Shown: positions 1 through 64,000, counted from the stretch's first letter. The stretch: 64,000 nt of DNA from Octopus vulgaris (GCA_951406725.2 OX597819.1:70184001-70248000); one strand, 5' to 3'. Numbers and translations are program-made. The notes: generated by a model from the sequence alone, not told the origin.

Positions 1-968
1 ACATACATGCACACATACATACACACACACACATACATACACACACACACATACATGCACTCATATATATATATACATACACATACATGCACACATACAT
101 ACATATATGCATGCATGTATATATGTCAGAGTATACAATACATACACATACATGAATATACTGTATACTCACACACATGTATGTGTATGAATATACAAGC
201 ATACCCATGCATATACATACCTACATAGCTACATACCTACATACATAAACAAGGATACACACATACACACATGCACTGCTTAGACAAACAGAGTCAAGGC
301 CAGCTGCCACATGCCTGGGTGTGCATTTGGTTGAAGTGACGTGGGTCCCAATTTCTAAGGGAAAGATGTTTGTCCAAAATGTTCCACATCCAACTGGACG
401 CTTATTGTTTACGCATAAAGCAAACAGAAAACACAAGGGAGGATGTCTTGTAGGCCAGTTGGACGGTTGGTTATTGGGTTAGTAACTGGTGGTGTTGATT
501 CGACAAGAGTAGGGAAGTGCTGTGCCTAGATTTCTGAGGGAGGTGGTTGTTGTTATTATTGGTGGTTGTATTGCAGTGGTAGTAGTGGTGTCACAGTAGT
601 GGTGGCGATAGTGGTGTAGCAGAGGCAGCAGTGGTGGTGGCAGCAGCAGTGTTGGTGTGGTAGTGGCAGTGTTGGTAGTTAGGGTAAAGGTGATGGTTGT
701 TTGTGGTTGGTGATAATTGCTGTTATTGCTGAGGTGGTAGTGAAAGGACGGTGGTGGTGGTAGCTGTGGTGGTCATCATCATCGTCATCGCCACGGTTGC
801 GGTAGCAGTAATGGTCGATAGTCTGTTGGTTCATTGGTTGGCTGGCTGCACTGGCATACTTGCATGCGTGCATATCCATATATCTGTGTGTGCATGTGTG
901 TCTGTGCATGTGTATGCATGTGTGTGAGTGTCTGTGTGTCTATGTATATGTCTGCATGTGTATGTATG

Positions 969-1006
<38 letters not shown>

Positions 1007-1729
1007 ATAGATAGAAGAGATCATAGTGCTATGTTGAAATGTAAAGGCAGGGTGCAGCAGGAAGAAAGGGGGAAGGTGAGGGAGTGATATGGAAAATACC
1101 GGAACACATGGAAAATACCAAAGCTTTCTCCATCCCAATCCAAACCCCATGGCACTTCCTCACCAAATACAAAGAATAAATCATTTTCCTCCAATTTCAA
1201 TACACACACACACACACAAATACACACAAACATATACACACATAACACATGCAAACACACACACACAAACATATACACATAAAAACACATGCAAACACAT
1301 ACACATACATACACATGCACGTACACAAGCAAACACACACTCACATACATGCAAACGTCATACATTCTTACATTTACACAGCCACATAAACATTTACATA
1401 TACACACACACATACACACACACAAGTACTACCTACACATACATATGTACATACACACACTCCTCTCTCCATCATTTAGCAATCTGCCTTCCTCTTCCCC
1501 CAACCAACAGAAACTTAATCTTTAATCAGAATTTCATTCATGCAACAATCATTATTGATACATTTACAATGGCCAGCCTGGTATGTGTTTGATGTAGTCT
1601 GTGCATGTGTGTGTGTATATATATATATATATATAAGTGTATGTTATATCTCAGTGTACGAGTGTGTGCATCATTGAGTGTTTGTAAACATGTGTATCTG
1701 TGTTGGTGTGTGTTGTTGGATGCATATTA

Positions 1730-2190
1730 TCATCATCATGAACGTCTGTTTCCCATGCTCGCATGGGTTGGGCGGTTTGACAGGTGCTGGCAAGGCTAGG
1801 AGCCACCCCAGGTTCCATTGTGTTTTTGCATAGTTTCTACAGCTGGATGCCCTTCATAATGTCAACCACTTTAACAGAATGAACTGGGTACTTTTTATGT
1901 GGCACCCACACCAGTGCTTTTTATACAGCGCCAGCACCAGTGCTTTTTAGCGCCTTTTATGTGACACCAGCACCAGTGCTTTTTACATAGCACCAGTACT
2001 TTTTATGTGGCACCAGCACCAATGCTTTTTAGGTGGCATCAGCACAGGTATTCTGTATGTGGCACCTGCACCAGTACTTTTTATGTGGCACCAGTACCAT
2101 TGCTTTTTATGTGGAACCAGCACCAGTGCTTTTTATGTGACACCAGCACCAGTGTTATTTACATGGCTCCAGCACCGGTGCAACACACCT
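1730..2190 (-). mobile_element. RTE-family 3' tail with expanded ~25-bp tandem array
   Basis: Reverse complement of the ...ccaacccatgccagcatggaaa...(gat)n tail, followed by gtggcaccagcaccagtgctttttat units. Confidence 0.75.
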
Positions 2191-2710
2191 GACCACAAGG
2201 CCATGTGCCTTCACAGAACACCTATTGTAAATTTTGTATATGAATATTCTAAAGATGCAGATGACCATCAAGAAAGTTGTAACCTTCATACTGTCAAGCT
2301 TACTTGTAAAAAAGCTGTGAACATGATGCAGTGATGTTCATGCCATTTCTAGCAACAAATCATCCGTTGGTGCTCAGTGGAATAACAGACATCCTTATTT
2401 GAAATACGGATAAGAATATGTGACAGGAATAGCATCCAGCAGTAAATGCAGTGTTTTGATAAGACATATGCATCTAACTGATTCCAGCATGGAAAGTGGA
2501 CATAAAACTTACTGAACAAATATTTATTGGGTCCAGTGCAGAACACCACACATTGTTCCCAAACAAAATCTCCTTTGGGCCAGACATGACTGGGTGGTTG
2601 AGCCCCACTAGAGCCCTGAGCCAACTAAAGCCTTGTGAGTGAATTTGGCAAATGGAAACTGAAAGTAGCCCATCATATATATACATATATAATAATAATA
2701 TACATATATA

Positions 2711-2757
<47 letters not shown>

Positions 2758-2869
2758 AATAATAATAATAATAATAATAAACAGTAACAACAAGAGAATG
2801 AGGTCTTGATATTAGATAAACAGAGGATTATATATATGTTTTATATATATGTTATACATTATAGAACAA

Positions 2870-3967
2870 ACATAGCTCTCATGTGCAGCAGATGCACAGG
2901 GGCAACACCACAGATACTCAGAAATCAGACTCCATCACATGCCAGGAGGAGACACTAGAATTAGCTGATGGCTTCTGCTGCCTAGGTGACTAAGTCTGTA
3001 GTGGGGCTGGATGCTCAGAGAGTTTTACCACTAGAATAAGAATAGCCTAGGCAAAGTTCAGAAAGCTTCTACCCCTACTAGTGACAAAGGGCTTCTCACT
3101 CAGAGTGAAAGGTAGATTGTAGGATGCATGTGTGCAAACTGCCATGCTTCACAGCAGTGAAACATAGGCTGTGACTGCTGAAAACATGCATAGGCTCGAA
3201 AGAAATTAAGCTAGCATGAACCACTGGATGTGTAATGTCAGTGTGCACACACGACGGAGTGTAAGCACCCCCAGAGAAATGTTAGACATAAGAAGCATCA
3301 CATGTGGCATGCAAGAGAGATGTTTGTGTTGGTATGGTCATGTACTGCAGATGGACGAGGAGAGCTGTGTGAAGAAGTGGCACTCCCAAACAGTGGAAGG
3401 AATCTGGAGTAGACAGAGACAATGACAAAAGACCGAGACCTCTGGAGGTGTACTGTGATTGAGAAGACCCGGCAAATAAAGTTAGTTCACAGCTGTAACC
3501 TACACCAGTGTCGCATAACCAGCCCACTCAAAAGTACCTTGGATTGTAGGGCGACATGCGATGCTTGAGGAAACCTATTGAGTCAAGTACATCAATATCA
3601 ACATCCATATCAAAATCAAGTCAAATGGAAATTGTAGTTGTGAACCCCGTGCCACTAGCATGTAAAAAGCACCATCCAAACATGACCGATGCCAGTGCTG
3701 CTTTGACTGGCTTCCGTGCTGGTGGCACGTAAAAAGCACCATCCAATCATGGTCGATGGTAGCTCCTCTGGCCCTGTGCCAGTGGCATGTAAAAAGCACC
3801 CACAACACTCTCAGAATAGTCGGTGTTAGGAAGGGCATCTAGCTGTAGAAACACTACCAGATCAGATTGGGGCCTGGTGCAGCCTCCTGGCTTCCCAGAC
3901 TGCAGTCAAACCATCCAACCCATGCCAGCATGGAAAACAGACGTTAAATGATAATGATGATGATGAT
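2870..3967 (+). mobile_element. 5'-truncated degenerate RTE (BovB-like) LINE: RT C-terminus plus long 3' UTR
   Basis: Translations FCCLGD..SG, WMCNV and WYGHVLQMDEESCVKK are typical of the RTE ORF end; the 3' end has (gat)n. Confidence 0.85.
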
Positions 3968-5117
3968 ATATACATGTGTGTGTGTGTTTGTTTTCTGCCA
4001 CTGCTTGACAACTGGCTTAGGTCTGTTTATGTCCCCTGTAACATAGCAGTTCAGCAAAATAAACTAACAGAATAAGCACCTGGCTTTAAAAAATAAGTAC
4101 TTCAAGGAAGTGCCACATCATGACCACAACCCTATGAGTGAAACAATTTAAAAGTTGGGCTTCACAGAGGCAAAGTGGCTGAGTTCCTTTCGAATGTTGG
4201 GCCTGACACAGGCAATAACCCAAAGACTCATCAAGCCAAGCAAAATCACAGTCATGGCACCCATGCCAGTGGTACATAGAAGCACCCATTACACTCTTGG
4301 AGTGGTTGGCATTAGGAAGAGCATCCAGCTGTAGAAAACCATGCCAAATCAGACTGAAGTCTGGTGCAGCCTTCCAGCTTACCAGCCCTGGTCAAACCGT
4401 CCAACCCATGCCAGTATGGACAACGGACATTAAATGATGATGATGATGATGACCTTCAAACATCTTGACTGGCCACCCAATACTTATTGACCTGTCTGAA
4501 TGCACTCTCAGAAATTGATCACTGGCTAAGAAAACCAAAATCAATACACCATGTGTGGCAAGCAAATACTGTATTTTTATATTTATTTAATGGGCTAATT
4601 AAATCCACAATTAACAAAGTTGTAACTAAATATTAGATTTCTACCTTCCACTATACAATTATGAAAATCTCATTAAACCATTTCTAAGTTCTTTCCCATA
4701 ACTTAACTTCAATTGTTTGTTATCTTTCGTTTGTTTCAGTCACTGGATTGTGCCCATGCTGGGGCACCACCTACAAAGGATTCTAGTTGGACAAATCTAC
4801 ATCAATACTTTTTTGTTTTTTTAAATTTGGTAACTTATCCTATTGGTTTCTCTTGCCAAACCGCTAGGTTACAAGGGACATAAACAAACAAATACTGGTA
4901 ATTTAGCAATGGTAGGGGACATATGCAAAGACATATATATAGCCTTGTGAGAAGATCTGATAGGCAGAACCTGAAAGTGTGTGTCCCATCAATTCAATAA
5001 CTGAGCAGTTTGGCAAAAGAGACTGATAGAATAAGTACCAGGTTTAAAGAAAATAAGTTCTGGAATCAATTCATTCCACTAAAACCTTTCAAACCAGCAT
5101 GGTCACAGTCAAAAACT

Positions 5118-5156
<39 letters not shown>

Positions 5157-5241
5157 TTAATGATAAAGGGTAAATTTAATTAATCAATTAATAATTTTAC
5201 CAAGTAGTTCGGTATGTTAAAAGAACCATTATTGTTAAACT

Positions 5242-5568
5242 TATACAAAAATTTTATAATTATAAACAATTATAATTAGGGTTTAGCAAAATTGCTTCAT
5301 CACATACTGAAATTTAGAAATAGCAGTTACATACTATTCTGCTACCATAAGATATCTCCCAGACAGCAATACTCTCAACTTACACAGGCAAAGAGATCAA
5401 AACCAGGTGGATTCCTTATTTTTTCTCTTTGCCTGTTTAAGTTAAGAGTATTGCTGTCTGGGAGATATCTTATGGTAGCAGAATAGCATGTAACTGCTAT
5501 TTCTAAATTTCGGTATGTGGTGAAGCAATTTTGATAAACCCTAATTATAATTATAAAATTTTTGTATA
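5242..5568. repeat. Long fold-back inverted repeat (~150-bp arms, 27-nt spacer) between (TA)n tracts
   Basis: 5242-5396 is the reverse complement of 5424-5568, e.g. gctaccataagatatctcccagacagcaatactct / agagtattgctgtctgggagatatcttatggtagc. Confidence 0.95.
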
Positions 5569-5715
5569 TTTATATATATATAGTAGAATAAGACATATAT
5601 TCATATTTTGAGTTCTATTTTTCCTGTTTGCACCAACCCTGAGCGTCCAATAATACTATATTCGTTCCACGTCCTCGCGTTGTTGTGTTTTTTTGGTGTT
5701 TTCTTGTTTGGATTA

Positions 5716-5785
<70 letters not shown>

Positions 5786-5789
5786 ATAT

Positions 5790-6170
5790 CTACATTGTTT
5801 ACATTATTTACATTTGACAGATATTTGTCCTCATCTTGTTTGTTGTTAACACGTTTTGGCTGATATACCCTCCAGCCTTCATCAGGTGTCTTGGGGAAAT
5901 TTCGAACCTGGGTTCTCATTCCTAAGGTATTTTTTGATATTATTATTATTATTCAGGTCATTGCCTGGAATCAAACTCGGAATCTTGGGGTTAGTAGCCC
6001 GTACTCTTAACCACTATGCCATATGCCCATGGGGCATATGGCATAGTGGTTAAGAGTTAATAATGATAATAATAATATCAAAAAATACCTTAGGAATGAG
6101 AACCCAGGTTCAAAATTTCCCCAAGACACCTGATGAAGGCTGGAGGGTATATCAGCTGAAACATGTTAAC
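5790..6170. mobile_element. Inverted dimer of a small element: tRNA-like head plus hammerhead-ribozyme relic
   Basis: Palindrome centred ~6030. Minus arm has A box TGGCATAGTGG and B box GAGTTTGATTCC. gacac-CTGATGA-aggctg..cagc(c/t)-(G/A)AAA-c-(g/a)tgtt occurs at 5848-5890 (-) and 6125-6167 (+). Confidence 0.75.
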
Positions 6171-6580
6171 AGGTGCAGGCATGGCTGTGTGGTAAGTAGC
6201 TTGCTTACCAAGCACACGGTTCCGGGTTCAGTCCCACTGCGTGGCACCTTGGGCAAGAGTCTTCTATTATAGCCTCGGGCTGACCTAAACCTTGTGAGTG
6301 GATTTGGTAGATGGAAACTGAAAGAAGCCTGTCGTATATATATATGTATATATATATATATAAATATGCATGCATATGTTTATGTGTCTGTGTTTGTCCC
6401 CCAACATCGCTTGTCAACCGATGGTGGCGTGTTTACGTCCCCGTAACATAGTGCTTCGGCAAAAGAGACTGATAGAATAAGTACTAGGCTTACAAAGAAT
6501 AAGTCCTGGGGTCGATTTGTTCGACTAAAGGCAGTGCTCCAGCTTGGCCGCAGTCAAATGACTGAAACAAGTAAAAGAGT
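6171..6580 (+). mobile_element. tRNA-derived CORE-like SINE (family A), full length. Other copies at ~10440(+), 10760(-), 12141(+), 20885(+), 26375(+), 27583(+), 28325(-), 35480(-), 37357(+), 45050(+), 46910(+), 49711(+), 53187(+), 55520(-), 60740(-), 63595(-)
   Basis: A/B-box-like head (tggctgtgtggtaag; gggttcagtccc), CORE-like ccttgggcaagt, internal TA/TG microsatellite, 3' ...gactgaaacaagtaaaaga; more than 20 copies or fragments in the window. Confidence 0.9.
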
Positions 6581-7250
6581 ATTCATTTCAGTACAAATAC
6601 CAAACCAGAGAGAAAGGCTCTTCTACATCGTTGTAGGCCATCTTAAGATTAATATTGACCCTGAGATTGGGAGTAGTTGTTTTTTTTTCAGTCATACCAC
6701 AAAATGAAAATGGAAAATTATCATAATTGGTATTTAAAAAATAGGGTTGGGAGGAGAATTAAACATTTAAAAAGCTGTTTTGTTAGTAAATCTGTGAAAA
6801 TCTTTCATTAGAAACGTAAGAACCCAAGAAAAAAAAAACATTTTTAAAAGACAAAATAGTAGGTGTCTGCCTATTTGATACGTCCATCAGGGAAGTGTCA
6901 ATGTGTATTGATATTCTCACTTTCATTTTCGGTTAATAAAACGAAAGAACATCTGCCCGAACTAAATCATACATCGACAGCAAATCAGAATATACATAGA
7001 TTAGCTTGGGCTCATTACATCCGTTGGAACCCTGGTCAAATGCCCTGCGAACCTACCTTAAAATGACAAAGCACTGGTGATTAACTTACTAGAAACAGAA
7101 AATCGAATCTCCTTTATATCACACCAATTGAACTAAGTTCGATAGAGTTCAAATTAAGTTTCCGTTGAACCTGTGGAGTGCATTGTTAATGCTGAGGATG
7201 TTTAAACTTGTTACTTCCTGATCTGCTTAAGTACCTTAAAGATTACACAC

Positions 7251-7287
<37 letters not shown>

Positions 7288-7520
7288 TCGCGTGTGAGTC
7301 GAATCAATATAAATGATATTGGTTATTGATTGGTATAATAATTTCTGGTTAGCTTTTTAATGCTCCCTTCAAAACGCTATTAGTAACCACACGCATACGT
7401 ACAAATATATAGATGCCTACATGAATCTCTACGCATACACGCGTATATACACACACACACGTACAAAACCATTCCCGCGCGCGCACACGCACACACACAC
7501 ACTTATATATATATATATAT

Positions 7521-7693
7521 ACTTTATTTAAAGCAGCAGAAAGTTCTACAAAACCTGTTACTCTGAGTTTCGCGAAACTCAGAGTAACAGGTTTTGTAGA
7601 ATTTTCTGCTGCTTTAAATAAAGCATATTACTCTACCACTGGTATTTGAGTACTCTTTTTTTCCACCTTGTTTCACATTTATGTGTTTACTCC

Positions 7694-7695
<2 letters not shown>
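7521..7695. mobile_element. Palindromic Penelope-type pLTR fragment carrying the 3' half of a hammerhead (same family as 13265-13508)
   Basis: Near-perfect palindrome centred on tttcgcgaaa (~7572); GAAA-ctcagag-TA-acag followed by aataaa. Confidence 0.7.
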
Positions 7696-7744
<49 letters not shown>

Positions 7745-7786
7745 GTAACACTCGCGCACAGTAGTGAATTCACTGAATCACCCACA

Positions 7787-7850
<64 letters not shown>

Positions 7851-8280
7851 GCGCGCTATATATGCCTGTATAAATTTGGACACCTAGGCGGAGACGGCGG
7901 AGCGACAAACTCACAAGTTGCCTCGAGCGGCACATACTCTAATTAAATATATATTACAAGCATAGACATGTCTACGCAATCATTTAAATGCAACTCTCAC
8001 CTACATAAATACATACATACGAATATATATACACTCACACACACACGCACACTGAGGGCCTCCAAGAGAAACGTCACAAGGCGAGACGCGATTGCTTTCA
8101 GGACCCCCGACTGGGGAAGGTGGAGACCTCTGCTTTCCATCTCGCTCGTTAGAAATTCATGTCCCCAATTTCATAAATCTCCAATCCCCTCTTTAGATAT
8201 ACTGGCAACAGTCTGATGTACAAGCTAAAACCCCTCTCACAGGCCCTGTGCTCACGCTAACATACACACACACACACATT

Positions 8281-8652
8281 TTTTTTCTACTCTAGGCACA
8301 AGGCCCGAAATTTGGGGGGAGGGTACCAGTCGATTAGATCGACCGCTATACGCAACTGGCTCTTAATTTATCGACTCCGAAAGGATGAAAGGCAAAGTCG
8401 ACCTCGGCGGAATTTGAACTCAGAACGTAACAGCAGACGAAATACCTATTTCTTTACTACCCACACGGGGCTAAACACAGAGGGGACAAACAAGTACAGA
8501 CATAGGTATTAAGTCGATTACATCGACCCCAGTGCGTAACTGGTACTTAATTTATCGACCCCGAAAGGGTGAAAGGCAAAGTCGATCTCGGCGGAATTTG
8601 AACTCACAACGTAACGGCAGACGAAATACCGCTAAGCATTTCGACCGACGTG

Positions 8653-8655
<3 letters not shown>
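8281..8655 (-). mobile_element. tRNA-derived SINE with Nin/Deu-like domain (family B), internally duplicated
   Basis: Reverse complement of gccgaggtcgactttgcctttcatcctttcggggtcgataaattaagtaccag, present twice. Confidence 0.85.
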
Positions 8656-8688
<33 letters not shown>

Positions 8689-10829
8689 AGAATCAGACTA
8701 AACGGCTCTGTTACTTCATTCATGCCCACTTTAAAAAAAAATTTATTTTACTGTTTATATACAAATCGTCTATAAACACATCCCTCTATGGAAATTGCTG
8801 ATATTGACTTTAAAAACTAAATCTAATACCCTAATACACACTTACACCTGTAATTTTGGGTTCGTTAAAGTTTGTTTTGAGAAAAGAAAGCAAAGAAGAA
8901 ATAAATCAAAACGCGAGCTGTTTATTTAAATAATCTGTAAGCATGTCAAATGTAATATGATATTCCATTTTAAATGTTAAGCGTAGCGAGGGGACCTATA
9001 TGTGGTCGCTCAAACTGATAGAATAGGAGCTCTCTTAACACACCCTGCTGTCTTAAAATATATATGTAACAAAAATAAAAAGTGTAATGACGAGTCAGAA
9101 AAAATAACAGTCAAAGCTAGAGCGCTTTTGGGTTGGTTTTGCTTAGTCAGGGTTGACCTGGCGCGGAGCAACGAACAGGGGCTCTTCGTGGTCGCTTGAA
9201 ACTGCTAGATATAGCAACCAAACTTTCATCAAATCGTACACAATAACACCTTAAAACATTCGAGTGATCATACTGGAAACTGATACAAGGTAGTTATTCT
9301 TAGATAACCCCAAGTTTCAACAAAAGACAGGGTGGACATAACTGTGAAGATTTTGATCATAGATTATCTTCATCAAGGCTAATCTATGGCTAGACAATAA
9401 GTGTTATTGTCTTGAATTTCAGTATCTGAACTTTCGGTTTCTAAAAAGAGGCGAATATCAAGATGAAGAAATTCTAAGTGTAAAAAGTAAAGAGAATTAA
9501 TGTATACATACATTATATAAGGTAGAATCCCATCTGTCGGTACCAAAACGCCTTTCACCATTATAAATCATTTGAAGAATGATACCAACATTTTACAAAG
9601 CAGCGAAACTTTTAAAGCATCGGATAGTAGACAAAATTGGAATTGATCAGTCATAATAGGAGACGTCGTAGGAGATTTGAAAAGAATACAACTATCGTGT
9701 TTGATAGAGTAATTTGGTAATTAAAAAAAATTTTAACTGGGAGAGAAACCAATGAATTCCAAAGTTCGTCCCTGGTGTGTCCGTCGATAAGGGTTCGTCA
9801 GAAATCAGTTGGTAGCATTTCCATGGCAATCTTTTACGTGGTTTCCTTCACAGATTAAAAGAAAATTCTAAAGCTACCTCTGAACAAAAACTAGAACAGC
9901 TATCACTGTGACAGCACTAAGGTAACTGAGTCGCATAGGGACGACGGACGATGGTAAAAGTAGGTGTGAATTAAGCAGTGTGTAATAACATACATAGTTA
10001 AAATATGCCAAAACTTTGAGAGGTTTAACTTTTATCAGGAGAAGAAATTATTACAACACGCTGAGTTATTATTGAGATCACTTAATTAGATGAAGCAATT
10101 AACAGCAGAGGTTGGTGAATTAAATGAAAATGAGAATAGTGTGAGAGCGAGCGCAGTATACATACATACATGTATGTACGTATGTGGGGGCGGGGGTTCT
10201 GTGAATGCTGATTTATATATCTGACTAATCTAATAAATTACATATGTTAAGCCTTTTTTTCTTTTCTATTTCAAATATTCTTTGTATGTTTTTCTTCTCT
10301 CTTTAATTGACCGGGCGTTATTGAATTAGGCTGGGACAAATGAAATATTATTATTAGTTTTCCAATTGATTTTACACACACACACATACTTTATTATAAT
10401 TAAAGCTGCTAGAACATCACTAAAATATCACTAAAAACTGGTTTGGGGTTCGATCCCACTGCGTGGCACCTTGGGCAAGTGTTTTCTACAATAGCCAACA
10501 AAAGCCTTGTGAGTGAATTTGGTGGACGGAAACTGAAAGAAGCCTGTCGTGTATGTATGTATGTATGTGTGTCTTTTTGTCTGTGTTTGTCCTCCCCACC
10601 ACCGCTTGACAACCGGTGTTGGTGTGTTTACGTCCCCGTAACTTAGTGGTTCGGTAAAAGAGACCAACAGAATAAGTACCAGGCGTTTAAAAAATAAGTA
10701 CTGGGGTTGATACAATCAAGCAAAAGTTCTTCAAGGCGGTGCCTGGGCATGGCCGCATTCTGACTGCGACCATACTAGGTCACCGACTTGAAGAATTTTT
10801 GTCGAACGAATCGGCAACCCCGGTACCTG

Positions 10830-10894
<65 letters not shown>

Positions 10895-11471
10895 AAGCGT
10901 GGTACATACTCTTTTGATATCTTTTGTCGAACTGCTAAGTTCCGGAGACGTGAACACACCGCATACGACTGGCTTCTTTCGATTTGCGTCTACCAAATCC
11001 ACTCGCAAGACTTTTGTTGAAGACATCTGGCGAAGGTGTTATGCAATGGAACTGAACCCGGAACCATGTGGTTAGGAAGCAAACTTACGTACATGTGTGT
11101 GGGTGTGTGTGTGTGTGGAGGGGTAACCAGGCGGTTGACTCACTTGGATACACAAACTTCTCTTGTTCTCTATAACTGAGCATACATCTCTCTGTTACGC
11201 GAGTTAACGGATTGCAAGCAGCTCAAATACGTGGCAATGGTGAATGCAAGGATGTTGCCCTTGTTGTCCCTTTTCTAGCCGAGCCGACACGAAAAAAAAA
11301 ATCGGGACCACAGCTTAAGAAAGATTGAATTTCGAAAATACAAGCTTGAACTTTAATGATGGTTTTGTTGTTCTGATTAACTTAAATTATAAAGTGACCA
11401 TGTTATTAAGTTGTGATACACAAGTGTAGTTTGTCACTATTTCCCATAAGTAACTCAATATTCACTGTACT

Positions 11472-12095
11472 ACGGCGGCGAGCTGTCAGAAACGTTAGCA
11501 CGCCGGGCGAAATGCTTAGCGGTATTTCGTCTGCCGTTTACGTTCTGAGTTCAAATTCCGCCGAGGTCAACTTTGCCTTTCATCCTTTCGAGGTCGATAA
11601 GTTCAGTACCAGTTGCGTACTGGGGTCGATCTAATCGGCTTATTCCCTTTGTCTGTTCTTGTTTGTCCTCTCTATGTTTAGCCCCTTGTGGGCAATAAAG
11701 AAATAAGAAACGTTAGCACGCCGGGCGAAATGTTCAGCGGTATTTCGTCTGCCGCTACGTTCTGAGTTCAAATTCCGCCGAGGTCGACTTTGCCTTTCAT
11801 CCTTGCGAGGTCGATAAATTAAGTACCAGTTACGCACTGGGGTCAATATAGTCGACTTAATCCGTTTGTCTGTCCTTGTTTGTCCGCTCAGTGTTTAGCT
11901 CCTTGTGGGTAGTAAAGAAATAGGTATTTCGTCTGCCGCTACGTTCTGAGTTCAAATTCCACCAAGGTTGACTTTGCCTTTCATCTTTTCGTAGTCGATA
12001 AATTAAGTACCAGTTGCGTACTGGGTCGATCTAATCGCCTGCCCCCCCCCCCAAAAAAAAAATTTTCGGCCCTTGCGCCTAGAGCAGAGAAGAAT
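11472..12095 (+). mobile_element. Family B (Nin/Deu-like) SINE, three internal tandem units. Other copies at 15731(+), 21481(+), 24381(+), 32870(-), 33585(-), 33840(-), 39510-40020(-), 41165(-), 41380(-), 53755(+), 54420(-), 54970(-), 58370(+)
   Basis: Head ggcggcgagctg.cagaaacgttagcac, B box gagttcaaattcc, repeated conserved domain and ...gtgcctagagtagaaaag tail. Confidence 0.88.
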
Positions 12096-12344
12096 ACTCA
12101 CTGTACTGTTGCAATTATAATAACATTATTTTATTTCCAAAGGTGCAGGAGTAAGTAGCTTGCTTACCAACCACATGGTTCTGGTTTCAGTCCCATTGCG
12201 TGGCACCTTGGGCAAATGTCTTCTACTATAGCCTCGGGCCGAACAAAGCCTTGTGAGTGGATTTGGTAGACAGAAACTGAAAGAAGCCCGTCGTATATAT
12301 ATATATATATATACATACATATATATATATATACATATATATAT

Positions 12345-13251
12345 GAGTGAAGCAAGGAGATACAATCTCCCCAAAACTTTTCACTGCATGTCTCGAACAG
12401 ATCATCAGAGACATCGAATGGCAAGGTGGTGTCAACATCAATGGCGAGCTCCTCACTCACCTCCGTTTCGCTGACGACATCGTATTCATCGCTGAAAACA
12501 TGGATCAGCTTCAGACCATGCTGACGGAGCTCGACATCAAAAGTTCTGCAGTAGGTCTCAAGATGAATGGCATGAAAACAAAGTTCATGCGGTCAGACAA
12601 CGTACCAACAGGTCGAATGGTGATCGGCAGTGATGAAATAGAGGAGGTGAGAGAATATGTCTACCTGGGACAGGAAGTAAATATGTGCCGGGATATCAAA
12701 AAGGAGATCTCACGGAGAGTAAGGGCCGGATGGAAGGCGTTCAATGACATAAGGGATGTGCTCAAGGGAAGGTTGGACAGGACCACCTGCGCCAACCTCA
12801 TTAACAGTGCAGTTCTGCCTGCAATGTTATATGGTAGTGAAACATGGGCTACCACAAAGAGAGAAGAGCAAAGACTGATAACGGATCAAAGAGCCATGGA
12901 AAGTCAATGCTTGGTATCTCGTTGAGAGAGCACATAAATAGCAACATCATCAGAAAGAAGTCCGGCGTGAGAGATGTCATCGCAGAGTATACTCGCAGCA
13001 AGTATAGATGGGCTGGACACGTCGCCCGGCTCACCGATAATCGGTGGACGCACGCAGTTGTCGAGTGGTACCCGCGTGAGCGGAAAAGACCACCCGGAAG
13101 ACCTCCACGACGGTGGAGTGACGATTTCAAGAGGACGATTGAGATCATGTGGATGAGAAAGGCGCGATCCAGAGAGGAGTGGACAGCGTGCTGTGACCAG
13201 CGGTATCAAATGGACGCCTGACGGACTGGTCGGTCAAAGTGATCAAAGTGA
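12345..13251 (+). mobile_element. Young 5'-truncated RTE LINE (RT domain to 3' end) with one frameshift near 12900, inserted in the (TA)n of a SINE
   Basis: QGDTISPKLF, LRFADDIV, EYVYLG, LYGSETW, WAGHVAR and KRPPGRPPRRW motifs; 3' tandem tcaaagtga x2. Confidence 0.95.
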
Positions 13252-13264
13252 TATATATATATAT

Positions 13265-13508
13265 ATTCCGGACTAAACACATAAATGTGAAACAAGGTGG
13301 AAAAAAGAGTACTCAAATACCAGTGGTAGAGTAATATGCTTTATTCAAAGCAGCAGAAAATTCAACAAAACCTGTTACTCTGAGTTTCCCGTTGCCGTTC
13401 ATCGGACAGTTTTTGCCTGTTACTCTGAGTTTCCCGTTGCCGGCAACGGGAAACTCAGAGTAACAGAGTAACAGGTTTTGTTGAATTTTCTGCTGCTTTA
13501 AATAAAGT
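13265..13508. mobile_element. Penelope-type pLTR fragment with hammerhead variant and fold-back duplication
   Basis: Minus strand 13372-13409 reads ctgt-CCGATGA-acg gcaa cgg-GAAA-ctcagag-TA-acag; inverted duplication centred at 13441. Confidence 0.7.
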
Positions 13509-15442
13509 ATATATAAGGTCTGCCGTAGACAATATGTCTTTTTTTTTTTGTGGGGTCCGAAGGCTGGAAACGGAAGGGTGCCCCGAGCGGAACACATTCT
13601 AGCTACGCCAGTGGACCGAGTAGAAAGCACCTCTGGCGAGCGCACTTCGTACTAAATACGGATAGTTTTAGTTTCAGTTCCGCTGCGCAGCACTTAGGCA
13701 AGTGTTTTCTACCACAGACCCCGGTTAACCAATGCATTGTAAGTAGATTTGGTAGACAGAAACTGCGTGGAAGCCCATCATGTATAACAAGCCACTCCCA
13801 CTTCCCCCAGTCAGTGGCAGATGCAAGGGCATTGCTCTAGTTGCCCAGGCAAACACTCTTTCTAGCCGAGCCGACACCAAAATAATCGGGGCCAAGGATT
13901 TTCGGGCAGCTGTTTCATATGCATGTGATCTGCTACAACAAAGTTAAAATACATAAAGATGTGTCCATTTGTTACGAATTGCGATTCCTGTCTTATATAG
14001 TCTTTTTTTCGAAACTTTTGGGCAACACCCCACCAAAAAAAATCCTGGATCCCCCTCTGCCAGTAGCCATATAAATTTTCCACCGACCCCAGGAGGTGGT
14101 ACCACCCACTCTGGGAAACACCTGTTTATTTCATTAAACATATTGTAGCTGTGTTAGTTAAACATGTTGAATAATTAATGAGAGAAACAACTACTTTTGA
14201 TAATGTTTATTAATAACACTAAACGTTTTAAATATGCATTACGTATAATTTGTTATATCCTTTGTTGTGTGTGCTAATCACGAAATAATGAAATAGTCAA
14301 CGGAGGCGAGGTGAACAGTGTCATATAAATTAAAAACATTGTGTTCGGTTACATCAGAATTAATGTCTTATGGGGAAAATTGAAGGACGAAGAATATTTT
14401 ATTAAACGTGAATCTAAAGATACATAACCATGACACATGGCCACCGGCTGCTATAAGTAAAGTTACTGTGGAGAGTTAAATTTCAGGGTTTTGATAAGCC
14501 CACCAAAAGGTTCCAAAATGTCTCATGAAGTCTTTAAGCGCGAAAATTAATCTTATCTTTTTGTCTGTCAACGCCTGTCAAAAATCTGATGTAAAAAAAT
14601 GATTGATTGGGCAAATGTCAATAGGTATTACAGGAGTGGAACCAAAATAATTCTAGTCAACGTTAGCAGATATTGTAATCTAAGTGGCCAGCGGTTTCAC
14701 TTTCGAACTTCAATATTCCAGGTTCGAATTCAAGGAAAGCTATCTGCTAAAATACAAAAACAACTTCTGTCTTTCATAGCCAACCCAGGAACGTCTATGC
14801 AACAGCTCGACTTAATAAAAATAGCACCAGATCATATATAGTTCTAGATACATTATGTCTGAGAAAAAAGACGATATGGTCACAGACAGGCTTTCATAAT
14901 AGGTCCATAAGAACTTTTAAAAGTGAAAGGCATCATTACGAACCTTTCACATTCGTGTATATTTCCCCTGCGCCCTAACAGCTATACGGGCTTATTACTG
15001 CAAGTGCCGCCTCCATAAAAGCGTTTCCCGGGCGGATTGCTTCAATTCCCTACACCATAGTTATGCTAGTTATGTCTCGTTTGCGACCGAAGCTACACAT
15101 CGAGGACTGAGATATGCAGTCATTAAGGAGTCACAATTGAAGAATAGTGTCGTCGTTGAACTTGATGAACAACTATAAACAAACAAGCAAGTTAGCTGGA
15201 TCAGTGCTGGCTCAGGGCTAAACAATAACAACCTTTGATTACTCACTTAAAATCTTCTGAGAGACAATTGTCTGACGCAAGTAGCAGCCAGTTTTTGTTG
15301 TTTCCCAACATTTGTCAGTTTAGGGAAAATATCTCCAATGGCTTTTTCATCCATGTATTGTGTGTCAACGTTTAAAACAATGCCGTGTAATGTTTCGTTT
15401 TTCTGTTGTAATCTTTTATTTTCATATATAACATACAAACAT

Positions 15443-16160
15443 AGTGGCAGACTGGCCAGGTTGCCAGCTTGCCCGATGGCAAGTGGGCCCCTGCGCCATT
15501 AGAATCCATATATGACGGCCCGTGTTAGTATCTAAGGGGCCTATCCCCTCAAGTTTGAATTTGTTTTTTAATTAACTCCTGAAAGAGTGCATTAATTACT
15601 TTAGCCTGAGTGTGTTTGTAGACAGTTGAAAGGAATACTTTTAACAAAAAGAAATTAGACGATAGCATTGTAGTTGCGGGTGGTCCCCTTGAAGTTACGG
15701 TTGGGCCCCCTTAGTTTCTTGGCAACCAAGATGGCAGAAATGTTAGCACGGCGGGCGAAATGCTCAGCGGTATTTCGACTGCCGCTACTTTCTGAGTTCG
15801 AATTCCGCCGAGGTCGACTTTGCCTTTCATTCTTTCGGGGTCGATAAATTAAGTACCAGTTATGCACTGGGGTCGATGTAATCGACTGAATCCGTTTGTC
15901 TGTCCTTGTTTGTCCTCTCTCTGTTTAGCCCCTTGTGGGTAGTAAAGAAATAGGTATTTTGTCTGCCGCTACGTTCTGAGTTCGAATTCCGCCGAGGTCG
16001 ACTTTGCCGTTCATCCTTTCAGGGTCGATAAATTAAGTACCAGTTATATACCGGGGTCGATGTAATCGACTTAATCCTTTTGTCCTTGTTTGTCCCCTAT
16101 ATGTTTAGCCCCCCTATGGGCAATAAAGAAATAGATATTTTTAGACCCAGTCCGCCACTG
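15443..16160. mobile_element. Non-autonomous hAT-like DNA transposon interrupted by a family B SINE (15731-16136)
   Basis: Ends tagtggcagactgg / ccagtccgccactg form an inverted repeat; internal gggccc motifs; degenerate TSD caaacat/caaatat. Confidence 0.55.
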
Positions 16161-16369
16161 CAAATATGTACATCTTTGAGAACATTATCATTTTATAAGA
16201 CTCTGCTGGCAGGTTTTTAAATAAGATTATTTACATGAAAGAAAATTACCAGAGAGCTTTCATTTAATTTTTCCAAATCTTTTTGTTAAAACTGTATTGA
16301 AACCATTTGTGAGAATTCTTTTTCTTTTAGCACAGCAACTGGTCGCACACCACAAGGTTTAACGGAATC

Positions 16370-16950
16370 TACTGAAGCAAGCCAGCACGCTCGCAGCATT
16401 AGTACGGGTGATGGCGAGGCTAAAGCGTTGCAAAAGCCAAGTGCCCACACGGGCATTGCCTAACACCTCGATGAGGCGAGCTGCCAAGTTGACAAGATCT
16501 TCGCGGTTAATGGCCCAGTCCCCCCGAACGTTTTCTTCCTTTCGGCTACGGAAGCAGTGACCTCATTAGCTGCAACATCCAGGATGTGGAAGAGAGCAAA
16601 GGAGTCACAGACAGACTGTGACGTCCCAAATGAGGCACCTACCTCTAACCCAGGGACAGAGGGTAAGACCATCTGGTCTTTTTCCATCACTTCTGGGTAG
16701 ACCCGATGGCTCCAGAATTGAGAATATATGAATCCGAGCCTGGGCCTGCTTAATGATTAAATTTAACTCGGTGTGACGAGCGAAGCCACTAGCATTTAGG
16801 CGACAAGACAGACCGTGAAGACCTGTGGAGTCGAGGGGCCTACCACAACGTCATGTCAGCTCCACTCTCAGTGCGATGGAGATACGGAATTCATTTAGAC
16901 TGAGTAGACCTCCAATGCTGGCCACATGTAGGGCATCAATCCCCTGAAAA
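16370..16950 (-). mobile_element. CRE-clade-like non-LTR retrotransposon 3' relic (zinc knuckle plus restriction-like endonuclease)
   Basis: Manual translation CGRPLDSTGLHGLSCR..RH..LEPSGLPRSDGKRPDG..PW..G.CLIWDVTV / CDSFA ... QRFSLAITRTNAASVL; frameshifted. Confidence 0.8.
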
Positions 16951-19336
16951 TTTTGCACTAGCTCTAGTCTTCGTCGTTGTTGCTGTTGCCGAGCCTAAAG
17001 TAAACTCAAACTGAGCACAGCTATAACGAAAGTTATTCCAGCCGTGACTGTCGCGTTTTTTTTAGGACTACATTATCCATTGTGTTCAGAATTTCCTTAA
17101 CTTTATCGTGTGTGACTTCAAGATTTGGCTGCTACCTCTAGCAGGTTGTAAGCCCACATAAAACCTCACTCAGACATTAGTTGTGAGAAGATGCAAGTAT
17201 AATATTTTTTTATCTTTTAACCTCGTCATCTAAAAATGAAGCATTTTTCTTTCAATATTTGCATCTAGAAAACATTGCTTCATCAAAATCTTCTCTATTC
17301 TCCATTATATAATTCCATTCATATCTAGAATGCATTTATCGGAATGTAAATCGATTCCAGCGCTTGCCTGATACTTCGATCGGTTTAATCTTTCCTTGTC
17401 ACCAGATATCATATTCCTAGATCTATATGAAGCGTGTCGCTTATTGTTGAAGTTAATGCTCGGTAATATAATCTTATTAACAACTCGTCCCAGACATTTA
17501 GATATTTAATCGAACAGTTGTAGTTTTTAACGTTACATAACTGTCGTTTATTTGCTCTGTAAAGTACAAGACTAGCCAGAGATTCACACACATAGATTAT
17601 CTTCGTAGCCGGAGTTTTTCGGTCAATTGGCGACCATAGCAGTGTATATATAAACGAGAGCAATTTACAAACAATTTATAGTTTGGAATGCGTACATGTT
17701 CAAATATTTTTTATTTGTGGTTTCCAGTCAATAAACGACCTTGACATTCCGTCTCTGATTTTTGTTTCTTTATTTTTTTCAACTTAGAAATCAATTCCGA
17801 AACCGCGTCGAAAGCAATGACAGACGAAAACCGATGCATGTTTATCAACTTCTGGTTGTGTTACGAGGAAAGTGTTGACTGATCAGTTGTAATAACAAGT
17901 TGTGAGGTGAAAATGATCTTCTAGAATGTTGGGTAATAACATCCAAAATATTTAAAATATATCATGTGTAATATGTTTTGTGTAAGAATCAAAAACTAAT
18001 GAAACAATTGGAAGATAAGAGCAGAAAGGTTTCATATAAATGTAAGACAAAGTCTCCAAAAGGGAGACTGTTGAGGGATGAGGAATATTTTTTTAAACAT
18101 GGGCCAAAAGACATAGTCTTTGGCTACAACAAGAAAAGTCCCTATAGAGAGCTGAAAATGTTCTAGAATGTTCTATAAAATCATGCATCCGAAATTTTAT
18201 CTTTTCTTTTTACTTGTCAACGCTTATCAAAAACTAAATTCAAACTTGGCAGTAAAAAATGTCAGTAGGCATCATAACAGAGATCATTTCACAGAATGCA
18301 AGGCACTTGCTTTGATAACTATTTCTCCAAACTGAATTAGCCAAAACCAACTCTGATCAGCAATACCTAATATATATTTATTATATACGCCAGTGGGTTT
18401 AACTTACAAGCTCAAACATTCCCTGTTTAAATTCAAGGAAGGCTATTTACAACAAGCCATATGCGAAATCAAAAAGATGTGTTGGTTTCTATCTGATAGA
18501 ACCGGAGTAAACCCTTTTCACAATCATAAACTCAAACAGATAGAACTGGTGAACAAAAGCGTCAATGAATTTAATCGTAGAGTCAGTCATCATACTTAAA
18601 AATTCTACCTAGTCGAGAAACTAATATTGAAAGCAGAATCAAAATACTTGTTGATGTATTCGTGACAGTGGAAACTATAAAGACTTAGTGATAATAAATC
18701 CTTACTATCAGCATGTTTCTGATACTCTTGGACACACACAGTACCAATGCGCCAATATCACCATCATCATCATTATTATTTAAAGTCTGTTGCCCATGCT
18801 GGCATGGGTTGGACGGTTTGGCCAGACCTGGCATGTTGGAGAGCTGCACCAGACTCCAGTGACAGTTTTGGCATGGCTTCCGCAGTTGGATGTCCTTCCA
18901 AATGCTTACATAGTGTACTGTTTGCTTTTTACAAGCAACCAACACTAGTGTGGTTACCAACAGTTAGTTGTATTACTACTTCCTCCCTTTAATACGGCTA
19001 GCTCTCCACATTTAATCATTCCACTTCTGAACTTCTCTGCATTATGATCTAAAATGCAAGATCATTTCTACCCTGATAACGGAGGATTGATTTATTCAAT
19101 GTTGATTGTTTCAATTACGGCCGCATATTGTGATGAACTGCATCTACCAGCATTATGATGGATCTCTGAGCACCCCAAAACAGCTGTTGGACTTATAACA
19201 CCTTTCTTCCACCCTTTTGATTTTCTCTGTCGTTTGTACTTTGTGCAAATTGGATCTATTAACATATATATATTCATTCGCAAATATACATTGTCCATAC
19301 AAAAAAGTCTCCACTTCTTGCTTTCTCTCATTTTTC

Positions 19337-19382
<46 letters not shown>

Positions 19383-19478
19383 TTTGTATTTCATACCCAC
19401 ACTGTTATATTTAATATATCTAATTTATTTGCATAAGGTCTCTCTGTCTATATATATATATATATATATATACATATA

Positions 19479-19582
19479 TAATTAAGGGTACTAACAAGCA
19501 GTACCAACATGCTAAATATAGCAATCATTTTGACTGCTGTATTTAGCATATGCCAGTACTGCTTGTTAGTATCCTTAATTAT
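19479..19582. repeat. Fold-back inverted repeat (~45-bp arms), apparently related to the 5160-5568 element
   Basis: taattaagggtactaacaagcagtac / gtactgcttgttagtatccttaatta; flanked by (TA)n. Confidence 0.85.
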
Positions 19583-20244
19583 TAAATGATAATTTTTTAC
19601 CGTTATGGGTCTTTTACATATGCTAAGCCATTCATATTGTAAACAATAATATCCTCACATCTATCTATATATATATATATGTGTGTATGTATGTATGTGT
19701 GTGTGCATATATATATATATATACATACATTGGGATTCTTTCAGTTCTCGTCTGCCAAATCCACTCACAAGGGTTTGGTCAGCCCAAGGCTATAGTAGAG
19801 GACACCTACCAAGGTGCCATATATATATATATATATATATATATCATGTATATATATCATTATCATCCATATATGTTTGTGTGTGTTTATATGTTTATAT
19901 ATTAAATTGTGATGATGATTTTAAATAGATAGATAGATAGATACACAGATAGTCCTTATAAAATTAAATTAATAGGATACTGGGCAAACATCAATATCTT
20001 TATCATCATCATTGACATAGTCGTCAGCTTAAGATTACTCAGACAAATATGCACCCACCCACCCACACACACACACCTTCAGCATACACCAGGTTTGTCA
20101 CATCTGCGGTGGATTACAATAATGTTTGTAATAGCATTAACAGTGCTGTAGGATGATGTGGAGGAGGGAGGGCATGGTTAAGTGTTGTTGCTTCTGTTGT
20201 CGTTCTTGTGACTATAGTAACAACAATTAATGTATCTGCTTCTC

Positions 20245-20812
20245 TTGGGTTGTCCAGAAAGTTCGAGCTGATTTTTAAAGGAAAGAAAAAGGTCAATAAA
20301 TACTTGCCATTACATTTTTAATCAACCAAATATGAACCATTTTGTTGAACAATGCGTCTCCATCTTTCCTTTAACTTGAAAATACCCTCTCCCCAGAATT
20401 GAGGTGGTTTCATGGCAAAGAATTCATCAAGGTATCTTTTTATGTCATCCTAGGAATTGAAATTTTTTACCATTAAGACTACTCTGCAGAGACCTGAATA
20501 AGTGGAAAATCTGAAGGAGCAATATCTGGTGAATATGAAGGGTGGGGTAATACATCCCAGCCGAGCTGCAGCAATTTTTGTCTGGTTCCCAAAGCATCAA
20601 GTGCCGAAAATGAACTTTCTTATCTTCCATTTTAAAGGGTTACAGAATTAACACAGCTTATAGGAACATATACCTTCTTCCATGAAAAGATAGCTTAAAC
20701 TGTGCTCTAAATGGAGGTGTAGTCAAATCCTATTTTATGGACTAAACCATGTTCTAAAATTAGTCGAAAGGTAAGCTACTATAAATAGGCACAAACTTTC
20801 CGGACAACCCAA
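20245..20812 (-). mobile_element. Mariner deletion derivative
   Basis: TIRs ttgggttgtccagaaagtt / aactttccggacaacccaa|ta; transposase N-terminus MEDKKVHFRHLMLWE joined to the HPSYSPDIAPSDFHLFRSLQ region. Confidence 0.9.
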
Positions 20813-22262
20813 TATATTAATTAACCAAACATTTTTTGAAAAAAGAATTCATGATGTTGATGTTTAAATTGTTGTTTGAGATATAGGCATGGCTGTATTG
20901 GTAAAAAGCTTTCTTCCCAACCACATGGGAAGAAAGATGCTTGGCATCTTGGGCAAGTGTCTTCTACTATAACCCTGATCTGAGCAAAGCCTTGTGAATG
21001 GAGTTGATAGTTGGAAACTGAAAGAATCCCATCGCGTGTGTGTTTTGTGTCTGTGTTTGACTCCTACCACCACTTGACAGCCGGTGTTGGTTTGTTTACA
21101 ACCTGGTAACATAGCAGTTTGGCAGAAGAGATCAAGAGAATAAGTACCTGGCATAAGGAAAAAAATAAGTTCTGGGGTCAATTTGTTCCAGTAAAATTCT
21201 TCGTGGTGGTGCCCCAGCATGGCCAGAGGCTGAACCAAGTAAAAGATAAGAGATAAAAGATTTAACTGTTAGAGTAGTGGTCAGGTACTTTACAATTAAT
21301 GTGTCAAATCCTTTTGTTCTAAATTCAATTTCTGCCACAATTAACTTCATTTTATTTATTTATTTATTTATTTATTTTTTGTCATTGCATGATCAATAAT
21401 ATAAACTACCACACAAATACTTGCTCCATTCAGTTTCCCATTTTCTCTCCTTGACTTTGTAATATTTGTACCAAGCTAAAGGTGGGGGGAGCTGGCAGAA
21501 ACATTAGCAGGCTGGTTGAAATGCTTAGCAGTATTTCATCTGTCTTTTATGTTCTGAGTTCAAATTCTGCCACGGTCAACTTTGCCTTTCATCCTTTTGG
21601 GGTCAATAAATTAAGTTCCAGTTGCGTCCTGGGGTCGGTTTAATCGATAAGCTCCCTCCCCAAAAATTTCAGGCCTTGTACCTAGAGTAGAAAAAATATT
21701 TGTACCAAGCTTTTTGTTCTGAGTTCAAATCCTGGCTAAGTCAATTTTATCTTCTATTCTTCCTGGGTAGATAACCAAATACCACTTAAGGACCAGTACT
21801 GACTCCATTCGTCCTTTCTTCTCTCTTTCTCTCTCTTTTTCAGATTGGTAGCACTATGAAATATCATTGAGGTCCACTTACAATGTTTATTTTCTTCAGA
21901 AATGGAAAAGGGCTGAGCTAAAGCAGGGGTTCCTAAACTGCAATAAAATCTATTCCCACTGGGTAAATTTTCCTACATTCGAGTAAATCAGCCTGACTCT
22001 AGATTAGTACATATATTTCATCAATATTTAACATCAACGTTTTTCATATGCTTGCATGTGTCAGATGGAATTTGTTGAGGCAGATTTTCTTCAGCCAGAT
22101 GCTCTTCCTGTCACCAACTTTCCTGCTTCCAAGGGAGATAATATTTTCCCACAGCTCAACATGTCTTGTTTTCACGGAAGATTAGAAATGAACAACCTTC
22201 ATGACACCCATTTATAACCATCATATGATATCTAGACATGGATACACACACACAAACACATG

Positions 22263-22296
<34 letters not shown>

Positions 22297-22578
22297 TAAA
22301 CAGTAAAAATAATTACAGACATGGACAAGAACATGAAACACCACAGAGACGACACAAGAACCACAGGACGGGACATTCGAAGCCCTCAGTCATCAGTCAA
22401 GAACCAGATCATCTTAGCAATTTCGGCTGATTAATCTTGAGATTGCTCCGATATGGGCAGCCCATATATATATATATATATATTCTTTTACTTGTTTCAG
22501 TTATTTGACCGTGGCCATGATGGAGCATCACCTTTTGATTCTAAACCTAGCTTCCACACCCTAAATTTCTTTTCTAGA

Positions 22579-22624
<46 letters not shown>

Positions 22625-22726
22625 TCTAGTAATGGTAAGAAAACAAAAGAATGAATGAGACCTTGATATTATGTAAATAAAGGAATTTATCTGTAATATA
22701 ATATGTGACAATTATTCGGTTGCCAT

Positions 22727-22787
22727 AATAAGACTCCAAGTTTCGGATGTTGGGGAGAAAAACTGCTCCGGTATTTTGTCAGTTATC
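22727..22787 (-). ncRNA. Degenerate type I hammerhead ribozyme
   Basis: gataa-CTGACAA-...gga..tcc-GAAA-cttggag-TC-ttatt; helix I pairs, G8 mutated. Confidence 0.45.
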
Positions 22788-22796
22788 GAGGCAATC

Positions 22797-23549
22797 AAAA
22801 AAGAGCATTTAATCAGATGTTGTGTGCAAGAGAGACGTTTGCACTGGTATGGTCATGTACTACAGATGGATGAGGAGAGATGTGTGAAGAAGTGCCACTC
22901 CCAAACAGTAGAAGGAATCCAAGGGCATGGTAGACATAGGAAGACATGGGGTGAGGTGGTCAAGCATGACCTTCGAACACTGGGCCTCACAGAGGCAATG
23001 ACGAAAGACCAAGATCTCTGGAGATATGCTGTGACTGCAAAGACCCGACAAATAACTTGAGTTCATAGTTGTTTCCTGCACCAGATTCGCATAGCAGCCC
23101 CAGCCCATCCAAAGTGTCTTGGATTGCAGAACGACCTGCTGTGCTTACCTTGGATTGTAGGGTGACCTGCTGTGCTTGAGGAGACCTATTGAGTCAAGTA
23201 CATCAACATCAAAATAAATATCAAATGGAAATTATAGTTGTGACACCTGTGCTGGTGGCATGTAAAAAGCACTATCCAAACGTGGCCAATGCCAGTGCTG
23301 CCTTCACTTGCTTCCGTGCCGGTGGCACGTAAAAAGCACCAACCAATCGTGGCCGCTGCCAGCTTTCCCTGGCACGTAAAAATCACCCACTACATTCACA
23401 GTGTGGTTGGCGTTAGGAAGGGCATCCAGCTGTAGAAACACTGCCAGATCAAACTGGAGCCTGGTGCAGCCTCCTGGCTTCCCAGACCCCAGTTGAACTG
23501 TCCAACCCGTGCTAGCACAGAAAACGGACGTTAAGCGATGATGATGATG
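22797..23549 (+). mobile_element. RTE LINE 3' fragment with long structured 3' UTR (same family as 2870-3967). Tails also at 4130, 18765, 24805, 34555, 36305, 43757, 45808, 57975, 59258, 62550, 63135
   Basis: RRLHWYGHVLQMDEERCVKK..RKTW..WR motif; gtggcacgtaaaaagcacc repeats; (gat)n end. Confidence 0.88.
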
Positions 23550-24577
23550 CATATGCTTGTCGTAAAATCTCAAGAAGAGATCAGAGTAGTAACTATAATA
23601 ACAAGTAAAGACAATCACCACATCAAAATGGCTGCTCCATGTTACTACTAATTTAACCCCAGGCAGATTGTCTCCCAGCTGGTTATCAGTGCTATGCTGC
23701 GCCTTTTATATACAATACATATTGTTAGCAGAGGGAGCAAACACCTACCATCTTCTAACAGACACCAGGATTGTGAGACTGACTCAGTTTCAAGCTGCTT
23801 GGCTCATCCTCAGTCACAAACACCCTGTCACCAGAGCAATAGCCAAGGTCTGCTCTCCAGCCAGCGATATATTGTAAACAAAGTGACCACCGGTCACTGA
23901 TTTGCAGGCTTCATTCAGTTTCTGTCTATTAACTCTACTTGCAAGGCTTTGGTCAGTCCAGAACGACAACAGAAGACATTTGTTCAAAATGCCACGCAGT
24001 GGGACTGAACCCCACACCACATGATTAGGAAGCAAACTTCTTAACCACACATCCACACCTACACATTTTTTTTATCACTTATAATTTCTAAAGTTGAGAA
24101 AAAAAATTTCACATTGGCCTATTTTGTAAAAAAGATATTCTATTCCTACCAACAAGAATATAATGACCTGTGTTGTATATTTAATTAGTGTTGGTAATTG
24201 GGTTATCTAATTAAGATTATTATTATTTGGGTAGTCTAATTAAGGAAGGGTGTCTTCATTTTTTGTTGATAAGTGAAATAACATCATTGCGTTGTAATTA
24301 TAATTTTTGTTATCAAAACTTAAAATAGTAATATTTAAAACAATGACATAGATTTCCCTACATCTGATATGTTGGCATGGCAACAAGCTGGCAGAATCAT
24401 TACCATACCAGAAAGAGTGCTTAGCGGTATTTCTTCTGGTTCTGAATTCAAATGCAGTCCAGGTCAACTCTGCCTTTCGTCCATTTGGGCATGATGAAAT
24501 AAGTACCAGTTGAGCATTTGCATTGATGTAATTAACTTTGCTCCTCCCCTCAAAAACTTGTGCCATAATTCCAAGAA

Positions 24578-24620
<43 letters not shown>

Positions 24621-24621
<1 letters not shown>

Positions 24622-24795
24622 TGAGTGAGAGAGCAGGGCATGCCATCAAAGTGACACTGGGGTAAAATATACAAAGCCCAGTATACCCACCATGACTACC
24701 CATCCGATAAAGGTACACCAGACACATACATCACAACCATATGTGTGTGACATGGTGATCTCATATCAACATAAACAGCGCATGACCTCGCAGGT
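24621..24795 (-). mobile_element. Short retroelement 3' end associated with (TAA)n; second copy at ~58635-58813
   Basis: Two homologous ~175-bp segments (catcaaagtgacactggggtaaaatatac...aaacagcgcatgacctcgcagg), both abutting (tta)n. Confidence 0.55.
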
Positions 24796-25718
24796 AGGAC
24801 TTTTTACATCCAGCTGTAGAAATCATGCCAAAACTAACCTTGCCTGTGCTAGTGCCAGATAAAAAGCACCAAGTCCACTCTGTGAAGTGGTTGGTGTTAG
24901 GAAGGGCATCCAGTCGTAAAATTCTTGCCAAAACAGACACAGTAGCTTAGGGTAGATTTTCTCCCTGACTGGTTCCTGTCAACCATCCTATCCATGCATG
25001 CATGGAAAATGGACGTTAAACGATGATGATGATGATGATGATGAAAATAGTCCATCAAGAATTACATCATCCAGTGTGTCCCCTCTGTTTTAAATCCTTA
25101 GCTTGTCCTGTGTCACGTGTGATATTCAGAACATATTTCCTCAGAATTCATGCCTCATATATGATACGCATTCTTAATTTTTGTCAACCACCAGAGTAAC
25201 TTAGAGACTTAGCACATGAAACACAGAGTGACTAAAAGCCTGAAAGCAAGCAAAGACATTCAGGAAAAACTAATTAAAATGCTTTGGACAAGCAAAAGGT
25301 TAAAATGGTATAATTTGAGGGAGATTTGACAGCAATTTCTATAACTACACAAAAGTCTATCTATTAGATTTTGGTGTGTTTGTAGTTGCTATGTTTGAGG
25401 ACTGACCTATCAAATCCATTCTACATATGATCATTCCATATGGTTATAGACCCAAAACTGCATAATCCGATGTTTCATGCCCTGTGGCTTAGTGGTGAGG
25501 GTGATTGTAAGATTGTGGTTTCAACTCCTGAACCACACAGTGTAATGTGTTCTTGAGCAAAACATTTCGTTCCACATTACTCCAGTCTGCTCAGTTGGCA
25601 AAAGTGAGTAATCCTGCAATGAAGCGGCATCCCATCCAGGGGGAATATAGACACCACAGAAATCAGGAAACTATGACACATGTGGCTTGAGAAGGAGCTT
25701 TATCTATTATCCTAATTT

Positions 25719-26244
25719 TTAACCCTTTCATTACTATATTTTTGTCGAAAAAACACTGCTTTTGTTTTAATTAAATTTTAAAATAAAAAAAAAATTAATA
25801 AACAAACTTTGTCATTATTAAGTTTTGTGTTTGGAGCATAAATTAATAGGAAATTTCAATGGTAGATTCTAACATAAATCACATCAACAAGAAGTTTGCA
25901 TCATAGAATTCAAGGCAGTCTCAAACAGATTGGAATCAAAAGGATTAATCCTTTTCTTACCATACCTCTACAGAAATACACATTTTGAAAATAATGAAGA
26001 ATTTAATAAAATAGTTGTCATGATTAAGCAAATGTTTTGAAAAGTTTTAATTTAGATCACTTGAAACCCCCCCCCCCCAAAGTTCCATTGAAATACCCTG
26101 TCCTTGTTTCAGTTGATTTTTAGAATAATGAAGAATTTAATAAAATCAATTATTATTAAGTTGGTGTTTGGAATATAAATTACAAGAAATTTTGATGGCA
26201 GCTTTTAATTTGGATCACTTAAAAACAGGTATCAAAAGGGCTAA
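25719..26244. mobile_element. Tandem or nested piggyBac-like MITEs
   Basis: ttaa-cccttt... and ...atcaaaagg(a/g)(t/c)taa ends; repeated internal gtcattattaag..gtgtttgga..ataaatta units. Confidence 0.5.
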
Positions 26245-26930
26245 CCCATTAGTTATTATAAAGAATAGAATGTTTTGAATGACACAGCAATGCACTATAA
26301 TACAAACAATGGACTATAAAAATTGTTGTAATTTAATCATGCATAGTCTGATATGATATTTCATAATAAAAAGTTGTGTGGTAAGTAATTTGCTTACCAA
26401 CAACATGGTTCTGGGTTCAGTCCCTCTGTGTGGCACCTTGGGCAAGTGTCTTCTACTATAGCCTCAGGCTGACCAAAGCCCTGTGAGTGGATTTGGTAGA
26501 CAGAAACTGAAAGAGGCCCATCATATATATGTATATATGTGTGTGTATATGTTTGTGTGTCTGTGTTTGTCCCCCCAACATCGCTTGACAACCGATGGTG
26601 GTGTGTTTACATCCCCGTAACTTAGCGGTTCGGCAAAAGAGACTGATAGAATAAGTACTAGGCTTACAAAGAATAAGTCCTGGGGTCGATTTATTTGACT
26701 AAAGGCGGTGCTCCAGCATGGCCATAGTCAAATGACTGAAACAAGTAAAAGAGTAAAGAGTATCCCTAGAAATTGATGGAGTCGCTGCTATAATCAAATG
26801 CCAAACAAACTTTCTTAGATGGTGCTTAAAAAAACAACATAATTCCCAACACCATCAGGAACCAGGAGTAGTTATTATATTTCTGTTGAGATACACAGCC
26901 TTCATTTCGGTCATATTTGAAAAATTACAA

Positions 26931-27175
26931 AGAATTCAAATCAGACCATGTTAACATCACAACTTATTTACATCAAAAAGGTGCTTTTTTTCTATGAAAA
27001 TCCCTATTTTTTACGATTTTTGACTGCTGTATCACCATTTTTCGGTGTATTTCAACCAGAAAAATGTTCACTTAAAGACTATAACAAGCTACATAGTGCA
27101 ATATTTTTACTTTTCAAAAATTTCAATTCTAAAGGGTCGAAACAAAGCCGAGCAATGCCGGGCGATACTGCTAGT
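26931..27175 (-). mobile_element. Helentron/Helitron-like non-autonomous element, partial (homolog of 61933-62320)
   Basis: Terminal actagcagtatcgcccggcattgctcgg with hairpin; inserted at a TA tract. Confidence 0.6.
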
Positions 27176-27210
27176 ATATATACACATATATATATATATA
27201 TACATGTATG

Positions 27211-27268
<58 letters not shown>

Positions 27269-27291
27269 TATATATATGTATACACACACAC

Positions 27292-27330
<39 letters not shown>

Positions 27331-27388
27331 CATGTATGGAAAAAAACACAAAAGAGAAAATGCTAAAATAATTTTATAAAAAACATTT

Positions 27389-27424
27389 CAGTACCAGTTT
27401 CGGTCATTGAGACTTTTTCAGCTG
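27389..27424 (-). ncRNA. Minimal type I hammerhead-like motif (C3/A8 core mismatch)
   Basis: cag-CTGAAAA-agtc tcaat gacc-GAAA-ctgg-TA-ctg. Confidence 0.5.
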
Positions 27425-27754
27425 TAAGTATGGAAGACAATTAAATTTGGGAAAAATTAAATAAAAAGTATTTTAAAAGAATGTTTGCATAGTATTCAAA
27501 TACAAGGGGCATTTTCCTTGTTTCTGCCTGCTTCTGTCTCTCTTGTTTACTCTTGTTGGTAACATATGGTAGAATTATAAACAGGCGCAGGAGTGGCTAT
27601 GTTGTAAGTAGCTTTTTTACCAACCACATGGTTCCGGGTTCAGTCCCACTGCATGGCACCTTGGGCAAGCGTCTTCTACTATAGCCTCGGGCCGACCAAA
27701 GCCTTGTGAGTGGATTTGGTAGACGGAAACTGAAAGAAGCCCGTCGTATATATG

Positions 27755-27817
<63 letters not shown>

Positions 27818-28049
27818 TTGTTCCCCTAACATTGCTTGACAACCGATGCAGGTGTATTTATGTCCCAGTTACTTAGCGGTTCGGCAAAAGTGACCGATAG
27901 AATAAGTACTGGGCTTACAAAAGAATAAGTCCCGGGGTCGAGTTGCTCGATTAAAGGCGGTGCTCCAGCATGGCCACAGTCAAATGACAAACAAGTAAAA
28001 GAGGGCAAATTTTAGCCTTTTCTCATAGACTGAAAATAATGATGAACAA

Positions 28050-28090
28050 CCTTAATTGATCTTCAAACCTTACAGGGTTCTCATCAGAGG
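28050..28090 (-). ncRNA. Type I hammerhead relic (GAAA->GAAG)
   Basis: cct-CTGATGA-gaacc ctgtaa ggttt-GAAG-atcaat-TA-agg. Confidence 0.55.
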
Positions 28091-28268
28091 CATCTACATC
28101 ATTCTGTCAGTCTTCAGAGAAACAGGCAGCCAAACTGTTTATATACTCAACAAATGCATTAGTTACTCTATGAAGGAGTTCCTAATTTGCATACTGAAAG
28201 TGTTTAACACTCTATAAATACCAGTGGCCTGTCAGCAGGGATCTTTGTTCACATAGTATCAAGGTATG

Positions 28269-28329
<61 letters not shown>

Positions 28330-28516
28330 CAGGCTTCTTTCAGTTTCTGTCGAACAAATCCACTCAAAGGATTTGGTCAGCCCAAGGCTATAGCAGAAGA
28401 CACTTGACCCGGAACCATGTGGTTGGAAGCAAGCTTCTTACCACACAACCACACCTCTGCCTAGAGAAGATAAAAAAAACAAAAACAAAATTTTTAAAAA
28501 ATGTTTTCTGGCTTAC

Positions 28517-31033
28517 CTGTTTCATGATGCCATATATATCTGAACTACTTTTGCTGAGTTCCAAGTTGAAATCAACCTTCTTCTGGTTCAAGGTCAAAAT
28601 CTCAGAGACTGTATCCTTCTCCTCATTGTGGTCATTTGACTGACTAAAGTCAGTTTGGTCAAGATCTGAATTGGGACTTACAAGTGGTTCTATTCCTGTA
28701 TCGAGTCCAGAATCACTTGGAGGTTCTATACTACTTTTGGTTTCTTTGGAGTCAGATTCACTATTGGTAAGAGCTGATTCCAGGCATTGTTGTGGTATCT
28801 CGTTGTTGTTTTTGCAACTGTTAACATTAGTGACAACCTCTCCTGAAATCTCAGGAATGGTGGAGGCAACTTCCTGGGACTTATTTGGCTCTGGAGCCGG
28901 AGCAGTATTTTGATCTGTCTGTAGTTCTGAATTTGTAAGGCCAAGGTGAGGTTTCAACGCCAGAGGCGGAAGGCCGGATGTTGGTGCAGTCACTCTCAGT
29001 GGTCTGGTTAGTGAAGATGAAGACGAGGAAGAAGACAAAAGTGAAGACAAAGGAGAAACAGCAGAGGAGGAACTATCCGATGTTGAAGTTGAAGTGGGGT
29101 TGGTGGCAGTGATGCTGGTGGTGGCAGTGGTGGTGGTGGTCGTTGTTGTTGTCTTCGCTGAAAGTTTGGACGGTGAAGCTGGCAATGGGTGTGAAGCTTG
29201 AGCCAAAGACAGTGGTCTTTTAAGTGGTTGGAAGACAGGAGAAGATCCAGAAACTGCTGATGATGATGATGTTGATGATGGAGAAAACGAGCTCTGGGGT
29301 CGCTTAAACTTACTAGATACTTCTGCAGCGACTGCTGCTGCTGATGCTTTTGATGTTGTTGTTAGTCGCGTTGATCTTCGGACAACAGGACGATCAGCTT
29401 CAGCTTCAGTTGAAGCAGTAGAAGTAAGAGCTTTAACAGTGGTAGTAGTAGTAGCAGTACCAGTAGTAGTAGTAGTTGTAGTAGCAGCAGCAGTCTGTGA
29501 AGGTTGTGTTAATTTTTTACCAACACTGCCGGCAGCAGCAGTAGCAGCAACTAAAGGTGCGTTGCTGTCAGTGCATGATGCAGAAGTCTTAGGATTATCC
29601 TCAGCTGCACACGGCTCACTCAAGCCGCTCAACCTGTTGGTTTTATCCTCCCCAACACCTCTTCCCTCCTGCTTCACCTCCTTCACTTTCTCTTTGCCTT
29701 CCTTCTCACCTTTATCCCTCCTCTCACTCTTACCTTCACCCTTCTGAGACTTCTCCTTTCTGTTGCTCACACCATCATCATTACTCTCTCTTCTCGCCTT
29801 ACTCCTACTATCATCATAACTACCCTTCCTCTTCCCCACCTCTGGGATGTCCTCCTTCTCTTCTTTCTCTTTATCTATTCTTCCTACCCTCTCCTTCTTT
29901 TCCTTCTCTTTATCTATTTTTCCTACCTTCTCCTCTTCCTTCTCTTTATTTGTTTTTCCTACCCTCTCCTTCTTTTCCTTCTCTTTATCTATTTTTCCTA
30001 CCTTCTCCTCTTCCTTCTCTTTATTTGTTTTTCCTACCCTCTCCTCCTCTTCCTTCTCTTTATCTATTTTTCTTACCCTCTCCTTTTCTTCCTTCTCTTT
30101 ATCTATTTTTCCTACCCTCTCCTTCTCTTTATCTATTTTTCCTATCCTCTCCTTCTCCTCTTCCTTAGTTCCACTCCTTGTCTGAGGAACTTGTTTAAGA
30201 CATTCACCTGTAGACGACCGAGAACGAGGACTGGGGGAAGTTACGTTGTTCTTGTTGCTGTTGTCTTTGTTGATATCATGGTTATCCCCTTCATGGTGGC
30301 CAGGTCGACAATGAAGGGGATCATGCAGTGTGTCCTGATCCTTATTTTTTTCATCTTTCTTGTCGTCTCCACCATGCTGCCCTTGGTTACCACCGTCGTC
30401 ATCACCACCACCACCACCACAACCACGATCAGCTTTGCCTTTGTCATCTTCAATCTTCTTATCATTGTCATGGTACTTTAGAGAACTGATCATTGACCGA
30501 GACCTTTGTTGTCGTTGGAGCACTTCATTATGTTTCTCTTGTTCTTGTTGCTGTAGCATAGACTTCACATCCTTTAAGCCACTTCCCCGTCTTCTAAAAA
30601 CCCTCTCTAATTCTGACTCTTTGGAAGCGTCAGCCTCTTTCTCTAAACCCAATTTTCCTCCCAAACCCTGTATTCCACTCTCATCCGCTACAGTCCATCT
30701 TCTTGAGTCCTTCATCGCACCACCTCCAGTACGCAATACAGCCTCTTCTTTTTCTGCTCCCCTGACATTACCTCCTCCTCTCTCTGTGAGCATTGTCTTT
30801 GCTTTCTTCACCTCCTCCTTTTCCTCCTCTGTCAAGGTAACAGGTAAGTCTTTCTTCTTTGTCCGTCGTTTTTCTTTCCAATTTTCCAGATAGTTGTCGT
30901 TATCAATTGGGAGGCTTTCGTTGTCCCCCAGCATCTTTTCCGCAGATAGGAAAAAAAAAAGGTTGTTAAAAAAAAAAATAATTGCCAAGCCAATTATTGA
31001 GATTATCGTTAATCTGCAGTAATCCAGTTCATC
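28517..31033 (-). CDS. Large coding exon (2517 nt, phase 0-0) of an unidentified gene; disordered Lys/Glu-rich, tandem-repeat and Ser/Thr/Pro-rich region; possible start ATG at 30934
   Basis: 883-codon stop-free frame. Acceptor ttatttctttttttcttttatctttgcag|GAT at 31034/31033 and donor CAG|gtaagc at 28517/28516 are both in frame. Internal repeats vary only in multiples of 3. ATG context is aaaagATG. No recognisable folded domain. Confidence 0.85.
29858..30165 (-). repeat. Coding minisatellite, 8 units of about (EK)EKERVGKIDK
   Basis: Repeated ttctctttatctatttttcctaccctctcc units of 30-39 nt, all frame-preserving. Confidence 0.9.
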
Positions 31034-31079
31034 CTGCAAAGATAAAAGAAAAAAAGAAATAAGTAAAACAGATAACTAG

Positions 31080-31615
31080 ACAAAGAGAAAATGAGTGAGA
31101 AGGAAAGCAAGATAGAAAGAGACAGGGAGAGAGATGAAGAGAGGGGGAGAAGGAGTGAGGGGAGAAGAAAAGAGAGAGGATGAGAAGGAGAGAGGACAAG
31201 AAGGAGAGAGATGAAGAGAGGGGGAGAAGGAGAGAGGGGAAGAGAGATGAAGAGACAGAGAGGGAGAAGATGAGAGGAGAAAGATGAAGAGATAGAGGGG
31301 GAAAAGAAAGGAGAGATGAAGAGAGAGAGAGAAAGAAGGAGAGATGAAGAGAGAGAGGGAGAGAAGAAAGGAGAGAGGAGGAGAAAGGAGAGAGATGAAG
31401 AAAGAGACAGAGGGAGAAAGAAAGGAGAGGGAGAGAGATGAAGAGAGAGAGTGGGAGAAGAAAGGAGAGAGAGAGATGAAGAGGGAGAGAGGGTGAGAAG
31501 AGAGGAGGAGAGAGATGAAGAGAGAGAGGGAGGAAGAAGAGAGAGGGAGGGAGAAGAAAGAGAGAAGAAAGGGAGATGAAGAGAGAGATGGAGAAGAAAG
31601 AGAGAGAGAGAGAGT
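31080..31615. repeat. Homopurine (GA-rich) low-complexity tract
   Basis: About 530 nt of almost pure A/G. It reads as a polypyrimidine tract on the gene strand just upstream of the exon acceptor. Confidence 0.95.
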
Positions 31616-32214
31616 TTTTTAAAAATCTACAGAATGGGCATAGTGAATGACAAGAGAGTATGAGGTAAACGTGTGTGTGTGCGTGTGTGTGTGTGTGGAG
31701 AGAGGAAAGTAGATGATGAGGAGGTGGAAGAAGTGGAGAAACAGAATTAATGATATAACACTAACAATGTAAACATAAGATGGAAAGACGTGGAAGACAA
31801 AAGAAACAAAAAGGGACAAACGTAAAAGATGATGACAGCCACGATGGTAATGATGATGACGACAATGGTGGCGATGATGATGATCATAATGACGGTGATG
31901 ATCATGACAGAATAACCCAAACACGAAATTACCAAAAAATAGGGGGAAAAAATGGTTAAATTCACAAAATGAGTATCATAATAATGATATTGTTCTTAGC
32001 TACAAAAAGTTAACAAAAAACTGATTTTGTGTCACATTCTCAAAGGCACAAATTTTGTGGGAATGGGTATAAAAGATCATAACTCTATGGTTTCTCTAGA
32101 GAGGGACATCTACAGTCAACTTCAGTAGGAATTGAACACAAAGTACGAAGATATGTGAGTTAAATACAGTTTTATTTCTGATTTTCTACTGTGCCTGAAA
32201 CAAAACCCAATCTA

Positions 32215-32850
32215 TCCATCCATCATATTGAATCCAGGTTTTGTCCCCATTAACAAGGGTGGCCAGTTCGATCTCAATGCCATAGCGACCACCCTTACAC
32301 CATCTCACCATCTTGCCTGGCTTTGGGCGTCCTCTCTCTCAAGCTAACCCTCCCCATCTCCTCCACATTTTCCTTGGTCTACCTGGCTTTCACACTGTTT
32401 ACCTCAAACGCAATCACCCTCTTCAGAACATGCTCCTCATCCCACCTCAACACATGCCCACACCACCTCACTCCATTCACCCTTGCCAGTCATTCTACCT
32501 ATTCGTCCAACCCCAGCATCCCCATCAAATCCTTAGTCCTCTTCTTATCAAACAGCCTCATGCCACACATTTTTCTCACCATTGCTCTCTCAGTCCTTCT
32601 CAAAATTGCCATCTCTCTCTCTCTCTCAAACACCAGGTCTCACTTCCATACAGCATTGCAGATCTCACACAACTCCTATAGAACCTTTCTTTCATCTTCA
32701 ATGAGAACCTTTTCCCATATAACAACGCTCCACATTCCCTAACTTCACCCAGCCAAGTCTCACTCTTGCAGTCACAGCTGCTTCACATCCACCACTTACA
32801 TCCACCTTATCTCCCAAATAACAAAACCCTCTCACCGTCTCCACCTTGTC
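32215..32850 (-). mobile_element. RTE LINE 3' fragment (second family); related 3' end at 47359-47440
   Basis: Minus translation VETVRGFCYLGDKVDVSGGCEAAVTARVRLGWVK; (gat)n tail. Confidence 0.85.
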
Positions 32851-33106
32851 ACATTAATGATAATTCTTTCTACTATAAGCATGAGGCCTGAGATTTGTGG
32901 GGAGGGGACAAGTCGATTACATCAACCCCAGTACTCCACTGGTACTTAATTTACTAATCCTGAAAGGATAAAAGGCAAAGTCAACCTTGGTGGAATTTGA
33001 AATCAGAAAGTAAGGACAGACAAAATACCATGAAGCATTTCGCCCAGCATGCTAACAATTCTGCCAGCTCACTGCCTTTGCATAATAATAATAATAATAA
33101 ATAATG

Positions 33107-33153
<47 letters not shown>

Positions 33154-33156
<3 letters not shown>

Positions 33157-33582
33157 GATCCTGAAATAGAAACTGGCAAAATGTGGAACCTCAAAACTAA
33201 AATAATACCTGTTGTCATAGGTGCCCTAAGAATGATAGCAAAAGGGGCTGATTGTTACCTACCTCAAATACCAGGAAACCACCACCACCCCGCCAAATGG
33301 TAGAAATTCAAAAGATAGTGCTCATGGGAACCCTAATTCATATCCTACATAAAATACTTTCTATGTAATCTCAAATTTTAAAACAAACTCATAATTTTCT
33401 GATGTTTTCTTAAACATTCTCTAGAACAATACTATGTACAAAACCAAATATATGACACCCTAGGCATAACACCAACATGAACTTCTAACTTGTTGTCTCT
33501 TGAGGTCTCTGGGTGAGATTTGGAGCCAACTTGTATAAATACAAACCAAAAGTCAAACATAAAATAATAATAATAATAATAA
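33154..33582 (+). mobile_element. R4/Dong-like LINE 3' end inserted in (TAA)n
   Basis: KDPEIETGKMWNLKTKIIPVVIGAL is an RLE C-terminal motif; (taa)n on both sides. Confidence 0.8.
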
Positions 33583-34123
33583 TCCTTCTACTATAGCCAC
33601 AAGGCCTGAAATTTTGGGGGAGGGAGCAGTCGATTAGATCGACCCCAGTATGCAACTGGTACTAAATATATTGACCCCCGAAAGGATGAAAGGCAAAGTT
33701 GACGACTTTAGCAGAATTTGAACTCAGAACGTAAAGACAGATGAAATACCAGTAAGCATTTCGCCCAGTGTGCTAACGATTCTGCCAGCTCGCTGCCTTA
33801 CCTTAAATGATAATAATAATAACTTTTTTTTTAATTTTGAGCTCAAGGCCAGCAATTTTAGAGATGGGGTACTTGATTACATTGACTCCAAACCTCAACT
33901 GGTACTTATTTTATCATACCTAGAATGAGTCACAGACATAATCAACCCCAGCAGAATTTGATCTCAGAACGTAAAGAATCAAAAGGAATACAATTAACCA
34001 TTTTGTCTGATGCAGCATTGATTCTGCCAGCTTACAACCATTTGAATAAGACCCCTGGCAGAGACTGAAACCTCTTATAATAATAATAATAATGATGATG
34101 ATAATAATAATAACAATAATAAC

Positions 34124-34159
<36 letters not shown>

Positions 34160-34719
34160 TAGGTGAGCATTAATAAGCGATGGAGGTTGAGGGACACACA
34201 GCAGATTGATAAATAGTGAGGGTTAGGGTAGGAGGTGGTGTAAGGTGGACATATGTCTGTGTGTCACTTTGATTAGCTCTCAAGTATATGCAGGTAAATT
34301 CCTGCATATAACTTTTAGACAGAGGTGGATTCATGTATATACCTGCCTGGATTAATTTAATTAAGGTTCAGTCTTTGAAGGAGATAAACAAGAGGTATAA
34401 ATATTTAAAATCAACTTATACTCATAACATTTCTCTGTAAAAAGGATTTTTAAGCTGTACACAAGACCACATACGTTTCAAGAAATATAAAAAGTTAATT
34501 GAATCAAACCCTGGTGTATGACTGGTACTTATTTTATCAACCCCAGGAAAGATCATCATCATTTAACATTCGTTTTCCATCATAATCATTTAACATCCAG
34601 TTTGACAGAAGCTGGCAAGCTGGAGAGTTGCACCGGGCTCCAGTTTTCTGTTGTGACATGGTTTCTATGCCTGGATGCCCTTCCTAATGCCAACCACTTT
34701 ACAGAGTGTGTTGGGTGCA

Positions 34720-35415
34720 TTTTACGTGGGACCAACACCAGTGCTTTTCATGTGGGATCAGCATGAGTGCTTTTTATATGACACAAGCATGGGCGATTTC
34801 TACATGACACTAGCACAGATACCTTTACATGGCACCAGCACAAGTGCTTTTTATGTGAGACCAGCACAGGTGCTTTTTATATGGCACCAGCACAGGTATT
34901 CTTTATGTAGCACCAGCACAATGCTTTTTATGCGGCACCAGCACAGGTGCTTTTTATGTGGCACCAGCACAGGTATTCTTCATGTAGCACCAGCCAATGC
35001 TTTTTATGTGGCACCAGCACAGGTGCTTTTTATGTGGCACCAGCACAGGTGCCTTTTACATGGAACCAGCACAGGTACTTTTTATGTGGCACCAGCACAG
35101 GTGCTTTTTATGTGGCACAAACACTGCTTTTTACATGGCACAAGCACAGAGCTTTTTATGTGGAACCAGTGCAGGTGCTTTTTATATGGCACCAATACAG
35201 GTGCTTTTTACGTGGAACCAGCACAGGTACATTTTATGTGGCACCAGCACAGGTACTTTTTACGTGGCACAAGCACAGTGCTTTTTATGTGGCACCAGCT
35301 CAGGTACTTTTTACATGGCACCAGCACAGGTGCTTTATATGTGGTACCAGTACAGGTGCTTTTTATGTGGAACCAGGTGCTTTTTATGTAGTACCAGGTG
35401 CTTTTTATGTGGTGC
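34720..35415. repeat. ~26-bp minisatellite (gtggcaccagcacaggtgctttttat)n expanded from the RTE 3' UTR
   Basis: Roughly 25 tandem units contiguous with the RTE tail at 34555-34720. Confidence 0.9.
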
Positions 35416-35439
35416 ATGGACACACGAACATACACACAC

Positions 35440-35478
<39 letters not shown>

Positions 35479-36215
35479 TGGCAGGCATCTTTCAGTTTCT
35501 GTCTACCAAATCCACTCACAAAGCTTTGGTCAGCCTGAGGCTATAGTAGAAGACACTTGCCCAAAGTGCCATGCAGTGGAATTGAACCAGGAACCATGGG
35601 GTTAGGAAGAAAACCTCTTACAACATAGCCACGCCTGCACCTATATGTTAAAATTCCTTATTTATTATTTGGGATGAGTTACTTGGCAATTTTGACCTGA
35701 GCCAATCATAGTCACATTCCTTTCATATTTCAACAAGAACACAAAAAGATAACAAAGAAAATGCAATAAAAAAACAAATAGACAAAACCGCAAATATTAT
35801 TTGCTGTTAAATGAAAGCATGGAGGGAATTTGTCATGTACTCTTGCTAGAAATATAGCACAAGTGAATTCGAAGACCCAGTTTAATAAACAGATATTCAA
35901 AGACCCAGTTTAAGAAATAGATATCAATATAATATGGAGTAGGGTCAGTTGTAGTGGTTTTTGACTAGGGTCCATATGGGCCTTGGAGTTTTCTATAAAA
36001 TTTTGTTCTTAAAATTTATCTGCAATAAATTGGTTATATTTCTATAATTCTTTTATTCTTTTACTTGTTTCAATCATTTGACTGTGGCCATGCTAGAGCA
36101 CTGCCTTAAAGGGTCTTAGTTGAACAAATTAACCCTAGGAGCTATTCTTTGTTATGCCAAACCACTACGTTATGGTTGTCAAGCAATGGAGGGTAGGCAA
36201 ACACAAACACACACA

Positions 36216-36248
<33 letters not shown>

Positions 36249-37513
36249 GGCTTCTTTCAGTTTCTGTCTACCAAATTCACTCACAAGCCTTTGGTCGGAC
36301 CGGGGCTAGCGACGGAGACCTTTGGAGATATGTTGTGCTTGAGAAGACCTGGCAAGCCAAGTGAGACCATAACCCATGGCCTATGCCAGTGGGTGTAACC
36401 AGCCCACATATGAGTATCCCTCATTCATTGGACAATGAACTCTGCTTGTAAAAACCTATTGAGGCAAGTGTAAACAAATCAAAATCACTGATGAGGCCGA
36501 TAATAGTACCGCTTGATTGGCACACATGAAAGTGGAATATTAAAAGCACCATCTGAGCATGATCATCACCAGGGCTACTGATTGGCTCCCATGCCGGTGG
36601 CACATAAAAAGCACCATTCGAGCATGATCATCGCCAGTGTCGCCTTACCGGCACATGAAAAACAACATTCGAGCATGGTCATTGCCAGACCCACCTGACT
36701 GGCCCTTGTGCCGGTGGCACGTAAAAGCACCCACTACACTCACAGAGTGTTTGGCATTAGGAAGGGCATCCAGCTGTAGAAACGTTACCAGATAAGATTG
36801 GAGCCTGGTGCAGCCTTCTGGTTCACCAGTCCTCAGTCAAACCGTCCAACCCATACCAGCATGGAAAGTGGTCATTAAACAATGATGATGATGATGTTTG
36901 TGTGAACATGTGGAAGAGTGTGTAAGTGTGTGTGTGTGAGTGTGTAAGACTTTGTGAGTGTATGTGAGTCTGTAAATGTAACTCTGTGTATGTGAGAGTG
37001 TGCACACATGAGCTTGTCATATGTCATGTAAACATGTTTATATAAACATTTAAACTTTGCTTGCTTTACATATGACAAATATATATCATGTTCTACACAA
37101 ACTTCTGACAAAAGGATACATTTCGAAACTTGTATGTATTTATACAACCAAAGAAGCATGCATGCACATATATATACATCTATACAGGCATATACACACA
37201 CACACATGTATATATACATATATTTATTTATACACACACACCTGAACAGATCTCTTTGTGTATGTATATATTGCTGCATTATATAAAATAGGTCAATAGG
37301 TTAATATGAATGAGTAAGATTATGTTTGCATATATATATATATATAATGCATATAGGTGCAGGAGTGGCTGTGGTAATCAGCTTACTTCTCTACCACATG
37401 CTTCCGGGTTCAATTCCACTACGTGGGACCTTGAGCAAGAGTCTTGCACTATCGCCTCAGCCCAACTAAAGCCTTGTGAGTGATTTGGTACACAGAGACT
37501 GAAAAAAGCCCAT

Positions 37514-37547
<34 letters not shown>

Positions 37548-38565
37548 TGTATGTGTGTATGTATGTATTTGTGTGTCTGTGTTTGTCCCCCCACCATCGC
37601 TTCACAACCAATGTTGGTGTATTTATGTCCTCGTAATTTAGCGGTTCGGCAAAAGAGACCGATAGAATAAGCACTAGGCTTACAAAGAAGAAGTCCTGGG
37701 GTTGATTTGTTCAACTAAAGGTGGTGCTCCAGCATGGCTGCAGTCTAATGACTGAAAAGAATAAAATAATATATATATATATATATATATGTATATTCAT
37801 AGGTGCAGGAGTACTTAGAGTAAAAAGAATAGATACCTATACACACACATACATACATACATGCACACAAATACTTACATACACACACATGCATACATAT
37901 GTACAAACAAACATACATTCATACATATACACATGCATACATACACATACGTACATGCATATATACATACATACACATATACACACCTACATACACATAC
38001 ATACACACATACATACATACATACATACATACATGCATATATACATACATACACATATTCACACACCTGCATACACACACACACATACATACATACATAC
38101 ATACATACATACATACATACATACGTACATACATACATACATAAATACATACATACTCGCATGCATACACACGCATTGATACACACACACACACGCACAC
38201 AGACACACAGAGTTAAATACGATACAAGTGAAAACCCTGTATTATGCAAAGCTCATCCAGAGTTATTGGCTACCTAATGTCATCATTAAGTGAAAATGCT
38301 TCTGCTATTGAATATACATCAGGAATTTCATAGCATCCATAGCAATTATATAAATAGATAAACAATATAAAATGGAATGAAGGACATAGCTTATTTACAG
38401 TCACTACAATTGTTTCAACACATTTTTACATCTGTATTATATTGGTGAGATGTTATGTAATCATACATACACGTATGATTGCATGTATGTATATAAATTT
38501 ATATTAGCTGACTCTTATATGCACTAAGTCACTCACGGGTACTGACTTATACATAAATATGCGTG

Positions 38566-38601
<36 letters not shown>

Positions 38602-40239
38602 GGTTTACATCAAATTTTCAGGTAATTTCATAGCTATTGCCTATTTCTCAGCCATAAAGACACCTCCTACACACACACACACACACATATATATATATGC
38701 TTTCAATAGTCACCTTAATTTAGTCGAATTTTAGGTCAAGCCATTGTTGCTGTTTTTAGTGGTGGGGGGTGGCGGTGGCGGGGGTGGTGGTGGTGGTTGT
38801 GGTGGTGGTGGTGGCGGTGGTGGTGGTAACAGCACTGAGGGCAGTGGTTGTAGTGATTGCTGTTGTTGTTGTTGTTGGTGTTACAGTGGTGGTGGTCGTT
38901 GTTGTCATTGTCATCGCTGAAGGTGGGGGTTGTACAATACACTAAACAACATGTATAGACCGGCCTCAGAACTATTAACAAGACCAACAACAACAACAGC
39001 AGCAGCAGCAGCAGCAACAACAAAGATAATATTCAAGTGCCACAAGTCACAACAACAACAACAACACACAGCTATCAGCTACTACAACACTAACAGTAAC
39101 ATCAACAATAACTAAAAATGTAGTAACAACCACATATTTTGCCATTACAGCACATCACATTATATTACATTTAATTTCTGTGCCTGTATGTGGTTGTTCA
39201 GTTTTCTAGAAATAATACCTTAATCTTCCTCAAATCACATACTACAGTATTAACTGTGAAGAGATATACATTAGCTAATGTTCTCCTACATAATCACATG
39301 ATTTAGTGGTCTTGACACTGGAGATGGATGGAATTTATCTCCCTGCTGGAGACGTAAACAAGAGTGCATTTTGCACCAAAAGCCAATAAGTAGGAATAAA
39401 TACCACCTCTTGGTATTAATATGCCTCTGTCATTGATATACTTTCTTTAACAAGTTCACTAGCTAATTACAACACCAGTACCTATTCTGGCACCGTTATT
39501 CTACATATGCTTTTCTTCTCTAGGCACAAGGCCTAAAACTTTTGGGGAGGGAGCCAATTGATTAGATCAACACCAGTATGTAATTGGTACTTGATTTATC
39601 AACCCCGATAAGATGAAAGGCAGGGTTGACCTCGGCAGAATTTGAACTCAGAACATAAGCACAGATGAAATACTGCTAAGCATTTTGCCCAGCATTGCTT
39701 ACCATTTCTGCCAGCTCGCCGTCTTATCTACCTATAGATATACTTTTCTACTCTAGGCATAAGGCCTGAAATTTTTGGGGAAGAAGCCAGTTGATTAGAT
39801 CGACACCAGTATGCAACTGGTACTTAATTTATCAACCCTGAAAGGATGAAAGGCAAGGTCGGCCTTGGCAGAATTTGAACACAAAACATAAAGACAGACA
39901 AAATACTGCTAAGCATTTCACCCGGCACACTTACGTTTCTGCCAGCTAGCCATCTTATCTACATATGAATATACTTTTTTACTCTAGGCAGAAGGCCCAA
40001 AATCTTTGGGGAGGGGGCTAATACATACATTCCAGTGATGGAGCATTGTATCTTTGTTGGAAAACAGCCCTTTCCTTACAGGGAGATTTCAAATAATTAA
40101 AAATAGAAGAGAACTTACAAACACACATACATGTGTAAATGTAAACATATCTACATATATAGATGTATATGTACATATATAAATGTAGATATACATACAT
40201 ACAAACAAACAAATAAACAAATGAAAGTGGAACAATCAT

Positions 40240-42640
40240 CTCCAATGTTATATATATTTCAAAGGGAATATTCTAAAGACATAGTATTTCTATAATTCTT
40301 TTCATTTTGGCATTAAATCTGTTATCATTCCTGCAACAAAAATCAAATGGCTACATGCTAGGGTCTGCAGCTGTTAGAGATATTAATGTATCTCATAATT
40401 CCTTTGTGAATAACCTGAAGATTTATGCTAAACATGTTAGCAATGCCAAAAAAACGGATGGAATTAGACAACATTTTTCAGCTGAAATAGGAATGGAATT
40501 TGACCAAAAGAAATGTTTGTATTTGATTGTTGAACATGAAAAATCCATCCCCCAGACCCAAAACCTGTACATCAAAAGCCTTACTATCTCTCCTGTTCCA
40601 CTCAAAGAATGCTACAAATACAAATGCTGTGAATAAAAATGAATAGTACTATACCAGACTTCAGAAAATATGGCACTTGAAAATCTCCCCTTACAACAAG
40701 ACAATATTCCACAATGCATTTGCAGTATCAGTGTTGATTCTAATATTTGGAATACTAGACAGATCTGTTGAGGAAATCCACACCATTGACATCAGGACAC
40801 ACAAGATCCTGATATAAACTGGACATTTCCATACAAATTGTGATATTGACAGGCTCTACTTAGCAAGAGATAAAGTGGGTAGAGGCTGGATATCTATGCA
40901 GACAGCCTTCGAATGGCATATAGTCTCTCTCTCTCCAGAGAAACAACAGCAAAAATAAACTAACATTAACTTGATGTGCTGCAAAGTGGTGAGAACAATA
41001 TCTTAAGTGCTGGAAGTGAGCTCTTCAGAAAACACTCTCTTCTTGATGACCTCCCATACAACCGCAAAACAGCTGGACTAAAATACTTCAGAGAAGGCCT
41101 AGATTTGAAATGCTTAGCATTCCAATAAAAGACCATGCATGGATATGCTTCCCAACTTACAAATTTTGGCACAAGGCCAGAAATTTGGGTGTGGGTGGTA
41201 AGTTGATTACATCAACCCCAGTACTCAACTGGTACTTATTTAATCAGCCCCAAAAGGATGAATGACAAAGTCAACTTCAGTGAAATTTGAGCTCAGAAAA
41301 TAGTCAGTCAAAATGCTGCAAAGCATCTAGCCTGATGTGCTAATGATACTACCAACTCACCACGTTAGAAAAAGGTTATATTCTTTTCTACTCTAGGCAC
41401 AAGGACCAAAATTTTGTGGGAGGAGGCCAGTCAACTAGATCGACCCTAGTATGCAACTGGTACTTAATTTATCGATCCAGAAAGGATGAAAGGCAAAGTT
41501 GACCTCAGCAGAATTTGAACTCAGAACATAAAGACAGACGAAATACTGCTAAGCATTTCATCCAGTGTGCTAACATTTCTGCCAGGTCGCTGCTTTAGAA
41601 GATGGTTATATTAACAAAAAGTGCATCCTTCTTGGACTTGTGACCACTACATCACATCACACTTCAAAGGCTACCCATTTGCAATCAAAGATCAAGAGAT
41701 TGTTATTAAATACCTAATCAACAAAAAAGATAGTGAAGCCCTCAAAGATACAACCAAAAATGTAGATTAAGTCATATTTTTGTGGAAGACATCTCACATG
41801 GGATTATCAGCTGTATAAAGATATTATCCAGGTATTACTTCCTTATGCAACATGATGTCATTACCAAAACAATATACAGGGTTATTCAAAATTAAAGAGC
41901 AGATTTCAAATTTATTTTTCAAACAAACAGTAAGAGACTCAAACACATTCTATATATTTCTTGATCGAGGAAGGTTTAAAGTTTATAGCTGAACATGATC
42001 AATTGAATTAAGCCTTAAATAAAATAATATTCTAATTTTGTTTTAATGTTGCATTTTGTTCATTTTATTTAAAGTTGGATAATTTTCATTTGTGTAATCC
42101 TTTAGAAAATGGCAATGCTACAAGAAAAGTCTTTTTGTGTGCAGCAGTTTAAGAAATGTGAATCGATTGTGCAAGTGCAACATGAATTTCACCACCAATT
42201 CAATAAAAATCCACCTCATCACAAGCAAATTTACGAATGGCATAAAAATTTCACAGAAAAAGGTTTCGATGTTTGTCAAGCAACACATGGTGCTCATGCT
42301 GAGTGCATATTACCTTAAAATAAACTTTAAACCTTCCCCTATCAAGAAATATGTAGAATGTGTTTGTGTCTCTTACTCCTTGTTTTAAAAATAAATTTAA
42401 AATCTGCTCTTTCATTTTGAATAACCCTGTATAATGCCATTCAAAATAAAGACTCTTCCTGACATAAATGCAGAGAATCCAACTACTATTGAATACATAC
42501 ACTAACATCAAACAAGAAATATTGGAGAAAATCCCCAACAAGTGACCAAGGAAGATGTGGCACAGTACATAATGGGACAACATGATAGCAATGGGTGTTG
42601 GCCCAAGTGGGGCCAGAAGGAAAGTGAGCAATCAGGATGT
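40240..42640 (+). mobile_element. Degenerate R4/Dong-like LINE (RT and CCHC/RLE region) interrupted by SINEs and a Tc1/mariner element
   Basis: LALNLLS..VSHNSFVNNLKIYA..FSAEIGMEFDQKKC (RT); EDISH..SC..HDVITKTIY|NAI continues across the 41877-42429 insertion. Confidence 0.75.
41877..42429 (+). mobile_element. Tc1/mariner-superfamily internal-deletion derivative with ~110-bp TIRs and TA TSD
   Basis: ta|cagggttattcaaaa...ttttgaataaccctg|ta; HTH N-terminus (QEKSFCV..ESIVQVQHEF..PP..IYEW) fused to C-terminal CQATHGAH. Confidence 0.92.
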
Positions 42641-44090
42641 GTGGAGAAGGTTCATTGTCTGTTGAGCTAACAATGCTGGAGGAAGTAAGAGCTAAGAACA
42701 CTACACTTAAATTACGCAAAATTATTCGTAAACAACTAACAAATACAAGTGTTACCAGTTGAAAGCTTTGCATATCAGACATTAGTAGGCCTATGGGGTC
42801 ATCAGAAGAGAATGCATGCCATTTCAGGTTCTTCCTTGCAATGGCATTATTACTGAGATGAGGCCCTGCTTCCTGGATCAACAGGTTCCTGGACTTCTCT
42901 TGATATTCTTCAAGCCATTGCTCATCGTCACTTCCCGATTTTGTAATACTCAGCCAAACTTCATCCCTACACCACACACACACGCGCTTGCACATATGCA
43001 CACATTTATGTACACACACACATGCTCATACATACACACTTTCATGCACATGTGCATACTCACACACATGCTCACACACACACACACACACACACACGTA
43101 CGCACACACACACACGTACGCACACACCAACACTCACGCACACACACGCACACTCATACTCACAAGCATACACATATATGGTGATGCTAACAACTATAAT
43201 GGTGACACTATTATTGCTACTGCTGAGGCTGCTGCTGCTACACCTACTACTACTACTTACTACAACAACTGTTCCACAACAACTGTTCCTGCTGCTACTA
43301 CTTCTAACACCAGAACCCCAACTACTACTTCTGCTGCTGCTGCTACCACTCCTACCACCACCACTACTACTACCACCACCACTACCCCAAAACTGCTGCT
43401 ACTACTACTACTACAATGCCACTTGATGAATGGACTCCTTTACAAAATAACAAACATAAAAAACATCGCTTGATCATACAAGTGTAGACATTTTGAAGCA
43501 GAGGAAGGAAACCAGTCAGCACTTCCTACCTCGACCAACCCCACCTACATATGATGTCAATACCACCACCACTATTACTACTACTACTTCCATCACCACT
43601 ATCGCCACCTATGCGATTGCCTGCCTTCATTTCACTCACTCGTGATAATTGAATCACTATTGACTTAAATGCATTGAAACTGTGGTTCACACCTTTCTCA
43701 TTTGTATGTTGCATGCACACATGCATACACATGCATAGATCAGTCCATATATATACCATCATCATCATTGTTTAACGTCTGCTTTTCATGCTGGCATGGG
43801 TTGGACGGTTTGACTAAAGGCTGGCAAGCCAGAAGGCTGCACCAGGCTTCAATCTGATCTGGCAAAGTTTCAACAGCTGGATGCCTTTCCTAAAGCCAAC
43901 CACTCCAAGAGTGTTGTGGGTGGTTTTTACATTCCACTGGCACAAGGGCCAGTCAGGTGGTACTAGCATCGACCATGCTTGAATGGTACTTTTTACGTGC
44001 CACCGGCATGGGAGCCAGTCAGGCGGCACTGACAATAACCATGCTTGAATGATGCTTTTTTACGTGCCACCGGTGCTTATATATATATAT

Positions 44091-44516
44091 TAACCAGCTA
44101 GAGGAGATGTCATCTTGGGGTTAAAAAATTGCTGTAGAGTCCACTCAAAGGACAGCCATGTTAAAGTGGCTACCAACATTGCTTATCAGTACAGCGTTGA
44201 TCTCTTAGAGAGATTTTAGGACTAGTACAGTGACTGTGTGTTAGTTTGAAATATATATATATTGCGTGTAGAAGCGAGCAGCTATCATCTCTAGTAGACA
44301 AGGGATCCAGTACTGAGAAATGGCAGAAATAGCCTAAAACCAGGCCTGGTCTACTGGTTCCATCATTAGGAGATGGTTGGGGTTTGGTCCCCTGCTCGCA
44401 GTTTTATCGGATGCAGCTGTGCATCATTAACCAGCTTGAGGAGATGTCCTCTTGGGGTTAAAATATCACAGCAGAGTTTGCTCAAACAGCTAGCTATGTT
44501 AAAGTGGCTACAACTA
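44091..44516 (+). mobile_element. Retrozyme-like element: 337-bp monomer plus ~88-bp terminal redundancy, containing a hammerhead relic (44303-44361)
   Basis: Direct repeats start at 44092 and 44429; ggatccagta-CTGAGAA-atggc..gcct-AAAA-ccaggcctgg-TC-tactggttcc; (TA)n flanks. Confidence 0.7.
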
Positions 44517-45394
44517 TATATACAACTATATATATATATACTCTTTGTCACTCTTTTTACTTGTTTCAGTCATTTGACTGTGTCCATGCTGGAGCACCGC
44601 CTTTAGTCAAACGAATCAACCCCAGGACTTATTCTGTGTAAGGTGAGGGTTGGTGACAGGAAGGGCATCGGGTTGTAGAAAATCAGTCTCAACAAATTCC
44701 ATCTGACCCATACAAACATAGAAAAGTGGAAGTTAAATGATAATGATCACCAGCCCATTTCACACACATATCATCTGCCTTTCCTCTCAGATCCGAAACT
44801 AAACTCTTTCTTTAATCTTTCTTTCCTAAAATCTGCCAATTCTTCAAAATTCCATTTCCCCCCAGACATCAACTTACAGAAGTTTAGCCCTTTAGCATTT
44901 AAACCAGCCATATTCGATTCAAATATTCAACTTGGCCAGATCTTACTTCTCGTGCCTACCCTATAATGTTATTCTAATAATATACAATCACATCATCAAA
45001 TTTTCAAAGCTACAAGATGATATATGATTAATTCAAAAGAATGTAAATGGTTCAGTCCTACTGCATGGCACCTTGGGCTAGTAGCTTCTTCTATAGCCTT
45101 GCGCCAACCAAAGCCTCATCACTGTATTTGGTAGATAGAAACTGAAAGAAGCCTGTCGTGTGTGTGTGTGTGTGTGTGTATTTGTGTGTGTGTTTGTCTC
45201 TCCCACAATTGCTTGACAACCGGTACTGGTGTGTTTATGACGCCATAACTTAGCGGTTCAGCAAAAGGGACCAATAGAATAAGTTCTAGGCTTACCAAGA
45301 GTAAGTCCTGGGGTCAATATCTTCAACTAAAAGTGGTGCTCCAGCATGGATGCAGTCAAATGACTGAAAGAAGTAAAAGAATAAAAGAATACAC

Positions 45395-45765
45395 AAGAAC
45401 ACTCAGAGAGTGCAAACGTCCGCCAAGGCAATGCCAACGTCCTCTCAACAATTATCCAAAGATAACTTTTAAAATGAGAATATCTGAAATAAACTCGACT
45501 GCTCTCACAAACGAGAAAACTAAAAATGAACCTGACCGCTCTCAAAATTTAAGTAAAAAAAACAGGAAAAATAATCCAGAATCCTTGTTCAATACTGGAT
45601 TGATCCCAAAATCTAATCAGTTCATGCCAGTCACAAAGCCAAACATCCTTGAGAATTTCATCCGAATCCATCCAGCGGTCCTTGAGATATTTTGTCCATG
45701 GACAGACAAACAAGCAAACATGACTGAAAACAACACCTCTGCCTACGCTAAGGTGGAGGTAATAA
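45395..45765. mobile_element. Helentron-associated non-autonomous element (HINE-like)
   Basis: acaagaacactcagagagtgcaaacgtccgccaagg ... gaaaacaacacctctgcctacgctaaggtggaggtaata subterminal inverted repeats and hairpin. Confidence 0.6.
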
Positions 45766-46250
45766 GCAATATGTTTGACAAATGCTGGAGGGTTAAATTA
45801 AATATCATCACCATCATTTGACATCCGTTTTCCATGCTGGCATGGGTTGGACAGTTCAACTTGGGCCTGGGAAGCCAGGAGGCTGCACCAGGCACCAGTC
45901 TGATCTAGCAGTGTTTCTACAGCTGCATGCCCTTCCTAACGCCAACGACTCAGAGAGTGTAGTGGATGCTTTTTATGTGCCACTGGCACAGGGGCCAGAG
46001 GAGCTAACTACATGAAGCTTATCTGTCTATGAAGAATTATTAACATCATGAGTGCCACTCTGTTTTACCAAACTAACTTCTAAGCAAATTCATTAGTTGC
46101 TATGGAATCCAATAATTCAACTTTTTTACAGAATAAGAAATGAAACAAACCGCGTAAAATTCCTTCAGGACAAAAAATGTATGAAAAAGAAACGATAAAA
46201 CAGGTTGGATAAATGAAAGACACACAAAAAAGAAAAAAGAAAGCAAAGGA

Positions 46251-46316
46251 CCACTGATGAGGTCACAGATGTGTGATGAAAAAACTCTGGCCGAAATACG
46301 ATTAATATAAAATAAA
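46251..46316 (+). ncRNA. Partial hammerhead-like motif
   Basis: CTGATGA-ggtcacag..ctctggcc-GAAA followed by aataaa; helices I and III not recoverable. Confidence 0.35.
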
Positions 46317-47033
46317 GCTGAGGCAAATGAACACCAAATATATAGTGCGTGTAGTTTTATTAGCTAAACTGGCAATATGACCATCACCAAATACAACAAT
46401 AAGATAAATGAAATGTTTTTGTTAAATGAAAGTTTTGTTATAAGAAAGAGTTTCACAACCCAAAATATTTTTTTGTTAAACAACAATAAAAGAACTATTT
46501 CTTGTCAGCACTGGTTCCACTTCATGGTTTTCTTCAATAAGCAATGCACTCATTAAATGTCATGCAGAAATATTCCATTTCTGTACAAATGAAGAATTTT
46601 CTTGTTTGGCTCAAACAGATGTATCTTTTATCTTTTACTTTTTATTTATTTTGCTTCAGTCATTAGACTGTGGCCATGCTGGAGTAGCACCTTGAAGAAT
46701 TGTTAGCCTTATAAATTGCCTCGTTCTCTTGATCCCTTTTTGCCAAACTGCTAAATTATGAGAATGTTAACACACCAACACTGGTTGCCAAGTGATAGGA
46801 GACAAACACAGACACAAAGACAGTCACACACATTCACACTGGTGTGTTTATGTCCCTGTAACTTAGCAGTTCAGCAAAAGAGTCAATAGAATAAGTATCA
46901 GGCTTTGCTTACCAACCACATGGTTCCGAGTTCAGTCCCACTGTATAGCACCTTAGGCAAGTGCCTTCTACTATAGCCTCAAGCCGACCAAAGCCTTGTG
47001 AGTGGATTTGGTAGATGGAAACTGAAAAGAAGC

Positions 47034-47118
<85 letters not shown>

Positions 47119-48394
47119 TTCTGTGTGTCCCCATCCCCCAACATCGCTTGACAACCAATGCTGGTGTGTTTACGTCCCCATAACATAGCGGTTTAGCAAA
47201 AGAGACCGATAGAATAAGTACTAGGCTTACAAAGAATAAGTCCCGGGGTCGATTTGCTCGACTAAAGGTGGTGCTCTAGTATGGCCATAGTCAAAATGAC
47301 TGAAACAAGTAAAAGAATGAAAGAGAGAAAAAGATGCATGAATATACGTCTGATGAGCATCATCATCCAGTGTTTTAAATCCGGGTTTTGTCCCCATTAA
47401 CGAGTGTGGCCAGATCAACCTCAATGCCATAGCAACCGAGATAGGCAGGTGCAGCCCACCCCAACCTTAGGACTGGCTGGCTGGTTCCCATTCTCCTTTG
47501 CTATCATGGAGCTTTTTTAGAGCTGGATTTTCTGCAGGGAGCGTGCCCTTGCTTACCCCCAACCTCAGTTTCTAGACATATGTGGTCCCGAGGCCAAGCC
47601 CTCTACCACAATTTTTAAGAAATGTGATGGAAAACTAGCTCAGGAAAGCAGGGACTCTACTCCCTGAGATCCCTTTCAGAGCCCACCTACCTAATGATGT
47701 TTTAAATTCCTTTGCGTAGACAAAAACTGATTTATCTTCTGCTGATACCCTATGTCAAAGAAACAACATCATCATCATCATCATCACCACTGTCACCATT
47801 TAATGTCAGTTTTCTGTGCTGCTTAGAGAAGGATAAACTTTATGAATAAATTATGAAACTGTATCATACTATGCGCTGAACACTAAAGTGAATGTAGCTT
47901 TTTTTTTCTTCCTTGTTCTTTAATGAGGAGGACTCGGAAGTTTGGTAAGTGCTGATTAAAAGATAAATATGTATTAGGTACGTGAGTAAGCATCTTTATA
48001 TGTGTGTGTTTCTGTATGGATAAATGTGGATATGTATGTATGTGTATATCTATGTATGCAATGTTATATGTGTAAATGTGGATATGTATGTATGTGTATA
48101 TCTAGGTATGCATTGCTGTATGTGTAAATGTGGATATGTATGTATGTGTATATTTATGTATGCATTTCTGTATGTATAAATGTGGATATCTATGTATGAG
48201 TATATCTATGTATTTTTGTATGTATGCATGTGGATATGTATGTATATGTATATCTACGCATATGCTTATGTATGCATATGTGCATGCACCTATGTATGTA
48301 TATAAGCATGTATATGTGTATGTATATGTGCTTATACTTCATATAAGTAATTAACTGAAGATCAATATTATGTAAATATCACACATATATACAC

Positions 48395-49104
48395 TCACAT
48401 TGTTATATATGTTTGTATACAAGCATGTATATATACATACACACACACACATATATATATATACATACACATATACATATATATACATACACACATACAT
48501 ATATATATACATACACATATACATATATATATACATACACATATACATATATATACATACACACATACATATATATATATACATACACACATACATATAT
48601 ATATACATACACACATACATATATATATACATACACACATACATATATATATACATACACACATACATATATATATACATACACACATACATATATATAC
48701 ATACACACATACATATATATATACATACACACATACATATATATATACATACACACATACATATATATATACATACATGTATATATATACACACATACAT
48801 ACATATACATACATATATACATACATATAGACACATATACATACATATAAATACATATACATACATACATATGTACATACATATAGATATATATATATAC
48901 ATACATATATATATATATACATATTCATATATATACATACACATATACACACATACATATACACACATATATACACATATATATGTACACATATATATAC
49001 ACATATAGATATACACATACATATATACATATACATATACAGATATACACATATACAAATACACATACATATACACATATATATATTATATATATATATA
49101 CAGA

Positions 49105-49192
<88 letters not shown>

Positions 49193-49290
49193 CACACACA
49201 CACATACATACACACACACACACATATATATATATACACACACACACACATATATATAACTATACACATGTACATATACATTACCTACCA
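48395..49290. repeat. Compound (TA)/(CA)/(TACA) microsatellite; similar blocks at 1-270, 37835-38210, 51655-51990, 60900-61390, 62310-62550
   Basis: Direct inspection. Confidence 0.98.
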
Positions 49291-49890
49291 TGTATATGTA
49301 TGCCTGTGTATGTTTGTATCTAGAGATATACACATGTAAATTCATGAATATTTTATACATGTGCACAAGCACCTATACATACAATTTACAAGTATTTCAC
49401 AATCTTTCAGCATTTTTGAATATATAAATTACACATAAATTATGGTGTTTTAGCATGAGCATCCACATGCATATATGTACATGTACATGCATGTGCATAT
49501 AAATTCCTGTATTTGGAAGCTACGGAAAGACTACAGTGGACTAAATGCTGAAAGTGTGAACAAAGAGAGGTACAGAGTGGTAGATATGTATATATATATA
49601 TCATTATCATCATCATCGTTTAACGTCCGTTTTCCCTGCTAGGAAATGGATGTGTGGCATTCAATTAAATAATAAATAGTAAATAATATATAGTGTATAT
49701 ATATATATATAGGCGCAGGATTGGCTGTGTGGTAAGTAGCTTGCTAACCAACCACATGGTTCCGGGTTCAGTCGCACTGTGTGGCATCTTGGGCAAATGT
49801 CTTCTGCTATAGCCCCGGGCCGACCAATGCCTTGTGAGTGGATTTGGTAGATGGAAACTGAAAGAAGCCTGTCGTATAGTCGTATATATG

Positions 49891-49962
<72 letters not shown>

Positions 49963-50212
49963 TGTGTCTGTGTTTGTCCCCCTAGCATTGCTTGACAACT
50001 GATGCTGGTGTGTTTATGTCCCCGTCACTTAGCGGTTCGGCAAAAGAGACCGATAGAATAAGTACTGGGCTTACAAAGAATAAGTCCCAGGGTCGAGTTG
50101 CTTGATTAAAGGCGGTACTCCAGCATGGCCGCAGTCAAATGATTGAAACAAGTAAGAAAAAAAATATACATATATACATAAACAAGAAAAAAGCAACAAA
50201 AATGGATCAATA

Positions 50213-50302
50213 TTTCGGTACAATTGTTTCGTACGAAGACCAGCTTTATTAAGGCTGCAAATATTGCAGTAAATATAAGTGACCCGTACTCATCAGCCGA
50301 AA
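50213..50302 (-). ncRNA. Intact type I hammerhead ribozyme with canonical core
   Basis: tttcgg-CTGATGA-gtacg[49 nt]cgtac-GAAA-caattg-TA^ccgaaa: helix I 6/6 bp, helix II 5/5 bp, palindromic helix III, GUA cleavage triplet. Confidence 0.85.
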
Positions 50303-50876
50303 AAACATCTGAGTTCTCCAAACATCTAAGAGGGTGTGGTTACACTCCTGAAACATCAGGGATAGTTCTATAAAAATCAGATTTAGATAACAAACGGACT
50401 TCCAAAGCTCTTTAATGTTGTACAGTCATATAACAGGTCTTAAAAAAGTATTTTAAAAAACCTTTTAGTTTGCCAGAAAATGAAAATGTAAATCCATCCA
50501 TATTGAAGTAAGTTTGATTTCTGGAGATATGAGGAGAGATTTCATACTCACAGACTATGCATTTATCCATAATTATATATATATATGCATATATGGGAAC
50601 AGGACGTCACCAACAGTTCAAACAATATGAAATACATAAACAACATAGTTAATGGAAAACTCAACAAGTAAATACAGAGAAAGAACCCTTCATCAGTTGT
50701 TGGCTGTCTGTCTACTCCTCATTTCGAACATTCAACAACAATATGAGTCTTCAAAGACAGTTGCTCCCGTAAATTCTAAAATAAAATTTAGGATTTATGG
50801 AGGACCAAAGTTGGGAACAAAAACATGACAGTACACACACACATGCTACACGGAGAAGGGAATAGAGAAGAGATCG

Positions 50877-51038
50877 AATGAGAATCTAAAATATATTTAT
50901 AAACACTCGTGCCACCCACCTGTTGTGTTTAAGAACTTAATCCAAAAGGCTCTAATGGATAATGGCTTTACTGATAAAATCTTTTATAACCCTCAATCAT
51001 CTAGTTGTAAGAATAAGTCTCATAAAATTTTATGGTTC
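50877..51038 (+). mobile_element. Penelope-like element ORF fragment (RT thumb/linker), internally deleted
   Basis: NENLKYIYKHSCHPPVVFKNLI|QKALMDNGF..NKSHKILWF matches the PLE Y..S.HP..K / AL..G[FY] / I.WF pattern. Confidence 0.7.
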
Positions 51039-51199
51039 TATATATATATAGAGAGAGGGTATGAGAGGTAATGGTGTCAGCAGGACCCAAAGGTGTCAGG
51101 TAATGCTGAATAAGTGCTGTGGATAGACCATAGTTGAATTCCAGGTTCGGTGATTATGCGAATAAGGGGTCAAACGTTGGTCATATATGAGCATGTGCA

Positions 51200-51416
51200 T
51201 ATAAAAATTTGTTTTCTGTAATGAGATAAAAAACCAAGGCTGTGAAAATTTTAGAATATTTATAAATAGAAGGTCTTACAGCTGTTTCTAGGATATTTAT
51301 TATATCTCTTCATTATCTCCAATGAAGGGATATAATATCCTAGAAACAGCTGTAAGACCCATTTATAAATGTTCTAAAATCTACACAACCTTGGTTTTTT
51401 ATCTCATTACGGAAAA

Positions 51417-51427
<11 letters not shown>
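51200..51427. mobile_element. Inverted pair of Penelope pLTR fragments, each with a hammerhead relic
   Basis: ~110-bp inverted arms; tct-CCAATGA-agggatat aa tatccta-GAAA-cagctg-TA-aga at 51316-51357 (+) and a mirror copy at 51274-51315 (-). Confidence 0.75.
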
Positions 51428-51454
<27 letters not shown>

Positions 51455-51774
51455 TGACCACTAGCTACTAAAGCTTTCTTTTTATATTCTCTCCCCATTT
51501 ATTTTCTCATGTTCCTTTCTGTTGAAGAGCGTAGGCTCAAAACAGAAAAGACTTTCTCACCTTTCTGAGTATTAAACTAATACACCTGTTTGTTGTTTAT
51601 GCACCTGTCTTAGTCTTTTGTTTTTTGTAAATTTCAACTATATATAGACAGACAGACAGATACATACATACATACATATGTATATATATACATACATATA
51701 TATGTATATATATACATATATATGTATATATATACATATATATGTGTGTGTGTATATATATATACATATATATG

Positions 51775-51807
<33 letters not shown>

Positions 51808-51931
51808 TTATATATATGTGTGTGTGTATGTATATACATATATGTATATATATATACATACATATATATATATACATATATATATATATATGTGTGTGAG
51901 TATGTATATCTATATATATATATATACATAC

Positions 51932-51964
<33 letters not shown>

Positions 51965-52440
51965 CACATATATATATTTAAACACATACACAACATACTT
52001 TTACTCAACCCAAATGATACTGGCTAACCAAGACTTTTTCACTGCAGACATTTGCCAAGTTGCTGCACAGGGGATTGAACCGAGAACCATATGGTTGCAA
52101 AACAACTTATTTAATTTTACACACACACTCACACATCGATAGATGTGTGGTGGGAAAAATGTCGTAATGGGCATGAATGGAATACCTTTGTTCATAAATG
52201 ATCTACTTGACAGTGGCTGATCTAGAGTTAAATGACACCAACTAACACACATCATTGTATCATTATTATTACCAATGTACTACAGTTCAAAACAATCCCA
52301 TTTCTGTCTTTATGAGATATTTATGTTTTAGACATTCCTTAAATAACCAAGATGGCAACACAAAGGCTCGTATTCCTTTTATAGGCAAGAAAGACATTTA
52401 AGACTTGAATAACTGCAAAATCTATAGGAAGCATAAATAA

Positions 52441-52473
<33 letters not shown>

Positions 52474-54825
52474 CGCCCACATCTACAACAGTGCACTTAA
52501 CATGTATGTATATCTACGTCCATACATCCATATTTACACTCATATATACATACACACATACACATGCTTATATACATACAAAAAAAACATACCTACATGA
52601 TACATACATACATACATACACACACACATACTCCAGCTTCTATATCCAGATAATAAATTCTCATTTACACCAATTGTAACTAGGGCACTTGGTTTTGTGG
52701 ATAAAAGTGTAAGCGACAATCTAGATAAGCTGTGGTTTTCAGAGAAATAAAAAAGAAAATCAGCAGGCTAATTTGCACATTACAAGTACCACCTGTAAGT
52801 GGAACAGTAAAAATATGCAAGGCCTTGTCAAGTTTAAAGCTAATTTGTTTCTGTTATCTACATTCTAGCAATGGAACTTTGTATCTTTGTTAGAAACCAG
52901 CTCCTTCCTCAAGGGAAGATTTCAGATAATTGAAAACTGAAGAGAACATTCAGATATATGTGTGTCTGTGTGTGCGCGAGCATGTGAATATATATACATA
53001 CATATATATATATATATGCTAGCATGGAAAACGGAAGTTAAATGATGATGATGATGAGATATATATATATATATATGTATGTATATACATACATATAATG
53101 CAATGGAATCTCCTATCGAATATGATGTATGAGTGTTCAGGTGCTACTGAATGACAACCACAAAATGACCACCACTTTTAAGTAACAGGTGCAGGCATGG
53201 CTGTAAGGCAAGAAGTTTGCTTTCCAACTGCATGGTTCCAAGTTCAGTTCCTTTGTGTGGCACCTTGGGCTAGTGTTTTCTACTATATAGCCTCAGGCTA
53301 GCCAATACCTTGTGAGTGGATTTGGTAGACAGAAACTGAAAGAAGCCCAAAGTACATAAACACGCACACATGTGTGTGTATGCACATGTGTGTGTGAGTG
53401 TGTACATGTGTGTAAGTACATGTGTGTAAGTACATGTGTGTGTGTACATGTGTGTGTAAGTGTACATGTGTGTCTGTGTTTGTTCCCCATCACTGCTTGA
53501 CAGCTGGTGTTGGTATGTTTACATCCCTGTATATTAGCAGTTTAGCAAAAATGACCAATAGAATAAGCACCATGCTTTAAAAAAAAATAGCTACTGGCAT
53601 CAATTTCTTTGACTAACTTCATTAAGGTAGTGCCCCAGCATGGCCACAGTCTAATGACTGAATCAAGTAGGAAGTAAAAAATAAAATATGTTTATGTCAT
53701 AATCAACAAAAGGCACTAATCTTTAATTAGTGGCCAATAATACACATTAATTATCTGCAGTGATTATTTCATCTGTCTTTACGTTCTAAGTTAAAATTCC
53801 ATCATGGTCAACTTTGCCTTTTATCCTTTTGGGGGTCAATAAAATAAGCACCAGCTGAGCGCTGAGATGGATTTAATTAACTTCCTCCTTCCTCGAAATT
53901 GCTGGCCTTGTGCCAAAATTGGAAATCAGTTAATTGCAGGGATCAATTTCCTTGTGCTATCTTCATTACATTATCCACCAAGATGTGCATAGAAGATTCC
54001 TAACCATTGTGTTCAATGAACATTGTTCCATTGGTTTATTGACTGTGCATTTGTATATGTGAAGGCGCGTGACCCAATGGTTAGGGTGCTGCATTCAAGA
54101 TTGCAAGATTGTGGTTTCAATTCTTGGGTTAGGAGGTCCGTTGTGTTTTTAAGCGAGATACTTCTTTTAACATTGCTCCAGTCTTCTGAGATGTAATGAC
54201 AATCTGGTCACAGAATATCTGCCTTGACAAATTCCATCTAACCCATGATCATGATCTTAATGATAATGACGTGTGTGTGTGTGTGCGTTAGTGTGTGCCT
54301 GTATGCATGCACATATGTGTCTGCATGCATGTGTGTATACATGTGTGTGTACATATGTGAGTGTGCATGTGTGTGTGGGTGTGTCTGTGCATGAAACATT
54401 GCTTCCCTTTATATCTGTCCCTACTGGAGGCACAAGACCTCAAATTTGGTGGTGAGCCAGTCGATTACATCGACTCCTCACCCCCAGTGTTTCACTGGTA
54501 CTTATTTTATCAACCCCAAAAGGATGAAAGCAAAGTCGACCTTGGCAGAATTTGAAGTCAGAATGTCAAGGCAGATGAAATACCTATTTCTTTATTGCCC
54601 ACAAGGGGCTAAACACAGAGGGGACAAACAAGAACAGACAAAGGGATTAAGTCGATTACATCGACCCCAGTGTGTAACTGGTACTTAATTTATCGACCCC
54701 GAAAGGATGAAAGGCAAAGTCGACCTCGGCAGCATTTGAACTTGGAACGTAACGACAAACGAAATACTGCTAAGCATTTCGTCCAGTGTGCTAATGATTC
54801 AGCCAGCTCACTGCCTTACTTGATG

Positions 54826-54885
<60 letters not shown>

Positions 54886-55174
54886 GTAATAATAATGATC
54901 ATGTTGATGATGATGATAATAGTAATAATAATAATGATGATCATGATGATAATAACAATAATGATAATACTTTCTACAATACATTCAAGGCCTGAAATTT
55001 TGTGGGAGAGGGCCAGTCGATTAGATTGACCCCAGTATGCAACTGCTACTTAATTTATCGACTCCTAAAGGATGAAAAGTAAAGTTGACCTTGACGGAAT
55101 TTGAACTTAGAACGTAGTGGTAGACGAAATACCACTAAGCATTTCACCTGGCATGCTAACGTTTCTGCCAGCTC

Positions 55175-55490
55175 AACACTCTGTCGGTTACAACAACGAG
55201 GGTTCCAGGTGATTTGATCAACAGAACAGCCTGCTCATGTAATTAACAAGCCAGTGGCTGAGCATCCCACAGACATACATACCCTTAATGTAGTTCACAA
55301 AGAGACTCAGCATGACACAGAATGTGACAAGGCTGGCCCTTTGAAATACAGATACAACTCATTTTTGCCAGCTGAGTGGATTGGAGAAATATGAAATAAA
55401 GTGTCTTGCTCAAGGACACACATGCTGCAGGGAATCAAATTCTTGGCCTCATGATTGTGGGTCAAAACACCCTAACCATTAAGCTACACA
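55175..55490 (-). mobile_element. tRNA/CORE-like SINE, third family; related heads at 25480-25640 (+) and 54063-54270 (+)
   Basis: Minus strand gtgtagcttaatggttagggtg..tttgattccc..gtgtccttgagcaagacacttt. Confidence 0.7.
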
Positions 55491-56009
55491 TATCTCTCAC
55501 AACACACACACACATATTTACACAAGTGACTTCTTTCAGTTTCTGTCAGCCAAATCCACTCACGAGGTTTTGGTAGACCCAAGGCTTTGGTAGAATATAT
55601 TTGCCTGAGGTACTGCACAATGGGACTGAACATGGAACCAGATGGCTGGGAAGCAAACACTGCATCCACACAGCCATGACTATGCTTAGCCATGCTCATC
55701 ACATGATTGCCTAAAATGCCTCAAATCAGTGCTCCAACATACACACAATCCAGTGACTAAATCTGGTAACCCAAAAAGACAATAAATATACTAAAATAAC
55801 GAAAATAGACCCAGAGTCAGCAAAAAAAAAACAACTGAAAAAATCAGAGCATGACATTAAGAAGAGCAAGAAGAATTATACCAATCACTGAACTAGAAAC
55901 ATAGCTTTGATGGCAATTTTTTTGTATTCAATTTCATGAAGATTTTTTTTTTTAGATAATTATTCACAAGGAGTTGGTTATTTTAGTGAAGATAATAACA
56001 CTAATAATA

Positions 56010-56044
<35 letters not shown>

Positions 56045-56140
56045 AATGAGGAGAAAGAGGAGGTGAAGGAGGACATTAATGTTTTGTTTTATTAACCAGT
56101 AAGGGTTCAATAATAATAACAACAACAACAACAATAATGA

Positions 56141-56187
<47 letters not shown>

Positions 56188-56539
56188 AGAAGAAGAAGAA
56201 GACTAATAGAAGTATGTGTTCCCACTGATAAAAATAAAAATAATAATAATAATAATTTGCCATTGTTCTTATCTAGCAAGGTGTGTTCATGGCACTGGAT
56301 CGCCATTTGCTTCATATCAACAGACCACTTGTGTTTTCAAGCACATTGCATAATTTGACCCATACAAGGACTGTGTCTGGTAGTATGGCTAGCAGTTGGT
56401 AGATTAGGACTGGGCTCACCCTGCTGGGTGTGGCACCTTTACCATTGGTTCTAGTCATGTTCACACTGTTATCGTCATTTATTTTTCTTGGCATTTTCAC
56501 TCACAAATGAAGTGTATTTTTAGGTTACTACCAACCAGT

Positions 56540-56998
56540 ATTTTTATTGAGACACCATCTCTATCAAGAGGGTCCGCAAAGGCAGCTGGGTCTTTGCTCC
56601 CTTGGGTTTGGGCTTGGAGTGTTCCTTCTCCCAAGCTGCCTGCTACACAAGGCTAATGAGTACAGCCTACTCGGAGCACTGGCTATTTGGAAGCACCCGA
56701 TACTCGCCCTTCCCCAAACTACTGTTGGTTTCGCAAAGAAATCGGGCTTGACCATTCTGACTAAGGAGACCTATGTAGTCCAGTTTTAAAATCAGAGTAT
56801 TCCTTCTCCTAGACAGACTGCCAACCAAGGCTCACGAGTTCTGTCTACCCATTTTTGGAATGGCTATTAACTCATTTAAGTTCTTCTGCCCTTTGCCAGG
56901 TTTTGTTTTTAATTCTGCAGGGTGTCAAAAAATCCACCCTCCTCACCAAGCAGGCTTAGTAGGATTGCCTGTTTAGTCACCGATGACTCACTCGATGG
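56540..56998 (-). mobile_element. RTE-type 5' UTR relic with the 3' half of an HDV-like ribozyme
   Basis: ccttggttggcagtctgtctaggagaaggaatactctga motif (duplicated); ccatcga-gtg-agtcatc-GG-tga-CTAA-acagg at 56998-56968. Confidence 0.5.
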
Positions 56999-57300
56999 TT
57001 TCACAACACCACTTGTTAATCATTCTGGGTAACTATTGTTCACTATTATAATTTCAGTATTACTACTATAATCCCTATCTTATTTACTAGTTCACTACAA
57101 TATTTTCACAATTATTGCTATAAGGCCGAGGGATCCTAATATTGTCTCCCCTGATTTCTTTAGACAACAAATGATGGCAGACTCATGACTGCTGCTGACG
57201 TTGAGGTGTTAAAGGGAGGAGCAGATCTGTGACTATCAACAGAGGCTGTTTGATTGGACTGCTACATGACATAGCTGACAGTCACTTTAGATCAGGTGGG

Positions 57301-57882
57301 TGAGAATTTTAAGAGTATCTTTGGCAAGTTGGGACTAACTATCATAGCTAAGATATTGACATTTATAAACAACATCTTACAGTTTTAAGAAACCATATAG
57401 TATTCTATTTATAAACCCTTCATTGTATTTAAGATTATAATGTCTATAAAACATAACCATTTCAAAGTTTAGGTAGTACTAGAAATAGCTTACTTGTTTT
57501 TTTTGGGGGGGACCTGTTAAGTGACCATGTCATTGTTTGAATGATTTCAGCAGCACTGAGAACCCATTGGAAGAGGAGAGAGAGAAAAAGGACACAAAGA
57601 GGGGGGCAGGCAAGCTCACCAAAATTCCATGTTGGCGAATTTATGTATAGATTTTGTGGGGAGGACCTAGCATAGATAAGATATGGAAATTTATGAAATT
57701 TTAAAGAGTATCTTGAGCAAGTTGGGATTATCATAGCTAGGATATCAAAGTTTATAGACAACATCTTACAGTTTTAAGAAGCCATGTAGTATTCTGTCTA
57801 TAAACCCTTCATCATATTTAAGAATATAATGTCTATAAACATAACCATCTCAAAGTTTAAGTAAACCTAGAAAGTACTAGAA
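57301..57882. repeat. Diverged direct repeat pair (~185 bp, period ~390)
   Basis: aagagtatctt..gcaagttggga..tatcatagcta.gatat..caacatcttacagttttaagaa..taaacccttcat..aaccat.tcaaagttta occurs twice. Confidence 0.85.
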
Positions 57883-58855
57883 AAAAAATTAAAGAAAACC
57901 AACCCATTACTTGTCTTAACCGCCAATGGAAAGTTTTAACAGGTACCCTCGCAGGGAAAATATATATGCTCCTTGCAGAGCATGATTGTTGCCAGGGCCT
58001 CTGACTGGCTCCCATGCCAGTGGCACATAAAAAGCACCATTCAAGCATGATCGTTGCCAGCATCACATTACTGGCACATGTGCCGTTGGCACCTGAAAAG
58101 CATCTGAGCATAGTCATTACCAGTGCTGCCAGACTGGCTCCTGTGCAAGTGGCACATAAAAACACCATTTGTGAGTGACTATTGTCTGTACTGCCTGACT
58201 GGCCCTCGTGCTGGTGACACATAAAAGCACCCACTACACTCATGGAGTGGTTGGTGTTAGGAAGGGCATCCAGCTGTAGAAATTTTGCCATCTAACCCAT
58301 GCCAACATGAAAGCGGACATTAAATGACGACGACAATGATGATGATGATTATTATCATCATTATCATTAGGCGGCGAATTGGCAGAAACGTTAGCACGCC
58401 AGGTGAAATGCTTAGTGGTATTTTGTCTGTCTTTATGTTCTTAGTTCAAATTCCATTGAGGTTGACTTTGCCTTTCATCCTTTCAGGGTTGATAAATTAA
58501 GTACCAGTTGAGCACTGGAGTTGATCTAATCGACTGGACCCACCTCCCCAAAACTTTTAGGCCTTGTGCCTAGCGTAGAAAAGATTATTATTATCATTAT
58601 TATTATAATTGTTGTTGTTGCTGCTGTTGTTATTAGTTGAGAGGGCAGCAAATATTATCAAAGTGACATTGAGGTACAAATATACGAAGCCCAACACACC
58701 CATCATGACTGCCCACTTGTCTGATAAGGGTGCACCAGGCTTATTCAGCACAACCATATGTGCATGACATGGTGACCTCATATCAAAATAAACAGCACAT
58801 GACGTTGCAGGTCAATTATTATTATTATTATTATTATCATTATTCATCATCATCA

Positions 58856-58904
<49 letters not shown>

Positions 58905-59619
58905 GGCTCTGTGTGTGTATAGTCATTAGAGCATTTGAGAAAATTTAATGAAGCAAAAATCTCTTTAAACTCAAGAAACTACTTGTATAATAAACTAGTG
59001 GTTTTCAATGTGTTAACATTACTGTCACACCCATAATTGTTGCTGTTGTTGCTGCTGCTGCTGATGTAGTTGTTATTTTCATCTTGAATTTTTGTGGACC
59101 TTAAGTCGACATGAAGAGATTTAATAAAAGCTATTTTTGTTATTTTCCTAATACTTCACACCAACACAACTACAGGGTTAAATTCAACATGCTTAGTAAA
59201 AGAGATATTTTCACACTCATGCACACAACTATCTACCTGTCTGTCTGTCTATATATCACCATCATCATCATCATCGTTTGATGTCTGTTTTCCATGCTGG
59301 CATGGGTTGGACGGTTTGACTGGGGTGTAGCAATGTTTCTACAGCTGGATGCTCTTCCTAATGCCAACCACTCCAAAAGTGTAGTGGGTGCATTTTACAT
59401 GGGAGCATTGGCCACGTTTGGATGGTGCTTTTTACATGTTACTGATACAGGAGCCAGTCTGAGTGGTGTGGCTGGCATCAGCCATGTTTGGATGGTGCTT
59501 TTTATGTGCCACTGATACAGGAGCCAATCAGGACAAGGGGGCTGGCATCGGATGCATTCGGATGGTGCTTTTTATGTGCCACTGGCAGCCTCATTTAGCG
59601 CAAGTGAGCCATCATCCAT

Positions 59620-60322
59620 GCGAACATATTTCTCTCCTACAACATCACGATTTTCTCTCACACACTATCTTGCAACACGAAATACCTCAAATCTTTGGTT
59701 CTCATGGTGCAGAACATTGGCAATTTTTTTCTTATCTGCTTCCCCTCTGGTTAAATAAACTTGCCCCCTAGCTTCCCTTCTGGCAGTCTGATACAATTCC
59801 CTGCTACCACCCTTCTTCCAGTCCTTCCAAGCCTGTTTCTTTTCTCTAATAGCCCTGTCAATAACATTGTTCCACCACCACGTTATTTTGGGTTAAGAGG
59901 GAACTTTGCACCATCCACAGATCTGGTCAGTGGCCCTTAGCAGGTTGTCCCATAGAAGCCTCCAGTTGTCTTCTACACCATGTGAAGCTATATCCCCTTC
60001 TATTTCGTCAAAGGCTTCGAGTAATATGTCTCTAAATCTCTATCCATTTGCAAGATCTTTAAGTCTCCAGACCCTTCTTCTCCTTGCTGGTCATCTTCTG
60101 GGCATCCATTTAGCCCTTATCCTGAAGTCACTAACTACCAGTCTATGTTGTGGGGTACATTCTTCGCCTGGGAAGCTTTTGGCATTTATAAGTAGCCATC
60201 TTTCTTTTTTTTCTGGTGAGGATGTAGTCAATTTGACTAGTGTGTCTGCCAGAGCAGTAGGTGACTAGGTGACTGGCAGGTTTTCTGAAGTTAATATTGC
60301 AGACCATAAGATCATTTGCATC

Positions 60323-60325
<3 letters not shown>
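59620..60325 (-). mobile_element. RTE LINE internal fragment (APE endonuclease C-terminus and linker)
   Basis: NDLMVCNINFRKPASHLVTYCSGRHTSQIDYIL; downstream WWN motif (tggtggaac). Confidence 0.85.
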
Positions 60326-60398
<73 letters not shown>

Positions 60399-60498
60399 TT
60401 GAAAAGATTTGTAGAGGTAACACACAAGTAAGTAGATATTTATGAAAAACAAGAACGAAAATACTACTTTCTTAAAATTGAGTACATTTTAATTTTCC

Positions 60499-60536
60499 TT
60501 TTACATGTTTCGGTTTTTGAAAAACCTTATCAAAAA
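60499..60536 (-). ncRNA. Minimal type I hammerhead with U3-A8 compensatory core
   Basis: ttt-TTGATAA-ggtttt tca aaaacc-GAAA-catg-TA-aaa. Confidence 0.6.
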
Positions 60537-60898
60537 TATATACTAAAATGGAATATGCAAAGAGAAAAGAACTATTAAAAAAATTAAATTATAATTAAAA
60601 TTAACATTCAGTTTACTTTCCTTTTTCCTGCAAGAAACACGTGATAATGTCCTTTGGTTCTGGTAGCATGACTGTTCAACTGACTGTGACTATAAATTAC
60701 TACTATATATATATATAAACACAGATATATACACACACGACAAGCTTCTTTTAATTTCCATCTACCAAATCCACACACAAGGCTTTGGTTGGCCCGAGGC
60801 TATAGTAAAAGACACTTGCTCAAGGTGCCACACAGTGGGACTGAACCCAGAACCATGTGATTGGAAAGCAAGTTTCTTACCACATAGCCACGTCTGCG

Positions 60899-61042
<144 letters not shown>

Positions 61043-61061
61043 GTACATATATATATATATA

Positions 61062-61184
<123 letters not shown>

Positions 61185-61196
61185 TATATATATATA

Positions 61197-61295
<99 letters not shown>

Positions 61296-61932
61296 ATGTA
61301 TGTATGTATATATATGTATGTATGTATATATATGTATGTATGTATGTATGTATATGTATGTATGTATGTATATGTATGTATGTATATATAACAAAGTGGA
61401 GTTGTGGGGTACATATATATATATATATATACACATGCACACAACATTCACAGAATACACATGCATATACACACACAATATACTACAGTCTTTTGTCTAC
61501 CGGATTCCTCTCACAAGTTATTGTATAAATTATATATATATATATGTATATATCGTATATAATTATACATATATATAGTAAATATAATTACATATTCTGT
61601 GTTGAACTTGTTTGACAAGTGATCTGATGTGAAATCAAGTGTTTGTACCATGGTAGACTTAGGTTACCCATCAATATACATATAAATATGCGTGTGTGTG
61701 TATGTGTGTATATCATTATATACGCTTGTTGTTTTTTATTATTTCATAATAATAATAGCATTATACATCATTAAGTTATGAAAGTCTTTTATCATAATCT
61801 GTAACCTGGTTACTCAAGTTGAATGTCAGTGACCAGACTAGCAGTATAGAACAATAAAAAAAAAAAAATAGAAAACAAATAATCGTGATATTATACACAC
61901 ACACACACACACATATATATCTGTATATAGAT

Positions 61933-62320
61933 ACTAGCAGTATCGCCCAGCGTTGCTCGGGTTTGTTTCAACCCTTTAGAATTGGAATTCTCAAAAAGTA
62001 AAAAATTTGCATTATGTAGCCTGTTATCCTCTTTGAGTGAACATTTTTCTGGTTGAAATACACTGAAAAGTGGAGACACAGCAGTCAAAAAATCGTAAAA
62101 AATAGGGATTTTCATAGAAAAAAGCACCTTTTTGATGTAAATAATCTTTGGTGTTAACATGGTCTGATTTGAATTTTTTCTTCTATGGAAGGAAGAGCAA
62201 GCCTTCTATCATACTCTCAATTTTGGTCAACTTGCGCCGCAGGGTCTCGGAGGAGATAGTGTTAATTGAAGGCTACCAAACCTGCCATACACAGACAACT
62301 TCAGCTTTATATATATAGAT
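61933..62320 (+). mobile_element. Helentron/Helitron-like non-autonomous element
   Basis: actagcagtatcgcccagcgttgctcggg start with hairpin; ends cagctttatatatatagat; homolog at 26931-27175. Confidence 0.6.
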
Positions 62321-62367
62321 ATATATATACACACATATAGATACATATACATATATATATGTGTATG

Positions 62368-62407
<40 letters not shown>

Positions 62408-62669
62408 TATATACATACATATATACACACACACACATAATATATATATACATAATATATACACACACAGGCACACACATATATACATACACATATATAT
62501 ATATATATACATACATACATACATACATACATGCATACATATATATCATTATCATCATCGTTTAACGCCTGTTTTCCATGCTGGCATGGGTTGGACGGTT
62601 ACTGAGGTCTGGATCTCCAGTGGCTGCACCAGGTTACATGCACACACACACATATATATGCATGCATGC

Positions 62670-62700
<31 letters not shown>

Positions 62701-64000
62701 CATACATACATACATACATACATACATACATACATACATACATACATACATACATGTTAACAACTGTAAGGAGGTGCTTTATCCATTCACATAGTGAATG
62801 AAGCCTTGGCCAGGAGGAACTGATGTCGTCAGATGGTATCCATCATTCATCAGGTGTTTCGACCCTGAACCGTAACACCTTCCCATTGGTGGGTCAGTAA
62901 AGGTAGCCAAGTGTCTGCTCCTCAACTCCTCCCAGCTTCCAACTTAACTCTTTTCTCTTACACCAAAGCCAGCAAAGAGGCTCTTTCAGCTGCCTCTCCC
63001 TTCTTGTGCACAGCCAAACTTTGCTTCTTACCTCTCATTTTATTTATTTTATTTTAGAAAATATTTAGTTTGATAAAGCGTACAGATGAAAACGTTACAA
63101 ATTATCATGTTCTCTTTGGTTGTGCGATGTAATATGCTTGAGAAAACCTGTTGAGTCAAGTAAAACCAATATTGTAGCTGTGGCCAGTGCCCCCTGACTG
63201 GCTCCCATGCCAGTGGTACATAAAAAGAACCATCCAAATGTGGTCGATCCCAGGTCCGCCTGACTGGCTTCCATGCCAGTGGCACATAAAAAGCACCATC
63301 TGAACGTGGCCGATGCCAGTATCCCTGATTGGCCCCATGCCGGTGACACGTAAAAAGCACTATCCAAACATGATCGATGCCAGGCCTGCCTGACTGGTTC
63401 CTGTGCCAGTAGCACATAAAAAGCACCCACTACACTCTTGGAGTTGTTGGCATTAGGAAGGGTACCAGCTGTAGAAATATTGCCAGACCAGATTGGAGCC
63501 TGGTGCAGCCGCTGGCTTCCCAGACCTCAGTCAAACCATCTAACCCATGCCAGCATGGAAAGCAGACATATGATGATGATGATGTTGATACACTCTCTTT
63601 TACGCTTTTACTTGTTTCAGTCATTTGACTGTGGCCATGCTGGAGCACCGCCTTTAGTTGATGAAATCGACCCCAGGACTTATTCTTTGTAAGCCTAGTA
63701 CTTATTCTATTGGTCTCTTTTGCCGAACTGCTAAGTTACGGGGACATAGACACACCAGCATCGGTTGTCAAGCGATTGTGGGGGACAAACACAGACACAC
63801 AAACGTATACACACACACATACATATATTCATACATATATACGACAGGCTTCTTTCAGTTTCTGTCTACCAAATCCACTCACAAGGCTTTGGTCAGTCTA
63901 AGGCTATAGTAGAAGACACTTGCCCAAGGTGCCATGCAGTGGGACTGAATGCAGAACCATGTGGTTCGTCAACAAGCTACTTACCACATAGCCACTCCTA

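Follow-up and report, generated by a model that had tools for sequence, protein, structure and literature searches.

Decayed hammerhead motifs, Penelope-type insertion shapes and non-coding repeats in a 64-kb stretch of the Octopus vulgaris genome

A stretch of 64,000 nucleotides from Octopus vulgaris (GCA_951406725.2, OX597819.1:70184001-70248000; the window, with positions counted from its first letter) appears to contain many hammerhead-ribozyme motifs, which raises the question whether these are real and which mobile elements left them there. Minimal hammerheads are known from the pLTRs of metazoan Penelope-like elements (PLEs), where they show an extra nucleotide after A9, a G10.1-C11.1 pair, a palindromic helix III, high variability and opposite-strand pairs 100-700 bp apart (Cervera and De la Peña 2014, PMC4209133). 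Endonuclease-bearing (EN+) PLEs of the Hydra clade, to which Hydra-1_Obim of Octopus bimaculoides belongs, insert at (TA)n and have a hammerhead at their end; a tail on one side only and an inverted copy truncated at its 5' end are hallmarks of PLE insertion (Craig et al. 2021, PMC8557442). Animal non-LTR retrozymes have also been described (Cervera and de la Peña 2020, PMC7229834; Li, Clavereau and Pollet 2026, preprint 10.64898/2026.07.22.740005), among molluscs in a mussel (PMC7229834). Since hammerheads in PLEs and retrozymes, TA targeting and high numbers have been published, one octopus Hydra element included, the headline of the original prediction, a dense set of about 15 independent ribozyme-bearing families near (TA)n tracts, is not new.

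Motif census and insertion context

The 17 coordinates first proposed collapse to 15 insertion loci (Table 1), of which two are complete, nine are relics, three are halves and one, 22411, does not parse as a type I hammerhead. The relics (5848/6125, which is one insertion, 13372, 22727, 27389, 28050, 44303, 50708, 51316 and 51515) have three recognisable helices and one or two lesions in core or junction, and those at 22727, 27389 and 50708 are weak taken singly. Among the halves 7555 is real, 46254 retains the 5' two thirds and 38401 is at chance level. With a further motif at 23813(-), overlooked in the original prediction, the core (CUGANGA/GAAA/UH) and all three helices are complete at 3 of 16 loci, namely 50296, 23813 and 60533, as well as in the majority letters of family A described below; elsewhere they are degenerate, so that a number of some 15 working ribozymes is not supported.

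Table 1 Features in the window (families labelled A, B and E/I)
Positions	Strand	Feature	Details
5790..6030	-	Family A copy of ~240 nt, almost full-length	tRNA-like head, (AAT)n linker, body, minimal hammerhead relic, 3' part
5956..6028	-	tRNA-like head of family A	A box at 6021; B box with one mismatch; ARAGORN pseudo-tRNA at 85% threshold
6031..6171	+	Family A, inverted second arm, same insertion	Head without its 3' half; core 6130 and GAAA preserved; no cleavage site left
7520..7695	+	Family B, hammerhead 3' half and tail	Inverted truncated duplicate; between (TA)n tracts
13263..13512	-	Family B, whole hammerhead	Core 13405, U4>C; duplicate inverted and 5'-truncated; flanked on both sides by (TA)n
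22296..22466	-	TA-flanked 170-bp unit	GAAA before CUGAUGA, no parse
22730..22786	-	Weak hammerhead relic	G8>A in core; helix III Hydra-like; (TA)n downstream at 128 nt
23556..23899	-	Family E/I monomer, ~344 bp	Intact hammerhead of canonical type, core 23813; 6-bp helix I and distal pairing
27388..27426	-	Weak hammerhead relic	G8>A in core; TA/CA tract downstream at 72 nt
28051..28091	-	Hammerhead relic	No change in core 28087; A15.1>G; 5-bp helix II
38398..38420	-	3' half only (GAAA, palindrome, UA)	Indistinguishable from chance
44089..44517	+	Family E/I 1.25-mer	337-bp period, 86-bp terminal redundancy; between TA tracts; relic core 44313
46250..46300	+	5' two thirds of hammerhead	Core 46254, helix II 5 bp, GAAA; helices I and III absent
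50213..50302	-	Intact type I hammerhead	Core 50296; 6-bp helix I; 7-bp helix II bearing a long insert; helix III palindromic
50688..50760	-	Weak hammerhead relic	Core 50754, then second CUGAUGA at 50696
51212..51416		Inverted pair, one hammerhead relic per arm	Two changes in right-arm core 51319; helix III palindromic; (TA)14 downstream
51453..51640	+	TA-flanked 190-bp unit, minimal-hammerhead relic	A6>U and G12>A in core 51519; no cleavage site
60499..60536	-	Complete hammerhead, U3-A8 covariant core	Core 60533; helix I only 3 bp

The predicted enrichment is borne out by dinucleotide-shuffled controls. A strict type I descriptor, which asked for CUGANGA and GAAA without mismatch, no more than 1 nt following A9, minimum lengths of 4, 3 and 1 for helices I, II and III, and UH, gave two matches, 50296(-) and 23813(-). 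The 855 local shuffles averaged 0.015, and none of them reached two; core, helix II and GAAA together were found three times, against 0.21 in shuffles and equalled in 1 of the 855. A relaxed score, tuned after the sites had been seen, gave nine matches at 7 or above, as compared to 2.1±1.5 in shuffles (largest of 224 shuffles: 9) and two in the reversed sequence. Four of these nine (50296, 44313, 28087 and 60533) are at predicted loci and 23813 is one more, the remaining four (28585, 53775, 11353 and 19869) being noise-like. The U3-A8 variant at 60499 is a published one (PMC4209133), and a descriptor for it with the 3-bp helix I, written post hoc, was matched in 0.2% of 1604 shuffles. Taken by itself, the 3' half (GAAA-palindrome-UA/UC) shows no enrichment over chance, with 10 occurrences where 5.8 are expected, a number reached by 7% of shuffles. 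Rfam gave no support: there was no hammerhead among the 150 of 335 matches listed or in local scans, in which the hammerhead models returned no score. Folding of single motifs was no better than that of shuffles in 15 of 16 cases.

The motifs are real, mostly decayed, and hammerhead-derived of PLE or retrozyme type, in many sequence-distinct families. They resemble the PLE hammerheads described in PMC4209133 in type I topology, the extra nucleotide after A9, the G10.1-C11.1 pair, palindromic helix III and the U3-A8 variant, and also in the occurrence of many variable families per genome, mostly as single copies, with opposite-strand pairs 100-700 bp apart; they differ in that no RT-EN ORF was found beside them and most copies are degenerate. 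Such features are seen directly in family A and at 51519 and 13405, and family A has all three of the extra nucleotide, the G10.1-C11.1 pair and a palindromic 15.2-16.2 or loop 3. Helix III palindromes, predicted as a recurrent trait, are present at 50213, 51316, 60499 and 44303, but the 'catg' at 6125 is a lesion peculiar to that copy. A transition at C11.1-G12 has occurred in 5 of the 11 loci with a G10.1-closed helix II. The density of intact motifs, ~31 per Mb (95% interval 4-113), does not support an exceptional status beside the ~38,500 candidates described for Schistosoma mansoni (PMC2770079).

The predicted association with (TA)n holds downstream, where a tract of (TA)≥4 lies within 200 nt of 10 of the 16 loci (null 0.18, binomial p 1e-4), a figure that is an upper bound because the loci were partly picked by a reader who had noticed TA; upstream such a tract is found at 6 of 16 (p 0.055). 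This adjacency is not specific to PLEs, since the RTE LINEs of the window likewise terminate in TA tracts. Hammerhead loci make up 4 of the 10 local inverted matches below 700 bp, with inverted 5'-truncated duplicates at 5844-6171, 7522-7623, 13334-13512 and 51212-51416. The Hydra-clade EN+ PLEs (PMC8557442) show the same combination of a (TA)n target, a hammerhead close to the 3' end, 5'-truncated copies in inverted position and a tail on one side, and from the shape of the insertions we infer mobilisation by a PLE reverse transcriptase. Pfam searches found no PLE reverse transcriptase or GIY-YIG domain in 415 of the 543 stop-free segments of at least 50 aa, and neither a motif scan nor a homolog search upstream of 50296 gave a PLE ORF remnant; the sole reverse transcriptase recognised in the window is an RTE-like LINE fragment (12347-12922). 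Such absence is expected if the copies are 5'-truncated. In view of the missing single RT and GIY-YIG ORF, the loci are not classed as autonomous PLEs.

Hydra-type ends and a retrozyme-like unit

At least three kinds of locus can be distinguished: ends with a hammerhead of Hydra-clade PLE design (7555/13372), a retrozyme-like unit (23813/44303) and a tRNA-headed SINE (5848/6125). In the first, family B, the half at 7555 is 95% identical to the 13372 family, and the motif at 13405 combines the helix I (CTGT/ACAG) of Hydra-2_Amil with the helix III of Penelope-3_HM (PMC8557442); an ACTC-N-GAGT helix III like that of family B was recognised by eye in 5 of 25 listed Hydra families. Both copies look like inverted, truncated 3' ends of a Hydra-clade PLE. 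No window locus matches the Hydra-1_Obim hammerhead, one match being at chance level; six of the window's motifs are absent from the supplement of PMC8557442, and no Hydra ORF was found.

Family E/I is an ORF-free unit of 337-344 bp, inside the 150-450 bp range taken for animal retrozymes. Its two copies align over one full period in shifted register (z=13), as in circular permutation, and share a tail-to-start junction (~62-66% identity) with no ORF between. Helix I is wholly changed and yet paired in both, which represents compensatory change. The ~340-bp size, type I hammerhead, 6-bp helix I with distal pairing, more-than-unit and permuted copies, and proposed PLE dependence are all as described for animal retrozymes (PMC7229834; preprint 10.64898/2026.07.22.740005), whereas a tandem of two or more complete hammerheads was not found in the window, only the monomer and the 1.25-mer. 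The family may be called retrozyme-like; in the literature no report of a cephalopod retrozyme was found.

A tRNA-headed repeat with a minimal hammerhead

Family A is short, non-coding and very high in copy number, with a fixed 5' end and a tRNA-like head carrying A and B boxes, which suggest that it is probably driven by Pol III. It is present in all four public runs (42,481, 40,828, 5,269 and 2,802 contigs), exceeding 40,000 contigs in each of the two DNA-type runs. Depth drops ~20-fold beyond 6033 with heterogeneous loose ends, which marks the 5' end as fixed, and in 4 of 4 runs head and hammerhead region lie on one contig without an ORF upstream. The majority letter at 5973 repairs the B-box mismatch, and with majority letters ARAGORN detects the head at a 90% instead of an 85% threshold (0 of 200 shuffles at 80% or 90%), a call that vanishes once the minority letter at 6017 is added; Rfam has no tRNA match for the head.

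In the window copy at 5790..6030(-) the hammerhead (core 5885) has G12>A and has lost 3 nt at the cleavage site. The majority letters of the public runs restore an intact minimal motif: G12 is the commonest letter in three of four runs (0.67-0.73; 0.47 in run X1), and loose ends at 5851/5852 supply three extra letters that restore UH and helix I. The 3' part of this copy stops at (CA)n/(TA)25, without the last ~30 nt of the family tail, and its second arm is directly adjoined by another tRNA-derived SINE. No target-site duplication is readable, the flanks being microsatellite, and no partner with a shared 3' tail was identified; the shape of the insertion is PLE-like. Inversions account for 9 of 15 among the joints listed (of 271), each backed by 1-3 contigs with short sides of 20-48 letters placed at 80% likeness and flagged unreliable. 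The inverted pieces duplicate the 3' end and abut the 5' start at six truncation points (5817, 5819, 5848, 5884, 5885 and 5908), and joints and loose ends, individually weak, indicate a one-sided tail and inverted duplicate in other copies. PLE-type inverted 3' duplicates with a one-sided tail are unlike the inversions produced by twin priming of LINEs.

The Schistosoma repeats Sm-alpha and Sj-alpha, also very high in copy number, likewise place a type I hammerhead behind a tRNA-related Pol III promoter (PMC2770079, PMC6765202). Sm-alpha is described there as often tandem and cleaving multimeric transcripts, whereas in family A the hammerhead is minimal, of PLE type and close to the 3' end, and the copies seem to be scattered, with inverted insertions of PLE type. 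From the PLE hammerheads of PMC4209133 it differs by the position of the motif behind a tRNA-like head. No hammerhead SINE with PLE-type insertions was found in the literature searched.

Origin of the motifs and implications

We consider it likely that the window records repeated insertion of EN+ PLEs, mostly as decayed 3' stubs, plus the non-coding riders E/I and A. Endonuclease-bearing PLEs (Hydra, Neptune or similar) would insert repeatedly, targeting (TA)n, and would bear a type I hammerhead ~50-150 nt from their 3' end. Because reverse transcription would begin at the RNA 3' end and usually halt early, most insertions would be short 3' stubs with a whole or half hammerhead, often with an inverted duplicate, and these would decay, the CpG at C11.1-G12 being a frequent site of change. 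The PLE machinery may also be exploited by short non-coding parasites whose 3' module is of this kind: E/I, a ~340-nt closed retrozyme-like unit whose template would have been circular or tandem, and A, a ~270-nt tRNA-headed SINE, probably transcribed by Pol III. The hammerhead of the source elements would most likely process precursor RNA as a dimer, most genomic copies being dead.

Chance matching in AT-rich, palindrome-rich repeat DNA does account for the number of halves, and may account for 38401 and 22411, perhaps for 22727, 27389 and 50708, besides the four noise-like relaxed matches; as a general explanation it is hardly credible given the strict-descriptor result, and for A, B, E, I and 50296 it is refuted, the family A motif being restored by majority letters and E/I having compensatory changes. 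It is quite improbable that every locus is the truncated 3' end of an autonomous PLE, with no independent non-autonomous families. That is the published view of most single minimal hammerheads (PMC4209133); PLEs are abundant in O. vulgaris, family B fits, and about nine loci, single copies without family consensus, cannot be told from such ends. It is contradicted for A by the fixed 5' end at the tRNA-like head, joined to the hammerhead in all runs, and for E/I by the common ORF-free junction. The original prediction in full, some 15 independent retrozyme-type families yielding circular RNAs through working hammerheads, is very improbable. The size and permutation of E/I, the circular fold of the E unit (z=-2.6) and the mussel retrozymes (PMC7229834) speak for it, but the I unit has z=-1.0 and four other units -1.2 to +1.2, few motifs are complete, four loci are inverted pairs rather than head-to-tail, and no locus has the two complete tandem hammerheads that define a retrozyme. 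Independence of all loci is unsupported because 7555/13372 resemble Hydra-type PLE 3' ends; at least two non-autonomous families do stand, at 5790-6170 and at 23556-23899/44089-44517.

For family A we give about even credence to a true SINE that unites a tRNA-derived Pol III head with a PLE-type 3' module and intact minimal hammerhead, amplified by a Penelope-like RT/GIY-YIG enzyme and not by a LINE. An ordinary LINE-dependent tRNA SINE, RTE-mobilised for example, with a captured PLE fragment and inversions of other origin, seems rather unlikely. Such SINEs and RTE LINEs dominate octopus genomes (PMC8967140), the inversion joints are singly weak and a partner PLE with a matching 3' end was not identified; however, the six truncation points at which inverted 3' duplicates abut the 5' start and the window copy without its tail at one end are PLE traits, and the majority hammerhead is intact.

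The ribozyme-bearing layer is not wholly missed by annotation, as had been supposed, since that of O. vulgaris lists 190 PLE families (6.83% of the genome) and 893 recently active unclassified SINE families; what is overlooked is probably the ribozyme, not the repeats themselves. The E/I pair is a covariation series supplied by nature, and the family is a candidate for the first retrozyme of a cephalopod. Less familiar is a very abundant tRNA-headed short repeat that bears a ribozyme and appears to insert Penelope-style. SINEs are taken to be LINE-dependent, and an abundant tRNA SINE with PLE footprints would, if true, widen this rule to PLEs. Part of the octopus 'unclassified SINE' mass would then be PLE-dependent, octopus PLEs would, with E/I, support several classes of non-coding parasites, and family A would provide a ~270-nt substrate for the question how PLE enzymes recognise their RNA and whether they need the hammerhead.

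Hammerhead motifs and their setting

With a type I hammerhead descriptor and dinucleotide shuffles in 200-nt blocks as control, the strict search gave two matches, at 50296(-) and 23813(-), against a shuffle mean of 0.015, and none of 855 shuffles reached two. The core with helix II and GAAA is present three times in the window (0.21 in shuffles; 1 of 855 equalled it). The 3' half alone occurs 10 times where 5.8 are expected and 7% of the shuffles had as many, so that halves on their own are no proof. The excess over shuffled controls that follows from the original prediction stands for the strict motifs and not for the 3' halves. A relaxed score of at least 7, tuned post hoc with the sites already known, yields nine matches versus 2.1 in shuffles; four of these had been predicted, one is the intact motif 23813, which had been missed, and the other four (28585, within a long ORF, 53775, 11353 and 19869) were discarded as noise. 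With the U3-A8 core variant described in PMC4209133, the 60499 locus (core at 60533) is complete, as occurs in 0.2% of 1604 shuffles with this post hoc descriptor. The 17 coordinates behind the claim of about 15 motifs represent 15 insertions: two with complete motifs (50213 and 60499), nine with relics, three with halves, and 22411, for which inspection by eye gave no consistent parse as a type I, type II or permuted hammerhead. A 170-bp TA-flanked unit at 22296-22466 (-) has GAAA before CUGAUGA and 5' and 3' parts that pair; possibly it is a structured RNA of a different kind.

Five of 11 loci have a lesion at the C11.1-G12 step, a clustering that would fit decay of a formerly conserved CpG. 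The Rfam check proposed with the prediction turned out negative: no hammerhead scored among the 150 of 335 matches listed or in further local scans, and the matches in the window are to microsatellite or hairpin miRNA models. On folding single motifs, only 51512-51555 gave z < -2, and its fold is not a hammerhead.

The predicted association with TA tracts holds downstream, where (TA) of at least 4 repeats lies within 200 nt at 10 of 16 loci (null 0.18, p 1e-4), and is weaker upstream, with only 6 of 16 loci (p 0.055); both figures are possibly inflated, as the loci were picked in the prediction itself. The window is AT-rich (GC 0.27-0.46) and dense with microsatellites and tRNA-derived SINEs, and ARAGORN at its default threshold calls no genes in it. 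Another A-box/B-box match, at 55486 (-), is probably the head of a further tRNA-derived SINE. Tandem arrays of 26-bp and 65-bp units (1871-2190, 34714-35412, 57979-58231, 63184-63427) appear to have a short motif in common across the window. An 895-codon stop-free low-complexity frame at 28388-31075 (-), with a 39-bp tandem repeat inside and no Pfam match, is probably a large host exon, and an HTH_DUF4817 fragment between 117-bp terminal inverted repeats (41870-42436) is probably a Tc1/mariner-type remnant.

Hammerhead-bearing families, single loci and SINE heads in the window
Feature	Position	Description
Family A	5790-6171	head-to-head insertion; predicted motifs 5848 and 6125 are its two arms
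Family B	7520-7695, 13263-13512	3' end and inverted truncated duplicate between TA tracts at both loci
Family E/I, unit E	23556-23899 (-)	paired with I by pairwise alignment
Family E/I, unit I	44089-44517 (+)	paired with E by pairwise alignment
Single-copy loci	22727, 27389, 28050, 46254, 50213, 50708, 51274/51316, 51515, 60499	without relatives in the window
Pseudo-tRNA heads of SINEs	6175, 11718, 15740	

A tRNA-headed SINE with a hammerhead

Both arms of family A begin with a tRNA-like head. ARAGORN recognises this head at a threshold of 85% in the unaltered window copy and at 90% once the majority letters are put in; none of 200 shuffles was called at 80% or 90%. Run in the same way on the window, it also picks up three other SINE heads, plus three matches that are probably noise. 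The call is gone once the minority letter at 6017 is added, and the Rfam tRNA model gives the head no score. Four public sequencing runs (X1, X3, X15 and X18) were searched with this family. Two DNA-type runs yielded 42,481 and 40,828 contigs and two others, guessed to be RNA, 5,269 and 2,802, which marks the family as very high-copy; these numbers do not give a copy number and do not demonstrate transcription.

G12 is restored by a letter with shares of 0.47, 0.67, 0.73 and 0.72 across the four runs, and the B box by one with shares of 0.74-0.83. In all four runs, the loose ends at 5851/5852 have three letters more than the window copy. With these, U16.1-H17 and helix I are complete again, so that the minimal hammerhead is intact in the majority form. 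Its H17 is U, as in many hammerheads in the table of Craig et al. 2021 (PMC8557442). Depth drops about 20-fold past 6033 and the loose ends there are heterogeneous, which fixes the 5' end at the tRNA-like head. Head and hammerhead region lie on one contig in the listed examples X18 5854-5996, X3 5864-5999 and X1 5891-6031, and an X15 contig (5916-6020) joins the head to the body. A tail of about 30 nt that is missing from the window copy is seen in the loose ends at 5800.

Among the 15 joints listed (271 in total), nine are inversions, and the 5' start at 6032-6034 is joined by six different truncation points. Since each joint is represented by 1-3 contigs and the short sides measure 20-48 letters, the joints are usable only taken together. 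Four of the 15 skip 35-48 nt over the hammerhead (5830-5887), which implies that it was lost or replaced in some copies. Judged from its sequence, we take family A to be a non-autonomous tRNA-headed SINE with a hammerhead, whose insertions look PLE-made (PLE, Penelope-like element). A precedent is Sm-alpha, in which a tRNA-type promoter precedes the hammerhead (PMC2770079, PMC6765202).

Closed units and probable element stubs

Units E and I are the top pair among 16 units (alignment z=13). I has a 337-bp period with 86-bp terminal redundancy and TA tracts on either side, and E matches the doubled I unit at positions 139-474, a full period in another register, with about 62-66% identity. The tail-to-start junction is the same in both units and neither has an ORF, so the unit is closed on itself; an autonomous element truncated at random would not produce one junction twice. 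Helix I has wholly changed in sequence between E and I with pairing kept, and circular folding gave z=-2.6 for E and only -1.0 for I. In its working, E/I would resemble the animal non-LTR retrozyme described in PMC7229834. Retrozymes are recognized by two complete tandem hammerheads in a preprint (10.64898/2026.07.22.740005); E/I lacks these and is thus called retrozyme-like only.

The two family B loci are 95% identical. Helix I is that of Hydra-2_Amil and helix III that of Penelope-3_HM, and ACTC-N-GAGT is, on comparison by eye, also present in 5 of 25 Hydra families (Craig et al. 2021, table; PMC8557442); the hammerhead carries U4>C, which may be copy-specific. The same source reports for Hydra-1_Obim of O. 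bimaculoides that it prefers (TA)n and has a hammerhead at its terminus, and describes one-sided tails and inverted 5'-truncated copies as PLE traits. Family B is best read as 3' stubs of PLEs of the Hydra type. It is adjoined by an RTE-like LINE 3' fragment at 12347-13250 (+) (Pfam RVT_1, E 1e-13), which has inserted into a SINE's TA tract and ends with a short repeat and (TA)n; a second RTE-like C-terminal fragment was seen by eye at about 22815-23060.

The single-copy loci may represent stubs, either of autonomous PLEs or of additional parasites. Remnants of PLE proteins were not detected by Pfam in 415 of 543 stop-free segments (128 low-complexity segments were removed first), by motif scan, or by homolog search upstream of 50296, and the sole RT in the window is RTE-like (12347-12922). 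The Hydra-1_Obim hammerhead motif has one 3-mismatch match, at 56303, which is at chance level (7 of 100 shuffles). Six window motifs are absent from the supplement of Craig et al. (PMC8557442), and pattern scans of public collections gave three metagenome matches of unrelated context and no viral ones. The 22727 unit has its 3' part repeated at 2786-2862, again beside TA repeats (76% similar to 22642-22715 over 79 bp). TA-flanked inverted pairs of PLE-like shape, without clear hammerhead, at 5242-5568 and 19481-19660, the latter with a one-sided tail, are possible further PLE-type 3' ends.

Possible mechanism and relation to known systems

Alongside the observed anatomy, motif enrichment and TA bias, the abundance and majority motif of family A and the permutation of E/I, the following course can be proposed. 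An endonuclease-bearing (EN+) PLE enzyme would carry out target-primed reverse transcription into (TA)n, starting at the 3' end of the RNA, and early termination with re-priming would produce stubs and inversions. In the source elements the hammerhead would cleave precursor RNA as a dimer, and family A would be transcribed by Pol III. Cleavage by minimal motifs is weak in vitro (PMC4209133), and 1 of 9 Xenopus hammerhead dimers was cleaved.

The window holds about 31 intact motifs per Mb (4-113), or about 190-220 including relics. Schistosoma mansoni has about 100 candidates per Mb, which leaves the very high density claimed in the original prediction unproven as a record. PMC2770079 gives about 38,500 BLAST candidates for that species, and PMC4209133 describes variable minimal hammerheads, in the thousands per genome and for the most part single and linked to truncated PLEs, as well as pairs on opposite strands. 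The O. vulgaris annotation lists PLEs (6.83%, 190 families) and 893 unclassified, recently active SINE families, and its supplement does not mention hammerhead or ribozyme. Within the literature searched, from which most subscription papers and Repbase fell outside, neither a tRNA SINE that combines a PLE minimal hammerhead with PLE-type inversions nor a cephalopod retrozyme was found, a silence that is a weak sign of novelty. The original observation is thus confirmed in part and its interpretation supported in part: the overall phenomenon is already known, and family A is a new variant.
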